From Patescibacteria group bacterium (GTDB lineage Bacteria; Patescibacteriota; Patescibacteriia; Magasanikbacterales; UBA922): a stretch of DNA of 48,508 bases. Position 1 is the stretch's first letter. Each line of letters starts with the position of its first letter. Shown here in pieces: positions 1-48,508 of this stretch. A model generated the notes under the pieces. The model worked only from the letters and a program-made list of their open reading frames with translations, ran no database searches and was not told where the DNA came from. A program made the position numbers and the translations under genes. The DNA is taken from positions 1 through 48,508 of the forward strand of contig DATDUP010000010.1 in the NCBI GenBank assembly GCA_035290345.1. Reading direction: 5' to 3'.

Positions 1-338
1 ATCGCGAAGTTGCCAATCATCGGGGCTGACCGACGCAGCTTTTCTTCCATGTCGGCCGGAATGATGTGAGCTCCGCCGTAAAGAATGGGACCCCAGATCG
101 TGGGCAGGTGCTCATAACCAAGAATCGGACCATCCTTTGCCCGCTGGCACAAGTCCAACATTTCTGATACTGTTCTCTGAAAGATGGCCGCACTTTGCCG
201 GCCGTAAGTGGCCAAGCTGCAGATCATCTTGAGAGCCGCATCCACATCACAGACAAAGATCCGCACCCGGCCATAATCAAACCGGTACAGACGACCGCCT
301 TCCTCATGGACCAATTGCACGTCTACTTCTTCCTTCAT
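1..338 (-). CDS. hypothetical protein; the 3' end runs off the window (112 codons visible, MKEEVDVQLVHEEGGRLYRFDYGRV...)
   Basis: I translated the minus strand from the ATG at 338-336 to the window edge and found no stop. A GGAGGTGAG SD lies 5 nt upstream. The ORF is GC-rich relative to the backbone. It is absent from the ORF track because it is edge-truncated. Confidence 0.55.
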   Translation of the reverse strand, partial: MKEEVDVQLVHEEGGRLYRFDYGRVRIFVCDVDAALKMICSLATYGRQSAAIFQRTVSEMLDLCQRAKDGPILGYEHLPTIWGPILYGGAHIIPADMEEKLRRSAPMIGNFA

Positions 339-359
339 GTCTCACCTCCAAAAGAGCAT

Positions 360-384
360 AAAAAAACAGACCCGAAATGGGTCT
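360..384 (-). terminator. intrinsic terminator-like hairpin inside the 5' leader of the 1-338 ORF
   Basis: On the minus strand it reads AGACCC-AUUUC-GGGUCU followed by G plus U7. It lies only about 20 nt upstream of the SD. Confidence 0.5.
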
Positions 385-484
385 AGTTTTTAAGAGGGTT
401 AGAAGACAAGCTTTTTCCTGCTTTCTGCCCTCCCTGGACAAATTGCGTTGGCTTGTCTTTGGACATCATATAGATATCTGTCAT

Positions 485-514
485 ATTGTAGCACCACCAC
501 CTAACCCGGCTCAA
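485..514 (-). promoter_or_regulatory. sigma70-like promoter for the 1-338 unit
   Basis: The minus strand reads TTGAGC (514-509), an 18-nt spacer, then TACAAT (490-485) preceded by TGC (extended -10-like). Confidence 0.4.
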
Positions 515-535
515 GTCCGAGGCTGTGTATAGATT

Positions 536-703
536 TTACTGCTGACTCTCCGTTTCACCACCTGTGAGCATCCCGGACCAAGAAGCAGGTTCTAGGGAAT
601 CAGCCGGAGCCAACCAATCAAAAAAACAAGCCAACAAAAAAAGCAGACCGCCAAAGCCTGCCACGGCCAAAGCCGTGTATACCACCCATCCTTTCTTTTT
701 CAT
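536..703 (-). CDS. possible small membrane protein (MKKKGWVVYTALAVAGFGGLLFLLACFF...)
   Basis: This is the ATG-initiated part of track ORF 536-811 and has one hydrophobic helix. I saw no SD and no clear promoter. Confidence 0.25.
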   Translation of the reverse strand: MKKKGWVVYTALAVAGFGGLLFLLACFFDWLAPADSLEPASWSGMLTGGETESQQ

Positions 704-728
704 ATCTTGATTAATTCCAACCCCAAGC

Positions 729-772
729 AAAAACCGCCCAAGGCGGAGGTGAACCCTCCTTTTTCTTTGTTT
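729..772. terminator. two back-to-back hairpins with oppositely placed A and T runs (insulator-like)
   Basis: CCGCC-CAA-GGCGG (734-746) is preceded by an A run. GGAGG-TGAAC-CCTCC (745-759) is followed by TTTTTCTTTGTTT. Confidence 0.4.
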
Positions 773-832
773 ATCATGTCCAGCTTTTTTTGCCAAATCA
801 GATATCCACAATTACCGTTCACTGGTCCGCTA

Positions 833-861
833 TTGACAAAATCATAATTTTATTGTATCCT
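833..861 (+). promoter_or_regulatory. sigma70-like promoter for the 900-1346 ORF
   Basis: TTGACA (833-838), a 17-nt spacer, then TATCCT (856-861). Confidence 0.45.
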
Positions 862-899
862 TTCCCTCGTGTTTTCCGAGTTCAACTATGGAGGAAAAG

Positions 900-1346
900 A
901 TGAAATTCGGAACCTGTGTGGTCAACGATGGGAAAGAGTGGGTCGTGTACCTGGAGTTCTACGAAGAGGAAGAAGGCGAGGAGCGTCAGACCGAAAGCAT
1001 GGTCATCGCTTTCAGCCGGGTCCAGGCCGTGAACCATGTCCGGTCCAAGGGGATCGAACCGGAGAAGGTCGACAAGCTCATCGCGGTCCTCGCCCAGTCC
1101 AACCTGCCCGAAGGAGACGGGAAGGACGAACCGCCGGTGGTGGTAGCTGAAGGGCTGGCCGCCAAGTACCTCTCCATCATGGTCGGCCTGATGCGCCACT
1201 ACAAGCGCCAGGCCCAGAGCCAGGACACGGTCTCGGTCACGCTCGTCATCCCGGGTGAGATGTACCGAGCAATGCACGAGACGTGCCCGTGCTGCCACCC
1301 GACGGAGGAGGGCAAGACAGAGGAAGGAGACAAGGCCGACAAATAG
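900..1346 (+). CDS. hypothetical protein, GC-rich, acidic, with a C-terminal CPCCHP motif
   Basis: This is track ORF 888-1346. The second ATG at 900 sits 5 nt after GGAGG. It is followed by a long hairpin (1369-1411) and a terminator. Confidence 0.6.
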   Translation: MKFGTCVVNDGKEWVVYLEFYEEEEGEERQTESMVIAFSRVQAVNHVRSKGIEPEKVDKLIAVLAQSNLPEGDGKDEPPVVVAEGLAAKYLSIMVGLMRHYKRQAQSQDTVSVTLVIPGEMYRAMHETCPCCHPTEEGKTEEGDKADK

Positions 1347-1423
1347 TCGGCATTTGGAAGGAGAGACACGCCGAGCGTGAGTCTGTCGACCGACATCACT
1401 CACGTTCGGCGATAGACTAAAGC

Positions 1424-1452
1424 AACCTATATCAGGTTGTTTTAGTTTTTTT
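1424..1452 (+). terminator. intrinsic terminator
   Basis: AACCT-ATATC-AGGTT followed by GTTTTAGTTTTTTT. It overlaps the 3' end of the convergent ORF 1432-1800. Confidence 0.55.
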
Positions 1453-1800
1453 CTTTCTCCCCTCTGCAAAGGAGAGAAGACAGGAACAATTTTTTTGACG
1501 AAGAATTTCCTGTTGTTCGTGACGGGTGTTGAGCAGAATGGTTTGCCGCGATTTACCGCTGGCCAGAGTTTTATCTAACTGACTGCAATGACGATACCCC
1601 CGCCGCTTCAATTCATGTATTTCTCTTTCGTGACGCAAGTAGAGCGCCTTCAATCTTCCTATCCAGCGCCTTACTTCCGGATGTTGACGATATCCTTTTT
1701 TCTTCTGCGTCAGAATCGTCCAGATAGCATGTAATTCCCGATGTTCGGCCAGGAGATGTTGGCGACAGAGCCAGGATGGAGAGATATCCCAAATACGCAT
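1432..1800 (-). CDS. pyrimidine dimer DNA glycosylase family protein (T4 endonuclease V-like, Pfam Pyr_excise type)
   Basis: The N-terminus MRIWDISPSWLCRQHLLAEHRELHAIW resembles the conserved start of that family. This is recognition only. Confidence 0.55.
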   Translation of the reverse strand: MRIWDISPSWLCRQHLLAEHRELHAIWTILTQKKKGYRQHPEVRRWIGRLKALYLRHEREIHELKRRGYRHCSQLDKTLASGKSRQTILLNTRHEQQEILRQKNCSCLLSFAEGRKKKTKTT

Positions 1801-1809
1801 ATTTTTCCG

Positions 1810-2811
1810 TCATCTTTGCTGTAGCGATACAGACAATCTGGTGACAAACTGGATAATTTTTTTTGCCACATTTCTGGGGCGTCCGTGCGTCGGATGATTA
1901 TGAATATCTAGGGACGGGTTCCCATTGATTTCAAGTATAAAAAAATACTTTTTGTCCGGATACTTAAATATGTCTGTACAAATTAAATCTATACCGATGA
2001 GATTCTTACCAACCATTTTTGACAAAGAAACAGCCATCTTTTTAATCTCTGGGTGTATATCATCGGTGATGTCCTTCGTCTCCCCTCCTTCTGCCAGACA
2101 AGCATTGCCTTTGATGTATATAATTTTATTCTTTGGTAAAACACTTCTCAATTTCACCCCTTGTTTTTTGAGGATATACAGTAATTTTTTGTCAAAAGGG
2201 GTGCGACGCTCTGTAGTATTTTGTTTTGTCTGGATAATTTTACGTACCGTAGATCGACCATCTCCGACAATATGGGGATGAATCATTTGTAAACCAGCGA
2301 TTACCCTATCGCCAAGAACTAAAATACGGTATTCTTTTCCGAACACCATTTCCTGAGCAATCATGCTTTGATACTTGGGGAGATTTTTCCGAATAATCTT
2401 TTGAGCCTCGTGGCCATCCATGATGAACGGAAAAACGCCCTGGCTATTTGATCCATGGGCATTTTTTATGATGATCGGATAAACTAAATTATGTAACTGA
2501 TCTTCTACCTGCCGCCGGTTGTATGTTTTGTAATAAAAGCTTTCAGTTTTAGGAGAAGACCACCCATGAGAAACGAGAAGCTTATACGTAATGTCCTTGT
2601 ATTCAGTTAACCGGCCGCTCACATATGAATTGCGGGTGACGGTGATGTGTCGCTCAAGTAAAAATCGTTTACCAGCCACATTCACATAAAAACAATCGCG
2701 CTCAGGGAGAAACTCCTCAATTGTCCCCCCCATGTCCAAGACTGTATCTCTAATTACCGAAGAATTACTTTTCATGATCTGTATACTCTCACACGTGATC
2801 CAAAAAGTCAA
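1810..2811 (-). CDS. ATP-grasp domain protein (RimK / cyanophycin-synthetase-like ligase fold)
   Basis: Motifs IIIKNAHGSNSQGV, EYRILVLGDRVIAG and FILEINGNPSL. The start at 2811 is TTG; an alternative ATG lies at 2775. Confidence 0.7.
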   Translation of the reverse strand: MTFWITCESIQIMKSNSSVIRDTVLDMGGTIEEFLPERDCFYVNVAGKRFLLERHITVTRNSYVSGRLTEYKDITYKLLVSHGWSSPKTESFYYKTYNRRQVEDQLHNLVYPIIIKNAHGSNSQGVFPFIMDGHEAQKIIRKNLPKYQSMIAQEMVFGKEYRILVLGDRVIAGLQMIHPHIVGDGRSTVRKIIQTKQNTTERRTPFDKKLLYILKKQGVKLRSVLPKNKIIYIKGNACLAEGGETKDITDDIHPEIKKMAVSLSKMVGKNLIGIDLICTDIFKYPDKKYFFILEINGNPSLDIHNHPTHGRPRNVAKKIIQFVTRLSVSLQQR

Positions 2812-2910
2812 AACGATATTTTTTCTTAATCCGAACCAAGAGGACTATTCTCCCTCTTCCATTAGGACCGCTAGAAACTACTAGATCAACCGAATCCGAC
2901 GCGGCCGGAC

Positions 2911-4440
2911 TTATTGCCTCACTATTTTTTTGTTCTCTAGATCAATCAAGAATTTGGCCTGTCCACCCACATTCAATATCCACTGATCAATCGTCCCCTC
3001 TTGCCAGGTCACCCAAGCATCTTTGTTACCATCATTCTCAAAAATCCCTGGTTCATTTGGATTGGCAGACAGACTAGCAGTAAACGATTCTTTTGTCTTC
3101 CAATCATAGACCGCAAAGTTGTAAGCTGACAAGAGGCCATCCATTTCACTTTGTCCCAAAGATAAGATTACGACCACTCGACCGTCAGGAGAAATCTTTA
3201 AAGCTGAATAATAACTATCGAGAATATAAAAATTCGCCAAAGTCGTAAGACTGAAATCAGACATTCGTCCTTGTTCCAAACCAACACTGGAATGGACCAA
3301 ATATGAATCCACAGACAAGGGGGTCACATTATAAAAGAGCCGAAGAGCAACAGGCACCCCGATCCAAGCCTGTCCGTCGTAGTATTCTAAATTTATCGCT
3401 CCATTACTGGCCGGCTGTTCCCGCCAGTTCATATATTCTTCTGGTGGAGGCAAGAGGGCGGCAAATTCGCTGCTCGTCTCATAGCCAACGAGCCTCTTGA
3501 TACGGGCGGCGATAATAAAATCAGCCTTTTTCTCATCATATTTAGCCAACACATCATACCGGCTATCATTTTCTTCATCAGAGTAGACGGCTAACAATTC
3601 CCCATCCACGGTTAACAGGACATCATCAAAATCTACTCTCTCCGCTGATCGGTTCGGAAAAAAATGAGCAGGGCCGAAAGCGACCCATTTATCCAGTTCC
3701 GGGTCATAATGAGACAAACCGCCAGCTGAACCGGCATTGGCGATAACCTCGGCCCAGACTTCTCCACCCTTGGCCCGAACGCGAGAGCTGAAATTGGTTC
3801 CGCCGGTACCCAGTTCATCGTCATAAAAAACCAAATTTCGATCTTGAGTATTTATCCTAGCCACCCCGGCGGTCGTTCCCACCCACAAAGTCTGGCCCAT
3901 TGAGGCAAACTGGAAATTCTCCAGGGTTTTAAAACCGTCTTTCTCAGTATATTTATAGACTACTTGATTCTTCAATAAATCAATTTCGTAAATACCAATC
4001 ATCTGGCAAGCCAAAAACAGTCGGTCGCCAACAATGGTCATACCAAAGTATCTTTCGGAAAAATCCTCAAACTGACAAGGGGCTATTTCCGGCCGGCTAC
4101 GAGCGATGAGTCGGCCCGTGGCGTCAAAACGCAAAATTTTGTTGTCAGCTAAAACAAAAAGATCATTGCCGTATTTTTCCGCGGCCCAAGTATGGATGTA
4201 GCCTTCCCAGTACCCCAACAGATCCTTGTTTTCCAACTCTCCGGCTGATTTGTCAGAAAAATATGAAACAAAAAAAGGCTCGGCCTCAACCATCTCCGAA
4301 TCAGAAGGGAACGCCGCCGCATTCTTTCCCAGCCCAGGTACTTCAGCTGATCTTGGGTGGTTGACCAACCAATACGCCGCCCACGCCAACCCCCCGAATA
4401 TCACCAGGGCGACAATCCACACCACACTCTTTTTTATCAT
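2911..4440 (-). CDS. membrane-anchored extracytoplasmic protein of unknown function
   Basis: A 509-aa ORF with a single N-terminal TM helix (VVWIVALVIFGGLAWAAYWLV). The remainder looks beta-rich. Confidence 0.6.
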   Translation of the reverse strand: MIKKSVVWIVALVIFGGLAWAAYWLVNHPRSAEVPGLGKNAAAFPSDSEMVEAEPFFVSYFSDKSAGELENKDLLGYWEGYIHTWAAEKYGNDLFVLADNKILRFDATGRLIARSRPEIAPCQFEDFSERYFGMTIVGDRLFLACQMIGIYEIDLLKNQVVYKYTEKDGFKTLENFQFASMGQTLWVGTTAGVARINTQDRNLVFYDDELGTGGTNFSSRVRAKGGEVWAEVIANAGSAGGLSHYDPELDKWVAFGPAHFFPNRSAERVDFDDVLLTVDGELLAVYSDEENDSRYDVLAKYDEKKADFIIAARIKRLVGYETSSEFAALLPPPEEYMNWREQPASNGAINLEYYDGQAWIGVPVALRLFYNVTPLSVDSYLVHSSVGLEQGRMSDFSLTTLANFYILDSYYSALKISPDGRVVVILSLGQSEMDGLLSAYNFAVYDWKTKESFTASLSANPNEPGIFENDGNKDAWVTWQEGTIDQWILNVGGQAKFLIDLENKKIVRQ

Positions 4441-4599
4441 ACAAATAACTTAATATATTACCCCCATATCCTAACACAAAAAGAAAAAATCCGCACGATT
4501 TCTTTTTTCCCACCTACGAGCATGTTTTTTACAATTTCGGCCTTCCTGACGACACCGACCACAATGAGTTACCGAATTTTACTAGATTTTAGCCATCAA

Positions 4600-5034
4600 T
4601 CACCGTTTCTTTATCATCTTCACATTCCCCGCTTGAGTCTCTCCTGTCACTACAAAGGCAAATGATTGGTAAAAATGAGTTAAATTTTTTTCTTCCGGAT
4701 CGTAGGTAATTGAAAAGTGCGTATAATCCACAGGAAAATCATTGGCCAAAACCGTCTGCAGTAGTTGTCGTCCAATCCCCTGTTTTCTGTATGAATCTAA
4801 AACAAAAAGGTCGGAGACAAAGACGGAATTAGGCAATTCTTTATGGTCTTTGCCAAAGAGTTGGCACAAAACATAACCAACTACTTTTTTACCGTCTTTC
4901 GCGACCCATACCAGGCTATTTTTCAAAGCCTGCTTAATTTTTTCTTCTCTAGTAATTTCAGAAGAATCAAAAATGATACTCAATTTGAATATTTCCCGAA
5001 TATCACCTAATCTTGACTTTTCAATTTTAATCAT
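4600..5034 (-). CDS. GNAT family N-acetyltransferase
   Basis: An acetyl-CoA motif A-like segment, FVLDSYRKQGIGRQLL, in a 144-aa protein. Confidence 0.8.
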   Translation of the reverse strand: MIKIEKSRLGDIREIFKLSIIFDSSEITREEKIKQALKNSLVWVAKDGKKVVGYVLCQLFGKDHKELPNSVFVSDLFVLDSYRKQGIGRQLLQTVLANDFPVDYTHFSITYDPEEKNLTHFYQSFAFVVTGETQAGNVKMIKKR

Positions 5035-5042
5035 TTTGCAAA

Positions 5043-5687
5043 TTATTTCTCTCCACTAATTATCCAATGACCATGGACAATCTTACCATGATCATCTAAT
5101 ACTATCTTAACCTTTTTAAAATTCTCAAATAATTTCTTTACTTCTAGTTTAGTATAAAAACTATGCGCCAAGCCTTTTTCCGGACCCGAAACAGGCGCAA
5201 AAGTACCACCGCCAAGATCCTGGTGGTTCAGAAAGGTCTTCCATTCCCGATTACTTTTTAGATCAGGTAAGGTTATAAAAAATTTACCACCAGGCACAAG
5301 GGCGGCATAAATTTCGTCTATAACTTTTTTGACAGCTGGCTTTAAGCCGTGGTGAACCGTTGCAATTGAAAAAATTAAATTATACTTCTTTCTCGGTATC
5401 TTGTACTCGAACATGTCGGCTTTGATTATACGGGATCCGCTCTTAAGATTACTTTTCGTCATTCTTACTGCGGTAGGACTAGAGTCAATGCCATCTACTC
5501 TAAAACCCAGTTTCTGCAAAAAAACCAAATACTTTCCCATCCCGCAGCCTATTTCTAAAGCATATTTTACTTCCCACTTATCGTCCTTAACAAAATCAAC
5601 AAACAAAGGAAGTAGTTTTCCCTCGATCGTCGCCCACGCCGGACCACCTTTTAAATAATCTTTGTAAATTTTATCCCAAATCGTCAC
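5043..5687 (-). CDS. class I SAM-dependent methyltransferase
   Basis: Motif I, ALEIGCGMGKY, followed by VDGIDSS. The start codon is GTG. Confidence 0.85.
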   Translation of the reverse strand: MTIWDKIYKDYLKGGPAWATIEGKLLPLFVDFVKDDKWEVKYALEIGCGMGKYLVFLQKLGFRVDGIDSSPTAVRMTKSNLKSGSRIIKADMFEYKIPRKKYNLIFSIATVHHGLKPAVKKVIDEIYAALVPGGKFFITLPDLKSNREWKTFLNHQDLGGGTFAPVSGPEKGLAHSFYTKLEVKKLFENFKKVKIVLDDHGKIVHGHWIISGEK

Positions 5688-5709
5688 AAAAAGACTAATT
5701 TCAAATAGT

Positions 5710-6327
5710 TTAATTAGAGAAAAATAAACAACTTTGAACCACTGCTTTTACCGCAAAGAACACCAGCAACAGAGCAAATATCTTAAACACGGTAGCGACC
5801 AAATTCTTTTTCAACAACAGTGGCCTAAATCTTGAAAAAGCAAAACCGAGCGAAGTGGTCATCACTAACCAGCCTAATTCCATAGCGACCAAAAAAATAA
5901 TTACCCCACCGAGAATTTGTTCTTGCAATACAAATGCTCGGGGAACACAAACTGTAATCCAAAAAATCCAAAAACCACCATTTAACAAAGTAAGCAAAAA
6001 TATTTTTGAAAAAATAAATACCTCTTTGTTCTCACCATCTATCTTGTCTATTTTCCACACTTTGATCGCTAACCAGATCAGATAAACCGAACCAACTATT
6101 GAGATAACGTAAAAATATGATTCTGGGATATTCAAAGAATATATCACCAACAGTATCGCAGTTGCCACAATTGTCTCCGCAAATAATGCTCTTAATACCA
6201 CTCTTAAACTTTTTTTGAAACCACTATTAAGAACTTCCGTAAAAACAGCAGTAAGCATTGGACCCGGCACCGCCCCACCAATTAAACCAAGCAAAAATAT
6301 TTCTATTATTTGAGCAGTAATTTCCAT
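5710..6327 (-). CDS. LysE/RhtB family amino-acid or metabolite exporter
   Basis: A polytopic membrane protein with an N-terminal GGAVPGPMLTAV motif. The ATG at 6327 is preceded by GAGGA; the track ORF extends to 6384. Confidence 0.7.
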   Translation of the reverse strand: MEITAQIIEIFLLGLIGGAVPGPMLTAVFTEVLNSGFKKSLRVVLRALFAETIVATAILLVIYSLNIPESYFYVISIVGSVYLIWLAIKVWKIDKIDGENKEVFIFSKIFLLTLLNGGFWIFWITVCVPRAFVLQEQILGGVIIFLVAMELGWLVMTTSLGFAFSRFRPLLLKKNLVATVFKIFALLLVFFAVKAVVQSCLFFSN

Positions 6328-6418
6328 ATAGTTATCCTCATCAATTATACTACAAAATCGCCTTTGGAGCGATTTACAAGACATCGTCTAGGGAGTCAGA
6401 ACTGCCTTAAAAAAGGAA

Positions 6419-6438
6419 AGAGTATATCTCGATACTCT
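6419..6438 (-). terminator. intrinsic terminator after ORF 6466-8031
   Basis: The minus strand reads AGAGUAU-CGAGAU-AUACUCU followed by UUCCUUUUUU. Confidence 0.5.
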
Positions 6439-6465
6439 ACTTGATTTAGTCCCTAGTGGCACCTA

Positions 6466-8031
6466 TTATAACTTTCTCACCATTCCATTATCAGCATCAA
6501 CCTCAACCATGTCCCCCTCTTTAAAAAGAGACATCGCGTTTTTGAGTCCAACTATGCAAGGTACCCCAAACTCCCGCGCCACCACAGCAGCGTGGCATGT
6601 CAGCCCCCCTGATTCGGTCACAAATGCAGCAGCTTTTTTCATCGCCGGCAAATTGTCAACCATGGTTGAATACGCAAAAAGGATGTCTCCTTCTTCCACC
6701 TTGTAGTTCTCATCTGGAGAAGGTACGAGTTTTACTCTGCCTTGTGCCTTACCGCGGCTGGCTGTAATGCCACGCCTGGCCACTGATGGATCAACCGGAT
6801 TATCCAGACGAACAGATTGTTGACCTTCAGCAAATGCAAACACTTCTTCTCCTTGCTCTGGGGTGAAATTAATTCTTTGTTTTGTCTTTCCATAAAGTAG
6901 CCAAGCACAAATCCTACCTTTGCGAGCGAGTATTTCTTGCGGATTGGCCTCTCCTCGAAGACACGCCACGATTTCATCCGCGCATAATGTTCGCAGATCA
7001 GTAATGGAAAGTTGTAACCGCTTTATCATTTCGTCATATAGTGGCAGGAGATAAAACCCCACAAACGAGGCAACGTATTCGGCCTCATTTCGTGTATCTA
7101 TCGCCAGCCCAAAATCAATAAAAATTTGCAGATCATTTGAAGAGATACCATACTTACCCACGATTACCTCCAGATCCCTGTTTCGGACTGTGGTGTAGTC
7201 TTGTAATAAAGTCAGTTCTTTCGTAAGTGAGGCGATATCCCGATTACACGGACCCTCAAGTTCTTGAACATATTTTTTCTCATCCCAGGGTAGGCCATAG
7301 GCCAGCACCGGCATCCACCCGTACTGAGCCGCAAGTTGCTGCGCCGCCTGTACTTTTTCTTTCAATCCTTTTTTGATTTGGAGCGCCAGTTCGATAACCG
7401 CCCGTTTCTCTTCTAAGGTGGTAGAAATGTTCTGTGGTTTGGTCAGGGCAAAAAGGGCTTGCGAATATTCTGGTGAATCTTTTTTAAGACCGAGTTTTTG
7501 GACAAGAATTTCATCCATGAGCGGAATCCAATAATTTTCAGCTATCCAGGTGAATTGATCATACACAACGATTCGGTGCGCCAAGTCACGATTATGTATG
7601 TACACCTCCGCCAGTTTATTATTATCGAGCGCCGAAACATTTTTGGGATATGTTTGGGACGCTTCTTTTTTAATCAATTCCTTTTCATCATAAAATTTCA
7701 TCAGTATTTTTTCGAGTCCCCGGCGATCATGGGCGGTTACATTGGCAATGAAACTGTGTAACTGTTTTACAAATGATTCAGGGACATACATGTGGTTACT
7801 GTATTCTTTGTCAAAAACACATATGGCCAATATTTCCTTCCATATACCAAAATATTCTTCAAAATAATTTGAGGTGTGCTCGGTATGCCATAATTCAACA
7901 TCAGCAGGATAAGTTGCCCATCTGCCCAGCTTTACAAATCGCAGATTTTTAAATACGTATGGATTATTGACGATTAGTTCCGAGATAGGCATAAGGTTGG
8001 ACTTGTTTTTATATATCCTATATCTTCCCAC
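6466..8031 (-). CDS. protein with a C-terminal PEP-utilising-enzyme mobile (phosphohistidine swivel) domain and an uncharacterised helical N-terminal region
   Basis: The C-terminus reads GRVKLV...ESGGLTCHAAVVAREFGVPCIVG, which matches the swivel-domain signature including the catalytic His. The start at 8031 is GTG; an alternative ATG lies at 7992. Confidence 0.7.
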   Translation of the reverse strand: MGRYRIYKNKSNLMPISELIVNNPYVFKNLRFVKLGRWATYPADVELWHTEHTSNYFEEYFGIWKEILAICVFDKEYSNHMYVPESFVKQLHSFIANVTAHDRRGLEKILMKFYDEKELIKKEASQTYPKNVSALDNNKLAEVYIHNRDLAHRIVVYDQFTWIAENYWIPLMDEILVQKLGLKKDSPEYSQALFALTKPQNISTTLEEKRAVIELALQIKKGLKEKVQAAQQLAAQYGWMPVLAYGLPWDEKKYVQELEGPCNRDIASLTKELTLLQDYTTVRNRDLEVIVGKYGISSNDLQIFIDFGLAIDTRNEAEYVASFVGFYLLPLYDEMIKRLQLSITDLRTLCADEIVACLRGEANPQEILARKGRICAWLLYGKTKQRINFTPEQGEEVFAFAEGQQSVRLDNPVDPSVARRGITASRGKAQGRVKLVPSPDENYKVEEGDILFAYSTMVDNLPAMKKAAAFVTESGGLTCHAAVVAREFGVPCIVGLKNAMSLFKEGDMVEVDADNGMVRKL

Positions 8032-8136
8032 TGTTTTTGTCTATTGCTTAAATTGAGCATATCATTTCCTTTCATAATGTCCAATCTCCACTCCCTAATA
8101 CAAAAACATGACTAATTATAGCCATATTTTTCCGAG

Positions 8137-8207
8137 CAGGCGCGGTAGGAATCGAACCCACGCAGGCGGTTTTGGAGACCGCCGTACTACCATTATACGA
8201 CGCGCCC
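8137..8207 (-). tRNA. trnW: tRNA-Trp (anticodon CCA), no encoded 3' CCA
   Basis: I folded the cloverleaf by hand: GGGCGCG/CGCGCCU acceptor, CUCCAAA anticodon loop, GUGGG-UUCGAUU-CCUAC T arm, 71 nt. Confidence 0.9.
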
Positions 8208-8213
8208 TTTATT

Positions 8214-8378
8214 TTATTTTGTCTCCTTGTGTGAGATGTGTTTCCGGCAATGACGGCAATATTTTTTCATTTCTAATCTTTCCTTCAACACCTTCTTATT
8301 CTTACGGGAGAAATAATTGACATGCTTACAAGCAGTGCATTCCAGCTTGATCATGTTCTCTCTTTCTTTTGACGGCAT
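8214..8378 (-). CDS. rpmG: 50S ribosomal protein L33
   Basis: My translation gives [54 protein letters not shown], with the CxxC...CxxC L33 pattern. At 54 aa it falls below the ORF-track cutoff. Confidence 0.9.
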
Positions 8379-8412
8379 ATTTTAGCGAAATTATTCTGAT
8401 TAAGGTAAATAC

Positions 8413-8441
8413 ATCATACCGGCAAACGCTCCGGTTGTCAA
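8413..8441 (-). promoter_or_regulatory. sigma70-like promoter for rpmG and tRNA-Trp
   Basis: The minus strand reads TTGACA (8441-8436), a 17-nt spacer, then TATGAT (8418-8413). Confidence 0.5.
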
Positions 8442-8464
8442 TAGCCATCCACAGATCGGTCCTG

Positions 8465-8494
8465 GTTGACAAACTGATCAGATATATATTAGAA
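8465..8494 (+). promoter_or_regulatory. sigma70-like promoter for tRNA-Thr(GGU)
   Basis: TTGACA (8465-8470), an 18-nt spacer, then TAGAAT (8489-8494). It is divergent from the rpmG promoter. Confidence 0.5.
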
Positions 8495-8508
8495 TATTGT
8501 TACTTTTT

Positions 8509-8584
8509 GCCGTCATAGCTCAGTTGGTAGAGCGTCGCCATGGTAAGGCGAAGGTCTCCAGTTCGATCCTGGATGACGGCTCCA
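8509..8584 (+). tRNA. trnT: tRNA-Thr (anticodon GGU), CCA encoded
   Basis: A 76-nt cloverleaf with GCCGUCA/UGACGGC acceptor, AUGGUAA anticodon loop and a UUCGAUC T loop. Confidence 0.9.
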
Positions 8585-8608
8585 AACCGGCCTTTGGCCG
8601 GTTTTTTC
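8585..8608 (+). terminator. intrinsic terminator after tRNA-Thr
   Basis: CCGGCC-TTT-GGCCGG followed by TTTTTT. It overlaps the stop codon of the convergent mutM gene. Confidence 0.6.
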
Positions 8609-9461
8609 ATTTCTGGCAAAAAGGACAAAAGGCAGTCGTTCGACCAGAAATCTTTTTCTCTTGAATCTGAGCCCGACGACAACGAAGACAGGTTTGTCCC
8701 CTTCTCCCATAAACACACAACAAAGGGACAAAATTCCCTTTTCTCCCTCGCGCATCCCGATAATTGGCAAAAGTGGTCCCCCGTTTTTTCACGGCCAGAC
8801 GCATTATCCGTCTGATATTCTGCCATAATTTCTTTTGTTCAACAGCAGACAGGCTTTTCGCCGATCGGGTCGGCAAAATCCCAGCAGAAAAACATACTTC
8901 GGCAGCATAGATATTACCCAGACCAGCAATCAATTTTTGATCCAGCAACAGTGATTTGATCGTCGTTGACCGCCCTGATGATAAAGCGGAAAAACGGACA
9001 AAAGAAAAATCCGAGCCCAATGGTTCCCATCCATATTCGGCCAGTACTCGTTCTTTTTCAATCTCACTGACTAGACGCCAATAACCGAAACGACGCAAGT
9101 CATTAAATAACAGTTCTGACCCGTCCGCAAAAACTATTCTTATCCGATTATATTTTTCTGTTTCTCCTTTATCCTTTTCCTCGTGCCCGCCAGACGCCCG
9201 TTGGTCACCCCGGCGATAAATGAGCTGACCAGTCATTTTAAGATGCACTAACAAGTATTGCCCATTGGCCAACTGACCGAATAACAACTTGCCCCGCCGG
9301 TTTAAGGACAGGATTTCAGTATTGATCAATAGTTGAATAAATTTTTTCGGCAAAGGAAAAACCCGCGCTTTTGGTCTGATCTGCACTTGGACAATTTTTT
9401 TATGCAAAATCAATCGCTGCAAATCGCGACGAATGGTTTCCACTTCAGGAAGTTCAGGCAT
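8607..9461 (-). CDS. mutM: formamidopyrimidine-DNA glycosylase
   Basis: N-terminal MPELPEVETIRR and a C-terminal zinc finger, CLRC...CPFCQK. Confidence 0.93.
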   Translation of the reverse strand: MPELPEVETIRRDLQRLILHKKIVQVQIRPKARVFPLPKKFIQLLINTEILSLNRRGKLLFGQLANGQYLLVHLKMTGQLIYRRGDQRASGGHEEKDKGETEKYNRIRIVFADGSELLFNDLRRFGYWRLVSEIEKERVLAEYGWEPLGSDFSFVRFSALSSGRSTTIKSLLLDQKLIAGLGNIYAAEVCFSAGILPTRSAKSLSAVEQKKLWQNIRRIMRLAVKKRGTTFANYRDARGRKGNFVPLLCVYGRRGQTCLRCRRAQIQEKKISGRTTAFCPFCQK

Positions 9462-9503
9462 ATGAAATTAAAACCCAGATAATTATCTGAGTCTGATTTT
9501 GAC

Positions 9504-9588
9504 TGGTGGGTGGAGTAGGATTCGAACCTACGAAGGCTGAGCCAACAGATTTACAGTCTGTCCCCTTTGACCGCTCGGGAATCCACCC
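9504..9588 (-). tRNA. trnY: tRNA-Tyr (anticodon GUA), long variable arm, CCA encoded
   Basis: An 85-nt cloverleaf with GGGUGGA/UCCACCC acceptor and a CUGUAAA anticodon loop. Confidence 0.9.
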
Positions 9589-9595
9589 AATTATT

Positions 9596-9672
9596 TGGAG
9601 CCACCTCAGGGATTCGAACCCAGGACCTACTGTTTACAAAACAGCCGCTCTAACCAGCTGAGCTAAGGTGGC
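9596..9672 (-). tRNA. trnT: tRNA-Thr (anticodon UGU), CCA encoded
   Basis: A 77-nt cloverleaf with GCCACCU/AGGUGGC acceptor and a UUUGUAA anticodon loop. Confidence 0.9.
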
Positions 9673-9673
9673 A

Positions 9674-10558
9674 CTATTTTATTCCATCAATCTGTTCTCG
9701 AAAGAATGACAGCTTGTTATTCTCCGGATTGACCATGCGTAGCTGGCTGTACGCCTTCTCCGCTAATTCTTTGTTCCCACATTTTACACTCACCTCCACC
9801 AGCCTGTCAAGATATTTAGGATTCTGCGGCTCAATATCTGCGGCCTGCTGAATTGCTTCCAGGGCAGGTTCATACTTTCCTATTTTTTCCAATAGATCAG
9901 CCAATTTAAGAAAACGGGCCGGATTATTATCAGTCAGCAACAAACTGCGCTGATAATAATCAATGGCTGCTTCCAATTGATTCTGGGCTTCGGCCATTTC
10001 GGCCAACAAAACTATGGCTTGATCATGGTCCGGGTTGAGCCGAAGAAGAAAATCTAAAGTCTCGCCCGCCTCGGTCAATTCCCCCTGGGCCTGATACACT
10101 TTCCCCAAATTCAAATAAGCTTCTTGGTTTTTAGGCTTAAGCCGAATAACTTCAATAAACTTCTTTTCCGCCCCTTCGTAGTCTTTATTAGCCAAGGCCT
10201 CTTCCCCTTGCCGCATTATGGCCTTTATCTCCTCGGCCCCCACCTTTTTCGTTTGCTCCTTCTTAGCCGCCACCTTTAAAATTTGACCATGTACCCGGCC
10301 AACGTACTGGCGGAAGGCCAGCTGGACTCCCTTGGCCCAACGAACAAAGGGTTGGAACATTTTTCGGCTCTTTTTATCCCAGATTTCAGCCTTGGCATCT
10401 AAACGTTTACGCATCAATTCTTCTTTTTTCCGGGCCAGCTTCACTTCTGGGATAGAATCCACATCCAATAAAGTCAGCTGGGGAAACTTGCGGACAACAA
10501 TAACAGCGATGATTACTAAGGATAAAGAAATAAGAATGAAAGGCAACAAACTGTACAT
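9674..10558 (-). CDS. membrane-anchored tetratricopeptide-repeat protein
   Basis: An N-terminal TM helix followed by repeated TPR-like A..Y...A..A helical units. Confidence 0.7.
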   Translation of the reverse strand: MYSLLPFILISLSLVIIAVIVVRKFPQLTLLDVDSIPEVKLARKKEELMRKRLDAKAEIWDKKSRKMFQPFVRWAKGVQLAFRQYVGRVHGQILKVAAKKEQTKKVGAEEIKAIMRQGEEALANKDYEGAEKKFIEVIRLKPKNQEAYLNLGKVYQAQGELTEAGETLDFLLRLNPDHDQAIVLLAEMAEAQNQLEAAIDYYQRSLLLTDNNPARFLKLADLLEKIGKYEPALEAIQQAADIEPQNPKYLDRLVEVSVKCGNKELAEKAYSQLRMVNPENNKLSFFREQIDGIK

Positions 10559-10565
10559 AAATAAA

Positions 10566-11303
10566 TTAAATACTTGCCGCCGCTCGAATTAAGGCCAGGA
10601 ACGAATCCTGTTTAGTAGAGGCACCCCCCACTAATACACCATCACAAGTAGGGAGCGTTAGATATGATAACACATTTTCCGGAGTAACTGAACCTCCATA
10701 AAGGACCACAGGTTCAGTTCCTAAATACTGTTGGGCTTCCTTTTTAATCCAGCCTTGCACATCGTCCGCATCAGCTGGCAAGCAAGGTGTACCCGTACCA
10801 ATCGCCCAAACAGGTTCATAAGCGATTAAAGGAATCCGACCATTCAAAGTCAAACCATCCAAAGCGGTATATAATTGTTTTTTCAACCGATATTCTCGTT
10901 TTCCTTCATCTTTTTCTTCTTTGGTTTCTCCCACACACAAGACTGGGGTCAGACCGGCGTCCAGACAAGCCTCAATTTTTTTTCGTACAGCCGTATCGGA
11001 TTCGCCAAAAATGTGACGTCGTTCTGAATGACCAACCAAAGCATACTCACAACCAATATCCTTAAACATTAGAGCAGATACCGCCCCGGTATAAGCACCC
11101 TGAGGCGTCCAACTCACATTCTGGGCTCCCACCCGCCACTCAGTATTTTTTAGTATCTCCGCAGTGTCTTGAACAGACAAAAGCAGAGGAAAGACCGCGA
11201 CCGAAACCTTTTCCTCCACAGTTTCATTTTTCAAACCCGTGGCCAGAGCTACGGTCTCAGCAGCATTCAAGTACATTTTCCAATTGCCAAAAACGTATTT
11301 CAT
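10566..11303 (-). CDS. tpiA: triosephosphate isomerase
   Basis: Motifs GNWKMY, VGHSERR and AYEPVWAIGTG. Confidence 0.95.
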   Translation of the reverse strand: MKYVFGNWKMYLNAAETVALATGLKNETVEEKVSVAVFPLLLSVQDTAEILKNTEWRVGAQNVSWTPQGAYTGAVSALMFKDIGCEYALVGHSERRHIFGESDTAVRKKIEACLDAGLTPVLCVGETKEEKDEGKREYRLKKQLYTALDGLTLNGRIPLIAYEPVWAIGTGTPCLPADADDVQGWIKKEAQQYLGTEPVVLYGGSVTPENVLSYLTLPTCDGVLVGGASTKQDSFLALIRAAASI

Positions 11304-11312
11304 AAAAAAAAT

Positions 11313-12572
11313 TTAGGTGATTAATTTTTGATCTCCGACCGCGCCCACCAATGCTAGCCGCTGATTTTTTTCCTGAAAAACTTCTTGAGCAATCTCCTGG
11401 AGCTGCCGATTAGTGATCTGTTCTAATTCTTTTATCTTCTCCTCCGGTGTTTTTATCCGCACTCTATAAATATCTTGTAGACCATACCAACTGGCCTGAC
11501 TACTACTATCTTCCAAAGACAGAACCAGGTGACCTCGTAGATGTGTCTTGGCATCTTGAAGCTCTCGGGCAGTCACCCCTTTCTTTTTTAGATTCTTCAA
11601 TTCCTGCTGAATTACGGTGAGAGCCCGAGGGATATTCTTGGCTTCCAAACCCACACGAATAGCGGAATAGCCGGCATCATGAAAACTCTCCTGATCCGCG
11701 CGCACCATGTAAGCCAAACCTAAACGCTCGCGAATCTTAATGAATAGTCGTGAACTCATACTGCCGCCCAAAATAGTGTTCAATACCCCTAAAACAATAT
11801 TGCGTTCATCCGCATAGGCGAAACTAGGATAACCAACCATCAACTGCACCTGGTCAGTGCACATCCGCACGATTCGTTGGCGCTTTTCTTTCTCGGTTGG
11901 ACCTAGAACAGCGGGAGAAAACCCAACCGGGCTCTTCTTCTCTTTGGCCGGAGAAAAATATTTCTCCACTAATTTCTTTGCTTCCGCACTGATGTGTCCA
12001 GCAATGACAATGGTGAAATTGTCTGGCCGATAAAACTGCTGATAATAAGCCATAACTTGCGGCCGGGTCAGCTGACGCACAGTCTTTTCTACTCCGCCAA
12101 TATCCCAGCTCAAGGGATGAGTGGGGGCAAAAAAAAGATTTTCAAATTCGCTTTCAATCCGCAACAACGGATTGTCTTTATACATACGTAGCTCTTCTAT
12201 AATCACTGTCTTCTCCCGTTCCATTTCTGCTGGCGTGAATCGGGAGTGATAGAGCATGTCCGAGAGAATATCCAAGGCCAAGTCCAGATGTTGCTGAGCA
12301 GTTTTGATGTAATAGCCAGTATATTCCTTGCTCGTGAAAGCATTATACTCCGCGCCCAGGCGATCAATCTCTCGTGTCAAAACCAAAGTTGTGGGCCGAC
12401 GTTTTGTTCCTTTGAACATTAAGTGCTCAATAAAATGAGAGAGGCCGCTGGTCGCCTTTGTCTCATAACGTGAGCCAACTGGCGCCAAAACCAAAATCGT
12501 CACCGTCTTTGTCCCGGACATGGGGACAAGGTACAGCTTGGTTTGGTTAATCGTCTGACAAGAAAAAGCCAT
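11313..12572 (-). CDS. M16 family (insulinase/pitrilysin-like) zinc peptidase
   Basis: The inverted zinc motif HFIEHLMFKGT (HxxEH). Confidence 0.85.
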   Translation of the reverse strand: MAFSCQTINQTKLYLVPMSGTKTVTILVLAPVGSRYETKATSGLSHFIEHLMFKGTKRRPTTLVLTREIDRLGAEYNAFTSKEYTGYYIKTAQQHLDLALDILSDMLYHSRFTPAEMEREKTVIIEELRMYKDNPLLRIESEFENLFFAPTHPLSWDIGGVEKTVRQLTRPQVMAYYQQFYRPDNFTIVIAGHISAEAKKLVEKYFSPAKEKKSPVGFSPAVLGPTEKEKRQRIVRMCTDQVQLMVGYPSFAYADERNIVLGVLNTILGGSMSSRLFIKIRERLGLAYMVRADQESFHDAGYSAIRVGLEAKNIPRALTVIQQELKNLKKKGVTARELQDAKTHLRGHLVLSLEDSSSQASWYGLQDIYRVRIKTPEEKIKELEQITNRQLQEIAQEVFQEKNQRLALVGAVGDQKLIT

Positions 12573-12577
12573 AAGGA

Positions 12578-13951
12578 TTAAAAAACCAATTTAGCTGACA
12601 AATAATCCACTAATTCTTTAATCGCCACTCTTTCTTGCCCCATAGTGTCGCGATCCCGAACCGTCACCTTTTGGTCTTCTAAGCTGTCAAAATCAATGGT
12701 CAGACAAAACGGAGTGCCAATCTCATCCTGGCGGCGGTATCGTTTGCCAATGCTTCCGGTCTCATCATATTGGACCTGCCACTTAGGTCGTAACAACGAA
12801 AGAATCTCTTGTGCTAACCCGGTCAAAGGCTCTTTTTTAGATAAAGGCAAAACTGCCACCTTGATGGGGGCCAAAGCCGGATGAAGGCGTAGAATCACTT
12901 CTTTCTCATGTTTAGCATCATCTTCTCCGGATCGAGCCCCCCCTTCTTCATAGGCATCAATCAAGAAAGCCAACAAAGCTCGATCCGCCCCATCCGAAGT
13001 CTCAATAATATGCGGGACATAACGTTCATTTTTTTCCTGATCAAAATAACGCAGATCCTGACCACTGAACTGACTGTGGCGAGATAAATCCCAATCTCCC
13101 CGATCATGAATCCCGGCCAATTCTTTGAAGCCCATGCCCGGATAATTGTATTCTATATCCACCGCTTGTTTGGCATAATGGGCCAATTCATCTTTTTCGT
13201 GGTCGCGGAAACGTAAGTTTTCTTTTTTCAGACCATACTGTCGGTACCATTCCATTCTGGCTTTTTTCCAAGCCGAAAACGCTGCATCTTTTTCTTGGGG
13301 GTTAATAAAATACTGCTGTTCCATTTGTTCAAATTCCCGAGTACGGAAAATGAAGTGGCCGGGGGTAATCTCATTACGAAAAGCCTTACCAATTTGAGCA
13401 ATACCAAAGGGCAATTTTCGCCGCATGGTCTGGATGACGTTGAGAAAGTTCGTATAAATTCCCTGACAAGTCTCGGGACGGAGATAAATCGTGCTCGCCT
13501 CATCTTCTACTGCCCCCATTTGGGTTTGAAACATCAAATTAAATTTACGCACTTCTGTTAGTTGGCCCCCGCAATCAGGACAAGCCACTTGTTGTTTGCC
13601 CCAGTCACCCGGAGAAAATTTTGGTTTAATCCCCTTAGCTTCCAAAAGATGATCTGCTCGCCAACGTTTCTTGCATTGTCGACAATCCACCAATGGATCA
13701 GTAAACCCATCCACATGACCGGAAGCTTCCCAAACTTTAGGATGCATGAGAATCGAAGAATCTAAACCAACAATATCTTCCCGTTCTTGAACCATGGCTT
13801 TCCACCAAGCAGCCTTGATATTGTTTTTAAGCAAAACACCCAAAGGACCGTAGTCATAGCAAGAAGACAAGCCGCCATAAATTTCCGAAGAAGGAAAAAC
13901 AAAACCCCGACGTTTGGCCAAAGAAACAATGGGTTCTAAAGATTGAAGCAT
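12578..13951 (-). CDS. glyQS: glycine--tRNA ligase, homodimeric type
   Basis: A 457-aa class II aaRS with [21 protein letters not shown] and a C-terminal anticodon-binding domain. Confidence 0.95.
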
Positions 13952-13984
13952 ATGATTAAAGTTATGAATTGATTATAGCAAATT

Positions 13985-14105
13985 AAAAAGACCGTTAAAA
14001 CGGTCTTGGGGCCCTAGCGGGCGGTTCCACCCAAGTTGCCTAGAGGATATCTAGACCACTTTTCTGCCAGCTACAGGGAGCCAATCCCCTGGTTATCACC
14101 GGCCA
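13985..14105 (-). promoter_or_regulatory. compact T-box-type leader (tRNA-sensing riboswitch) upstream of glyQS
   Basis: The minus strand carries the T-box core GGGUGGAACCGCC. The antiterminator reads CUUGGG / bulge UGGAACC / GCCC-GCUA-GGGC / CCCAAG (14035-14005). It shares AAG with the terminator AAGACCGU-UUUA-ACGGUCUU plus a U run (14007-13985). GGC triplets lie upstream. Confidence 0.7.
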
Positions 14106-14109
14106 GAAT

Positions 14110-14139
14110 ATTATGACACATTATTATCAGTAAAGTCAA
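14110..14139 (-). promoter_or_regulatory. sigma70-like promoter for the T-box leader and glyQS
   Basis: The minus strand reads TTGACT (14139-14134), an 18-nt spacer, then CATAAT (14115-14110). Confidence 0.45.
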
Positions 14140-14162
14140 TTGACTACTGTTTAAACAATGAA

Positions 14163-14187
14163 CCCCGCACAAAACTGCCGTGCGGGG
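14163..14187 (-). terminator. hairpin downstream of ORF 14244-14789
   Basis: CCCCGCAC-loop-GUGCGGGG, then UUCAUUGUUU on the minus strand. The U tract is weak. Confidence 0.4.
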
Positions 14188-14243
14188 TAAAAGGTAGGCT
14201 ATTTGAGGAGGAAAACGACAGAGGGAAAAAGAGAAGAAGGCGC

Positions 14244-14789
14244 CTAACCACTGGCAACGTGGACCGGCAATTCGGCGCAGGAAGTAGCTGTGATGTCTGA
14301 TCGGCGGCGCAGGAAGTAACTATCACTGCCCCCCCATTCTCTTTGTTCTGGCCACCACCTCTGAAACCAGTTGCCCTTCTCATCCTGATGGATGTAAGCA
14401 AACTCCCAATCGCCATATTGCCATCTCGTCCAATCAGGAAAAGCGAAAACAACTTTCCCATTTGAGGTGACTGGGATGGGAATATCGCCTTGGTGATCCA
14501 GAAGATGTTGACAATCTTTCTGGCCAAGATCTGCACCCAGATCAGTAGCGCGGGTGCGCAGGACATTCCCGACGATATAACGTTCTCCCGGAAGGAGAAC
14601 CGGAAGGATCTCGTAGATGATTCCTCCCACCGTCATTGCCGCAGGGATACGACTGACCAGGGACCGCTGACGAAGAAAGAAGGTCAAGACCATGACAATA
14701 CTGGCGAACGCCAGGATGAAAAAACAACCCAAAACCAAAATCCAAAAAACCAACCCCCAATCAATCACTACGGCCAGTTCCTTTTCCAT
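14244..14789 (-). CDS. hypothetical membrane-anchored protein, GC-richer than its neighbours, Trp-rich C-terminal domain
   Basis: The ATG at 14789 is preceded by GGGGGGAG. An N-terminal TM region (VFWILVLGCFFILAFASIVMVLTFF) is present. The track ORF extends to 14825. Confidence 0.55.
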   Translation of the reverse strand: MEKELAVVIDWGLVFWILVLGCFFILAFASIVMVLTFFLRQRSLVSRIPAAMTVGGIIYEILPVLLPGERYIVGNVLRTRATDLGADLGQKDCQHLLDHQGDIPIPVTSNGKVVFAFPDWTRWQYGDWEFAYIHQDEKGNWFQRWWPEQREWGGSDSYFLRRRSDITATSCAELPVHVASG

Positions 14790-14842
14790 GTCTCCCCCCC
14801 TGGTTTGGTTTACCTCAAATGTCAAAGAGCAAAAACAGAGGC

Positions 14843-14871
14843 ATCATATATAAAAAATTACTGCTAGTCAA
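14843..14871 (-). promoter_or_regulatory. sigma70-like promoter for ORF 14244-14789
   Basis: The minus strand reads TTGACT (14871-14866), a 17-nt spacer, then TATGAT (14848-14843). Confidence 0.5.
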
Positions 14872-14920
14872 GCTACCATACCTCTTGATACCCCATTGAT
14901 ATTGATAACGACTCTATAAT

Positions 14921-14948
14921 AAAAAACAGCCGTATTTATCCGGCTGTT
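14921..14948 (-). terminator. intrinsic terminator after frr
   Basis: The minus strand reads AACAGCCG-GAUAAAUA-CGGCUGUU followed by a U run. Confidence 0.6.
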
Positions 14949-14962
14949 TGATAAAAGTAAAC

Positions 14963-15514
14963 CTATACCTTAGTTATTTCTTCTTCTTTCTCGTCAGCAA
15001 TGTTCTTGACATTGTCATTAGCTTCTTTTACCAGTTTCTCCAACTGATCCTGCTGGCTGAATTTTTCGTCTTCACTAATCTCTTTATTCTTCTCGCGTCC
15101 GTCAATTTCTTTTCGCGCATCTTCGCGAATCTGACGGATGGCTACCCGCGCGGCTTCCAACTTTTGATGTAACACCTTGATCAAATCCTGTCGTCGTTCC
15201 TGAGTCAACTCAGGCAGAGGTAAACGGATGACCCGGCCGTCATTGACCGGATTGATCCCTAAATTTGATTGACGCAAGCCGGCTTCTACTGTCTGAGTCA
15301 GACTTTTATCCCAAGGCTCCACCACAATGGTCTTTGCGTCTTGAACTGAAATGGAGGCAACCGCTTTCAAAGGTTGACGTGTCCCATAGGCCTCAACCGG
15401 AACATCTTCCACCAGGGCTGGTGTCGCTCGGCCAGTACGCAGGGCAGAGATTTCATTCTTGAAATGTTCAGCGGCTTTCTTAAAATTATCACGGTAGGAA
15501 TCGAGAGCAATCAT
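14963..15514 (-). CDS. frr: ribosome recycling factor
   Basis: A 183-aa protein with LRTGRA, PLPELTQERR and a typical charged C-terminal helix. Confidence 0.95.
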   Translation of the reverse strand: MIALDSYRDNFKKAAEHFKNEISALRTGRATPALVEDVPVEAYGTRQPLKAVASISVQDAKTIVVEPWDKSLTQTVEAGLRQSNLGINPVNDGRVIRLPLPELTQERRQDLIKVLHQKLEAARVAIRQIREDARKEIDGREKNKEISEDEKFSQQDQLEKLVKEANDNVKNIADEKEEEITKV

Positions 15515-15529
15515 AAATCAAAGTTAATT

Positions 15530-16618
15530 CTATTTCTTCTTGCTCGGCAGAACGGAAAAACCGAGAAAGAGAACATTGGTATCATTGGAGTAAGGATACA
15601 GGATCGTCGGAATTTGTCCAGAGGGTAGCTTCTTGGTCACCCAATTCTTACCCCCGTCAATGCTACGGTAGAAAGTCGATTTAGTCCCAATCGTCGCGGT
15701 ATAATAAATTTCATTATCATTCTGGGGATTTACTGCAAAACCATAAATGTCCGCACTCCCCGGCGGAGTAATCAACTCATAGGGAGTCCAGGTATCCCCC
15801 TGATCGTCGGAACGCAAGATACCATAGGTTGAAACCCAATACAGAGTGTTCGGCTTGGTGGCATGCAACAAGAACCGGCGATACTCCAAACTGCCAGAAT
15901 ATTGTTTCATCCGACCTGAAAGATTTTCCCAAGTCTCGCCATTGTCGCGGGAACGCAGCAAACCCTCATCCTTAGTGACCAAAAACACCAATTTCTCAGT
16001 CAAGGGGCTAGGAAGAATTTGAATGATCCGCGTCTTGAAACGCTTGACCGTACTCCAACTATAACCAGTGTCAAAACTTTGCAGCAAATCACCGTTATTC
16101 TCGGCTAAGAATAACCGGTGGGGCGGAAAGAAATCAATGGCGAGAGAAATGATCCGAGCATCGGAACGTGATTCCCGGTAAACTTCAGTAAAACTGCGCA
16201 AACAGTCATCCGAACGATAGACTTGGGTGCCGTTGGTAATATAAATCGTGCATTTATTCTTCGGATGGACTACTAAACTGTAAATATAGCCGCCAGAAAA
16301 CATTTTCCGGGGTTGTTGCCAAGTATTTCCAGCGTCGTAAGTATAAAAAAGACCATTTTGACGGGAAGCCAGATAAAAGGCATCTGGATCGCCCGGATCA
16401 GTAAACAAACGATAGACATCCACCCCGGAAATATTTTTGACCCCATCTGCCTTCGGTAGAGCATTTAAAGTTTGCCAGGTATCGCCCTTGTTAGTGGAAA
16501 CATACATGCCTAAAGGCCCGCTAGTTGTCTGCTTGTCACTAGTGAAAGAAATACAGCCAGCCCCGAGCAAAGTCAAACTCATTAACACGAACCCGAAAAG
16601 AAAAAAGATTTTTTTCAT
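15530..16618 (-). CDS. lipoprotein with BNR/Asp-box repeats (beta-propeller, Ycf48/sialidase-like fold)
   Basis: A lipobox-like LLGAGC and six SxDxGxTW-type repeats (STNKGDTW, TYDAGNTW, SFDTGYSW, SRDNGETW, SDDQGDTW, SIDGGKNW). Confidence 0.75.
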   Translation of the reverse strand: MKKIFFLFGFVLMSLTLLGAGCISFTSDKQTTSGPLGMYVSTNKGDTWQTLNALPKADGVKNISGVDVYRLFTDPGDPDAFYLASRQNGLFYTYDAGNTWQQPRKMFSGGYIYSLVVHPKNKCTIYITNGTQVYRSDDCLRSFTEVYRESRSDARIISLAIDFFPPHRLFLAENNGDLLQSFDTGYSWSTVKRFKTRIIQILPSPLTEKLVFLVTKDEGLLRSRDNGETWENLSGRMKQYSGSLEYRRFLLHATKPNTLYWVSTYGILRSDDQGDTWTPYELITPPGSADIYGFAVNPQNDNEIYYTATIGTKSTFYRSIDGGKNWVTKKLPSGQIPTILYPYSNDTNVLFLGFSVLPSKKK

Positions 16619-16624
16619 ATTCCT

Positions 16625-17563
16625 TTAAGGAAGGATTAATAATAAATTTTCAATTAACAAACGAGGGTGAATATTCTCTTGCATCTGCTCCTTGGCCGCC
16701 ACCACGGCTTTTTCCAAATTAACCAACCCTATTTCTGTTAGTGGCAAGGATCGCGCCGTCGGATGAACACACCATTCTGTTTTTCCCAAACTGACCAATA
16801 AACCATCCCGCACCAACATCTGCCAAATGGCCAAAATTGATTGCCAATGATCTCGCGCCTTGACGTTATCCGTTTTGTCACCGAACAAATCCTCCACCAA
16901 CTTTAACTTCTGATAAAAAGGCTTCTGCCATAAAGAAAAAAACCTTTCCACTTCCCGAGAATAGGCTAAATAAACTTCGTTGTCCGCCTGCCAGGTCTTG
17001 GCCTGTCCAGGCAAACCACGAGATATCCCGGCCAAAGCCAGATCCGCTCCCTGACTTTTCAACCAGGCCACGATTTTGTCTTTGGCTACCGGTTGAAAAA
17101 AAATCGATTGACAACGAGAACGGATAGTTTCTGGCAAAAAGGTCTCATCATTAGTCAGGAGAATGATAACTGTTTTTTCGGTTGGCTCTTCCAAAGTCTT
17201 GAGTAGGGCATTGGCGGCCTCCGCATTTAAATCCTCCGCGCCCTCAATAATTGCCACTTTGTATCCTCCCAAAAAAGAATGCCGGGACAAAACCTGACGC
17301 AGGTCTCGCATTTGCGCAACAGTAATATCTTTTTTGGTCTTTTCTGTTTTTTCCTCAAAAAGCCTGGTGACAAAAAAGAAATCCGGATTGACCTCCAGCT
17401 TCTCTTCTGCACAAGACAAAAGATTCGCCGCTAATTTGCGAGCCAGACATTTTTTACCCACTTGTTCAGGACCAACAAAACAATAAGCATGGCTAATTGC
17501 CCCACGTTCGATAACTTGCGAAAAATAGGCCCAGATGTTTTCGTGGCCAATTATCTCTTCCAT
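16625..17563 (-). CDS. holB: DNA polymerase III delta-prime subunit
   Basis: HAYCFVGPEQVGKK Walker-like motif, LLKTLEEP and IRSRCQ. Confidence 0.85.
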   Translation of the reverse strand: MEEIIGHENIWAYFSQVIERGAISHAYCFVGPEQVGKKCLARKLAANLLSCAEEKLEVNPDFFFVTRLFEEKTEKTKKDITVAQMRDLRQVLSRHSFLGGYKVAIIEGAEDLNAEAANALLKTLEEPTEKTVIILLTNDETFLPETIRSRCQSIFFQPVAKDKIVAWLKSQGADLALAGISRGLPGQAKTWQADNEVYLAYSREVERFFSLWQKPFYQKLKLVEDLFGDKTDNVKARDHWQSILAIWQMLVRDGLLVSLGKTEWCVHPTARSLPLTEIGLVNLEKAVVAAKEQMQENIHPRLLIENLLLILP

Positions 17564-17588
17564 ACCGTATTATGATACCACAAAAAAA

Positions 17589-18695
17589 TCAGGAAACCAA
17601 AACTGACCAAGTGGCCGATGCACATTTTTCCCAGGTAAAATCTTTGACGCGCTCCAAACCAAGTTGAATTTTTTTTGCTCGTTCCTCTGGCTGGCTGAGA
17701 CTGGCCTCAATGGCCTGAACAATCGCTTCCGCCGAAGTATCAGCCATATACCAGACCGCCCCCTGCCCCAATTCTTGTAAAACTGACAAGGGGCTAGCCA
17801 CCACTGACGCCCCGCAAGCCATGGCTTCCAAAATCGGCAAGCCAAAACCTTCGGATAACGAAGGAAAAACAAAATTCTGACAAGTCGCTAAGAGTCCAGG
17901 TAAATCCGCAGCCGGGACCCAACCTGGAGCAAATATATCTTTTTTAAACTGAGAATTTTCAATCGCTTCCGCCACTTTTTCTTTTCCCCAACCGCCACTA
18001 CCGACTAGCAACAACTGCCAATCATATTTTTCTTTCAAAAGATCAAAGGCTTTAATTAAATTCACTGTATTCTTTTTTTCCTCTAACCGCCCCAGGCTCA
18101 ACAAAAATGGTTTGGTAAGCTGGTACTTCCCCAACGATGATGATGTCTGGCTGACCACGGCCAAAGAAAACTGCTCCTGATCAAAACCATGCGGAATCAC
18201 CCTGATTCTTTCCTGGCCCTGTTGGCCAAAGGCGGCCAGCATTTCTTCTTTAGTGGACTGGCTGGGAACAATCACCCGGAACAATTTTTTCTGCGCATAG
18301 CGAGCGCTGGCCACAGAATACCAACGTTCAAAATTACTATAAGTCTGGGGAAAATGCCAGGCGGCAATATCATGGACCGTCATTACTGTCCGGCGAGGAT
18401 GCCACCAAGGAAAAACATGGGCCGGAATAAACAACACGTCCGGAGGCCGCCGCCACATCTCCCAACTCAACCGTCCCTGCGTCCACCAACGAGGAAGAAA
18501 CCAAGACAGGACCCGATTTTCCCAATTCAAAGGCAAAGGCGCCAATTCTTCTTGGAGAGGTTGGGGGGAATATAAAACAACCTGAACATCTTCAGGAACG
18601 ATGGACTGCAATTGTTTAAGCAGATGATAGGTATACCAACCAACGCCAGTTTTTTTTTCTTCATTCGCCCGCGAAGCATCTATACCAACTATCAT
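17589..18695 (-). CDS. GT4-family (GT-B fold) glycosyltransferase
   Basis: The C-terminal signature FPSLSEGFGLPILEAMACGASVV. Confidence 0.85.
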   Translation of the reverse strand: MIVGIDASRANEEKKTGVGWYTYHLLKQLQSIVPEDVQVVLYSPQPLQEELAPLPLNWENRVLSWFLPRWWTQGRLSWEMWRRPPDVLFIPAHVFPWWHPRRTVMTVHDIAAWHFPQTYSNFERWYSVASARYAQKKLFRVIVPSQSTKEEMLAAFGQQGQERIRVIPHGFDQEQFSLAVVSQTSSSLGKYQLTKPFLLSLGRLEEKKNTVNLIKAFDLLKEKYDWQLLLVGSGGWGKEKVAEAIENSQFKKDIFAPGWVPAADLPGLLATCQNFVFPSLSEGFGLPILEAMACGASVVASPLSVLQELGQGAVWYMADTSAEAIVQAIEASLSQPEERAKKIQLGLERVKDFTWEKCASATWSVLVS

Positions 18696-18696
18696 A

Positions 18697-19704
18697 TTAG
18701 CGTGTCGCCAGGATGCTCCGTTTGTAACTCTCTAAATTCTCCAAAGCCACTCCCGTACCTTTGGCTACACACAATAAAGGTTCATCAGCCACATAACAAG
18801 CTACCCCGGTACCACTGGCAATCAAAGTATCTAAATTGCGCAATAGGCTGGAACCACCGGACATAATAATCCCCTTGTCCATGACATCCGCTGATAGTTC
18901 GGGCGGTGTCTTGTATAATACTTCTTTTATTGCCTCTAAAAGACCTTGTAAATCATGTTGTAAAGCCTCAACTACGTCATCTGAACTGACCATAATCGTC
19001 CGGGGCAGACCACTTATCATGTCCCGGCCTTTCACTTCCATGGTCAAGGGCTTATCCATAAAAGTGGCCGAGCCAACATTAATCTTTACTTCTTCGGCAC
19101 GTTGTTCGCCAATAGCCAAACCATATTTACGACGAATAAATTCCGCTACCGAAGCGTCAAAACGATTACCGCCAATGCGCACCGAACCACAGGAGACGAT
19201 ACCCCCCAAAGAAATTACCGCAATCTCGGCTGTTCCTCCGCCAATATCAACGACCATGTGGCCAGAGGCCGAACCAATGGGAATATCAGCACCAATAGCG
19301 GCAACAATCGGTTCTTTAATGATATAAGCTGCCCGCGCCCCAGCGGCCATAGCCGCATCAATTACGGCCCGTCTTTCAGTGGAAGTAATCCCAGCCGGTA
19401 CTGCCACCATTACTTCTGGCCGAAACAATCTCACCCCACCCAAGGCTTTATTAATAAAATAACGCAGCATGGCTTCTGTTGTCCGATAATTGGCAATCAC
19501 TCCATCTTTTAAGGGCCGTTCCGCCACAATCGTATCTGGAGTGCGGCCGATCATTTCTTTAGCTTCCAAGCCTACCGCCAACACCTTCTTATCCTCTTTG
19601 GCCACGGCCACAACCGAAGGTTCGTTAATCACAATCCCCTTTTTGGGGACATGAACTAGGATATTGGTGGTGCCTAAGTCAATCGCCACTTTTTTGATCC
19701 ACAT
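18697..19704 (-). CDS. mreB: actin-like rod-shape protein MreB
   Basis: Motifs AIDLGTTN, MVVDIGGGTAEIAV and GIIMSGGSSLL. Confidence 0.95.
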   Translation of the reverse strand: MWIKKVAIDLGTTNILVHVPKKGIVINEPSVVAVAKEDKKVLAVGLEAKEMIGRTPDTIVAERPLKDGVIANYRTTEAMLRYFINKALGGVRLFRPEVMVAVPAGITSTERRAVIDAAMAAGARAAYIIKEPIVAAIGADIPIGSASGHMVVDIGGGTAEIAVISLGGIVSCGSVRIGGNRFDASVAEFIRRKYGLAIGEQRAEEVKINVGSATFMDKPLTMEVKGRDMISGLPRTIMVSSDDVVEALQHDLQGLLEAIKEVLYKTPPELSADVMDKGIIMSGGSSLLRNLDTLIASGTGVACYVADEPLLCVAKGTGVALENLESYKRSILATR

Positions 19705-19706
19705 AA

Positions 19707-21167
19707 TTAAAATTCAACAAGAAATTCCTGGTTCGTCTCCAGACCCGTGAATAATTCATAACGCCCATCGTGCCAATTAGCTTCAGCTTCCGCTGGACTC
19801 GCCCTCTTAATATTCTTACCAAAATCCAGGTTGAGCGTCAAACCGGTCTGTCTCACCCCCAACTGCTTCTGGACAAATAATGTATACACTTCCGAGGAAG
19901 AACTAAATGACGGGGGTAATAAATAGGTAAAAGAAAGACGACCAACCTTACCCGGCTCTACTGAGGTAAAAGCCCCAAACCAGGTCTTACCCAATTCTTC
20001 GCCTTTGTCTACCTCGCCCTTTTTCGTCGTCCGATCCCAGGCTAACATTCCTTCCGCAGCCACCAATTCTGACCCAGCCGGCACAAAAATTCGGGCATAA
20101 GTGCGATAGCGAGTAGTGCGCCAATCAAACTTTCCATTATGAATATATGTCATTTCAGCCTTAGCCAACCACCGGCCGTCTGCCTGGGGAACCAAAGAAT
20201 AATCTAAGACCCGTTTGATGGCCTGATCGGTTTTTAAAGCTGCCAAATTCGCATCTATCCAACACAAATAATCACCAGTGGAATTCTGCAGACGTCCAGC
20301 CCAACCATTTTTCTCCAATTGCGCCTGTAAATCTGCCTCACGAGCATAGCCAACAATTTGGCCTTCAGCCGCCAAACGCACAAACAACTTTCCATACTGT
20401 TCCCAACTGCTCCAAGCATTGATCTTCAGTCTATTCATTAAAGCCAACATCAGAGGTTCAATAATATCTTTGCGCTGAGTAAAATGCTTTCCTTTGTCCA
20501 CATAAGCATACTCCACCTCATATTCTAATTTCTCCACCAGGTTTTCTTTAGTAAACTCCAGACCCTCAACCACGATCGGACCGGTAAATTGCATTAACTC
20601 TTCAATCACCGTCGGAGTCAAGGCGATGACCACTTCAATATCAGCCGCCGCTGGACCATTTTCCCCTTGGTACAATTCCAAAACTTTTTTTGCACTCTCC
20701 GCAAAATCCGGCGACCAATTAGCATCCCGAAAATACCAGCGATCAACATCAAGATGCTCCTCCAGCACTGCCGGAGCCTTAGGCTTCCAATCAACCGGAG
20801 CCTCCCGGTCTAAGTTTTCACTACCATCAACGGCTAATACAGAAATTTTTCCGCTATCCGCGCGCACCACGGCATACGTACCAATGAACCCCCCGCCCGG
20901 ACGCAGTTCAGTATTATTTTCTAAAAGGACCAAATAAGTAAGGGGTTTGGTAAAACCTAATAAACGCGGCAGAAGGGCTACCCAATCTCCTTGTTCTTCA
21001 CCTAATTTTTTCTTTATCTGTTCCTGCACCAAGGGAGAATTAAACAACTTGGTCAGGTCGGTCTGTCGTAGCCAGAAATATCCACCCACCGAGGCCAGAA
21101 CAACAATCAAAATTAAAAATAAAGCCAGCCAACGGAGAATACGGAGATAGGCCAAATGACGAAACAT
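19707..21167 (-). CDS. DUF4012 domain membrane-anchored protein
   Basis: An N-terminal TM helix and the characteristic LLENNTELRPGGGFIGTYAVV motif. Confidence 0.65.
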   Translation of the reverse strand: MFRHLAYLRILRWLALFLILIVVLASVGGYFWLRQTDLTKLFNSPLVQEQIKKKLGEEQGDWVALLPRLLGFTKPLTYLVLLENNTELRPGGGFIGTYAVVRADSGKISVLAVDGSENLDREAPVDWKPKAPAVLEEHLDVDRWYFRDANWSPDFAESAKKVLELYQGENGPAAADIEVVIALTPTVIEELMQFTGPIVVEGLEFTKENLVEKLEYEVEYAYVDKGKHFTQRKDIIEPLMLALMNRLKINAWSSWEQYGKLFVRLAAEGQIVGYAREADLQAQLEKNGWAGRLQNSTGDYLCWIDANLAALKTDQAIKRVLDYSLVPQADGRWLAKAEMTYIHNGKFDWRTTRYRTYARIFVPAGSELVAAEGMLAWDRTTKKGEVDKGEELGKTWFGAFTSVEPGKVGRLSFTYLLPPSFSSSSEVYTLFVQKQLGVRQTGLTLNLDFGKNIKRASPAEAEANWHDGRYELFTGLETNQEFLVEF

Positions 21168-21169
21168 AG

Positions 21170-22696
21170 TTATTTCCTTTTCTTTTGCGAGATATTAAAA
21201 CCAAGATAACGACCGAATAACAAATGGGTAACCGCATCAATGGCCGGAATCGCGCTTACGAAAACCAAGGAGATCGGCAATAATACCCACTGCAATACCA
21301 TTATAATATATTTATGCTTTGGATGCGACTCCGGACGACGAGGCAAAAGTGGCAAACTCAGAACCGCGGAAAGTAACAAACCCATCATCGCCAACATCAT
21401 TAATACCTCCAACATGTAAGGCGCGTTAAAAAACAAAGCACTTTGACGCACTGATTCTGGGGCATACCACATCGGCAGTCTCCCCAAAATAGTAATAATC
21501 AAAGCCACTAGACACCATGACCACTTTCCTTCCCATTCCACAAACACCCATTTTATCTTTTTCCACCAAGGAATCAAATTCCCCTTTTTTCCAAATTCAT
21601 ATAAGAGAAAAGGGACATGTTCGACGCCCCAAGCCCAACGCCGTTGCTGGCGGTACAAATTGCGGACACTCCGCCACCACCGGTCATCACGAACCGTATC
21701 CATGGAAACTGGCAAATACATGGGAATGACTTCGTAGTTACCATTATTCGCCAACAAACATTGATAGAAAATCCGGGAATCCTCGCTGACGACCCTCTTT
21801 TCATGATAACCAGCAGCGACAATGGCCGCAAAACTCATGGAGTGTGAAGAAAAAGTCACCAAAGCATCCTGACGAGCCAGAGAAGTCATGGTCCAAAATG
21901 TTGTTCCAAAAGCCATAATCCGCAAAATGGCTGGCGATTCCCAGATATTATTGTTATATAAAGCAATTGGCTGATAGGAAGCCTTAGTCGGATCAGGCTG
22001 GTCATTGTAAAGCAAGGTGAGGTAAGCAAAATATTGTTCATGACAAACCGTGTCAATATCAAAAATCGTTGTGATTACTTCAGAAAAATCCCAATGTCTA
22101 GCTTGTAACCATTGGGTCAACACTCTTTCCGCATAATGCAAATTGGAACCCTTACCTGGAATCTCCCCGGGTAAATCCGCCGGATGCAAAACGCCGACAA
22201 TGGCTCCAAAATCCGCCGAAAAATTTTCTTTGACCAAAGAGAAAATCTCTTCATAATGTTCCTGTTTTTTCCCCTCTCCGGCAATTACAATCACAAATTT
22301 TTCCTTGTCATAGACCGCTCGGCTGATACTGGTCAGGGCTGTCCGGACTACTCCCCAACTCTCATTAAACAAAGTCAAAAAAATTACGTGCTGATAACGA
22401 TGACTGACCGCTGGCAACGCGGCCAACTTTTGTTTCCAATCTTGATCGCGAACCTGACGAAAACGGAACCAAGAGATCAGGAGATAAAAGGTAAAATTAA
22501 GAACCTTCAAGACCCAATAAATATCAAAAAGAATAATAAAATAGATCATCCACAAAGGCCGGACGAAAGATAAAACCAAACACAAAACCAAAGTGCCCCA
22601 GATCGAGATTCCTGGTAACATTTCATAAAAACGGTACTTTTGATATTCCGTGAGCATACTTTTCCTGGTATCAACGATTATGGCAAATCCTGCCAT
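21170..22696 (-). CDS. integral-membrane processive GT2-like glycosyltransferase (cellulose/chitin-synthase-like)
   Basis: Multiple TM segments and a QQRRW (QxxRW) motif. Confidence 0.6.
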   Translation of the reverse strand: MAGFAIIVDTRKSMLTEYQKYRFYEMLPGISIWGTLVLCLVLSFVRPLWMIYFIILFDIYWVLKVLNFTFYLLISWFRFRQVRDQDWKQKLAALPAVSHRYQHVIFLTLFNESWGVVRTALTSISRAVYDKEKFVIVIAGEGKKQEHYEEIFSLVKENFSADFGAIVGVLHPADLPGEIPGKGSNLHYAERVLTQWLQARHWDFSEVITTIFDIDTVCHEQYFAYLTLLYNDQPDPTKASYQPIALYNNNIWESPAILRIMAFGTTFWTMTSLARQDALVTFSSHSMSFAAIVAAGYHEKRVVSEDSRIFYQCLLANNGNYEVIPMYLPVSMDTVRDDRWWRSVRNLYRQQRRWAWGVEHVPFLLYEFGKKGNLIPWWKKIKWVFVEWEGKWSWCLVALIITILGRLPMWYAPESVRQSALFFNAPYMLEVLMMLAMMGLLLSAVLSLPLLPRRPESHPKHKYIIMVLQWVLLPISLVFVSAIPAIDAVTHLLFGRYLGFNISQKKRK

Positions 22697-22702
22697 TCTG
22701 GA

Positions 22703-23095
22703 TCATCTTGCTTTCTTTTTTTGAGTAATATTTGGCTGGCCGCTGTAAGTGGGGGAAATCAACTGACCGGGAATCTGTCGAACAAATTCCTTCACTTGCC
22801 AATCATAATCATGAATCCGATCCGCTGGCACGGCCAAAAGTGGCAATTGTTTCTGAAAACCAATTAGATTGGCAACTACTGCCGTCAAACGCGTACTGGT
22901 GAATCCCCCGGTTCCCACCACCACTGACAGACCGGACAATTCCGAGACCGTCAAACGATTCTCCTGTAAAAAAGCCACTAGTTTCTCCAACAATTCCCGA
23001 TTCTGACCTGGATATTCCGCTTCTTTTCGCTCAGTCTGATCAAAGAGCGACAAATGGATTATCCCGGTTCGGGATAAATCTAAAAGTAGGTACAT
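22703..23095 (-). CDS. short TsaB-like protein (N-terminal ASKHA half only)
   Basis: LLLDLS at the N-terminus and VVVGTGGFTSTRLTAVVAN resemble TsaB/YeaZ. It is only about 130 aa. I preferred the ATG at 23095 over the TTG at 23101. Confidence 0.5.
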   Translation of the reverse strand: MYLLLDLSRTGIIHLSLFDQTERKEAEYPGQNRELLEKLVAFLQENRLTVSELSGLSVVVGTGGFTSTRLTAVVANLIGFQKQLPLLAVPADRIHDYDWQVKEFVRQIPGQLISPTYSGQPNITQKKKAR

Positions 23096-23097
23096 AA

Positions 23098-23697
23098 TCA
23101 AACACCCAATTCATTTACAATCTTATGATGTTCAGCCTCAAACAAGGTATACAGAAACTTGTCCATCACGTGCCTTCTTTCCTTGAATTCTTTCTCGCTC
23201 ATTAGTGTATATCGTACTTCAAAACCCAAATCTTTTTCATACTTGGCCACCAACTTGGCGATGTTTCTTTCTTTCAGGTCACCAACGAGCAACAAATCAC
23301 TGGGTATCGTCTCTTTATTCACAAACCGCCCGGTCAACAACATTAGACGCACTGTCCCCCCTTTTTCAGTAAGTTCATGAACAAATTCCTGCTCACCGAG
23401 CATTTGCACTTTGACCAAAAGTCCCTGCAATTCAGGGTATAATAAAGAGCTGGCGTCCAGAGTATAGTACTTCCGCAAGGTAGAACCGGGATCAAAATTA
23501 GGGCTCTGGCCCGCGGTCTCTTTGATGATCCCCAAATCTACTAAAAGGGACAGCTCCCGTCGCACAGCGTTTATCTGACTCCCGAGGTGCCGCGAGATCT
23601 CCCGGACAAAAAAGGGCTGGCCAGGCTGACGAAAAAAAAGACGCAAAAGGCGGAACCGAGTTTTTGAACCAAAAAGTTGTTCGATCATATTTTTCAC
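23098..23697 (-). CDS. winged-helix (ArsR/MarR-like) DNA-binding protein
   Basis: RLLRLFFRQPGQPFFVREISRHLGSQINAVRRELSLLVDLGII looks like a wHTH. The start is GTG at 23697 or ATG at 23688. Confidence 0.55.
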   Translation of the reverse strand: MKNMIEQLFGSKTRFRLLRLFFRQPGQPFFVREISRHLGSQINAVRRELSLLVDLGIIKETAGQSPNFDPGSTLRKYYTLDASSLLYPELQGLLVKVQMLGEQEFVHELTEKGGTVRLMLLTGRFVNKETIPSDLLLVGDLKERNIAKLVAKYEKDLGFEVRYTLMSEKEFKERRHVMDKFLYTLFEAEHHKIVNELGV

Positions 23698-23761
23698 GTT
23701 TTACATCCTGCTGGTCTTTGAATAATTCCTGTCTTCAAACGCCGACCCCCTTACCCCGCGC

Positions 23762-23791
23762 TTGGCAAAAAGAAAACAAATATAGTATAAT
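23762..23791 (+). promoter_or_regulatory. sigma70-like promoter for ORF 23823-26090
   Basis: TTGGCA (23762-23767), an 18-nt spacer, then TATAAT (23786-23791). Confidence 0.5.
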
Positions 23792-23822
23792 AGTGGGGAA
23801 AAATAAAGTCAAAATCTCCTTT

Positions 23823-26090
23823 ATGAAGGACTTTGTGGAGATTCATGAATTTTTTGTGGAAGGACAGGATCAAAGCCGCTCGCATGTCCTCCTCCACATC
23901 ACTGAACCCAGCACTCCCCAAGAAGAGGCGAAGGGGTATTTTTTTGCTTTGGCCGAAATCAATAACGGCACGATTGAACAGATCCAACACCTCCAACAAA
24001 TGATTGATGATTTAGAATCCGGATACTACGAAACTGATGACACCGAAGACAAGACTGCCTTTGAAGCGACTTTGGAATTCATCAATTGCCGCGGCCACCA
24101 TCTCCTCCAATTTGAAGATTCATTGATTCACTGTCTCGTGGGAGTGATTCGGGATCGAGAACTGCATTTTGCCTACCACGGTTCACCTCAAGCCGTACTT
24201 TTTTATCGTAAAAAAGACAATGAGCTGGAAGCGGTGGACATCCTGGGGGCTCCGGATAATCTATTAAACAACAATCAATTATTCTCTTCTATCTTGGAAG
24301 GTCACCTCAACCTTGGTGACTATTTTTATGCCAGCACCCCCCATGTCAACGACTATTTCACTCTGGATCGAATCAAAAAAATAGTAGAGACACGAAATGC
24401 CCGCCAATCCGCCGGCCACATCCAAAAAGTTTTGGATGACATAAAATCCGATCTTTCTTTCGGTGGGATTTTCTTTCATCTGCCAACCTATGTCGATCTA
24501 CCTAAAACCGGCAAAACGCCCAAAAGCCTGCCCCGAGGCACGGTGGAATCTTTGAACAAAATGATTTCGCGAGAAAAAAATACAGCCGAAATGCTGTCCC
24601 CCTCTCTCTGGCGTCGAGTAAATAAACGTTTGAATACTCGTCTGGCTGTTTACAGACAAAAGCATCAGACTGCCACTCTTGACCGCACCCAGACAAAAAG
24701 ACAGAAACAAATTAGTAAAACCATGGAAAAGGGCAAAATCGAAACCAATGTCCGACCGCGCCAAGAAAAAATTAACGAACCTATCCTTAATATTATACTC
24801 GTCTCTCTAGGCAAATCCCTTTTTATTCTTCTTTCCAGCCTGTGGCGCCTGTTACGCGGGTCAACTATCCTTCTAGCCCGCACTTCTGTTGCCCTGTTCT
24901 TTCTTCTCACTAACCGTGACAACCAAAGAGAAACCATTCGCAAAGAATGGCGCCAGGCCTATGACAAAAAGAAGGATGATTTTTTTGCTCTTCCTCTCCT
25001 CAGTAAAATCCTCCTGATCCTCACCATTGTTTTGGCCGTCATTTTTGTTGGCAGTCTAACTACCTTCAAGCTCAAATCGGCTTACCAGGCTAAAAAGATC
25101 GCCTATGAAAATCAAATTCAAGCTGTGATTGACAAAAAGAATGCCGCTGACTCCAGTCTGCTTTATAATGATGAAGCCCGCGCTTTTATTCTTTTGGCTG
25201 AAGCCAAAGAACTTTTAGATAAACTAATCCAGGACAGTCATCTAGAAAAAGAAAAGGCTAGCCAATTGGCTGCGGACATCGAGACCAGTTTGACTCATCT
25301 ACGCAAATGGCAAGAAATCTCGCCGACTCTCATTGCGGATTTAAATCCCAACCAAGCGAAGGTGGAACAGCTCATCATTATTGCCAATCAAATTCTGGCC
25401 TTTGGCCCTGATGACAAACATTTATATCGGATTGAACCACTGTCCGGACAAATCAATTCTCTCGATGCTTCTCTCCTACCCAAGTTGATTGCCGCTAGTG
25501 TACCTAAAGAAAATGATTATGCTGTTTTCCTGGGCAGCAATGGTCAGATTGCTAAATATGATCCCGAAACGCAAATTTTGAGTCAAAAGGACATCAGCTA
25601 CCCCCAGGTAGAGACAAAAATACTTTCTCCAGCGATTTACAATCGTCGGCTTTATGTGGTTGATACACAAAACAATCAAATCTATAAACATTCCCCCATT
25701 CAGACCGGTTTTGACCGTGGCACTGCCTGGTTGGAAGAGGAACTAAATCTTTCCGATGCCATTAGTCTAGCCATCGACGGCGATATTTATATCCTTAAAA
25801 CTACGGGAGAAATTTGGAAACTGGCTGATGGTTTGAAACAAGAATTCAACCCCAGTGGTCTAGATCCTCAACTGGAAAACCCTCGGATGTTCTATACCAA
25901 TGCGAGCCTGAATGAACTATACATATTGGAACCAAAAAACAAACGTCTGGTGATCTTAGACAAGACCGGCAAACTCTTGGGACAATACACATCCCCGATT
26001 TGGACTAATCCCACTGGATTTATAGTAGATAACGAAAAAAATATTTTCCTCTTAGACAATAACAAAGTCTACCGATTTGCTTGGAAATAA
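23823..26090 (+). CDS. large membrane protein: a cytoplasmic N-terminal domain (tentatively PP2C/SpoIIE-like), TM segments, a coiled coil and C-terminal beta-propeller-like (NHL-like) repeats
   Basis: I chose the ATG at 23823 because the track start at 23664 overlaps the divergent gene. Hydrophobic segments lie near residues 330-420. C-terminal repeats include YVVDTQNNQIYKH and LVILDKTGKLLGQY. Confidence 0.65.
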   Translation: MKDFVEIHEFFVEGQDQSRSHVLLHITEPSTPQEEAKGYFFALAEINNGTIEQIQHLQQMIDDLESGYYETDDTEDKTAFEATLEFINCRGHHLLQFEDSLIHCLVGVIRDRELHFAYHGSPQAVLFYRKKDNELEAVDILGAPDNLLNNNQLFSSILEGHLNLGDYFYASTPHVNDYFTLDRIKKIVETRNARQSAGHIQKVLDDIKSDLSFGGIFFHLPTYVDLPKTGKTPKSLPRGTVESLNKMISREKNTAEMLSPSLWRRVNKRLNTRLAVYRQKHQTATLDRTQTKRQKQISKTMEKGKIETNVRPRQEKINEPILNIILVSLGKSLFILLSSLWRLLRGSTILLARTSVALFFLLTNRDNQRETIRKEWRQAYDKKKDDFFALPLLSKILLILTIVLAVIFVGSLTTFKLKSAYQAKKIAYENQIQAVIDKKNAADSSLLYNDEARAFILLAEAKELLDKLIQDSHLEKEKASQLAADIETSLTHLRKWQEISPTLIADLNPNQAKVEQLIIIANQILAFGPDDKHLYRIEPLSGQINSLDASLLPKLIAASVPKENDYAVFLGSNGQIAKYDPETQILSQKDISYPQVETKILSPAIYNRRLYVVDTQNNQIYKHSPIQTGFDRGTAWLEEELNLSDAISLAIDGDIYILKTTGEIWKLADGLKQEFNPSGLDPQLENPRMFYTNASLNELYILEPKNKRLVILDKTGKLLGQYTSPIWTNPTGFIVDNEKNIFLLDNNKVYRFAWK

Positions 26091-26116
26091 CCAAAATACT
26101 AAACAGCGAGATCATA

Positions 26117-26140
26117 AAGACCCCCGGTCGGGGGTCTTTA
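26117..26140. terminator. bidirectional terminator between convergent genes
   Basis: AAAGACCCCCG-GTC-GGGGGTCTTT with flanking A and T residues. Confidence 0.6.
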
Positions 26141-26157
26141 TTCATCTGTCAGAGAGG

Positions 26158-26562
26158 TTATTTCAATTCCACTTTTCCGCCAGCTTCCTCAATCTTTTTC
26201 TTCATTGTTTCGGCTTCTTCTTTCTTGACACCTTCCTTAACCATCTTCGGAGCGCCGTCTACTAAAGCCTTAGCATCAGCTAAGCCTAAACCGGTCACTT
26301 CCTTCACCGCTTTGATGACATTAATCTTGTTGTCACCAACCGCAGTCAATTCCACGTTGAATTCTGTCTTCTCTTCAACTGGAGCGGCGGCAGCACCTGG
26401 CATGGCGGCCATAGCCATCATCGGAGCAGCAGCAGAAACGCCGAATTTGTCTTCTAACACCTTGACCAACTCGGCCAAGTCGAGAACTGACATTTTCTCG
26501 ATTTCAGAGACCAGAGACTTAAATTTCTCCGGTACTTCAACAGCTTGTTTTTCGTCTGTCAT
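26158..26562 (-). CDS. rplL: 50S ribosomal protein L7/L12
   Basis: An Ala-rich hinge and the C-terminus [28 protein letters not shown]. Confidence 0.95.
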
Positions 26563-26587
26563 ATTTTTATAATTGATAATTATTTAT

Positions 26588-27109
26588 CTAAGCTTTGTTT
26601 TCCTTGATCGCGTTCAAGACATTGACCAAGCCACGCAAATTGCCGGCAAGGACATTGACCAAGCCAGAAACCGGCGCATTGATTGAGCCAACCAATTTGG
26701 CCAAAAGCTCTTGTTTGCTGGGTAGAAGCGCGAGTTCTTTTACTTTAGCTGCATCGATGAGTTTACCTTCTAAGATGCCGCCAAAGATAGTGACAACTTC
26801 GTGCTTCTTAGCAAAGTTAGCCACGATCTGGGCCGGGGCTACTTCATCCTCTTGACCACATACTGCGGCCACTCCGCCCGGATAGGTTTTGGTTTCCAAG
26901 TTGAAACCAATCTCGGCTAAGGCTCGTTGCAAAAGAGTCTTCTTGCTGGCAACCAAACCAATAGCTTGGGCCCGGCATTGCCGACGCAAATCTTCGGATT
27001 CTGACACTTTCAGCCCTTGAAAATTGGCAAAGACCACGGCCTTGGCCGTGCGAATACCGTCTGCCAAATTCTTGACTGCCTCCTCTTTTTGTTGTCTGGT
27101 TTTCGCCAT
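26588..27109 (-). CDS. rplJ: 50S ribosomal protein L10
   Basis: A 173-aa protein immediately upstream of rplL, with KAVVFANFQGLKVSESEDLRR. Confidence 0.9.
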   Translation of the reverse strand: MAKTRQQKEEAVKNLADGIRTAKAVVFANFQGLKVSESEDLRRQCRAQAIGLVASKKTLLQRALAEIGFNLETKTYPGGVAAVCGQEDEVAPAQIVANFAKKHEVVTIFGGILEGKLIDAAKVKELALLPSKQELLAKLVGSINAPVSGLVNVLAGNLRGLVNVLNAIKENKA

Positions 27110-27276
27110 ATAAATAAAAACTGTGGCAAAACCACAGACTATTCCGGATACGACCTTTTACCTGGCTAAAAAAGCCAGTAATTTCTCCTCGGCAGCGTAT
27201 TTAATCCCTTAAAAGGAAGCTGCTGTCTGCGGTGAATTAACGAAAGTATAATATCTCAGGCTCAAAAGTTTGTCAA
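27110..27276 (-). promoter_or_regulatory. rplJ promoter plus structured leader with a terminator-like hairpin (L10-leader-type autoregulatory candidate)
   Basis: The minus strand reads TTGACA (27276-27271), 17 nt, then TATTAT. The roughly 130-nt leader has several hairpins. The last is CUGUGG-UUUUG-CCACAG plus UUUUUAUUU (27137-27112), just before the ATG. Confidence 0.4.
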
Positions 27277-27301
27277 GCCAGTGTTGGGGACAAGCCAGCT
27301 A

Positions 27302-27330
27302 TTGACTTGCTAGAAAAAAAGGGGTATATT
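27302..27330 (+). promoter_or_regulatory. sigma70-like promoter for tRNA-Glu
   Basis: TTGACT (27302-27307), a 17-nt spacer, then TATATT (27325-27330). Confidence 0.5.
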
Positions 27331-27344
27331 ATGCCCACGTATTT

Positions 27345-27416
27345 GCCGCCATCGTCTAATGGTTAGGACTCCACGCTTTCAATGTGGAAATAGGGGTTCG
27401 ATTCCCCTTGGCGGGA
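27345..27416 (+). tRNA. trnE: tRNA-Glu (anticodon UUC), no encoded CCA
   Basis: A 72-nt cloverleaf with a CUUUCAA anticodon loop and an AGGGG-UUCGAUU-CCCCU T arm. The acceptor is GCCGCCA/UGGCGGG, which gives an apparent G1-G72 mismatch. Confidence 0.85.
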
Positions 27417-27426
27417 CGGTGCTGAC

Positions 27427-27456
27427 AACTTCGCTAAAGTAGCGAAGTTTTTGTTT
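27427..27456 (+). terminator. intrinsic terminator after tRNA-Glu
   Basis: AACTTCGCT-AAAGT-AGCGAAGTT followed by TTTGTTT. Confidence 0.55.
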
Positions 27457-27473
27457 ACATATATAGAAAAGCC

Positions 27474-27502
27474 TTGACAAACCGAGGTTTTTTTTCCATA
27501 CT
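27474..27502 (+). promoter_or_regulatory. sigma70-like promoter for the asparaginase-family gene
   Basis: TTGACA (27474-27479), a 17-nt spacer, then CATACT (27497-27502). Confidence 0.45.
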
Positions 27503-27620
27503 ACCTCGTCCATTCGATGGACAGCTCAACCAGTCTAGCCCACTGGTTCGGCCCGCTCCTTTAGTAAACTGAACACAAGATTTGGAATTCGGAACTTCAA
27601 CCCTAGGAGAGGTGAGAACC

Positions 27621-28661
27621 ATGAAGATCTACATCCTGAACACAGGAGGGACTCTCGGCATGGTCGGGAACCCGCTTCGCCCCGCCAAGAGCGCCGAAGA
27701 ACTCCTCCAGGGGATCAAGGTCCCCGAAGACCTGGAGTTGACGCTGGCGGACTTCCCGTTGCGTCAGGACAGCACGAACGTGAAGCACCAGGACCGCGCC
27801 CAGATGGCGGAAATGATCGCGGCCGTGTACGACAGGTACGACGGCTTCATCATCCTCCACGGCACCGACTCACTCGCAGAGACGTGCGCGTACCTGGCCA
27901 TGTGCTTCAAGCGGAGCCTCCAGAAGCCGCTCATGGTCATCGGTGCCCAGATGACCAAGGACGAGAGTGGCTCGGACGTGCAGATGCAGATCGAAAACAC
28001 TCTGCGCGTCATACAGGCGTTCATCCGCAACCAGGTCGTCGGCGTCTACAACGTCGTCATGGGCGAGGTCTTGGATGGGGCCCGCGTACGCAAACGCAAA
28101 GACTCCGACTTCGCGGCCTTCTACACGCCGGGGAAGCACCCCGTCGCCTACGCCTGGCCCCACATCATGATCAAGGGTGCCCGCAAGCGTGATCCCGTGA
28201 TCTTCATGGAGGGGCTGCGTCTCCAGACTGAATTCGAGCCATCTGTGGTCTCCATCATGGTGTCGGCTGACACGCCGCCGTATGTCCTGACCGACATGAT
28301 CAGGATGGGCCGTGTGAAGGGCATCATCCTGGAGTGTAAGGGCGCGGGAAATATTCCCAACCGCCCCTGGCAGGAAGACAACGAACAGATCTCCTGGATT
28401 GACGCGATCAAGCTGGCAACCGAGGCGGGCGTGCACGTAGGGATCCTCTCTCCGTTCGATGACGGACGAGTGATCCTTGATCGCTACGAGCTGGGTAGCC
28501 TGGCTAAGGCAGCGGGCGCGATCTCGCTGGAGAGCCTGACGCCCGCCATGGCGGACATAAAGTTCCGTCAGGGCATCGCCCTGCACAGCACTGTTCTCCA
28601 GCAGTTCATCAGCACCAACATGGTCGGCGAGTTGCTCGAGGGCTTCGAGGACATGGGCTAG
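27621..28661 (+). CDS. L-asparaginase/glutaminase family protein (type I-like), strongly GC-rich
   Basis: MKIYILNTGGTLGM (the TGGT catalytic-Thr motif), ILHGTDSL and PLMVIGAQ. The ATG at 27621 sits 6 nt after the GGAGAGGTGAG SD element. The track ORF starts at a TTG at 27582. Confidence 0.75.
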   Translation: MKIYILNTGGTLGMVGNPLRPAKSAEELLQGIKVPEDLELTLADFPLRQDSTNVKHQDRAQMAEMIAAVYDRYDGFIILHGTDSLAETCAYLAMCFKRSLQKPLMVIGAQMTKDESGSDVQMQIENTLRVIQAFIRNQVVGVYNVVMGEVLDGARVRKRKDSDFAAFYTPGKHPVAYAWPHIMIKGARKRDPVIFMEGLRLQTEFEPSVVSIMVSADTPPYVLTDMIRMGRVKGIILECKGAGNIPNRPWQEDNEQISWIDAIKLATEAGVHVGILSPFDDGRVILDRYELGSLAKAAGAISLESLTPAMADIKFRQGIALHSTVLQQFISTNMVGELLEGFEDMG

Positions 28662-28707
28662 TCCTCACGAACCACGAGAACGTCGACAATCGACAAGGAG
28701 GTGAGGG

Positions 28708-28731
28708 ATGTTCTACATCCGACCGCCGTAA
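28708..28731 (+). other. 7-codon mini-ORF MFYIRPP-stop with a perfect SD
   Basis: AAGGAGGTGAGGG precedes the ATG at 28708, and TAA lies at 28729-28731. A CGCTGT/ACAGCG hairpin follows at 28736-28753. Confidence 0.25.
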
Positions 28732-28775
28732 AGGCCGCTGTTTGGGGACAGCGTCAACAAAACCCCATTCGATTG

Positions 28776-28807
28776 TCATCTTTACATATGTACATATGTA
28801 AAGATGA
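28776..28807. repeat. 32-bp perfect palindrome TCATCTTTACATATGT|ACATATGTAAAGATGA
   Basis: I verified base by base that the two 16-nt halves are exact reverse complements with no spacer. Confidence 0.95.
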
Positions 28808-28815
28808 TTGAGATT

Positions 28816-28845
28816 AAAAAAACATCCTTAAATGGATGATTTTTT
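28816..28845. terminator. bidirectional terminator-like hairpin
   Basis: An A7 run, CATCC-TTAAAT-GGATG, then T6. Confidence 0.45.
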
Positions 28846-28937
28846 AATTCACCAAAGTACTAGTAACTGCTCCCAACCATTTTTCTAAATCAAATACCAA
28901 TGAGTGTAAATTATCAGTGCAGTGGTGTACCAAAGAA

Positions 28938-28958
28938 ACACCCAACTGGGTGTTTTTT
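28938..28958 (+). terminator. intrinsic terminator-like hairpin
   Basis: ACACCC-AACT-GGGTGT followed by TTTTT. Confidence 0.5.
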
Positions 28959-28966
28959 GTATAAAC

Positions 28967-28995
28967 AAAAAACCCGTCAAGGTAGATAAAACGGG
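28967..28995 (-). terminator. intrinsic terminator downstream of ORF 29068-29439
   Basis: The minus strand reads CCCGU-loop-ACGGG followed by UUUUUUG. A longer imperfect hairpin lies at 29017-29056, just after the stop codon. Confidence 0.5.
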
Positions 28996-29067
28996 GGAAT
29001 AATTACTTGAAGGCCGGCTGGGGGATCAAGAGTTCGCAGACTCAAGACCCCCCAGCTCGACTCGTTG

Positions 29068-29439
29068 TCAACTGGGACGACGACAGAGAACGAGAACATC
29101 ATTCTCTGGCCCGCCCTTTCTCACCCAGTCCTTAACCGGGCGATCGAGGGACAACCACACTTCTTCATAGCTGTCCCCATTCCAACGGAAGGCTAGAACG
29201 CGTCCTTGAACTTTCCAGCCAGTGACCAGGAGGAATGATTTGAAACAGGAGGGGATGCCCAACCGGTCATTCCTGAACCTCTTGGCCTCTTCCTCGCCAA
29301 TGGCATTCGACACCCGGCGAAGCACCTCATGGCCGCAGAAGGTCTCCTTCCAGATCCCCTCCCCCTCCTCCATGAAGCCGATTGCTTGAAAGATAATCCC
29401 CCAACGCTCAAACCAGATACCAAATTCCTTCCTAGCCAT
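29068..29439 (-). CDS. hypothetical protein, GC-rich
   Basis: This is track ORF 29068-29445. I preferred the second ATG (29439) because it lies 6 nt after GGAGGG. I recognised no motif. Confidence 0.5.
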   Translation of the reverse strand: MARKEFGIWFERWGIIFQAIGFMEEGEGIWKETFCGHEVLRRVSNAIGEEEAKRFRNDRLGIPSCFKSFLLVTGWKVQGRVLAFRWNGDSYEEVWLSLDRPVKDWVRKGGPENDVLVLCRRPS

Positions 29440-29624
29440 GGCCATCCCTCCGGTTGTCGATCCGTGTCTATAAATCCATCATCAATCCAAAATGAACTTA
29501 TAGTTTTGTACCAAAAAAGGCCTCTCCGTCAAGATGTACAGAGCGTAAATGCCCAATATAATAGTGTATTAGAATCATAAACACCCGTCCGGATGTTTTT
29601 GTGATATTAAAAATCTTGTCCTTG

Positions 29625-29681
29625 TTCTCTATTGACTCTTAGAGAGGAAAATAGTAAAAATAACTGATAGTCAATAGAGAA
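29625..29681. repeat. 13-bp perfect inverted repeat bracketing the tsaD promoter and 5' region
   Basis: TTCTCTATTGACT (29625-29637) and AGTCAATAGAGAA (29669-29681). The left arm contains a TTGACT -35-like hexamer. The right arm ends 3 nt before the tsaD ATG. Confidence 0.8.
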
Positions 29682-29684
29682 ACT

Positions 29685-30746
29685 ATGAGAATTTTAGGGA
29701 TTGAGACATCTTGCGACGATACTTCCGTAGCCCTGGTAGAAACTAGTGGTTCAGGCTTTGTAATCCTGGCAGAAAAAACGGCTAGTCAAATCAAAGTGCA
29801 TGAAAAATACGGTGGAGTGGTGCCGGAGATAGCCGGACGTTGTCACGCCGAAAATATCGTACCCGTAATGGCGGCAGTGTTGGCTAACCAACCCCAACCC
29901 GATGTTGTTGCGTCCACCGCTGGTCCAGGCTTAATCACTGGTTTGTTAGTGGGAGTGGAAGCAGCAAAAGTATTCTCTTTTTTACACCAAATCCCCCTGA
30001 TCCGCGTCAACCATTTGGAAGGACATTTTTTTTCCCCGCTTTTGGGAAAAAACACTCTTGATTATTCCTACCCAGTCTTAGCCTTGATCGCCAGCGGTGG
30101 CCATACGGAATTAATCCTAGCCAGAGAACCAGGATCATATGAAAAAATCGGCTACACCAAAGACGATGCGGCTGGAGAATGTTTTGACAAAGCGGCTAAG
30201 CTACTCGGACTACCCTATCCTGGTGGTCCGCAGATTTCTCAATTGGCTCGAGCCGGCCGGCCAGACACCATTTCCCTTCCTCGCCCCCTTATCCAATCTC
30301 CGAACTATGATTTCAGTTTTGCTGGTCTGAAGACAGCGGTTCGATATTGGGTGCGCGACAATCGCAAAAAAATGATTGACCAACGCACGTTGTGGGGTAA
30401 ATACCGACAATGGTTAAAACCCCAATCCCCTACCATTGCTGACCTTTGTGCGTCTTTGGAACAAGCCGTCGTCGACGTCCTAACCACTAAGACAATCAAG
30501 GCCGCCGCAGCCTTTCAACCTCGTACAGTAATTTTGGCAGGAGGAGTTTCGGCTAATGATCGTCTACGTCAACATCTGGCTGCAGAATTAGCCTCTCGCT
30601 TCCCCACGATCTCTTTTCTTTGCCCACAAAAAAAATACGCTATGGACAATGCGGCGATGATTGCTGCGGCCGCCCATATCCATAGCTTAAAAAATGAATT
30701 TACTCCTTGGGAAAAGATAATGGTTGACCCAAATTGGAGTCTTTGA
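29685..30746 (+). CDS. tsaD: tRNA N6-adenosine threonylcarbamoyltransferase
   Basis: MRILGIETSCDDTSVALV, GHTELI and a C-terminal ASKHA fold. Confidence 0.95.
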   Translation: MRILGIETSCDDTSVALVETSGSGFVILAEKTASQIKVHEKYGGVVPEIAGRCHAENIVPVMAAVLANQPQPDVVASTAGPGLITGLLVGVEAAKVFSFLHQIPLIRVNHLEGHFFSPLLGKNTLDYSYPVLALIASGGHTELILAREPGSYEKIGYTKDDAAGECFDKAAKLLGLPYPGGPQISQLARAGRPDTISLPRPLIQSPNYDFSFAGLKTAVRYWVRDNRKKMIDQRTLWGKYRQWLKPQSPTIADLCASLEQAVVDVLTTKTIKAAAAFQPRTVILAGGVSANDRLRQHLAAELASRFPTISFLCPQKKYAMDNAAMIAAAAHIHSLKNEFTPWEKIMVDPNWSL

Positions 30747-33700
30747 TTATTCGTAGCTTTGCACCCGGCCCTCGCCAACAATTTTTTCTAGCTCTTCCAG
30801 GACTTTTGAATTCCAATCAATCCGGGCCTGGGAGCGGATAGTTTGATTGGCCACACGAATCAAAACTGTGTATTCTCCAGGATGAGCGACGAATAGTTCT
30901 TTTAATTTGTCTGCCTGCCGAATTAAGTCTTCCTTGTTAGTGGTAATCGCCACGCATTTTTCGTGCAAAGCAGGAGCAAAATCTTTTACGGACAAACCAT
31001 AGGAAAAACGATTGGCAATGGCCTGGGCATTTTCTGGACTGATCACCAAGGCTTTTTCGACAAAGATCTTGTTGTCCCCTTCGTCTTTCGGCGTTTTTCC
31101 TTGAACACAGAGCACGGCTCCTTCTTTCCAAACTACCGCAGTTTCTTCATAGGTGCGCGGGAAAACCATCAACTCAATTGATCCCGTAGTGTCTTGAATG
31201 GTGACAAACAACATCACACCGCCTTTTTTAGTGATCTTTTTTTTCAAACTATCCACAACACCGCCCACGACCACCCAAGAATTCCGAGCCATGCCTTCTA
31301 CCGCCGTAATAGCAGTAAGAGACTGTTTCAACTCTTCTTGGTATTGTTGAAAAGGATGGAGGGTGAGATACAAACCCAAAAGATTTTTTTCCCAATTCAT
31401 CTTTTGTTCTTTGGTCATCGCCGGGGCTGGATCCAACCGCACTTTTGCATCCAAGGCAATACTGGTACCAGAGAACAAAGAATTCTGGGCTGTATTTTTT
31501 TCCTTCAACTGCCGTAGATAGCGTAACAAATTCTCGCTATTAGCCAAAAGTTGGCCACGCTCCAGACTAAAACAATCCAAAGCTCCAGCTTGAATCAAAC
31601 TTTCCAATGATTTTTTATTCAAATCCTTGTCATCCACTCGTTCCAAAAAATTTTCCAAAGACAAATATTTTCCGTTTTTCTTTCGTTCGGCATAAATAAC
31701 ATCGCAGATATGTTCGCCGACATTTTTGATGGCATTCAAACCAAAACGAATCACTCCAGGCTCCCCAGGCTTAGAAACCATAGCAAAACTGCGAAAGGAT
31801 TCGTTGACATCGGGCGGTAAAACTTTGATACCCATCCGCCGACATTCGGCGACAATTGGCGCCACCTTTTCCGCATCTCCGGCCTCGGCTTGCAGAATAG
31901 CGGTCATATATTGGACTGGATAGTGAGCCTTCAAATACGCGGTCTGATAGGCCACAATCCCGTAAGAAGCCGCATGGGCCTTGTTGAACCCGTAGGCGGC
32001 AAAAGGTTCAATCATCTCCCAGAGACGATGAATCTTGGTTTCTGGTAATTTTCCAATATCGCGGCAACCGTCAAAAAACTTCTTTTTCTGCTTTTCCATT
32101 TCTTCAGGAATTTTTTTACCAATAGCTTTCCGGAATTTATCCGCTTCTTTCCAATCATAGCCAGCTAGTTCAATCGCCGTTAGAAGCACGTCATCCTGAT
32201 ATACCAAGAGGCCAAAAGAGGCTTCTAGATACTTCTTCATGCGCTCATCAAGGTATTCCACGGTTTCTGGATTGTGTTTGCGCCGAATGTATTCAGGAAT
32301 GGAATCCATCGGCCCTGGGCGATATAGGGCCACCATAGCCATGATATCGTTGATATGGGATGGCTGCAGTTCTTTCAGCCATCTGGTCATGCCCGAACCG
32401 CCCAATTGGAACGTCCCCATGGTCTCGCCTCGAGCCAACATGGCAAAAGTGTCGGCATCATCCAGAGGCAATGAATAGATATCAATTTTTTCCCCAGTCG
32501 TCTTTTCTACAAACTCCACGGCTTTTCCTAAAATCGACAAGTTGCGAATACCCAAAAAATCATACTTCAATACCCCGGCCGTTTCCACTGACTTCATTTC
32601 ATATTGGGTGGTAATCCGCCCGCCTCCAACTTCATGTTGGACCGGAGTAAAAACAGTCAGAGGTTCGGGGGCAATGACGACGCCAGCAGCGTGTACCGAA
32701 GTATGACGGGCACAACCCTCTACTTTCTGCGCTAAATCCAAAAGTCTTTTGACTTCCGCGTTATGCTGATAAAGTTTTTTCAAATCCGGTTCCTCCTTCA
32801 AAGCACGATCAATGGTCATGGGAAAACCCTGGGAACCCATGGGAATCAACTTGGCCACTTGATCACAAAAACTATAAGAATATCCTAATGCCCGCCCGAC
32901 ATCGCGTACACTAGCTCGAGCGGCCATGGTTCCAAAAGTAATAATCTGGGCCACCCGATCCTCCCCATATTTCTGGGTGACATAGGCAATCATTTCATCT
33001 CTCCGGTCATCGGCGAAATCCGTATCAATATCCGGCGGTGAGGGCCGAAAAGGATTCAAAAAGCGCTCAAACGGCAATTGAAAGCGAATCGGATCAACTG
33101 TCGTAATCCCGTTGATATATGAAACTATAGAACCAGCGGCTGAACCACGAGTCGTTTCTACGATTCCATGTTGTTTGGCATAGTGCACATAGTCAGCGAC
33201 ACACAAGAAATATGGGGCATACCCCTTACTACTGATAATTTCCAGTTCGTATTTTATTCTGTTTTGTATTTCCTCGGTCATTGTTGGGTAATAACGAGGA
33301 AGATTCTCCCAAGTGTTCTTTTCCAAAACCGAGGCAGCGGTTTCCCCGGCTGGCAAATCCACCGGAGCAAAATGCCAATTGTTTAAAGGAATGTCCAATT
33401 GCACGCGGTCCGCAATTTTTTGGGTATTCGCTACCGCTTCAGCTACATGACGGAATCGAGACAAGATATCCTTACCTGAATTTAGAGAACGATCTACCTG
33501 GCGATAGTCCTCGCGATTCGGCTGATCTACTTTCCACGCCTCACGAATACAAGTTAAAATATCCTGGGCTTCCGCATCTTCTGAATTAAGGTAATGGACA
33601 TCTCGCGTTACCACACACTCCAAACCTAATTCTTTGGCCAACTGAATCAATTTCGTGTTCACTTGAATTTGTCCGGGAAGAGCGGGATGATCCTGGAGTT

Positions 33701-34223
33701 CAAAATAATAATGATCTGAGCCCAAAGCTTCTTTATATTCATGGGCCAATGATCGGGCTTCGTCTTCTTTTCCCGCTAACAACAACTGAGGTATTTGGCC
33801 ATGAATACCTCCAGATAAAACAATGACCCCATCTTTGTGGGCAAACAAAATATCTTTGTCTAAACGAGGTTTACCATTGAAAAAACCCTGTAAATGGCCC
33901 AAGGAAGTCAATTGAAGGAGATGGCGATAGCCAGTATAATTTTCCGCCAACAAAGTCAACTGGTACAGTTCGCGGTCCAATAATGGATCCTTGTCCGTCA
34001 ATCTCCGGGGAGCAACATAAGCCTCAAAACCAATAATCGGCTTTATCTCCTCTGCCAGACAGGCCTGATAAAATTCAATCGCCCCATACATGGAACCAGA
34101 ATCTGTCAAAGCGATAGCCGAAAAACCGCGCTCTTTAGCCACGCGGACCAGTTTCTTTACCTTGGTGAGTCCATCCAACAAAGAATAGTGGGAATGGACA
34201 TGGAGATGGACAAAATCGCTCAT
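30747..34223 (-). CDS. dnaE: DNA polymerase III alpha subunit
   Basis: A 1158-aa protein with the PHP-domain start FVHLHVHSHYSLLDG, then polymerase core and OB-fold regions. Its stop codon abuts the tsaD stop with no spacer. Confidence 0.95.
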   Translation of the reverse strand: MSDFVHLHVHSHYSLLDGLTKVKKLVRVAKERGFSAIALTDSGSMYGAIEFYQACLAEEIKPIIGFEAYVAPRRLTDKDPLLDRELYQLTLLAENYTGYRHLLQLTSLGHLQGFFNGKPRLDKDILFAHKDGVIVLSGGIHGQIPQLLLAGKEDEARSLAHEYKEALGSDHYYFELQDHPALPGQIQVNTKLIQLAKELGLECVVTRDVHYLNSEDAEAQDILTCIREAWKVDQPNREDYRQVDRSLNSGKDILSRFRHVAEAVANTQKIADRVQLDIPLNNWHFAPVDLPAGETAASVLEKNTWENLPRYYPTMTEEIQNRIKYELEIISSKGYAPYFLCVADYVHYAKQHGIVETTRGSAAGSIVSYINGITTVDPIRFQLPFERFLNPFRPSPPDIDTDFADDRRDEMIAYVTQKYGEDRVAQIITFGTMAARASVRDVGRALGYSYSFCDQVAKLIPMGSQGFPMTIDRALKEEPDLKKLYQHNAEVKRLLDLAQKVEGCARHTSVHAAGVVIAPEPLTVFTPVQHEVGGGRITTQYEMKSVETAGVLKYDFLGIRNLSILGKAVEFVEKTTGEKIDIYSLPLDDADTFAMLARGETMGTFQLGGSGMTRWLKELQPSHINDIMAMVALYRPGPMDSIPEYIRRKHNPETVEYLDERMKKYLEASFGLLVYQDDVLLTAIELAGYDWKEADKFRKAIGKKIPEEMEKQKKKFFDGCRDIGKLPETKIHRLWEMIEPFAAYGFNKAHAASYGIVAYQTAYLKAHYPVQYMTAILQAEAGDAEKVAPIVAECRRMGIKVLPPDVNESFRSFAMVSKPGEPGVIRFGLNAIKNVGEHICDVIYAERKKNGKYLSLENFLERVDDKDLNKKSLESLIQAGALDCFSLERGQLLANSENLLRYLRQLKEKNTAQNSLFSGTSIALDAKVRLDPAPAMTKEQKMNWEKNLLGLYLTLHPFQQYQEELKQSLTAITAVEGMARNSWVVVGGVVDSLKKKITKKGGVMLFVTIQDTTGSIELMVFPRTYEETAVVWKEGAVLCVQGKTPKDEGDNKIFVEKALVISPENAQAIANRFSYGLSVKDFAPALHEKCVAITTNKEDLIRQADKLKELFVAHPGEYTVLIRVANQTIRSQARIDWNSKVLEELEKIVGEGRVQSYE

Positions 34224-34287
34224 GGAACCGCCTTACCTCCCTTTATCAACCATATCTTACCGGAATTTACTTCCCCTGGCAAACAAA

Positions 34288-34317
34288 CGACCGGGATTTA
34301 CCCGGCCGTCTTTTTTT
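34288..34317 (-). terminator. terminator after the small membrane gene 34326-34655
   Basis: The hairpin ACG-CCGGG-ATTTA-CCCGG-CGT is flanked by T7 on the plus strand and UUUGUUUG on the minus strand. Confidence 0.5.
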
Positions 34318-34325
34318 AAACTTTT

Positions 34326-34655
34326 TTACTTTTCTCCGTTCTTTTTTTTCTTTTTCCCTTTTTCTTCTGTAGTCTCCAACTTGTCTACTAACTTGCTCAC
34401 CACGAATTTTTCAAACAGGTTCGCTACCATGCCGCTGACCAGACCCATATGGCCAGAAAGTGTGTCCACCTTATGCCGAATAAAACCCACCGCTTCCGTT
34501 ATCAATTCCAGCTTCTGGGACAAATTCTCCACAATACGGTTGGCATTCCGTAAAATACGAGCGGCTTGAAAAAGCAGCCAGCATAAAAAAACGGTTAGCC
34601 AAAGCGCGCAGAAGGACAGAACAATGTACAAAAGATCAGTGCTATTTTCAAACAT
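34326..34655 (-). CDS. small membrane protein with an N-terminal TM helix and a helical tail (DUF948-like)
   Basis: A 109-aa protein with the hydrophobic stretch LLYIVLSFCALWLTVFLCWLLF, then amphipathic helices and a Lys-rich tail. Confidence 0.5.
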   Translation of the reverse strand: MFENSTDLLYIVLSFCALWLTVFLCWLLFQAARILRNANRIVENLSQKLELITEAVGFIRHKVDTLSGHMGLVSGMVANLFEKFVVSKLVDKLETTEEKGKKKKKNGEK

Positions 34656-34709
34656 AATTCCCCCATTTCCGGTTTTGCCTTACCGGATTAAAAATTAACA
34701 GGCACAAAT

Positions 34710-34738
34710 ATTATACCACAGACCGCCGCCAGACCCAA
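34710..34738 (-). promoter_or_regulatory. sigma70-like promoter with an extended -10
   Basis: The minus strand reads TTGGGT (34738-34733), a 17-nt spacer ending in TGG, then TATAAT (34715-34710). Confidence 0.5.
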
Positions 34739-34741
34739 AAT

Positions 34742-37192
34742 TTATTCCCGGGTTTCCGCTTGAAATTTCTTTTCCAATCGCTGGCGTACCTGTTGGTGTA
34801 CCGTCACCACTTCTTCAGCAGACAAAGTTTTAATTTCAGAACGATAGGTGAGGTGAAAAGCCAGACTCTTTTTATTTTCCCCTATTTTTGAACCGACATA
34901 CACATCAAATAATTCCACGGCTTGCAACAACGGGCTGGTTTTAAGCATCTCCTGCACCAGAGCCTGCTGTTCAATCGTTTGCTCCACGACTACTGCCAAG
35001 TCCCGATTCACTGCCGGATACAAAGGCAGAGGACGATAATGCTTTTGTCCGGCCCAAACGGTCAATAATTCAGTTAAATCCAATTCCAAAAATGCGGTCC
35101 GGTTGAGTAGACCAAATTTTTCCTGAATCTCTGGATGAACCTCGGCGAGCACGCCGATGATTTTCCCTTTCACTGTAATTTCCGCAACCCGACCAGGATG
35201 GACAGCACTATTTTTTACAGCCACCACCTTCTTCAATTCCCAATTATCCGGGGCTTCTCCTAATAATCCACCCAAGGCCTCGGACAACAAGTAAAAGGGT
35301 TCAGCATATTTTCCACTCACCGCCAAACCCAAACGAATATTTTGACGTGGCAACAAACCATCGCTTTTTTCCATTTCCCGCTGACCAGCGAATTCTTTTT
35401 CAAAGACCCGGCCTACTTCAAAAAGTTTCAGCGTTTCGCCATAGGGCTGGTTATTCTCCAAATTCTCCAAAAGCCCCAACCACAGTTCCCGACGCAAGAA
35501 TGGCCGATCTTTGGCAATGGGGTTATCCAATTCCAAATATTCGTTTGTTGTTAATCCTGCTTTTTCTATCAAGCGCGGAGATAAGAAAGAATAATTAGAC
35601 ACTTCGGTAAAACCAAACTCCCAAGCTAATTTTTCTTTGAACAACCTCTCCCATCTCCGCTCTTCGTTGACTAAAGGCGGAGTGATCGCAAACTTAGGCA
35701 AACTGACCGGAATATTGCCATATCCATAGATTCGAGATATTTCCTCCACTAAATCTTCGGGGCGAGTAATATCCTTAGTCGCTCGCCACGTCGGCACGGT
35801 CACCGCCAACTCCCCTCTTTTTTCTTTTAAACAGAAACCCAAACTAGTTAAAATATCTTTTACTTTGGCCCGAGGAATTTCCATTCCAATTTTCTTCCGC
35901 AAAAATTCATCAGTCAAAATGATGGGCGAGGTAAAGAGATGAAAATCTTTTTCGTCAACAACCACACTCACCACTTTCGCCCCTGGACAAAGCTCTTTGG
36001 TCATCGCCACGGCTTTTTCCAGAGCGGCTTTGGTTAGATGAGGGTCAAGGCTTTTTTCAAACCGAGCGGAAGAATCAGTCCGAATGCCTAATTTCTGTGT
36101 GGTCTGTCGAATGTTAGCAGCCTGAAAATTGGCTGATTCAAAAATCACCGTCTGAGTCTCAACATTTATTCCGCTGTTTAATCCCCCCATAACTCCGGCC
36201 ACGGCCACAGCTTTCTCCTGATCCGCAATCACCAACATATCCTCAGTCAGTTTATGCTCTTTTTCATCTAAAGTCGTAAAGGTTTCCCCGGATTTGGCTC
36301 GCCGGGCCACAATCGTTTTTTCTTTTTCTGAACCAGACAAGAGACGGGCGTCAAAAGCATGGAGTGGCTGCCCTAAATCCATGAGGATATAATTGGTGAT
36401 ATCCACCAAATTGTTGATTGGCCGCAAGCCAACATTCAACAAACGCTGACGCAACCAAGCCGGCGACTCCTTAATTTTTATCCCCCCCACGGCCACAGCC
36501 ATGTAACGAGGACAGAGTTCTTGATCTTTTACTTCCACCCGCAAACGTAGACCCTGACCTGAAGTTATTTTGGCAGTGCGATATTCTTTCAATTTTCTCT
36601 TAGTCAACGCCGCCACCTCTCGCGCTAATCCATAATGGCCCCACAGGTCTGGCCGATGATTCATGGACTTGTTATCAATATCAAAAATAGCATCATTCAT
36701 TCCCAAGGCCTGAGCTAAAGGCGTGCCGACCGCTGCCTGGTAAGTGGATAAATCCAAAATTTCTTTTTCTTCACGAAGGGGAAACATCTCGCTCAAACCA
36801 ATTTCGGAAGATGCACAAATCATACCCTGCGATTCTACCCCGCGAATTTTGGCTGGTTCCAAAGTAATGGTTTCTCCTTCCCCGTGCCATTTGATCCGCG
36901 CCCCCACTTGCGCTAGGGCCACCTTCATCCCTGCCCGGACATTTGATCCACCGCAAACCACTTGTTTTTCTCCGGTACCATCGGCCACCAGACAGACCTG
37001 CAAACGATCCGCCCCGGGATGGGGGCTGACTTTTTTCACCAAACCCACGACAATGTTAGCCAGACTTTTTTCTTGAGAAAACAGACCATCTACTTCCACG
37101 GTACTCATCGTCAAACGTTCGGCTAATTCTTCCGGTGTCAACGAATCAGGAAGTTTGACATGATCTTTCAGCCAATTATATGAGACAAACAT
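34742..37192 (-). CDS. pheT: phenylalanine--tRNA ligase beta subunit
   Basis: MFVSYNWLKDHV at the start, then tRNA-binding, B3/4, B5 and FDX-ACB domains in order. The ATG at 37192 lies 4 nt after the pheS stop. The track ORF is extended to 37258. Confidence 0.93.
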   Translation of the reverse strand: MFVSYNWLKDHVKLPDSLTPEELAERLTMSTVEVDGLFSQEKSLANIVVGLVKKVSPHPGADRLQVCLVADGTGEKQVVCGGSNVRAGMKVALAQVGARIKWHGEGETITLEPAKIRGVESQGMICASSEIGLSEMFPLREEKEILDLSTYQAAVGTPLAQALGMNDAIFDIDNKSMNHRPDLWGHYGLAREVAALTKRKLKEYRTAKITSGQGLRLRVEVKDQELCPRYMAVAVGGIKIKESPAWLRQRLLNVGLRPINNLVDITNYILMDLGQPLHAFDARLLSGSEKEKTIVARRAKSGETFTTLDEKEHKLTEDMLVIADQEKAVAVAGVMGGLNSGINVETQTVIFESANFQAANIRQTTQKLGIRTDSSARFEKSLDPHLTKAALEKAVAMTKELCPGAKVVSVVVDEKDFHLFTSPIILTDEFLRKKIGMEIPRAKVKDILTSLGFCLKEKRGELAVTVPTWRATKDITRPEDLVEEISRIYGYGNIPVSLPKFAITPPLVNEERRWERLFKEKLAWEFGFTEVSNYSFLSPRLIEKAGLTTNEYLELDNPIAKDRPFLRRELWLGLLENLENNQPYGETLKLFEVGRVFEKEFAGQREMEKSDGLLPRQNIRLGLAVSGKYAEPFYLLSEALGGLLGEAPDNWELKKVVAVKNSAVHPGRVAEITVKGKIIGVLAEVHPEIQEKFGLLNRTAFLELDLTELLTVWAGQKHYRPLPLYPAVNRDLAVVVEQTIEQQALVQEMLKTSPLLQAVELFDVYVGSKIGENKKSLAFHLTYRSEIKTLSAEEVVTVHQQVRQRLEKKFQAETRE

Positions 37193-37196
37193 ATGA

Positions 37197-38228
37197 TTAG
37201 AATTGGTTAAGGAAACGAACATCGCTTCCCTGCAAATGCCGAATATCTTCAATGCCATATTTTTGCATGACTAAACGAGTCATCCCCAGGCCAAAGGCAA
37301 AACCCGACCACTCTTTTGGATCCAAACCGCCAAATTCCAAAACTTTGGGATGAACCAAACCACAAGGCAGAGTCTCAATCCAGCCATTGTGCTTGCAAGC
37401 GCCACAACCCTGACCGCCGCAAACCAAGCATTTCATATCTAATTCAAACCCCGGTTCCACAAAAGGAAAATACCCGGGCCGGAGCCGGACTTCCACTTCC
37501 CTTTTCAAGACACCTTGCAATAATTCTTTCATCACCCCGACTAGATGGGCCACGGAAATCTCGTGATCCACTACCAAGCCCTCCAGTTGATAAAAAGTAT
37601 GGTCATGACAAGCATCGGTTGCCTCATTGCGAAAACACCGGCCAGGGACAACAGCTCGCAACGGTGCCCCATATTTCAATAAAGCCCTTACTTGCATAGC
37701 CGAAGTCTGGGTGCGCATTACCCACTGTGGATGATCTTTAATGAAAAAAGTATCCTGAGAATCGCGCGCGGGATGTGTAGCCGAAATATTCAAAGCTTCA
37801 AAATTAAAAAACTCACTTTCCAATTCCGGACCATCCAAAACCATGAAACCCATAGAAGTAAACAAATCTTCCAAATCATTCTGAACCTGAGTATTGGGAT
37901 GGAGATGGCCCGACTGGTGGCGAGGCAAACGCGGCTGGGTAACATCAATCCCTTCTCTGTCGGCTAATTGCCCCCCGACCGTAGTCGCTAACTCCCGTTT
38001 CTTTTTGGCCAGCACTTCAGTCATTTCTTCTTTCAGCTCATTGGCCAACCGACCCATTTCTACTCGGGCTTCCGCCGAAAGTTCTTTTAATTTTTTTAAA
38101 GTCTCGGTCAATTCACCGGAACGCCGAGAAAAAAATCTCTGTTCCAGCTCTTCCAACTGGAGAGTATCCTTAATATCCTCCACGCCCTGATAAAAATCTT
38201 TTTTTATTTGCGCCAATCTATCCTTCAT
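37197..38228 (-). CDS. pheS: phenylalanine--tRNA ligase alpha subunit
   Basis: Class II motifs, including FRNEATDACHDHTFYQLEG and GFAFGLGMTRL. Confidence 0.95.
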   Translation of the reverse strand: MKDRLAQIKKDFYQGVEDIKDTLQLEELEQRFFSRRSGELTETLKKLKELSAEARVEMGRLANELKEEMTEVLAKKKRELATTVGGQLADREGIDVTQPRLPRHQSGHLHPNTQVQNDLEDLFTSMGFMVLDGPELESEFFNFEALNISATHPARDSQDTFFIKDHPQWVMRTQTSAMQVRALLKYGAPLRAVVPGRCFRNEATDACHDHTFYQLEGLVVDHEISVAHLVGVMKELLQGVLKREVEVRLRPGYFPFVEPGFELDMKCLVCGGQGCGACKHNGWIETLPCGLVHPKVLEFGGLDPKEWSGFAFGLGMTRLVMQKYGIEDIRHLQGSDVRFLNQF

Positions 38229-38241
38229 ATATTTATTTTAT

Positions 38242-39384
38242 TCATTTGATAAGGCCAAGAATGTCCCGTCCAGTGACCACCACAATCAAAGCTAACAAAA
38301 GAATATAACCAATAGCATGTGCGGCCTGTTCATATTTAACCGGCACCGGCCGACGTAGAACTTTTTCTAAAAAAACAAAAACTAAACGACCGCCGTCCAA
38401 AGCCGGAATAGGAAGAATGTTAATCGCGGCCAAACTCAAAGAAATCATGGCAGTGACGTTAATCAAATAATTCAAACCAAGTCGAGCACTGTCCCCCACC
38501 ATCACCGCAATACCAACTGGTCCGGAAACTTCAAAAGCTAATCCTTGCCCGAGGATGAGATTTTTAAGCAACAGGTAAAAAGCAATAAAAATATTAATCA
38601 AACCAATACCAGCAGCAGTGAAACCTTTGATAATTGCCCAATACCACGGATATTTAACCATGGCCGCATCTGCCAACATCACCCCCAGGCGCGGATAACT
38701 ATCGCCCGGTTTGATTAAAGCCGGAGTAATGTCCACAGTTTGTTCTTTTTCATCTTTGCTTATGGTCACGGCCACGGCCTGTCCTCCCGCCGCCTTTACT
38801 AACTCCACCATTTCGGCGGAACCAACAATGTCTTGACCATTGATCTTAGTCACCCGGTCACCATAACGGATCCCTGCTTTTTCGGCTGGCGAACCTGCTT
38901 CCACATGCTGGACCATGACCTGAGGTTCACCAATTACTTGCGCTCGCGGATCCTGGCCCAAAGATAAATCCGTTGGCAAACCAATCATAAAACCAACACT
39001 CAACAAAATCCCGGCCAAAATAATATTCATCAAGACACCGGCAACCAAAACCAACATTCTCTTTCCCGGCTTTTGAAAAGCAAAACTATCTGCATCGGTT
39101 TGGCCGCCACCTTCTTCACCCTTGATACGCACAAAACCTCCTAAAGGCAGTAAATTTAGAGAATACACTGTGGCAGGCAATTCCGTTGCTTTTTTGTTTT
39201 TTCCCCACACCCAAACCATTTTCTTTTTTTCTGGATCCTGATATACGCCAAAAAGCCGGGGCGGAAACCCAAAACCAAACTCAAAAATTCGCATTTTTGC
39301 CCAGCGGGCCGTTAAAAAATGCCCAAATTCATGCGCCAAAACCAAAACGGCCAAAACGGCGATGAATAACAATACTGTTTCCAT
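38242..39384 (-). CDS. rseP: RIP (site-2) zinc metalloprotease of the M50 family
   Basis: HEFGHF near the N-terminus, a central PDZ-like segment and a C-terminal LPIPALDGG. Confidence 0.9.
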   Translation of the reverse strand: METVLLFIAVLAVLVLAHEFGHFLTARWAKMRIFEFGFGFPPRLFGVYQDPEKKKMVWVWGKNKKATELPATVYSLNLLPLGGFVRIKGEEGGGQTDADSFAFQKPGKRMLVLVAGVLMNIILAGILLSVGFMIGLPTDLSLGQDPRAQVIGEPQVMVQHVEAGSPAEKAGIRYGDRVTKINGQDIVGSAEMVELVKAAGGQAVAVTISKDEKEQTVDITPALIKPGDSYPRLGVMLADAAMVKYPWYWAIIKGFTAAGIGLINIFIAFYLLLKNLILGQGLAFEVSGPVGIAVMVGDSARLGLNYLINVTAMISLSLAAINILPIPALDGGRLVFVFLEKVLRRPVPVKYEQAAHAIGYILLLALIVVVTGRDILGLIK

Positions 39385-39484
39385 AATTGACCGGCCTTTC
39401 TCTTCAATGATACAATTAATAGGGAAATTATCTCATACCAAGAGATAAAATTCAACAGGAGGGAAAGACTCTTAACTTTTACCT

Positions 39485-40048
39485 ATGCCGGTTCTCTATA
39501 TCAGCCTAGCCGTAGTCGCAGCCATCGTCCTCTGGCTAGTCTTTGTCTATAACGGTCTGATCCGTTTGCGTAATCGCACCCAAGAAGCATGGAGTGATAT
39601 TGATGTCCAGTTAAAACGCCGTCATGATTTGATCCCCAACCTGGTCAACAGTGTCCGGGGCTATATGGAGCATGAAAGAAATCTGTTAGAAAATATCACT
39701 CGCGCTCGTTCTCAGGCCCTTTCTGCCCAAGAAGCTGGAAACAAGGAAGAATTAGGTAAGATTGAAAGTCAACTAGGAACGATGTTGGGAAAATTGCAAA
39801 TTGCGGTAGAAGCCTATCCTGATTTAAAGGCCAATCAAAACGTTTCCCAACTAATGGATGAACTTTCCGATACAGAAAATAAAATTCAAGCCGCTCGCCG
39901 TTTCTACAACACTCAGGTACGCGACTTCAATACCAAGATGGAAGTCTTCCCGACTAATCTAGTGGCCCAAAGTTTACATTTCACCAAATTTGCTTTCTTT
40001 GAGATCGCCGAAGCCAGTGAACGCGAAAACATAGAAGTAAAACTCTAA
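39485..40048 (+). CDS. lemA: LemA family protein
   Basis: An N-terminal TM helix, YNGLIRLRN, and RRFYNTQVRDFNTKMEVFP. Confidence 0.9.
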   Translation: MPVLYISLAVVAAIVLWLVFVYNGLIRLRNRTQEAWSDIDVQLKRRHDLIPNLVNSVRGYMEHERNLLENITRARSQALSAQEAGNKEELGKIESQLGTMLGKLQIAVEAYPDLKANQNVSQLMDELSDTENKIQAARRFYNTQVRDFNTKMEVFPTNLVAQSLHFTKFAFFEIAEASERENIEVKL

Positions 40049-40052
40049 AAAC

Positions 40053-40934
40053 ATGTACAACCAGATTGATTCCAATAAACGCAAAACCGCGTTGTTAATC
40101 GCGGTCTTTCTTGTTTTTTTCCTGGCTCTAGGTTGGTTTTTAGGTGTCTATCTAGGCCATGGGTACGGTGTCTTTGCCCTTTGTCTCTTACTCTCTTTGG
40201 GTATGACCTTAGTCAGTTTTTTCCAAGGAGACAAAATCGCTCTATCTACCACCGGAGCCAAAGCTATAAACAAAGAAGACAACCCCTATGTCTATCGTCT
40301 GGTGGAAAATCTGGCCATCACCGCTGGTTTGCCTCTACCTAAAATTTACATCATTGACTCTCCGGCCATGAATGCTTTTGCCACTGGCCGCGATCCCCAA
40401 CATGCTTCTCTGGCTCTGACCACCGGCCTGATCCAAAACTTGGAGAATGAAGAGTTAGAGGGAGTAATCGCCCATGAATTGTCCCATATCCAAAATTACG
40501 ATATTCGACTGATGACCATTGTCGTTGTTTTAGTGGGGGCAATAACGCTTCTGGCCAATATCTTCTTCCGCACCCGCGGGCTGACCTCCCAACGCAATGA
40601 CAACCGCCACAACGGTCAATTAGGAGCAATTATTGCTGTCATCGGCGTTCTCTTGATTGTCCTGTCCCCGATCATTGCTGAACTAATCAAGCTGGCCATT
40701 TCCCGCAAACGAGAATTCTTGGCCGATGCCTCCGGAGTAATGCTGACCCGATATCCCGAAGGTTTGGCCAAAGCCTTGGAAAAAATAAGTCAATCCACAA
40801 TCCCTCTTAATACTGCCAACTCTGCCACCGCCCATCTCTTCATCAGCAATCCCTTTAAATCCCAATCTTGGCATCGCCTGTTTTCCACTCACCCTCCCAT
40901 TCCAGAAAGAATCGCCAAACTCCGAGGACAATAA
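40053..40934 (+). CDS. htpX: M48 family zinc protease HtpX
   Basis: HELSHIQN (HExxH), four TM segments and a downstream EFLAD. Confidence 0.9.
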   Translation: MYNQIDSNKRKTALLIAVFLVFFLALGWFLGVYLGHGYGVFALCLLLSLGMTLVSFFQGDKIALSTTGAKAINKEDNPYVYRLVENLAITAGLPLPKIYIIDSPAMNAFATGRDPQHASLALTTGLIQNLENEELEGVIAHELSHIQNYDIRLMTIVVVLVGAITLLANIFFRTRGLTSQRNDNRHNGQLGAIIAVIGVLLIVLSPIIAELIKLAISRKREFLADASGVMLTRYPEGLAKALEKISQSTIPLNTANSATAHLFISNPFKSQSWHRLFSTHPPIPERIAKLRGQ

Positions 40935-40940
40935 TAAATA

Positions 40941-41011
40941 ACGAAAAAACAGCCCAATTTGAGCTGTTTTTTGTGAGCCGTCTTTTTGAATGGTAGACGG
41001 CGAGAACCAGG
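40941..41011 (-). repeat. terminator module, copy 1 (71 nt), containing a bidirectional terminator and a second hairpin
   Basis: ACGAAAAAACAGCCCAATTTGAGCTGTTTTTTGTGAGCCGTCTTTTTGAATGGTAGACGGCGAGAACCAGG. It matches 41745-41815 at 69 of 71 positions. It also serves as the terminator for the convergent htpX. Confidence 0.9.
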
Positions 41012-41047
41012 AGGTTAGACAGTTAGACGGAAGGTGTAGGAACGGAT

Positions 41048-41614
41048 CTACGAACAGCGGTGGATATACGGGTACCGGCGTTCGACGAACGCCAGTGCCG
41101 GTGCTCCCAGCAGGATGGGAATGGTCCCACTCCCTCCTTGAAAAATTGACGTGCAACTCCAAAGGAGGAAGACGAACATCAGGTAGCACCAGTAGAGACT
41201 TGGCGGGTCAAACGCCACTTCTGGTCTCCAAGAATTCCCCTGGTGCCAGCTTGTCATGGCCTTCCAGGCCAGGTACGGCAGCAGAACAGCCGCGGCCGCT
41301 GCGGCTGCGAAATGCCATGGCCCCCATGCCTGGCTGGCCGTCTGCTCCCAGAAGGCGGAAAGCAACGCCGCTGCCACCCCCACGACCAGGGACGGCTGGG
41401 TGACGATCCGGCCGTACGCTGCCGCCAGCATGCTTTCCCCATGCTGGGCCAACAGCACCAAGCCGAGAGGGAACGCGAAGATCAGCAGCAGAACAACGAA
41501 ACCGGCAAGGACGACGTACATCATCACCTCCTGCCCGATGCCGGACAGAAGAAACGACCAGGTCGCCGCGATTGCTACCATCTTGAACGAATTACTGCTA
41601 ATTTCCTTCATCAT
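41048..41614 (-). CDS. hypothetical polytopic membrane protein, GC-rich (cassette 1)
   Basis: The ATG at 41614 is preceded by GGAGGTG. There are four or more hydrophobic segments. The track ORF extends upstream into the promoter. Confidence 0.6.
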   Translation of the reverse strand: MMKEISSNSFKMVAIAATWSFLLSGIGQEVMMYVVLAGFVVLLLIFAFPLGLVLLAQHGESMLAAAYGRIVTQPSLVVGVAAALLSAFWEQTASQAWGPWHFAAAAAAAVLLPYLAWKAMTSWHQGNSWRPEVAFDPPSLYWCYLMFVFLLWSCTSIFQGGSGTIPILLGAPALAFVERRYPYIHRCS

Positions 41615-41672
41615 GATGCACCTCCGAAGTGGCCCACCAACGGGCTGTTTTTTTACCTTCCTTGTAAAGATC

Positions 41673-41721
41673 AACCTCAAATGAACGCCGTAGTATAGCA
41701 CAAAAACCCCCTTTTGTCAAG
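41673..41721 (-). promoter_or_regulatory. promoter module, copy A (about 49 nt)
   Basis: The minus strand reads TTGACA (41720-41715), 17 nt, TATACT (41697-41692), then ACGGCGTTCATTTGAGGTT. It is nearly identical to 42475-42523. Confidence 0.65.
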
Positions 41722-41744
41722 TTGTCAAGATGGTGATAGAAGAT

Positions 41745-41815
41745 ACGAAAAAACAGCCCAATTTGAGCTGTTTTTTGTGGACCGTCTTTTTGAATGGTAG
41801 ACGGCGAGAACCAGG
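41745..41815 (-). repeat. terminator module, copy 2 (71 nt)
   Basis: It matches 40941-41011 at 69 of 71 positions (AG versus GA at two adjacent positions). Confidence 0.9.
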
Positions 41816-41861
41816 GATGAAACGGAAGGCAGAAGTAGCAACCAGAAAGGTCGCTGAGGGG

Positions 41862-42413
41862 TCAGATGTCAAGGTATCGGTGATCGATGTTAAGGTCCTG
41901 ATTTCTTTCGAGCCACCTCATCCCGAACATCCCCATGGCAGCCATCATGACTATCCATTGATCCGGGACAAGGTTGGCCGAAACTATGGTGCAATACAGG
42001 ACTGCATACCACAGCATCGACGCCCAATTGAACCAGTCGTCGGCTGTCGGCCACTTGCTCTTGATAGCTACCCGGTTTGAGAACCAGGCGACCCAGACAG
42101 CGAGGGCACAGACAATGGGCGTAAGGTATCGCACCCATTCCCAGCCCATGGTCGAGAGGGTAAAGAGGAAGGCATAACTACGTACCAGACCCGGCGTTCC
42201 CTGCACCGGCTCACTGGGACACCTCATGGCAGACTTCAACGCCATCGACCCCACCCTCAGCAGGGGCAGACCAATGGCCAAGATGCCGGCGATGGCTGCC
42301 ACGAGCCGGCAGTACTCGGTGTCTGACAACCCCCGAATCACGGCCTTAGCAATCGCAATCGCAAAAGCCGTATTGATGTACGTCATGACTTCGTCTTTCT
42401 CATAGTGCAACAT
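41862..42413 (-). CDS. hypothetical polytopic membrane protein, GC-rich, Trp-rich (cassette 2)
   Basis: The ATG at 42413 is preceded by AAAGGGGGAAAG. There are several hydrophobic segments. I saw no similarity to the cassette 1 protein. Confidence 0.6.
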   Translation of the reverse strand: MLHYEKDEVMTYINTAFAIAIAKAVIRGLSDTEYCRLVAAIAGILAIGLPLLRVGSMALKSAMRCPSEPVQGTPGLVRSYAFLFTLSTMGWEWVRYLTPIVCALAVWVAWFSNRVAIKSKWPTADDWFNWASMLWYAVLYCTIVSANLVPDQWIVMMAAMGMFGMRWLERNQDLNIDHRYLDI

Positions 42414-42474
42414 CTTTCCCCCTTTGGCCCGCGGCCGATAGATAGTTTCATCCGTAAATTGAATTGAAAGGTAC

Positions 42475-42523
42475 AAACCTCAAATGAACGCCGTAGTATA
42501 GCACGAAAAACCCCTTTTGTCAA
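42475..42523 (-). promoter_or_regulatory. promoter module, copy B (about 49 nt)
   Basis: The minus strand reads TTGACA (42522-42517), 17 nt, TATACT (42499-42494), then ACGGCGTTCATTTGAGGTT. Confidence 0.65.
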
Positions 42524-42550
42524 GAGGTTTTCGTGATATTTCAGCTAATT

Positions 42551-43918
42551 CTAGCCGTTTTCTTTGATAATCTGGGATATTTCTTGAAGCTTTTTCTGCA
42601 TTATTTCTCTGGTTTGGGCTTCAAGGTTGAGCCGGAGCAAAGGTTCGGTGTTGCTCAGACGGACATTAAACCAAAAATCAGGATAGGTAAAAAGCAGCCC
42701 ATCCAAATCATTGATTACCGCATCGTGATATTTTTCCTTCAAAACTTGCAGAACTCTTTCCTTGTTTTCCACTTCAAAGTTTATTTCCCCGGGATTCGCA
42801 TATTGATCAAGTTCTGACCAAAGCGCTGACAAAGGTTTGTCTGATTGAGACAATAATTCCAAAAAGAAAAGCAGAGAAAGTTCTGGTGATTCCAAATCAT
42901 ACATGTCATGATAGTAAAGGTGGAGGGAAAGTTCGGCAGCGAATTGCCCACCTTTTTCTTTCATGATCTTCTTTATATTCGCATGCCCGACCGGGGTCAT
43001 ACCAGTTTTCGCACCCATCGCTTCCCATTTTTCCACTACGGCCCGACTCAAACGCAAATCATACCAGAGCAAGGACCCGGGATTCTTTTTTAAAATTTCT
43101 AGACCTACCAGACCACCCACAAAAGAAGCGGGCACCACCTGCCCTTTTTCGTCAACCAACCCGATCCGATCCGCATCCCCGTCTAAAGCAAAACCAAAAT
43201 CTGCCCCGGTTTCTACTACTTTCTTTTGGAGGGCTTGGAGAGTTTCCGTTTTCAAAGGATTAGCTTCATGATTGGGGAAGCGACCATCTGGTTCCAAAAA
43301 AAGATACTCCACTTCCAGCGGTAGATCCTTTATCAATTCTAAAAAAGTCACTTTAGCCATGCCATTGCCAGCATCAATAACAATCTTTTTGGGTTGAATC
43401 CTTTTCTTGTCCACCAAGCGAAAAACTCGGGTCAGATAGTCTGCCAAAGGAGAAAACTCCTCCACCACCGCGTTCTTTTTTTCTGACCACTCTTTTTTTT
43501 CCACCAAATCCCGCAATTCATTCATCCCCGTATCCTTGCCCACTGGCAGTCCAGTATTGTAGGTAAGCTTGAAACCATTAAATTGGGCTGGATTGTGACT
43601 GGCTGTCACCATGATACCGCCAGCATGTTCAGGATAGTGGGCACAAGTGAAATTGAAAAGAGGGGTAGAAGCCAGCCCAATCGTTACCACTGCCAAACCT
43701 TCATCTTGGATACCGCGAACTAGGGCTTGAGCGTAATCAATACTAGTTGGCCTCATGTCCCAACCCACGACAATTTTTTTGCCTTGCCGGTCCACACCTC
43801 GTCTTTGCAAAAGGACCACAAAAGCCCGCCCTAAATCATAGGCTAAATCAGTTGATAATTCTGTATCCGCCAAACCGCGGATGTCATAGGCTTTAAAAAT
43901 GTGAGCAGGGAAGGACAT
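42551..43918 (-). CDS. phosphoglucomutase/phosphomannomutase family protein
   Basis: FKAYDIRG near the start, the active-site TASHNPAQFNGFK and the metal loop LDGDADR. I preferred the ATG at 43918 over the TTG at 43945. Confidence 0.9.
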   Translation of the reverse strand: MSFPAHIFKAYDIRGLADTELSTDLAYDLGRAFVVLLQRRGVDRQGKKIVVGWDMRPTSIDYAQALVRGIQDEGLAVVTIGLASTPLFNFTCAHYPEHAGGIMVTASHNPAQFNGFKLTYNTGLPVGKDTGMNELRDLVEKKEWSEKKNAVVEEFSPLADYLTRVFRLVDKKRIQPKKIVIDAGNGMAKVTFLELIKDLPLEVEYLFLEPDGRFPNHEANPLKTETLQALQKKVVETGADFGFALDGDADRIGLVDEKGQVVPASFVGGLVGLEILKKNPGSLLWYDLRLSRAVVEKWEAMGAKTGMTPVGHANIKKIMKEKGGQFAAELSLHLYYHDMYDLESPELSLLFFLELLSQSDKPLSALWSELDQYANPGEINFEVENKERVLQVLKEKYHDAVINDLDGLLFTYPDFWFNVRLSNTEPLLRLNLEAQTREIMQKKLQEISQIIKENG

Positions 43919-43934
43919 AGGGATAATATTTACT

Positions 43935-43963
43935 TTGCTAATCAACAGAAAACAGTATATAAT
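43935..43963 (+). promoter_or_regulatory. sigma70-like promoter for the clpC-like gene
   Basis: TTGCTA (43935-43940), a 17-nt spacer, then TATAAT (43958-43963). Confidence 0.5.
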
Positions 43964-44011
43964 ATAGAGGAAAAAGAGGCAATCTGCCGGTTTTTTCGGT
44001 TAAATAGGCAT

Positions 44012-46492
44012 ATGGAACCAAACAAACTTTTAGAAAGATTCTCCACTCACCTGCGTAATGTGGTTGCCCACAGTATTTCTTTAGCCGCCACCATGGGACA
44101 GGAACTAGTCACCCCCGCCCATCTGCTCTGGACTCTTGGCCGCGAACCTGGCTCAATTGGCGCAGAAATTTTGAAAAACCTAAATGTTGATCTGGAACCA
44201 GTAAAAAAGATTTTAGATAAACAAGGAACGCGACCGCAAAAGACTGTTGGGCCGTTGATCGCCACTGTGCCTGAACTTGACGCGAAAAGTAAAAAAAGTA
44301 TTGAACTCGCGATTCTTTATGCTTTCCAACGCGCCCATGCCCATGTCGGTACTGAACATCTTTTGCTCAGTCTCCTGGAAGTGAACGACAAGGATCTAAA
44401 TGCTTTTTTTTCAACCAAACCAGAACAGAGCCGGGAAATAAAAAAACAAATTGAAATTAGTTTTAAAAATACCAGTCACTTTCCAGAATTGGAGGAAGCA
44501 GCCGGCATTATGGAACATCTGGAAGCCATGCTTGATTCCGCCCCCCTGGTCACTCCTCCCCGACCCTCAAACCGGACCGCGTCAGCTCTGGAAATCTTTA
44601 CTATTGATTTAACTGATCCGGACAAACAAAAAAATCTAGACCCCGTCATTGGTCGAGAAAAAGAAATTGAACGAATCATTAATATTCTGGCCCGCCGGAC
44701 AAAGAACAATCCAGTCCTGGTTGGTGAACCTGGCGTGGGAAAAACCGCCATTGTCGAAGGCTTAGCAAAAAAAATCTTGAACAAAGAAGTACCGGATATT
44801 TTAAAAAACAAAAGGGTGTTAGCCTTAGACATGACTTTGTTAGTGGCCGGCACTATTTATCGTGGTGAATTTGAAGCTCGTCTGAAACAAGTCATCGATG
44901 AAATCAGTCGCCTGCCCGATGTGATTCTTTTCATTGACGAACTACACAATATCATTGGTGCCGGTTCTAGCCAGGGAGCCATGGACGCAGCCAATATCCT
45001 CAAACCCGCCCTGGCTCGCGGCCTTCTCCATTGTCTGGGAGCCACCACTTATGAAGAATACAAAAAATATATAGCCGCTGATCCGGCTTTAGAACGTCGG
45101 TTTCTTCTCGTCCATGTAGAAGAACCGAGCCACCAAGAAACCATTAATATCTTGACTGGCCTCCGTCCTTTTTATGAAGATTACCACGGGGTAAAAATCT
45201 CCCCCGAAGCCACCACCGCTGCGGTCAACTTGAGCGAACGCTATATTCATGACAATTTTCTTCCTGATAAAGCTTTAGATCTCATCGACGAAGCCTGTGC
45301 CGCGGCCAAGACAAAGAAAAAATTGACGTCAGCGGAAAAACAAAGAAATACGTTAAAAGAAAAAATTCTGTCTTTGAATCGGGCTAAAGAAAACGCCTTG
45401 AGCCAAGGGGATTTGGAACAAGCACTCGTCCAACGTCAACAAATCGCAACCGCTGAAAAAGAACTAACAAATTTTTTACGAACCAGAAAAAAAACTCCTG
45501 GACCGATCATCACCGCAGCCGACATCGCCGCCATTATTGCCCAGCGCTTCAATCTTGAACCTCAGACCGTCACTCTTGATGAATTGGAAAATTTAGAAAA
45601 ACTGGAAAAACGGCTCAATGATCAAATCTTGGGACAAGAAAAAGCGATCGGAGAAATAATCCAAACCCTTAAAAAATCTGTCCTCGGACTGAAAGACCGT
45701 AGTAAACCCACCGGGGCAATGCTCTTTGTTGGTCCGAGCGGCGTTGGAAAAACTGAATTAGCAAAAATTCTGGCTCGAGAACTATATCAAGATGAAAAAG
45801 CTCTCATCCGCCTGGACATGAGCGAATTTTCTGAAGCCCATAGTACGAGCAAGCTTCTGGGCTCGCCCGCCGGATACATCGGCCACAAAGAAAGAAATCA
45901 CTTTGTGGAGGAAATAAAAAAACGGCCATATTGTGTGATTTTGTTTGATGAAATAGACAAGGCGCATCCGGATGTTCTCAAGCTTCTCCTCCAAATCCTG
46001 GATGACGGCGTCCTCACCGACAGTACGGGTAAAAAAATCCATTTTCACCATGCTCTCATCATCCTGACCACCAACTTAGGAGCCGAATTATTCAAATCTG
46101 CCGGCATCGGCTTTGGCCACCAGGAGCACAATACGCGGACGGCCATTGTCAGTCGTCTCAAAGAAAACCTGTCCCCGGCCCTGCTCAGTCGCCTTAGCAA
46201 TCTCATTATTTTTTCTCCCCTTTCTCCCGAGACAATCACCGCCATTGTCAAAAAAGAATTGATGACTTTGAATGAGAAGATCAAGGCCAACCTCCAGCTT
46301 TCTTTTCGGGCGACGACTGCGGCCGTTGACCAACTGGCCAAAGAGGCCTTCCACCCGGACTGGGGAGCACGCCAGGTCAGCACGACCATTGAAAACATTT
46401 TGGAAGATTTGCTGACTGCGGTACTCAAGAAAAAAAATCCTAAAAAAGAATTAATCTTCACGCGAACAGGTGATAAATTTTCTCTTCGTTGA
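44012..46492 (+). CDS. clpC: two-ring AAA+ Clp/Hsp100 chaperone-unfoldase (ClpC-like)
   Basis: Clp N-domain repeats, Walker A motifs GEPGVGKT and GPSGVGKT, a short middle domain and a GIGF loop. I chose the ATG at 44012; the track start at 43901 overlaps the divergent region. Confidence 0.88.
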   Translation: MEPNKLLERFSTHLRNVVAHSISLAATMGQELVTPAHLLWTLGREPGSIGAEILKNLNVDLEPVKKILDKQGTRPQKTVGPLIATVPELDAKSKKSIELAILYAFQRAHAHVGTEHLLLSLLEVNDKDLNAFFSTKPEQSREIKKQIEISFKNTSHFPELEEAAGIMEHLEAMLDSAPLVTPPRPSNRTASALEIFTIDLTDPDKQKNLDPVIGREKEIERIINILARRTKNNPVLVGEPGVGKTAIVEGLAKKILNKEVPDILKNKRVLALDMTLLVAGTIYRGEFEARLKQVIDEISRLPDVILFIDELHNIIGAGSSQGAMDAANILKPALARGLLHCLGATTYEEYKKYIAADPALERRFLLVHVEEPSHQETINILTGLRPFYEDYHGVKISPEATTAAVNLSERYIHDNFLPDKALDLIDEACAAAKTKKKLTSAEKQRNTLKEKILSLNRAKENALSQGDLEQALVQRQQIATAEKELTNFLRTRKKTPGPIITAADIAAIIAQRFNLEPQTVTLDELENLEKLEKRLNDQILGQEKAIGEIIQTLKKSVLGLKDRSKPTGAMLFVGPSGVGKTELAKILARELYQDEKALIRLDMSEFSEAHSTSKLLGSPAGYIGHKERNHFVEEIKKRPYCVILFDEIDKAHPDVLKLLLQILDDGVLTDSTGKKIHFHHALIILTTNLGAELFKSAGIGFGHQEHNTRTAIVSRLKENLSPALLSRLSNLIIFSPLSPETITAIVKKELMTLNEKIKANLQLSFRATTAAVDQLAKEAFHPDWGARQVSTTIENILEDLLTAVLKKKNPKKELIFTRTGDKFSLR

Positions 46493-46493
46493 T

Positions 46494-46838
46494 ATGGACA
46501 AAGAGCAGCAATGGGCTGAACAACTCCGCCGCCAACGCTCTCAACTGAAACTACAACAGCAGGTGCCATTGGCGCAAAAAGAAAAAAATCTCCAAGAAGA
46601 AACCTCCTATCTGAAAGAGAGAATCCAGCAAGCAGTCGCCGAACAAAACCAGGCTCAAATAATTTTCTTTTTGAAAAAACTGATCCGTCTCCGAGGCAAG
46701 CAATCCCGCCAACGTTTGGATAACTATGCGGAAAAATATACCACTCCTGACAAAGAAACGATCCTGGAAGAAATTACTGATTTCTTAAATTCCTGTCACC
46801 GCTTCCTTTCCCAGGTTAACCCCTCATCCCATGGCTAA
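46494..46838 (+). CDS. hypothetical coiled-coil protein
   Basis: The ATG lies 1 nt after the clpC-like stop. The protein is Gln/Arg/Lys-rich and helical. It overlaps the next ORF by 8 nt. Confidence 0.5.
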   Translation: MDKEQQWAEQLRRQRSQLKLQQQVPLAQKEKNLQEETSYLKERIQQAVAEQNQAQIIFFLKKLIRLRGKQSRQRLDNYAEKYTTPDKETILEEITDFLNSCHRFLSQVNPSSHG

Positions 46839-48180
46839 ACAACGAAAGGAAAAAATTTCTGCCCCGCCTTCATTACCGAACACTGAACTGGAAAACGAAC
46901 TTTTGGCGCCGATTGACGAAGAAGTGCAAGAAATCTTGGATAGCCGAGGAATAGTTTTAGAGGATTCAGAAAAAAACAAACTGGAAGAAAAAATCGCGGA
47001 ACTAGGGACAAAATTGGCTGGCCGGCCAGTTAATCCAGTCTCCTCTGTTGAATCAGCAGTAGACGAATTTACTCGTCAAGAAAATCTTCAACCCGAAAAC
47101 TTAGTTCTCGGAGACATGGCCGAAACAACTGCAGAAGCGCCCAGAAAACAACCACCAAGACAACCAGAATTTTCAACCCCGGGCAATATTGCCACGGAAG
47201 ACAGCGATCCAGAACCAGAAGAAAACGAACCAGTAGAAGAAACCGAAAAAAACAAAGAAACACAACCAGAAACTCCGACGCCCCTGACATCTCCTGCCCC
47301 AACCGGAACTATCCCCCAAGATTTAGATATTGAGAAAGGTTCGGCCCAACCATCTTCTGCCGAACCAAACCCAGATTCTGCTTCCCAACCTGAAGAAAGT
47401 GAACACGAGGACAATCCGAAATCTCCAGATCAAACCACTACGGATGAAGATGGTGATGGGGAAAGCAAAGATGAAAATGGAGAAAACGAAGAGGAGGGAG
47501 ATAATGAAGAGAACGGAGAAGAAGAACGGCCTGATTCCCAATCCCCTGGCCGTGCCCAAAAACCAGATGAGATGGTTCCTACCAGCCAATGGGGGGACCA
47601 AGAATGGGCGCAAATGAACAACTACTTAGCGGCTCAGGAACAAGAAGAACAGCAACGCCGCCAGGCCAGCGGCCAACCCGGAGACGAATCCAATGCGGCC
47701 GATCTTCCGCCTGATCAGCGCAAGAAAAAACTTTTAAATGCACTCCCCAATCTGCGCAAAGGAAAACAGATAAAAAAAATCATGGAGCTGATCAAGAAAC
47801 TGGAGAAAGAAAAAAAACTAATTACTAAAAAAAGGAAAAAACCTTTACAAGAAAAAAAACGGGCTGAACGGGCTAAAACTGGCTTAAACGTGGGGATCGC
47901 GATCCTGATTATTTTACAGGTAATCGTCATTGTAATTACTATCAGCACTTTCATCCCCTTCCTCATCGGTTTTTTCATCCCAATCATCCCCAATTTTCTT
48001 TGGGGAGTGGTTAAAACTTTGGGTTATGGAAAGAGAGCCTTGAGAGAAATGAAAGAACAATTTGAAAAAATAATCGAAGAAAAAGACAAAGACATAAGGA
48101 AATACGATCAACAAATAAAGAAAAAAAATCAGGATATCCAGCAGCTCAGTCGAGCCTTAAGAAATATCAATAAAAAATAA
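46831..48180 (+). CDS. hypothetical membrane protein with a long acidic low-complexity region, a Lys-rich segment, two TM helices and a coiled-coil tail
   Basis: A 449-aa ORF with a PE/DE-rich central stretch and the hydrophobic block GLNVGIAILIILQVIVIVITISTFIPFLIGFFIPIIPNFLWGVV. Confidence 0.55.
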   Translation: MAKQRKEKISAPPSLPNTELENELLAPIDEEVQEILDSRGIVLEDSEKNKLEEKIAELGTKLAGRPVNPVSSVESAVDEFTRQENLQPENLVLGDMAETTAEAPRKQPPRQPEFSTPGNIATEDSDPEPEENEPVEETEKNKETQPETPTPLTSPAPTGTIPQDLDIEKGSAQPSSAEPNPDSASQPEESEHEDNPKSPDQTTTDEDGDGESKDENGENEEEGDNEENGEEERPDSQSPGRAQKPDEMVPTSQWGDQEWAQMNNYLAAQEQEEQQRRQASGQPGDESNAADLPPDQRKKKLLNALPNLRKGKQIKKIMELIKKLEKEKKLITKKRKKPLQEKKRAERAKTGLNVGIAILIILQVIVIVITISTFIPFLIGFFIPIIPNFLWGVVKTLGYGKRALREMKEQFEKIIEEKDKDIRKYDQQIKKKNQDIQQLSRALRNINKK

Positions 48181-48195
48181 AATAACCAAGACCTT

Positions 48196-48508
48196 ATGGA
48201 TAAAAAAAGAATAATTTTTGCTAGCGGTTTTCTCCTTCTTACCGCCGTCTTTGGTTTCCTCATCTATAAAGTATTCTTCGCCAAAGAAAAAATCACGATC
48301 AAAAAGAAGGTTACCCCGACCGAACAGGTGGGCGGACAATTCCCCACGGCCCAGGAAGGAGGGTTGACCCCCACTATCGTCACTCCTGGAGCGGGGTTAC
48401 CTCAGGCTGGCACAGTTTCTCCCGGTGCGGCAATTACTCCAGCTGGTGGTCCGGGCTTGGCTAAAGTCAAAAAAGAACTAGATGCGGAACTGTCCGGACT
48501 AAAAGTGG
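48196..48508 (+). CDS. hypothetical membrane-anchored protein, 3' end runs off the window
   Basis: My translation gives MDKKRIIFASGFLLLTAVFGFLIYKVFF followed by a Pro/Gly/Thr-rich linker. The frame stays open to the window edge. Confidence 0.5.
   Translation, partial: MDKKRIIFASGFLLLTAVFGFLIYKVFFAKEKITIKKKVTPTEQVGGQFPTAQEGGLTPTIVTPGAGLPQAGTVSPGAAITPAGGPGLAKVKKELDAELSGLKV

Follow-up and report, generated by a model that had tools for sequence, protein, structure and literature searches.

Lambdoid prophages carry morons, characterized by Hendrix and colleagues as autonomous promoter-ORF-terminator units of deviant composition. Xenologous gene displacement in situ was reportedly described by Omelchenko, Koonin and colleagues in 2003, and the work of Nakagawa in 2010 and Jha in 2021 is said to have found Shine-Dalgarno (SD)-independent translation in Bacteroidota, with a few SD-bearing genes (Jha 2021 is cited in PMC9723584). 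In Patescibacteria, approximately 83% of inferred transfers come from other Patescibacteria, and horizontal gene transfer (HGT) accounts for at most 13% of genome length (PMC12455944). The units described here resemble the HGT islets of that report in their deviant GC and codon usage, in their insertion between conserved genes with site content varying in relatives, in transfers mostly inside the Patescibacteria/DPANN pool, and in the share of island DNA (approximately 9% of the window, compared with the reported limit of 13% of genome length). They differ in that each unit has a single gene, a near-consensus promoter, a strong SD, and a double-hairpin terminator, without a mobility gene nearby.

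The window, meaning the whole analyzed stretch of 48,508 nucleotides, is a syntenic housekeeping chromosome stretch of Candidatus Magasanikbacteria (CPR/Patescibacteria): its DnaE is 56-70% identical to that of 20 Magasanikbacteria-like genomes, and relatives share the gene order htpX-lemA-rseP-pheS-pheT-dnaE-tsaD. All seven ORFs and the one mini-ORF of the original prediction were found in GC-rich patches at the positions it gave, the ORF at 1-338 being on the minus strand, starting at 338 and running off the window edge. Four loci carry seven monocistronic units in all, where four units had first been counted. The insertion sites are the left edge of the window, the frr/glyQS gap, the tRNA-Glu/tsaD gap, and the space between the convergent htpX and pgm terminators; the neighbors of all cassettes are housekeeping genes. 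The proposed placement between housekeeping operons, with mobility genes absent, is supported.

At 4.45 kb, the islands make up 9.2% of the window, and their GC content averages 0.571 versus 0.444 in the remaining window, with single islands at 0.51-0.60; they are GC-richer as had been estimated, but the estimates of about 55-62% and about 40% were both slightly too extreme. Island ORFs have a GC3 of 0.54-0.85, backbone ORFs one of 0.34-0.53. The expected deviation in codon usage was strong in five of the seven island ORFs (z = -4.2 to -6.3) and only mild in those of cassette 1a (z = -1.2) and cassette 2 (14244-14789; z = -1.4), while the highly expressed native genes rplJ (GC3 0.53) and rplL are not outliers. 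Every SD string quoted in the original prediction was found: a strong SD precedes 8 of 8 island starts and essentially none of 36 backbone genes, with mean anti-SD duplex energies of -10.1 and -2.35 kcal/mol, respectively (Mann-Whitney p = 1.4e-5). The description of the island units as compositionally foreign and SD-led in an SD-poor genome is supported. Translation of the native genes does not depend on SD pairing, and the island SDs presumably function in this cell. To our knowledge, islands and backbone have not been described as differing in SD use in this way. As in Bacteroidota, the backbone genes are SD-less with AT-rich, unstructured upstream regions; unlike in Bacteroidota, the host is a CPR bacterium and SDs are found on foreign cargo rather than on conserved regulatory targets, of which rpsU is reportedly one.

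We surveyed 1027 ORFs from 67 AT-rich CPR loci for SD strength against GC3 excess relative to the locus median. The share with a strong SD was 4% for ordinary ORFs, 44% for those 0.2-0.3 above the median, and 50% for those exceeding it by more than 0.3 (p = 9e-9); a control with internal ATGs rules out that composition alone produces this (p = 0.003). Even the CPR contigs of 0.51-0.55 GC in the sample are without SDs and therefore do not resemble the source.

Each unit had been predicted to carry its own TTGACA-type promoter. This holds for five units, which have near-consensus TTGACA-17-TATnnT elements upstream (833-861, 14843-14871, 27474-27502, 41692-41720, and 42495-42523), but the unit at 338 has only a 9/12 match (485-514) and the unit at 29439 lacks a canonical promoter, with TTGACG 24 nt from TATAAG. 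Six 3' ends were folded; in five, an intrinsic terminator comes after a GC-rich inner hairpin (z = -5.2 to -8.2), and the sixth is a single terminator (z = -2.2). The view of the units as self-contained (promoter, ORF, and terminator) is upheld. The cargo comprises one L-asparaginase, an enzyme that scavenges amino acids, and six small proteins without a family match. Because at least three of these six have transmembrane segments, a cell-surface or host-contact role is plausible, if tentatively so. No homologs were found for three of three non-asparaginase cargoes run against large protein collections (1a, 2, and 3b); their orphan status would be surprising had they recently come from a sampled lineage. 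Motifs resembling SDs occur after the stop codons of cassettes 1b and 3a, as well as of one cassette of locus L084; we read them as donor-operon relics and count them in favor of transfer.

At the left edge, the orphan ORF of cassette 1a (1-338, minus strand; GC 0.54, GC3 0.62) is cut by the window edge, with 112 aa seen, and its SD TGGAGGTGAG lies at 343-352 (-10.6 kcal/mol). A word-indexed search of 5.8 billion proteins returned 0 homologs, and Pfam, PHROG, PADLOC, and NCBIfam gave no match. Its upstream region (367-514, minus strand) contains a weak promoter-like site at 485-514 (TTGAGC-18-TACAAT with TG) and, directly before the SD, a terminator-like hairpin at 367-385, TAGACCCATTTCGGGTCTG plus a T-run, which scores on both strands. 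Cassette 1b (833-1448, plus strand) has the promoter TTGACA-17-TATCCT at 833-861, an ORF at 900-1346 (GC3 0.83, z = -6.3) with the SD GGAGG 5 nt ahead of its ATG (-9.3 kcal/mol), a GC-rich hairpin at approximately 1369-1411, and an intrinsic terminator at 1414-1448; the 3' region folds at -55.5 kcal/mol (z = -8.2). It encodes an acidic orphan of 148 aa, for which no close relative was found in IMG/VR. Cassette 2 (14162-14871, minus strand) fills the frr/glyQS gap, with the promoter TTGACT-17-TATGAT at 14843-14871, the SD GGGGGGGAG (-10.5 kcal/mol), an ORF at 14244-14789 (GC3 0.54), and an 11-pair terminator at 14162-14188. Its orphan protein of 181 aa has an N-terminal transmembrane helix, the only part modeled confidently by AlphaFold, and matched only itself among 5.8 billion proteins. 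Three further assemblies contain an identical locus.

The insertion site of cassettes 3a and 3b is bordered by the native tRNA-Glu(UUC) gene (27345-27417, plus strand; ARAGORN and Rfam), which adjoins rplJ also in relatives L001 and L009. Cassette 3a (27474-28851, plus strand) comprises a promoter at 27474-27502, a 5' UTR of approximately 115 nt whose leader has no Rfam match, the SD GGAGAGGTGAG, an asparaginase ORF at 27621-28661 (GC3 0.85, z = -6.2), and a 3' module (fold z = -6.5). Downstream of the ORF are the mini-ORF (28708-28731; a relic SD and 7 codons), a GC-rich hairpin at approximately 28733-28755, and a conserved palindromic hairpin at 28775-28811 followed by ATTGAG; a bidirectional terminator lies at 28823-28838. 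Cassette 3b (28960-29455, minus strand) carries an ORF at 29068-29439 (GC3 0.65, z = -4.2) with the SD GGAGGG (-10.0 kcal/mol), a GC-rich hairpin at approximately 29013-29061, and an intrinsic terminator at approximately 28967-28995 (3' fold z = -5.3). Its orphan protein of 123 aa (AlphaFold pLDDT 44) matched only itself and, weakly, three others among 1.84 billion representatives, two of these being repeats in very large proteins.

The product of cassette 3a is a type-I-like L-asparaginase with the Pfam Asparaginase N- and C-terminal domains (E = 2e-32 and 5e-11), and its closest solved structure is E. coli AnsA (E = 5e-24). Among 5.8 billion proteins we found more than 140 CPR/DPANN homologs, the best 70% identical, and wherever a source was named it was CPR or DPANN. 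Judging from these matches, the asparaginase, the sole cargo that can be placed, probably belongs to the CPR/DPANN gene pool and not to an ordinary GC-rich phylum. This agrees with the reported transfer pattern (PMC12455944). All six GC3-rich asparaginase genes examined (GC3 0.85-0.91; the window, L084, L093, L100, L171, and L172) are in AT-rich genomes, where they sit as single-gene islands in at least six, and the four compared are 68-75% identical to each other; no GC-rich home genome for the group was seen among the homologs examined. A neighbor-joining tree places the asparaginase of L102 (GC3 0.38), which is not GC-rich, within the group. Asparaginase homologs of other CPR genomes are native in composition and SD-less, and in L093 the GC-rich gene lies right beside an apparent native AT-rich asparaginase.

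An 85-nt 3' non-coding module (inner hairpin, ATTGAR, and terminator) is homologous in the asparaginase cassettes of the window, L084, and L093, which are in unrelated contexts (z = 5.5-13.4; 0 of 500 shuffles attain the score), and an ATCTTT...GATTGAR element occurs only after asparaginase genes. By eye, L093 and L100 have a common 5' leader hairpin. The hairpin-terminator module thus travels with the gene, which makes the predicted host-type promoters and terminators doubtful for the asparaginase. Recent acquisition, also predicted, is not supported: no donor was found, the best asparaginase match being 70% identical, and the GC3-rich forms are dispersed and mutually distant. The proposed GC-rich, SD-using donors would lie in or near the CPR/DPANN pool.

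Island 4 holds two cassettes on the minus strand. Cassette 4a (40941-41721) has a T-frame at 40941-41011 that doubles as the htpX terminator, the SD GGAGGTG, an ORF at 41048-41614 (GC3 0.74, z = -5.0) encoding a multi-pass membrane protein of 188 aa, and a P-frame at 41673-41721 containing the promoter TTGACA-17-TATACT with TG (41692-41720; 11/12 match); its bidirectional terminator has 13 pairs. Cassette 4b (41745-42524) has a T-frame at 41745-41815, the SD GGGGGA, an ORF at 41862-42413 (GC3 0.71, z = -4.2) encoding a membrane protein of 183 aa, and a P-frame at 42476-42524 in which the -35 hexamer is within the loop of the pgm terminator hairpin. Neither protein has a close relative in IMG/VR or a match in Pfam, PHROG, PADLOC, or NCBIfam. 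The promoter and terminator frames of the two cassettes are 96-97% identical, yet the ORFs are unrelated (BLASTP E = 5.4; in-register DNA identity of 0.25, which is random) and the variable segments are nearly equal in length (661 nt in 4a and 660 nt in 4b). Near-identical frames around unrelated ORFs are not predicted by simple independent insertion. The frames are the terminators of the neighboring host genes htpX and pgm, and no T-frame copies were found in JGI metagenome contigs.

We compared the island proteins with 80 related loci and obtained 0 tblastn matches. In the closest relative, L001, the tsaD/tRNA-Glu gap is 420 bp versus 2268 bp in the window and contains a different, SD-led ORF of 70 aa, GC-richer by eye; in L014 the htpX/pgm gap is approximately 200 bp versus 1617 bp. 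The cargoes are missing from the same sites in relatives and are therefore insertions, synteny comparison having been proposed as a check. GC-rich, mostly SD-led genes in AT-rich contexts also occur in L002, L004, L005, L006, and L084, and the same intergenic sites are occupied by different cassettes in different lineages; the cassettes of L084 are flanked by a three-copy structured intergenic repeat. In L004 and L006, a GC-rich, SD-led prs occupies exactly the post-dnaE slot where six relatives hold a native AT-rich prs; it is 42-47% identical to the native prs of L002 and similarly distant from other native prs genes. These prs genes, and the paired asparaginases of L093, recall xenologous displacement, whereas the cargoes of the window are additions that replace no native homolog.

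The likeliest reading, which we hold with reasonable confidence, is that the units are islets acquired horizontally at intergenic hot spots, each monocistronic and self-insulated, of a known kind with some unusual details. That the GC-rich patches are assembly or binning chimeras, in which reads from a GC-rich organism were merged into a CPR contig, is highly improbable. GC transitions are classic chimera sites, and several short contigs of other assemblies end at or near the island borders (L081 starts at 27641, L088 ends at 14029, and L089 ends at 14188), but islands 2 and 3 were reproduced at 99.95-100% identity in four other contigs (an ENA assembly, a Logan run, a JGI metagenome, and a second ENA assembly) and, because independent assemblies of other samples or runs with different assemblers reproduce them base for base, they are not chimeras. 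Moreover, the junctions coincide with functional promoter and terminator elements, all ORFs are intact, seven patches of 0.35-1.3 kb with exactly one gene each are unlike mis-assembly products, and many unrelated MAGs have the same pattern. We give equally little credence to the genes being native, with GC-rich codons and SDs marking a special expression class such as condition-specific SD-dependent translation. The association of SDs with GC3 outliers holds generally in CPR loci, GC-rich forms persist over deep divergence in the asparaginase group, and SD-poor Bacteroidota are said to keep SDs on a few genes for regulation; against this, the cargoes are missing at the same loci in close relatives and unrelated between lineages, rplJ and rplL have ordinary codon usage, and asparaginases elsewhere in CPR have native composition without an SD.

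Prophage remnants, true phage morons, or degenerate integron cassettes (a CALIN-like array) are only slightly less improbable. The moron definition fits units of this build, which like morons are autonomous and lie between two genes without disturbing either; small orphan and membrane proteins are phage-typical cargo, cassette 3a adjoins a tRNA gene, and hairpin-forming ends of single-ORF cassettes superficially recall attC sites, with island 4 stacking unrelated ORFs in tandem between repeated non-coding elements. However, the replicon is a cellular chromosome with housekeeping operons and no phage genes, 0 of 7 proteins had a confident PHROG match (best E = 0.0046) or a PADLOC match, and 0 of 5 scanned cargoes had a close IMG/VR relative. 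No integrase or transposase was found in Pfam scans of the island ORFs and 20 backbone ORFs or in precomputed Pfam labels of other backbone genes, and the tRNA-Glu 3' end is not repeated anywhere in the window, both as predicted. Integron arrays differ in that these units carry promoters of their own, occur alone or as pairs at scattered loci on either strand, and have neither intI nor a shared attC-like motif. The label moron, as used in the original prediction, is only an analogy, and the resemblance is functional only. A dedicated integrase-free cassette pool circulating among CPR genomes, with cassettes swapped or stacked through recombination at shared intergenic frames, is unlikely but deserves more weight than any other alternative. 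Such cassettes would have their own non-coding ends, namely a promoter, sometimes placed within the loop of a terminator, and on the 3' side a double hairpin plus terminator, and GC richness and SDs would be stable traits of the cassette lineage, not a fading donor trace. The traveling 3' module, the common leader hairpin, the asparaginases confined to AT-rich genomes, the 4a/4b frames, the L084 repeat, and the changing occupancy of sites all speak for it. Conversely, no motif is common to all cassettes, ATCTTT...GATTGAR being restricted to asparaginase 3' sides; the island 4 frames are htpX/pgm terminators, so local duplication explains them; no T-frame copy was found in the JGI metagenome contigs; no recombinase or circular intermediate was seen; and L102 within the GC-rich group indicates ordinary amelioration.

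Under the favored reading of acquired islets, seven foreign segments of 0.35-1.3 kb with one gene each would have been inserted at the four intergenic sites after horizontal transfer, with GC-rich, SD-using donors inside or near the CPR/DPANN gene pool. Entry may have occurred by transformation-like DNA import, and the segments may have been integrated or exchanged through recombination at terminator or repeat sequences between genes, without an integrase. Each segment would act as an autonomous, insulated expression unit, driven by a sigma-70 promoter that is near-consensus in five and weak or absent in two. An intrinsic terminator in all six complete units, usually after a GC-rich inner hairpin, would shield the neighboring operons from transcription. 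The short leader and strong SD may recruit the 30S subunit onto GC-rich, hence structured, mRNA, with which the AT-rich, SD-free initiation of the host would cope poorly.

Sliding-window GC analysis of the window detected seven patches above the 0.44 background (approximately 1-350, 885-1410, 14190-14805, 27505-28760, 29015-29455, 41000-41630, and 41805-42430). Together, the patches total 4.45 kb (9.2% of the window), with a GC content of 0.571 versus 0.444 elsewhere. Each patch was found to contain exactly one ORF (cassette 1a, 1-338; 1b, 900-1346; 2, 14244-14789; 3a, 27621-28661; 3b, 29068-29439; 4a, 41048-41614; 4b, 41862-42413) at its predicted coordinates, and all eight predicted Shine-Dalgarno (SD) strings were present. 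The original prediction had described four units in a backbone of about 40% GC. The islands are indeed GC-richer, but the backbone is about 44% GC, and we counted seven single-ORF patches, located at four intergenic loci denoted islands 1-4. GC3 was 0.54-0.85 in the island ORFs and 0.34-0.53 in 35 backbone ORFs. We scored codon-usage deviation relative to the backbone ORFs by leave-one-out synonymous-codon likelihood. Five of the seven island ORFs were 4.2 to 6.3 standard deviations below the backbone (z = -4.2 to -6.3), while ORFs 3-338 and 14244-14789 were only mildly deviant (1.2-1.4 standard deviations below). The cassettes thus differ from the host in composition and codon usage, which is one mark of a genomic islet. 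The predicted anti-SD duplex energy of the eight island starts ranged from -7.3 to -12.0 kcal/mol (mean -10.1), versus a mean of -2.35 kcal/mol at 36 backbone starts (p = 1.4e-5), most of which have AT-rich, G-poor upstream regions.

The anatomy of the units was largely as predicted. A near-consensus TTGACA-17-TATnnT promoter was found upstream of five of the seven units (at least 10 of 12 positions matching). The claim that every unit has its own TTGACA-type promoter did not extend to the other two: the unit starting at 338 has a match of only 9/12, and no promoter with legal spacing was found for the unit starting at 29439. Terminators were present in all six complete units. In five of the six 3' ends that we folded, a GC-rich inner hairpin is followed by an intrinsic terminator between A- and T-runs (z = -5.2 to -8.2), and the sixth has a single terminator. 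Just past their stop codons, cassettes 1b and 3a and one cassette in L084, a comparison locus from another genome, have SD-like motifs that look like relics of the next gene of a donor operon. We also observed a 13-mer, CAAGGAGGTGAGG, behind the stop codon of the last GC-rich gene of an island in two genomes (window 28708-28731; L084 5538-5560). In the window it precedes a 7-codon ORF (MFYIRPP), and the two are probably the start of the next donor-operon gene.

At window 42495-42530 (minus strand), at approximately 6790-6830 of locus L172, and more weakly at window 27467-27502, the promoter -35 hexamer TTGACA lies inside the loop of a terminator-like hairpin with A-run and T-run flanks, and the T-run serves as the promoter spacer. 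Judged from its layout, this arrangement would be a compact 'terminate, then restart' element. The L172 spacer matches the island-4 promoter spacer at 13 of 17 positions (counted by hand). We rejected the possibility of one boundary motif shared by every island: ATCTTT...GATTGAR plus hairpin occurs only behind asparaginase genes, and its 8 other matches in 2.2 Mb are at chance level.

The genes neighboring the cassettes encode housekeeping functions according to Pfam (tpiA, glyQS, frr, holB, mreB, rplJ/rplL, tsaD, dnaE, pheST, htpX, pgm, and a clpC-like gene). The best DnaE matches, at 56-70% identity, came from MAGs labelled Candidatus Magasanikbacteria, Parcubacteria, or Patescibacteria, in which the gene order htpX-lemA-rseP-pheS-pheT-dnaE-tsaD is conserved. 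Searching 80 related dnaE loci with tblastn returned zero matches to the island proteins. The distance from tsaD to tRNA-Glu is 420 bp in the closest relative, L001, versus 2268 bp in the window, where cassettes 3a and 3b are located, and the distance from htpX to pgm is about 200 bp in L014 versus 1617 bp in the window, where cassettes 4a and 4b are located. Islands 3 and 4 are therefore absent from orthologous sites with conserved flanks, another mark of an islet. In L001, the tsaD/tRNA-Glu gap holds another small unit (15079-15291, plus strand) with a TTGACA promoter, a AAGGGGGG SD, an ORF for a 70-aa membrane protein that looks GC-richer than its surroundings, and a terminator; it would represent the same hot spot with a different cargo. 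After dnaE, six relatives carry a native AT-rich prs. In L004 (13603-14550) and L006 (13557-14546), GC-rich, SD-led prs genes occupy that slot; these are 42-47% identical to the native prs of L002 and only 51% identical to each other. L002 (13605-15469) keeps its native prs and has, adjacent to it, additional GC-rich prs-like and udk (uridine-kinase) genes. In relatives, nucleotide-salvage genes thus appear to be displaced or supplemented repeatedly. L005 contains a GC-rich island exceeding 7.5 kb (GC 0.54-0.68), with an AAA_21/DUF4435 ATPase and an SprT-like gene.

Two further features of the window backbone were observed. Upstream of rplJ (27106-27250, minus strand), the Rfam L10_leader (RF00557) matched with 49 bits against a gathering score of 44, so a native ribosomal-protein autoregulatory leader exists in this CPR genome right beside an insertion site. 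At 47000-47800, the AT skew reaches 0.38-0.50 within ORF 46831-48180 (449 aa), a strongly A-rich coding region with no Pfam match.

Cassette 3a provides the only cargo that could be placed. Its ORF matched the N- and C-terminal asparaginase domains (PF00710, E = 2.4e-32; PF17763, E = 5e-11), and E. coli AnsA is the closest protein of solved structure (E = 5e-24). An alignment of 40 asparaginase sequences shows complete conservation of HGTD and near-complete conservation of the TGGT-motif residues. The protein scores below NCBIfam equivalog cut-offs; by domains and motifs, it is assigned as a putative type-I-like L-asparaginase whose substrate specificity is a prediction. Exact-protein look-ups of the 27621-28661 ORF and of mreB gave no match, and the asparaginase is listed in a protein collection with a later start (P0001). 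More than 140 homologs were found. All homologs with a named source are from CPR (Kaiser-, Magasanik-, Nomura-, and Doudnabacteria) or DPANN archaea, and the cargo accordingly appears to fall within a CPR/DPANN pool.

We then compared the DNA of asparaginase homologs at about 40 loci. Six genes (the window, L084, L093, L100, L171, and L172) have a GC3 of 0.85-0.91, and all six are single-gene GC peaks in AT-richer contigs, each with an SD. The sharpest peak is in L093 (0.62-0.66 GC in a 0.27-0.41 background). None of the other five loci showed synteny with the window. A neighbor-joining tree groups four of the six (68-75% identity) and places the AT-rich L102 among them. Other homologs are 59-69% identical; their composition is near-native and they mostly have no SD. 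Among the roughly 40 homolog loci, no GC-rich genome natively carrying the GC3-rich group was found. At the DNA level, the window resembles L084 only from the start codon to the stop codon, except for an 85-nt 3' module, in which an inner hairpin (CATCTTT...AAAGATG) is followed by ATTGAR, an A-run, and an intrinsic terminator. This module is homologous in the window, L084, and L093 (alignment z = 5.5-13.4; 0 of 500 shuffles as high). At least in the asparaginase cassette, the gene therefore carries some of its AT-rich 'wiring' along with it, and the original description of the terminators as host-type is partly wrong for this cassette. The module had also been assigned to L171 and L100, which we withdrew because the alignment scores were at shuffle level; RNAalifold on four sequences gave no structure, the sequences being misaligned.

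Several of these loci had features of their own. In L093, the GC-rich asparaginase lies directly upstream of an apparently native AT-rich one. A 5' leader of about 100 nt, apparently common by eye to the GC-rich asparaginases of L093 (approximately 5860-6000) and L100 (approximately 5870-6000), has a long hairpin with compensatory changes and a GGAGGTG upstream of the real SD; it could be a cis-regulatory RNA. Rfam found no match in the asparaginase leaders of the window and L086, and the by-eye likeness of the L086 leader to a T-box was dropped, as only a chance-level PyrR match was obtained. In L171 (3963-4343), partial duplicates flank a tRNA-Gln gene (4044-4115): a truncated 5' copy lies ahead of it, and part of its 3' end (ggttcgaatcctag) is repeated after it. 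This arrangement, located just upstream of the GC-rich asparaginase cassette, may be what an integration at the tRNA left behind. L172 (1-3432) carries a gyrA with an intein (Pfam Intein_splicing between two DNA_topoisoIV matches).

The six other cargoes had no match in Pfam, PADLOC, or NCBIfam, and a single weak match in PHROG (E = 0.0046). Searches of billions of proteins with the products of 14244-14789, 29068-29439, and 3-338 returned self or nothing, and five cargoes scanned against IMG/VR had no close relative. At least three of the six have transmembrane segments. Single-sequence AlphaFold models of 14244-14789 and 29068-29439 (pLDDT 51 and 44) were too poor for a fold search.

In island 4, cassettes 4a and 4b are arranged head-to-tail with a period of 803-804 bp. 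A 71-nt terminator segment (T-frame) and a 49-nt promoter segment (P-frame) are 97% and 96% identical between the two, and between these frames the ORFs, SDs, and UTRs are unrelated (variable segments of 661 and 660 nt). The first T-frame is the bidirectional terminator of htpX, and the second P-frame overlaps the pgm terminator, with the -35 hexamer in the hairpin loop. We rejected 4a and 4b as diverged duplicates (BLASTP E = 5.4; in-register DNA identity 0.25); a small rise in identity at in-phase offsets reflects codon periodicity. The simplest history would have DNA inserting where two host terminators converge, with the frames then copied by a local duplication or recombination. An alternative is exchange of ORFs between identical frames. 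The T-frame had 0 matches in a JGI metagenome scan. Something comparable was found in L084, where an intergenic repeat of about 90 nt (932-1020, 2014-2102, and 3922-4010; 66-84% identity), comprising a terminator hairpin within a longer inverted repeat, brackets three GC-rich cassettes and also occurs between native genes. From its structure, this repeat would be REP- or MITE-like.

Taken together, the cassettes are likely to be horizontally acquired, monocistronic, insulated islets at intergenic hot spots of a CPR chromosome. This agrees with published work attributing up to 13% of Patescibacteria genome length to horizontal transfer, with about 83% of inferred transfers into Patescibacteria coming from other Patescibacteria (PMC12455944). 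The original account needs amending in part: the best asparaginase match, at 70% identity, does not demonstrate recent acquisition, and for the one placeable cargo the donor would lie within the CPR/DPANN pool. No genome of matching GC was found among the loci compared. The moderately GC-rich CPR contigs L104, L105, L114, and L126 are unlikely donors, since they lack SDs. An assembly chimera could produce such GC transitions, but it is poorly supported and we regard it as extremely improbable. Islands 2 and 3 were reproduced at 99.95-100% identity by four other contigs (ENA ERZ27254852, Logan SRR3989339, JGI 3300002209, and ENA ERZ28563708) and are not assembly artefacts; this confirmation of the joins covers islands 2 and 3. 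Three short contigs of the same strain from other assemblies (L081, L088, and L089) end within about 200 bp of island borders (window 27641, 14029, and 14188), which may reflect assembly-graph branching from cassette variation or heterogeneity in the population. A native class of genes with special expression, which would keep the cassettes within the host's own repertoire, is likewise poorly supported and hardly credible. GC-biased gene conversion was set aside, as the flanks in which recombination would occur are AT-rich.

Remnants of prophages or integrons are poorly supported and very unlikely. The units resemble phage morons as autonomous promoter-ORF-terminator units of deviant composition, but they neighbor housekeeping genes and have no confident PHROG match or close IMG/VR relative, so 'moron' holds as a functional analogy only. 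Island 3 abuts tRNA-Glu, as a tRNA-targeted island would; however, the 3' 25-mer of this tRNA occurs once in the window (allowing up to 3 mismatches), and, as predicted, no integrase or transposase domain was found among ORFs that were Pfam-scanned or have recorded Pfam labels. The cassettes depart from an integron array or CALIN in carrying promoters of their own, in occurring on both strands and at four loci, and in having no common end motif. A dedicated, integrase-free cassette pool with maintained GC richness is also doubtful, though less so. In its full form, which we consider unlikely, AT-rich, SD-independent CPR genomes would share GC-rich, SD-dependent single-gene cassettes with their own non-coding ends (a promoter in or beside a terminator hairpin, and a 3' double hairpin). 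Intergenic terminator repeats would be where such cassettes move and stack, with no integrase involved, and their high GC would be maintained and not decay. If true, this would amount to a new kind of gene-cassette system that resembles integrons. On the islet reading that we prefer, the phenomenon is real and delimited, but of an already-known type.

We surveyed the link between SDs and GC3 with a simple ORF caller in 67 AT-rich CPR loci (1027 ORFs), defining a strong SD as -7 kcal/mol or lower. The share of ORFs with a strong SD was 4% where GC3 lay within 0.1 of the locus median, 44% at 0.2-0.3 above it, and 50% at more than 0.3 above it (p = 9e-9). The signal was not seen at in-frame ATGs internal to these outlier ORFs (p = 0.003), so it is not mere G-richness. 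CPR contigs of 0.51-0.55 GC lack SDs as well. We infer that a strong SD probably matters for cassette function. Host genes would begin translation on leaders that are unstructured and AT-rich, and SD pairing would be needed where the mRNA is GC-rich; the SD could be the donor's habit or a filter on which imports persist.

Because CPR bacteria combine very small genomes with a dependence on other cells, the few genes they gain from outside are informative on adaptation. Three points stand out: the general SD-GC3 link in CPR, the recurrent asparaginase cassette and its 3' module, and the identical frames around unrelated ORFs. In an SD-poor lineage, imported genes would be recognisable by GC3 and a strong SD, which offers a simple foreign-gene screen for CPR genomes and raises the question of whether SD-led initiation permits translation of GC-rich foreign mRNAs in an SD-independent host. 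Both the asparaginase cassette, which recurs with a non-coding module that travels along, and the identically framed tandem cassettes hint at integrase-free exchange, which would be of wider interest if confirmed.

Follow-up and report, generated by a model that had tools for sequence, protein, structure and literature searches.

A putative glycine-specific T-box leader with an ultrashort Stem I upstream of glyQS in a Candidatus Magasanikbacteria genome

Can an RNA leader of 120 nt, with a Stem I of only 39 nt, sense tRNA-Gly and control the transcription of a glycyl-tRNA synthetase gene? This question is raised by the region upstream of glyQS in the window, by which we mean the whole stretch of DNA analyzed here (48,508 nt). 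An earlier note had described a promoter, a short Stem I, a second hairpin, a T-box core, and a terminator on the minus strand of this region, and had suggested that they form a T-box that terminates transcription and has a Stem I of drastically reduced size, in a CPR-like genome. In the present study, all of these elements were found (Table 1), and the proposal gained support from the conservation of a leader family, from covariation, and from the predicted terminator.

T-box riboswitches serve as a model of how one RNA recognizes a second, structured RNA. From structural and single-molecule studies it was concluded that fast capture of the tRNA needs the Stem I platform in the transcriptional T-boxes, or Stem II with its pseudoknot in the truncated translational ones. 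The ileS T-boxes with a truncated Stem I are translational and need Stem II, and the affinity without Stem II was "barely detectable" (PMC7583486, PMC11297988). A 2020 review stated that transcriptional T-boxes generally require a long Stem I. Glycine T-boxes without Stem II, the absence of which has been attributed to strong GGC:GCC pairing, keep a long Stem I that docks the tRNA elbow. In a literature search that left most subscription papers beyond its reach, we found no paper joining T-boxes with Patescibacteria or CPR, and no published leader that has neither the platform nor Stem II. As far as could be checked, this agrees with the supposition of the earlier note that such a combination is not well documented.

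The glyQS locus and the architecture of its leader

The host assembly (689 kb, 37 contigs, 44% GC) belongs to Candidatus Magasanikbacteria (CPR), and the nearest GlyRS genes are from Candidatus Magasanikbacteria MAGs with 62-78% identity; the guess of a CPR-like genome was thus correct. The regulated gene is glyQS, downstream of which, on the same strand, lie an M16 peptidase gene and then tpiA. On the minus strand, the order of the elements is the terminator of the upstream ORF (14188-14162, found in the terminator scan), the promoter, the 120-nt leader (14104-13985), a spacer of 33 nt from the end of the leader terminator, and the glyQS ATG.

Table 1. Features of the glyQS leader region in the window (positions are those of the whole stretch; complementary strands are joined by "with")
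Feature	Position	Strand	Sequence or composition	Basis or remark
Promoter P1	14110..14139	(-)	-35 TTGACT (14139-14134), 18-nt spacer, TG-extended -10 CATAAT (14115-14110)	promoter scan, 10/12
Ultrashort Stem I	14066..14104	(-)	base helix, K-turn-like loop, 5-bp specifier hairpin; 39 nt	
Stem I base helix	14103-14099 with 14070-14066	(-)	GCCGG/CUGGC	compensatory changes at 5/5 pairs
K-turn-like internal loop	14098-14092 and 14073-14071	(-)	UGAUAAC/UAG	sequence
Specifier hairpin	14091-14074	(-)	CAGGG-GAUUGGCU-CCCUG	compensatory changes at 5/5 pairs
Specifier codon, terminal loop	14080..14082	(-)	GGC (Gly), then U14079	
Linker, 9 nt	14057..14065	(-)	AGAAAAGUG	AAGUG at its end forms the RRRxG flank of Stem III
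Stem III	14036..14056	(-)	GUCUAGA-UAUCC-UCUAGGC (14056-14038) and conserved AA (14037-14036)	covariation
Antiterminator (T-box discriminator core)	14005..14035	(-)	A1, 7-nt bulge, A2	canonical
Helix A1	14035-14030 with 14010-14005	(-)	CUUGGG/CCCAAG	columns 225:336 C-G in 9, U-A in 9
7-nt bulge	14029-14023	(-)	UGGAACC	sequence
Helix A2	14022-14011	(-)	GCCC-GCUA-GGGC	covaries at 6/6 pairs
Intrinsic terminator	13985..14007	(-)	AAGACCGU-UUUA-ACGGUCUU and UUU	terminator scan; hairpin 14007-13988
Candidate promoter P2	13972..13980	(-)	extended -10 box TGCTATAAT	between terminator and ATG
glyQS, dimeric-type glycine--tRNA ligase	12578..13951	(-)	457 aa	NF003211, 660 bits; Pfam tRNA-synt_2b and HGTP_anticodon

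Transcription from the promoter P1 should start at about 14104-14103, where Stem I begins, 5 nt past the -10 box. A promoter of the form TTGAC(A/T)-16..19-TAnnnT ends 2-10 nt upstream of the Stem I base in 13 of the 15 family members. As the promoter abuts Stem I in these members, no long Stem I is hidden further upstream. The elbow platform, which is formed by the AG bulge and the distal loop of a long Stem I, is absent from the 39-nt Stem I of the window leader.

In the family, the 5' strand of the Stem I internal loop carries a 3-nt bulge and GA, its 3' strand carries GGA, and this consensus (UGA...GGA) fits a K-turn. The window copy has UAG in place of the consensus GGA, and its fit to a K-turn is not clean. 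Read by eye, the terminal loop shows GGC in 25 of the 26 members and GGA in the other, that is, a Gly codon in every case. On the 3' side of the codon (also read by eye), 19 members have A, 4 have G, and 3 have U; the conserved purine (23/26) is absent at this position from the window copy, which has U14079. The earlier note had pointed out two GGC triplets in Stem I. Only the apical-loop triplet is conserved in relatives, and the other, in GGCA of the 3' strand, is coincidental: we rejected it as a specifier, as that strand lies in the covarying base helix and varies freely in relatives.

Only 9 nt separate Stem I from Stem III in the window, which is too short to accommodate a Stem II or a IIA/B pseudoknot. 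This linker is the shortest seen, compared with about 17-22 nt in most relatives; three members (L010, L017, and L020) have an additional hairpin in the linker. Compensatory changes were observed at all seven pairs of Stem III, with 96% of the cells paired. The flanks of Stem III, AAGUG and AA (14061-14036), match RRRxG/AA; the arrangement RRRxG-Stem III-AA is a T-box discriminator motif (PMC7583486, PMC11404447), and the RAG part of the flank is reported to stabilize NCCA recognition. The antiterminator follows directly, and its 10-nt core, GGGUGGAACC, is invariant in the family (15 relatives).

The tRNA genes of the host are compatible with the leader. The genome (G000) encodes tRNA-Gly(GCC) at G000:C7:2565-2639, with tRNA-Gly(UCC) adjacent to it on contig C7; the acceptor stems of both genes read ...CCGC and then U73. 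The sequence UGGA in the bulge is complementary to ACCU of tRNA-Gly with U73, the A being able to pair with the discriminator, and the GCC anticodon matches the GGC specifier upstream of glyQS. The discriminator and anticodon presumed in the earlier note are therefore present in the genome.

A motif scan of the genome found three T-box cores 5' of synthetase genes, namely glyQS, ileS, and thrS. In the ileS leader (G000:C5:8345-8504; RF00230, 40 bits), a hairpin loop contains AUC-A, and a Stem II region and a CCGUUA box are present. The thrS leader on contig C26 is not minimal: it measures about 237 nt, its Stem I is long, and its hairpin overlaps fully. The ileS bulge UGGU matches A73 of tRNA-Ile, and the thrS bulge UGGA matches U73 of tRNA-Thr. 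In addition, a sister genome has a near-canonical T-box of 271 nt (76 bits). The Magasanikbacteria lineage thus has ordinary T-boxes, which indicates that the glyQS leader is specifically reduced. Judging from these leaders, bacteria with genomes of about 0.7 Mb appear to retain feedback from tRNA charging on three or more synthetase genes.

Covariation and detection of the leader family

The leader family was found upstream of glyQS at no fewer than 17 Magasanikbacteria loci and on five to seven metagenome contigs. The motif GGGTGGAACC lies upstream of glyQS in 14 of the Magasanikbacteria loci compared, and the modular leader is common to all 14. Among the 30 Magasanikbacteria glyQS loci examined, 15 have no such leader within 1.5 kb.

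We aligned 15 leaders and examined five helices (the base of Stem I, the specifier stem, Stem III, A1, and A2). In the raw MAFFT alignment, 92.2% of the cells were paired versus 71.7% in shuffles (none of the 500 shuffles reached the observed value), and compensatory changes were seen at 24 of the 29 pairs; pairing fell to 31-55% when the partners were slid by 1-3 columns. In a model alignment of 21 sequences, 94.4% of the cells were paired versus 66.7% in shuffles, and 26 of the 29 pairs covaried. Covariation among the homologous glyQS leaders is strong and backs all five helices, including A1 and A2 of the antiterminator.

A covariance model (R1) was built from the MAFFT alignment of the 15 leaders. 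Outside its training set, R1 matched L013 (72 bits), L010 (66 bits), L020 (44 bits), and a leader from Moranbacteria, L090 (31 bits). The window leader was the lowest-scoring member from Magasanikbacteria, at 60.6 bits. A locus from Chloroflexia (L054; R1, 33.7 bits) was considered as a minimal member and rejected: it is a near-canonical T-box of 214 nt (Rfam, 78 bits), and R1 matched its 3' part.

The metagenome contigs were obtained by a pattern scan with TGGC-N6-GGAR-N30-60-GGGTGGAACC. Among the 80 loci listed, seven were real members, and the rest were mostly chance matches in GC-rich coding DNA. As the scan gave mostly noise, the size of the family is not derivable from it. Five of the seven metagenome members lie directly upstream of GlyRS genes whose products are 47-78% identical to that of the window. 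A second covariance model (R2) was built from the seven metagenome relatives only, with the window sequence excluded. The window leader was the sole match of R2 in the 48.5 kb, over the full length of the model (40.4 bits, E = 6.4e-9); this test, which is not circular, shows a match beyond chance.

In the case of the Rfam T-box model RF00230, with which the earlier note had proposed to compare the locus, the outcome was mixed. The model aligned at 14004-14152 (-) with 31.4 bits (E = 9e-6 per genome), and the same score was reproduced in a scan of 10 loci; the score lies below the gathering cut-off of 93 bits, and the detection was marginal and erratic. RF00230 was not listed when the window was searched at the gathering threshold, when 351 nt were searched at E <= 10, or when this locus (L002) was searched alone. 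We treated these missed listings as an effect of the filter, not as absence. In the RF00230 alignments of the sister leaders, the discriminator half fits well and the distal part of Stem I is deleted. A leader that reaches only 31 of the required 93 bits shows that CPR T-boxes are under-detected by Rfam and TBDB-type searches. Given the covariation in relatives and U73 in both tRNA-Gly genes, the outcomes that the earlier note had named as refuting its proposal did not occur.

The terminator and the proposed switch

The terminator hairpin in the window has 8 bp, and its first three nucleotides, AAG (14007-14005), are also the final three nucleotides of the 3' strand of A1. All of the 15 close members have a terminator hairpin of 7-8 bp (-7.5 to -13 kcal/mol) followed by U5-7, and in every one of them exactly 3 nt of A1 are used by the terminator. 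Without those three nucleotides, a hairpin of 4-5 bp (-2.3 to -7.9 kcal/mol) is left, which is set 3 nt back from the U tract; in the window, blocking AAG lowers the stability of the hairpin from -10.2 to -4.9 kcal/mol. In folds of the whole leader, the structure with the terminator was favored over that with the full A1 by a median of 3.8 kcal/mol (also 3.8 kcal/mol in the window), and the difference was positive in 14 of the 15 members. An OFF bias of this size could be reversed by four base pairs to the 3' end of a tRNA together with stacking, and the residual 5-bp hairpin of the ON state might still terminate in part.

The ACUY of A1, once released in the OFF fold, forms pairs with the RAGU on the flank of Stem III. 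One pair of this helix covaries (A-U in seven members and G-C in seven), and the variable position changes in step with the A1 pair (C-G in 9, U-A in 9); the pairing was not seen in the distant members. Given that the other three of the four pairs are invariant and that the sequences are relatives of each other, these changes are only suggestive of an alternative RAGU:ACUY helix.

In classical T-boxes, the terminator or sequestrator overlaps the 3' strand of A1 fully, far beyond 3 nt. The same full overlap is found in the distant members and in the Moranbacteria leader L090; thus, the 3-nt toggle looks like a specialization of Magasanikbacteria.

On these grounds, the window leader is likely a T-box that acts by tRNA-Gly-dependent antitermination, with a mechanism common to the family. 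The binding of the tRNA, the discrimination of its charge, and readthrough are steps that we infer from the sequences, and the following course is proposed. Transcription from P1 would immediately yield the 39-nt Stem I, which would show GGC in its terminal loop, and the anticodon of tRNA-Gly(GCC) would pair with this loop. The 9-nt linker and Stem III would then position the bulge UGGAACC such that UGGA could pair with ACCU-3' (including U73) of uncharged tRNA. This pairing would stabilize the outer three base pairs of A1 (CUU:AAG) and thereby keep AAG from the 8-bp terminator; with AAG withheld, only a weak hairpin of 5 bp, at a distance from the U tract, could form, and the polymerase would read through into glyQS. 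Without uncharged tRNA, AAG would join the terminator and transcription would stop at 13985, and the freed ACUU could pair with the AAGU flank of Stem III.

A further step is to regard the leader as a natural transcriptional T-box with two contacts only, the loop-loop interaction with the anticodon and the pairing with the tRNA's 3' end, and with no platform or Stem II; we consider the chances for and against this reading to be about even. If the rule from the literature that a truncated Stem I barely binds without Stem II is general, the window RNA should bind poorly. Two traits could offset this. The loop-loop contact may be extended, as a U precedes GGC in a conserved manner and UUGGC of the window could pair with GCCAA, positions 34-38 of tRNA-Gly. 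The other would be a 3-bp toggle, in which the same ACUY and RAG triplets may be exchanged among A1, the Stem III flank (RAG), and the terminator. If the two-contact reading is true, it would contradict the rule that the platform or Stem II is indispensable, and no natural T-box would be smaller than this one, with its sensing core of about 100 nt. A covarying family that has no platform or Stem II and yet ends in a terminator makes the rule of tRNA capture testable with an RNA of about 100 nt and a known tRNA. It might also offer a compact tRNA-responsive module for engineering.

Relation to known T-boxes and alternative explanations

The closest known systems are the glyQS-type T-boxes of Bacillota (glyQ/glyQS of B. 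subtilis, G. kaustophilus, and O. iheyensis), which precede the same gene and share the GGC specifier and the UGGAACC bulge that reads U73. They also share the absence of Stem II and of the IIA/B pseudoknot, the single-stranded linker, Stem III with RRRxG/AA, and an A1/A2 antiterminator that competes with an intrinsic terminator. The window leader differs in its Stem I, which has about 39 nt compared with about 90 nt and contains no AG bulge, distal loop platform, or S-turn. In addition, the codon lies in a terminal loop, not in an internal loop, and is preceded by U, whereas an A of the S-turn precedes it in the Bacillota leaders; the overlap between the terminator and the antiterminator is also limited to 3 nt, unlike in those T-boxes.

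A truncated Stem I without the elbow-binding motif also occurs in the ileS T-boxes with an ultrashort Stem I in Actinobacteria (M. smegmatis, M. tuberculosis, and N. farcinica; Sherwood et al. 2015, as summarized in PMC7583486 and PMC11297988). These T-boxes, however, need Stem II and the IIA/B pseudoknot, read AUC, and sequester the Shine-Dalgarno sequence; the window leader has none of these features and ends in a terminator. The ileS leader of the host genome itself resembles the actinobacterial class (AUC-A loop and CCGUUA box). The specifier in the actinobacterial ileS T-boxes is located in a short hairpin.

Features of the Rfam family that the window leader lacks are the platform, the purine after the codon (in the window copy), and a score at the gathering level. 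Taken together, the leader is best filed as a putative new architectural variant of the T-box, which would combine a glyQS-type discriminator and linker with an ultrashort terminal-loop Stem I and a terminator of minimal overlap.

The window copy is the most deviant member from Magasanikbacteria, with a U after the codon, a degenerate K-turn (UAG for GGA), and the shortest linker (8 nt shorter than in relatives). These three deviations, together with the lowest R1 score in the group, raise the question of whether it is a decaying relic: the family was or is a T-box, and the window copy would no longer respond to tRNA, leaving a constitutive terminator after P1 and the expression of glyQS from P2. 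A mutation equivalent to the U after the codon, A102U, abolished tRNA binding in B. subtilis glyQS. Between the terminator and the glyQS ATG lies the extended -10 box TGCTATAAT, which has no -35 box and is nevertheless probably a second promoter: a box of the form TGnTATAAT is present at the equivalent position in 5 of the 15 members, and TGGTATACT in two more, whereas a rough chance expectation is about 0.1. With P2 present, glyQS may have a basal promoter that bypasses the switch, and such a promoter would reduce the importance of the switch. However, P2-like boxes are present also in the well-conserved members of the family. GGC-U is a recurring variant, seen also in L029 and in the Moranbacteria leader L090, and streptococcal glycyl T-boxes with no recognizable K-turn and with 5-nt linkers are functional. 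The five helices, the GGGUGGAACC core, the RRRxG/AA flanks, the promoter, and the terminator of the window copy are all intact. We thus regard a decayed copy as unlikely, and prefer a working antitermination T-box.

A translational switch, with a sequestrator-type T-box, or a leader with another partner, such as a tRNA mimic bound by GlyRS, seems quite improbable. The known T-boxes with an ultrashort Stem I act on translation, and two distant members (L106 and L146) carry a Shine-Dalgarno-like sequence (AAGGA/AGG) in the 3' arm of the hairpin that competes with A1. In the window, on the other hand, this hairpin is followed by a U run and ends 33 nt short of the ATG, neither it nor its surroundings show a Shine-Dalgarno sequence, and the hairpin with U5-7 recurs in all 15 close relatives; for a protein partner, nothing in the data points to protein binding.

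Last, the suggestion that no tRNA is sensed, and that the region between two transcription units holds no more than a promoter, some stable hairpins, and a usual terminator or insulator with a T-box-like core by chance, could appeal to the RF00230 score far below the gathering level and to its being missed in three of five scans, but is extremely unlikely given the invariant 10-nt core, helices that covary across GlyRS genes down to 47% identity, the specific linkage of the element to glyQS, the Gly codon in the loop of 26 of 26 members, the fit of UGGN to the discriminator for three synthetase leaders of the genome, and the terminator that the upstream gene already has.

Variation within the glyQS leader family

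In the alignment of the family leaders (A3), columns 102, 225 and 336, corresponding to positions 14061, 14033 and 14007 of the window, varied jointly. The three residues are the R in the RAGUG flank of Stem III, the Y in ACUYGGG (the 5' strand of A1), and the R in CCCRAG (the 3' strand of A1). By eye, their states were (A,U,A) in six members, (G,C,G) in seven, and (G,U,G) in one; such covariation could reflect alternative base pairs that form when the switch is OFF or, in the bound state, a base triple. One family member, at locus L026, has GGA in place of GGC in its specifier loop, which would choose tRNA-Gly(UCC) over tRNA-Gly(GCC). Three members (L010, L017, and L020) carry an additional linker hairpin of 25-40 nt at the usual site of Stem II, and this hairpin could be either a remnant of Stem II or a lineage-specific insertion.

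In two distant members from metagenomes (L106 and L146), the hairpin that competes with A1 bears a Shine-Dalgarno-like AAGGA/AGG immediately 5' of the start codon, and no U run follows this hairpin in either of them. In these two leaders, the same minimal sensor appears to be coupled to translational control.

Candidate promoter and genes downstream of the T-box

An extended -10 box (TGnTATAAT) was found in the interval between the terminator and the start codon of glyQS in five of the 15 family members, and TGGTATACT was found in two more; the loci are the window copy, L017, L019, L028, L031, L042, and L043. The chance expectation is roughly estimated at about 0.1. The element is probably a second, basal promoter by which the attenuator is bypassed. 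Since glyQS, the M16-family peptidase gene, and tpiA (10566-13951 in the window) are on the same strand and separated by gaps of 5-9 nt, all three genes may be under the control of readthrough at the T-box.

Features discussed in this part, with coordinates (window positions unless a contig or locus is named)
Feature	Coordinates	Strand	RF00230 score	Remarks
Extended -10 box	13972-13980	minus
M16-family peptidase gene	11313-12572	minus		next after glyQS
tpiA	10566-11303	minus		after the peptidase gene
ileS leader T-box	G000:C5:8345-8504 (L001 1501-1660)	minus	40 bits	160 nt
thrS leader	G000:C26:3315-3551 (L003)	minus	only 15 bits	core UUCGGG/UGGAACC/...
Chloroflexia glyQS-locus T-box	L054 1173-1386		78 bits	214 nt, near-canonical
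Leader with GGA specifier	L026 1327-1443
Distant metagenome member	L106 1191-1370
Distant metagenome member	L146 490-665

Other T-boxes and their detection

The genome of the window contains two other T-box leaders. That of ileS presents AUC-A within a hairpin loop (CCCAG-AAUCAC-CUGGG), and also has a Stem II region and a CCGUUA box, with a U7 run located 10 nt upstream of the ATG; its GGGUGGUACC fits A73 of tRNA-Ile, and the leader resembles the actinobacterial class with an ultrashort Stem I. The thrS leader has a long Stem I presenting ACC-A, and a long hairpin, followed by a poor U run, overlaps the whole 3' strand of A1.

The RF00230 match at the glyQS leader (within 13900-14250 of the window, locus L002) came and went with the amount of accompanying sequence submitted, being listed in two of five scans and absent in three. 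This unstable detection warns that sub-threshold T-boxes of CPR genomes are easily overlooked. Among the 16 non-CPR glyQS loci scanned, the Chloroflexia locus L054 was the only one with a T-box match; a tRNA gene lies just upstream of this T-box on the opposite strand. A ribosomal protein L10 leader (RF00557) was also observed at 27106-27250 on the minus strand of the window, with 49 bits against a gathering score of 44 bits.

Follow-up and report, generated by a model that had tools for sequence, protein, structure and literature searches.

The locus described here belongs to an uncultured groundwater bacterium, Candidatus Magasanikbacteria (CPR), whose genome has a GC content of ~45%. Within the 48,508-nt stretch of DNA which was analyzed (hereafter, the window), two cargo genes, A and B, occupy the gap between the convergent htpX and pgm genes, in a neighborhood of housekeeping genes (DnaE, TsaD, PheST, RseP, LemA, HtpX, PGM, and ClpC). 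Each is preceded by a Shine-Dalgarno site and a promoter module (P1 for cargo A and P2 for cargo B) and followed by a terminator module (T1 and T2, respectively; Table 1). Both products have about four strongly hydrophobic segments (six to seven predicted helices). No phage gene was found in the 20 kb around the locus, no recombinase was seen near it, and an Rfam scan of the locus matched no family. An earlier note on this DNA had seen no integrase or attC-like site, and this was borne out: the ORFs scanned around the locus encode no integrase domain, and its repeats are promoter and terminator.

Table 1. Positions of the features discussed in the text, numbered from the first letter of the window.
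Feature	Position	Strand	Details
Third P-family member, diverged	27473..27521	+	36/49 identical, ungapped; precedes asparaginase gene, GC3 0.85
htpX (M48 peptidase), left native flank	40053..40934	+	Pfam PF01435, E = 2.4e-34; GC3 0.51
T1	40941..41011	-	hairpin GCCGTCT..AGACGGC 40977-41001; bidirectional A6-stem-T6 terminator 40944-40972
Cargo A 3' UTR	41012..41047	-	sequence read directly
Cargo A, 188-aa orphan polytopic membrane protein, Trp-rich	41048..41614	-	GC 0.60, GC3 0.74
Cargo A leader, unique part	41615..41672	-	SD GGAGGTG; + strand terminator-like hairpin 41626-41651
P1	41673..41721	-	-35 TTGACA 41715-41720, 17-nt spacer, TG-extended -10 TATACT 41692-41697
Middle junction TTGTCAAGATGGTGATAGAAGAT	41722..41744	.	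unique 23 nt; first 8 nt repeat last 8 nt of P1
T2	41745..41815	-	69/71 identical to T1; hairpin 41781-41805; terminator 41748-41776
Cargo B, 183-aa orphan polytopic membrane protein, Trp-rich	41862..42413	-	GC 0.55, GC3 0.71
P2	42476..42524	-	47/49 identical to P1; -35 at 42518-42523, -10 at 42495-42500
Phosphogluco/phosphomannomutase (pgm), right native flank	42551..43945	-	Pfam PGM_PMM I-IV

Regulatory modules and junctions

The two promoter modules are 49 nt long, 96% identical and spaced by 803 nt. Their near identity had been reported before, with the second copy placed one base away from its true position (Table 1). Both copies have a promoter score of 11/12 and an extended -10 TG, in agreement with the TTGACA-17-TATACT promoter first proposed. 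The shared transcript is shorter than the ~20 nt then assigned to it, as the 19 module nucleotides past the -10 hexamer leave about 12 nt of transcript common to both units. P2 and its right flank form an inverted repeat, CACGAAAAACC..GGTTTTCGTG (42501-42534). The interval from the pgm stop codon to P2 is 26 nt and contains no terminator of pgm's own.

The terminator modules, at the positions originally given, are 71 nt long, 97% identical and spaced by 804 nt; the repeat period, estimated earlier at ~803 bp, is thus 803-804 nt. Folding of both copies supported the hairpin and bidirectional terminator which had been read from the letters, with a 7-bp GCCGTCT/AGACGG(C/U) hairpin and a 13-bp A6..T6 bidirectional terminator (z = -4.9 vs shuffles). 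The effect of the two differences between T1 and T2 is to change the closing G-C pair into G-U. T1, which lies 6 nt from the htpX stop codon, is predicted from its sequence to end transcription of cargo A and, on the + strand, of htpX, while T2 is predicted to end that of cargo B and to insulate P1. The heptamer GCCGTCT was considered as a DNA uptake sequence and discarded, being not enriched off-locus (five occurrences vs about 3.5 expected); its likeness to the Neisseria uptake sequence is due to chance.

The internal order of terminator module, 23 nt and promoter module is as first described; the 23 nt are unique and begin with the 8-nt repeat TTGTCAAG, also found at the end of P1. The left, middle and right junctions have no common core, and site-specific recombination was rejected on this ground; a GTGATA 6-mer is common to the middle and right junctions only. 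A MITE- or Correia-like nature of the P-junction-T segment was likewise rejected, as terminal inverted repeats are absent and each outer copy is half an element. The leaders have no unusual structure (z = -0.5 and +0.7), and the 3' UTRs of cargo A and B show degenerate, gapped similarity (CCTTCCGTYT ... CCTGG). GTTAGAC, a GTTRRRY match, occurs in the 3' UTR of unit A and is absent from unit B.

Cargo composition, relatives and other units of the window

Cargo A and B have a foreign composition: their GC contents compare with about 0.45 in the surroundings, and their GC3 values with 0.38-0.51 in about 19 native genes. A word-indexed search of 5.8e9 proteins returned no homolog of either one, and a full phmmer search with cargo B against 1.84e9 representative proteins matched only cargo B itself. 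Likewise, neither has a family match in Pfam, PADLOC, PHROGs or NCBIfam, nor a match in tblastn-type scans of viral contigs. Their single-sequence AlphaFold models are of low confidence (pLDDT 60 and 53), and Foldseek comparison of these models with the PDB gave nothing significant.

The window has three more single-gene units which are rich in GC3 and built in the same way (promoter-SD-ORF-hairpin-terminator). Four of the five foreign-composition units have no detected relative, the homolog search having covered cargo A and cargo B only. A diverged third member of the P family is located ~14 kb from the locus, ahead of one of these three further units, the asparaginase gene (nhmmer with a model built from P1 and P2 only, E = 3e-4); the P model does not match the native strong promoters of the window. 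Elsewhere in the window, neither the P core nor the T core recurs with up to three mismatches, and shuffles also predict zero matches for each. The 48.5 kb hold two T modules, two close P modules and one diverged P module.

The earlier note had also pointed to relatives and to other sequences as places where the flanks and their cargo could be followed. The htpX-to-phosphohexomutase locus is indeed not invariant, as distant relatives carry other inserts in this gap: in L018 it is filled by a further orphan unit, richer in GC and built alike, and in L009 by different content. HtpX identity with the nearest relative is only 73%, and the available same-species contigs are essentially clonal. A Y1_Tnp-like gene is found at the locus in relatives. 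Mobilization of the IS200/RAYT type was rejected, since the window retains no remnant of this gene and GTAG is not on the side of the hairpin expected for a REP. Beyond the window, the modules were not recovered: exact 23-29-nt T and P cores gave no match in viral, metagenome and genome contigs, a weak negative as the scans also missed the source locus. Degenerate P-family patterns gave zero matches and five chance matches in viral contigs, and the whole locus had no match in phages and plasmids by blastn. No circular form, alternative cargo within the same flanks or single-unit strain was seen among the available contigs.

Likeness to known gene cassettes

PeSL (promoter-early stem-loop) cassettes are composites of a terminator stem-loop and a promoter which flank ORFans in T4-type phages, where they recombine (PMC2839356; Arbiol et al., 2010; Comeau et al., 2014, PMC4122927). 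The locus resembles them in that 1) a stem-loop and a strong sigma-70-like promoter form a composite conserved over roughly 50-100 nt, T2 being followed by 23 nt and then P1 on the transcribed strand, 2) these elements flank unrelated ORFans and give each of them its own transcription start and stop, and 3) they provide short homology through which genes could be inserted, deleted or replaced. In contrast to PeSLs, which belong to hyperplastic regions of T4-type phage genomes, the locus lies in a cellular (CPR) chromosome amid housekeeping genes and has no phage matches. While PeSLs come in dozens of elements, with many motif copies in plastic regions, the 48.5-kb window contains one full composite and two half-sites. 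In addition, the stem-loops differ from the GGGG..CCCC type of PeSLs, the cargo, unlike that of PeSLs, is strongly GC-shifted relative to the genome, and the mini-circles and indel polymorphism of PeSLs are not seen in the available contigs.

Morons of lambdoid and other temperate phages are single genes with their own promoter and terminator and a deviant GC content (PMC3594210; Cumby et al., 2012). The units of the locus have these same signals and a deviant composition, each being a single gene that lies between genes unrelated to it and differs from these neighbors in GC content. In contrast to morons, they do not lie in a phage or prophage genome. Morons are not known to have regulatory flanks in common. 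Many moron products, the HK97 gp15 exclusion protein among them, are small membrane proteins, as are those of the cargos; by analogy with moron-encoded inner-membrane proteins of this kind, one might guess at an envelope role for the cargo products, such as exclusion or immunity.

Integron cassettes and CALINs are also arrays of unrelated, often orphan, single-gene cassettes between conserved structured repeats. Unlike integrons, the locus has no IntI, no attI and no attC of R''/L''-L'/R' architecture accompanying each cassette; each of its units has its own promoter and terminator, and the conserved elements are transcription signals. In naturally transformable bacteria such as Neisseria, minimal mobile elements or allelic islets are exchanged by way of conserved flanks. 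Like the locus, they occupy a fixed gap between conserved genes, with different unrelated inserts in each lineage, and exchange presumably proceeds by homologous recombination. Their arms are the flanking genes, whereas those of the locus would be regulatory modules of 49 and 71 nt, and the locus, unlike them, has two inserts in tandem.

The earlier note had interpreted the layout as a cassette system whose regulatory flanks serve as exchange handles. The handles gain from the foreign orphan cargo, the PeSL-like composite, the third P-family promoter and the varied inserts of the gap. For a cassette system as such we found no evidence: T has only two copies and P only two close ones, and no recombinase was seen.

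Origin of the tandem arrangement

We consider, with a probability of about one half, that two moron-like autonomous units were joined in tandem by recombination through shared terminator-promoter sequences, as in phage PeSL cassettes. Each unit would consist of a strong sigma-70 promoter, a short leader, a Shine-Dalgarno site, one orphan ORF, a stabilizing hairpin and a bidirectional intrinsic terminator. The P and T sequences would act as portable homology, which may be why two different cargos share one promoter and one terminator. One unit would have come first and the other been attached to it by recombination through a P or T module, either when a P/T-bearing cassette, circular or incoming, integrated by a single crossover, or by tandem duplication of a unit followed by replacement of its cargo through a double crossover in T and P. 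Both routes would leave the terminator-23 nt-promoter composite in the middle, following the logic of PeSLs. Once in place, T2 would insulate P1, so that each gene is predicted to be expressed constitutively and independently. Several features argue against such a joining: the module copies are few and had no match in the collections scanned, no circle, other cargo or single unit was seen, and no independent contig crosses the middle junction. In addition, the inserts between modules measure 661 and 660 nt with their starts in register, which is not predicted by capture unless A and B represent ancient alleles of a single locus, and the longest unbroken identical stretches of the modules (35, 34 and 29 nt) are close to the minimum for RecA-type recombination.

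Acquisition of the whole 1.6-kb block (P-B-T-junction-P-A-T) in one transfer, with no recombination at this locus, seems rather unlikely. The donor would be a phage, plasmid or other genome in which orphans are already separated by terminator-promoter repeats. Such a source would fit the same foreign composition of both cargos, the related promoter preceding another foreign gene 14 kb away, and the module-flanked ORFan runs typical of T4-type hyperplastic regions (PMC2839356). However, no donor-like sequence was found in phage, plasmid and viral-contig collections, and T1 abuts the htpX stop codon, where it would serve as the htpX terminator. Moreover, terminators of the AAACAGCC..GGCTGTTT style are found also at native genes of the window (e.g., 14924-14949), and the signals therefore look host-type.

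It is unlikely, too, that the arrangement arose by duplication and then divergence, A and B being old paralogues from the tandem duplication of one unit which underwent extreme coding divergence while P and T were kept by gene conversion and/or purifying selection. The check for diverged paralogs gave weak hints. The nearly equal inserts are accompanied by an exact alignment of the ATG of B with the second ATG of A, and colinear ungapped DNA identity is 33.5%, compared with 27.8 +/- 1.7% at other in-phase offsets (z = 3.3), although the same identity is reached at another offset (+127). In cross-correlation, the hydropathy profiles agree best at a shift of -2 to -1 aa (r = 0.45), [VI][ED][RH]RYxxI is present in register at both C-termini, and the two proteins are alike in size, helix layout and Trp content. 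Tests at the protein level were nevertheless all non-significant (BLASTP E = 5.4, in-register BLOSUM z = 1.3, in-register diagonal rank 30/301, and a global comparison), consistent with the initial statement that the two ORFs have no detectable similarity. Local DNA alignment of cargo A and B gave z = -0.06, with identity at chance level, and they are not reverse-complement, complement or reversed copies of each other. Flanks 96-97% identical around cargo of chance-level identity, with sharp boundaries, make plain duplication inadequate, as had been argued; on this view all three codon positions would be saturated, and continuous conversion of very short tracts would be needed to maintain such flanks beside them. 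In addition, the un-ameliorated foreign GC3 of both cargos argues for a recent acquisition and not for a long stay in this genome.

Contigs obtained independently, from other samples and with other assemblers, contain htpX-T1-cargo A and pgm-P2-cargo B-T2 with 0-2 mismatches. No independent support for the middle junction was obtained by way of cargo A, cargo B, PGM, a downstream gene or the cargo B variant P0005. An artefact in which the assembler chained the alleles of two strains with one cargo each (htpX-T-A-P-pgm and htpX-T-B-P-pgm) is improbable, for while no independent contig crosses 41590-41786, only these two outer parts appear in independent contigs and the same sequencing run has a cargo B variant with three amino acid changes, the 23-nt junction sequence is found nowhere else and could not have been invented by an assembler, the two copies of each module differ at two positions and are consistently placed, and cargo A and B are both present on 65,330-nt and 48,508-nt contigs (possibly from one assembly).

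A broader reading, which we hold to be doubtful, is that of a cellular counterpart of PeSLs, in which the modules are homology arms capturing, expressing and exchanging foreign orphans at intergenic landing pads without a dedicated recombinase. Such a process would yield the several GC3-rich single-gene units of the window and would represent a recombinase-free gene-capture system in an ultra-small genome. Read more cautiously, the 48.5 kb of the window still clearly contain five single-gene transcription units whose foreign composition is un-ameliorated.

The genomes of CPR bacteria are tiny, and these organisms are thought to rely on hosts and on DNA which they take up. How they acquire new genes and express them immediately is poorly known. 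If the modules are homology handles, a mechanism of gene shuffling known until now only from T4-type phages would also apply to cellular chromosomes, and the arrival of orphan genes already equipped with expression signals would be explained. These units are good targets for studying the role of strongly expressed orphan membrane proteins in the envelope of an episymbiont.

Modules and cargos of the htpX/pgm locus

In the gap between htpX and pgm, two minus-strand ORFs, cargo A and cargo B, are each framed by a promoter repeat (P-module) and a terminator repeat (T-module), the two repeat families returned by a repeat finder in 39500-44000. This repetition, described in an earlier note, is solid and the module coordinates proposed there are right, except that P2 was shifted by one base.

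Features of the locus and of other units in the window (forward-strand positions)
Feature	Positions	Strand	Description
152-aa orphan	888-1346	+	GC3 0.82; unit 833-1455
Native terminator	14924-14949		AAACAGCC...GGCTGTTT style
tRNA gene	27345-27416
Asparaginase promoter	27473-27517
Type I asparaginase	27621-28661	+	GC3 0.85; Pfam match, PDB relatives; unit 27473-28848
Mini-ORF MFYIRPP-stop	28708-28731		46 nt past asparaginase stop; strong SD (AAGGAGGTGAGGG)
Palindrome	28777-28806		30 nt, perfect
Bidirectional terminator	28818-28848
125-aa orphan	29068-29445	-	GC3 0.65; unit 28968-29545
T1	40941-41011		71-nt T-module; 97% identical to T2, spacing 804
Insert T1 to P1	41012-41672		661 nt
Cargo A	41048-41614	-	188 aa
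Cargo A leader hairpin	41626-41658	+	terminator-like, GTGGCCCACCAACGGGCTG plus T7
P1	41673-41721		49-nt P-module; 96% identical to P2, spacing 803
Junction	41722-41744		23 nt, unique sequence
T2	41745-41815		71-nt T-module
Insert T2 to P2	41816-42475		660 nt
Cargo B	41862-42413	-	183 aa
P2	42476-42524		49-nt P-module
Inverted repeat	42501-42534		CACGAAAAACC..GGTTTTCGTG; P2 plus unique right flank

Read along the transcribed strand, the locus runs P2-B-T2-23 nt-P1-A-T1, with a terminator followed directly by a strong promoter in the middle. In a promoter scan, P1 and P2 are the two best-ranked promoters of the region (TTGACA-17-TATACT, 11/12, extended -10 TG in both), while each T copy, as RNA, contains a 7-bp hairpin and a 13-bp A6/U6 stem-loop (z ~ -4.9). 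T1 and T2 differ at two positions only, both of which turn the closing G-C pair of the first hairpin into G-U. Pairwise alignments revealed that identity, ~97% inside the modules, is at chance level only a few bases beyond each edge, with the exception of the 3' UTRs of A and B, in which a gapped remnant (CCTTCCGTYT...CCTGG) extends ~20-25 nt past the T-module. The transcript start shared by the two units, estimated previously at ~20 nt, is ~12 nt, and the first 8 nt of the junction repeat the final 8 nt of P1. No further copy of the T and P cores occurs within the 48.5-kb window at <=3 mismatches (0 expected from shuffles).

The inverted repeat at P2 carries the -35 box in its loop, and of the two positions at which P1 and P2 differ, one (A to G) strengthens its pairing. 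Since pgm is without a terminator of its own, its transcripts should run on into cargo B. In the cargo A leader hairpin, 12 nt from the T-module terminator recur, in opposite orientation, in the GGGCTGTTTTTT arm.

Each cargo ORF covers the entire GC-rich segment in which it sits and has a good Shine-Dalgarno site (GGAGGTG for A; AAGGGGG, with one wobble pair, for B). Codon-position GC is 0.58/0.48/0.74 in A and 0.51/0.45/0.71 in B, against a GC3 of 0.38-0.51 in ~19 native genes; A and B are therefore real coding regions of foreign codon composition. An all-helical structure is predicted for both proteins, each of which has ~4 strongly hydrophobic segments and contains 9-10 Trp. With signals for strong, independent expression on each unit and small, predicted polytopic membrane proteins as products, the sequence favors the earlier suggestion of an array of expressed small membrane proteins. 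Neither protein matched Pfam, PADLOC, PHROGs or NCBIfam, a search against 5.8 billion proteins returned only the proteins themselves, and exhaustive phmmer with cargo B against 1.84 billion representatives gave only the self match. Structure models (pLDDT 60 and 53) were too poor for fold comparison, and Foldseek with these low-confidence models gave no match.

A read-level assembly of SRR3989339 contains a cargo B variant, P0005 (~ window 42057-42413, minus strand), with 3 changes in 119 residues (T14A, C35G, L58F), beside an identical cargo B copy. P0005 may derive from a second copy or from another strain; all other genes compared across samples differ by at most one residue.

Origin of the tandem

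In T4-type phages, promoter-early stem-loop (PeSL) cassettes are conserved stretches of <= ~100 bp which flank ORFans and provide transcription signals, and whose copies recombine with one another, leading to ORFan insertion, deletion or replacement via mini-circles (PMC2839356; PMC4122927). The T2-23 nt-P1 element is the same composite of terminator and strong promoter (PMC2839356). The units also resemble morons, single phage-borne genes, in that each has a promoter and a terminator to itself and deviates in GC content (PMC3594210), but they are without phage context. In the most economical account, one P-cargo-T unit would have been present first and a second would have joined through module homology: a circular or incoming cassette might have integrated by a single crossover, or the unit might have been duplicated, after which crossovers in T and P would have replaced cargo. 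The proposal that the flanks act as exchange handles points in the right direction, as they may do so, while the term "cassette system" goes too far.

Alternatively, A and B may have diverged in situ with conversion of their flanks. By BLASTP (E = 5.4) and local DNA alignment (z = -0.06) they show no detectable similarity, in agreement with the earlier inspection by eye. Several odd regularities stand beside this, however. The inserts are almost equal in length, and at offset +1 the ATG of B falls on the second ATG of A. Other in-phase offsets give an ungapped DNA identity of 27.8 +/- 1.7%, and the colinear one gives 33.5% (z = 3.3); cross-correlation of hydropathy has its maximum at -2 to -1 residues, and a C-terminal [VI][ED][RH]RYxxI motif is common to both, in register. 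Against homology, DNA identity is just as high at the unrelated offset +127, and the in-register diagonal ranks 30/301; the BLOSUM score in register falls short of significance (z = 1.3). Homology of A and B is unproven, and insert length, register and motif could reflect coincidence or very old homology without net indel. If A and B were ancient alleles from a single locus of some wider gene pool, joining through module homology would account for the equal length too.

The whole block could also have been acquired in a single step from a donor in which such regulatory elements were already repeated. Exact T and P cores were found in none of the viral, JGI metagenome or GTDB genome contigs scanned, the source contig being likewise unreturned; degenerate P patterns gave only chance matches in viral contigs, and blastn of the whole locus against phage and plasmid collections gave no match. 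This is evidence that the modules are not widespread, and it concerns the collections rather than other sites of the same genome.

Finally, an assembler might have chained two alleles. Other samples and assemblers (Logan, ENA, JGI; SRR3989339 and the ANAN16 series) yielded contigs that carry htpX-T1-A and pgm-P2-B-T2 with 0-2 mismatches to the window, 0 in cargo; none spans 41590-41786, the middle junction. The tandem is nevertheless accepted, with this flag, because an assembler cannot invent the unique junction and because both cargos are on record on a 65,330-nt contig and on a 48,508-nt contig, equal in length to the window.

Foreign-composition units in the window and in relatives

The neighbors of the locus are housekeeping genes (TsaD, DnaE, PheST, RseP, LemA, HtpX, PGM, ClpC, plus tRNAs and the L10 leader), with no recombinase among them. 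Three further window segments have a GC3 of 0.65-0.85 and share one build: TTGAC-type promoter, leader, strong SD, single ORF, GC-rich hairpin and A-run/T-run terminator. Two of them, the asparaginase and 125-aa orphan units, sit just past a tRNA gene. With A and B, un-ameliorated foreign coding DNA makes up ~6% of the window. When only P1 and P2 were used to build an nhmmer model, the asparaginase promoter came out as next-best window match (E = 3e-4; 36/49 identical to the P-module, ungapped), and no near-consensus promoter of native genes (tRNA, L10, lemA, clp) matched. The P-module is thus a member of a small family linked to genes of foreign composition. For the T-module, the window contains no other relative, and its terminator style is present at a native site too.

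Past the asparaginase gene, the mini-ORF, followed 3' by a small hairpin, the palindrome and the bidirectional terminator, looks like a Pro-Pro stalling leader peptide, though no gene lies downstream in that direction.

All HtpX relatives belong to Candidatus Magasanikbacteria or Patescibacteria, the nearest being only 73% identical. As the earlier note proposed, the locus was compared across relatives, and gap contents differ. In L009 (GCA_964531615.1), the gap holds an 81-aa ORF, then a Y1-transposase-like gene; in L018 (GCA_016207245.1), it holds an inverted-repeat element, then a GC-richer 236-aa orphan (minus strand), then a Y1-transposase-like gene; four other loci (L010-L012, L020) have other genes after htpX. 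The 236-aa orphan (GC3 0.65) comes with a TTGACA-17-TACCAT promoter of its own, a strong SD, a GC hairpin and an A8/T8 terminator. Between these distant relatives the sequences, those of the modules among them, are unrelated. Single-gene units of promoter-SD-ORF-hairpin-terminator build have thus landed repeatedly in the htpX/pgm gap.

In the two syntenic Magasanikbacteria (L018, region 5906-7572; L009, region 6903-7824), the Y1-transposase-like (IS200/RAYT-like) gene, with a Pfam score just under threshold, adjoins pgm; no remnant of it was found in the window. The L018 inverted-repeat element has 29-nt arms and stands with the orphan unit directly past htpX.

HK97 gp15 is a moron-encoded inner-membrane exclusion protein (PMC3594210), and a reasonable guess, by analogy with such proteins, is that A and B would have an envelope-protective or immunity role. 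The standing of the locus depends heavily on read-level and whole-genome data; its units are moron- and PeSL-like, of known kinds, here in a CPR chromosome.
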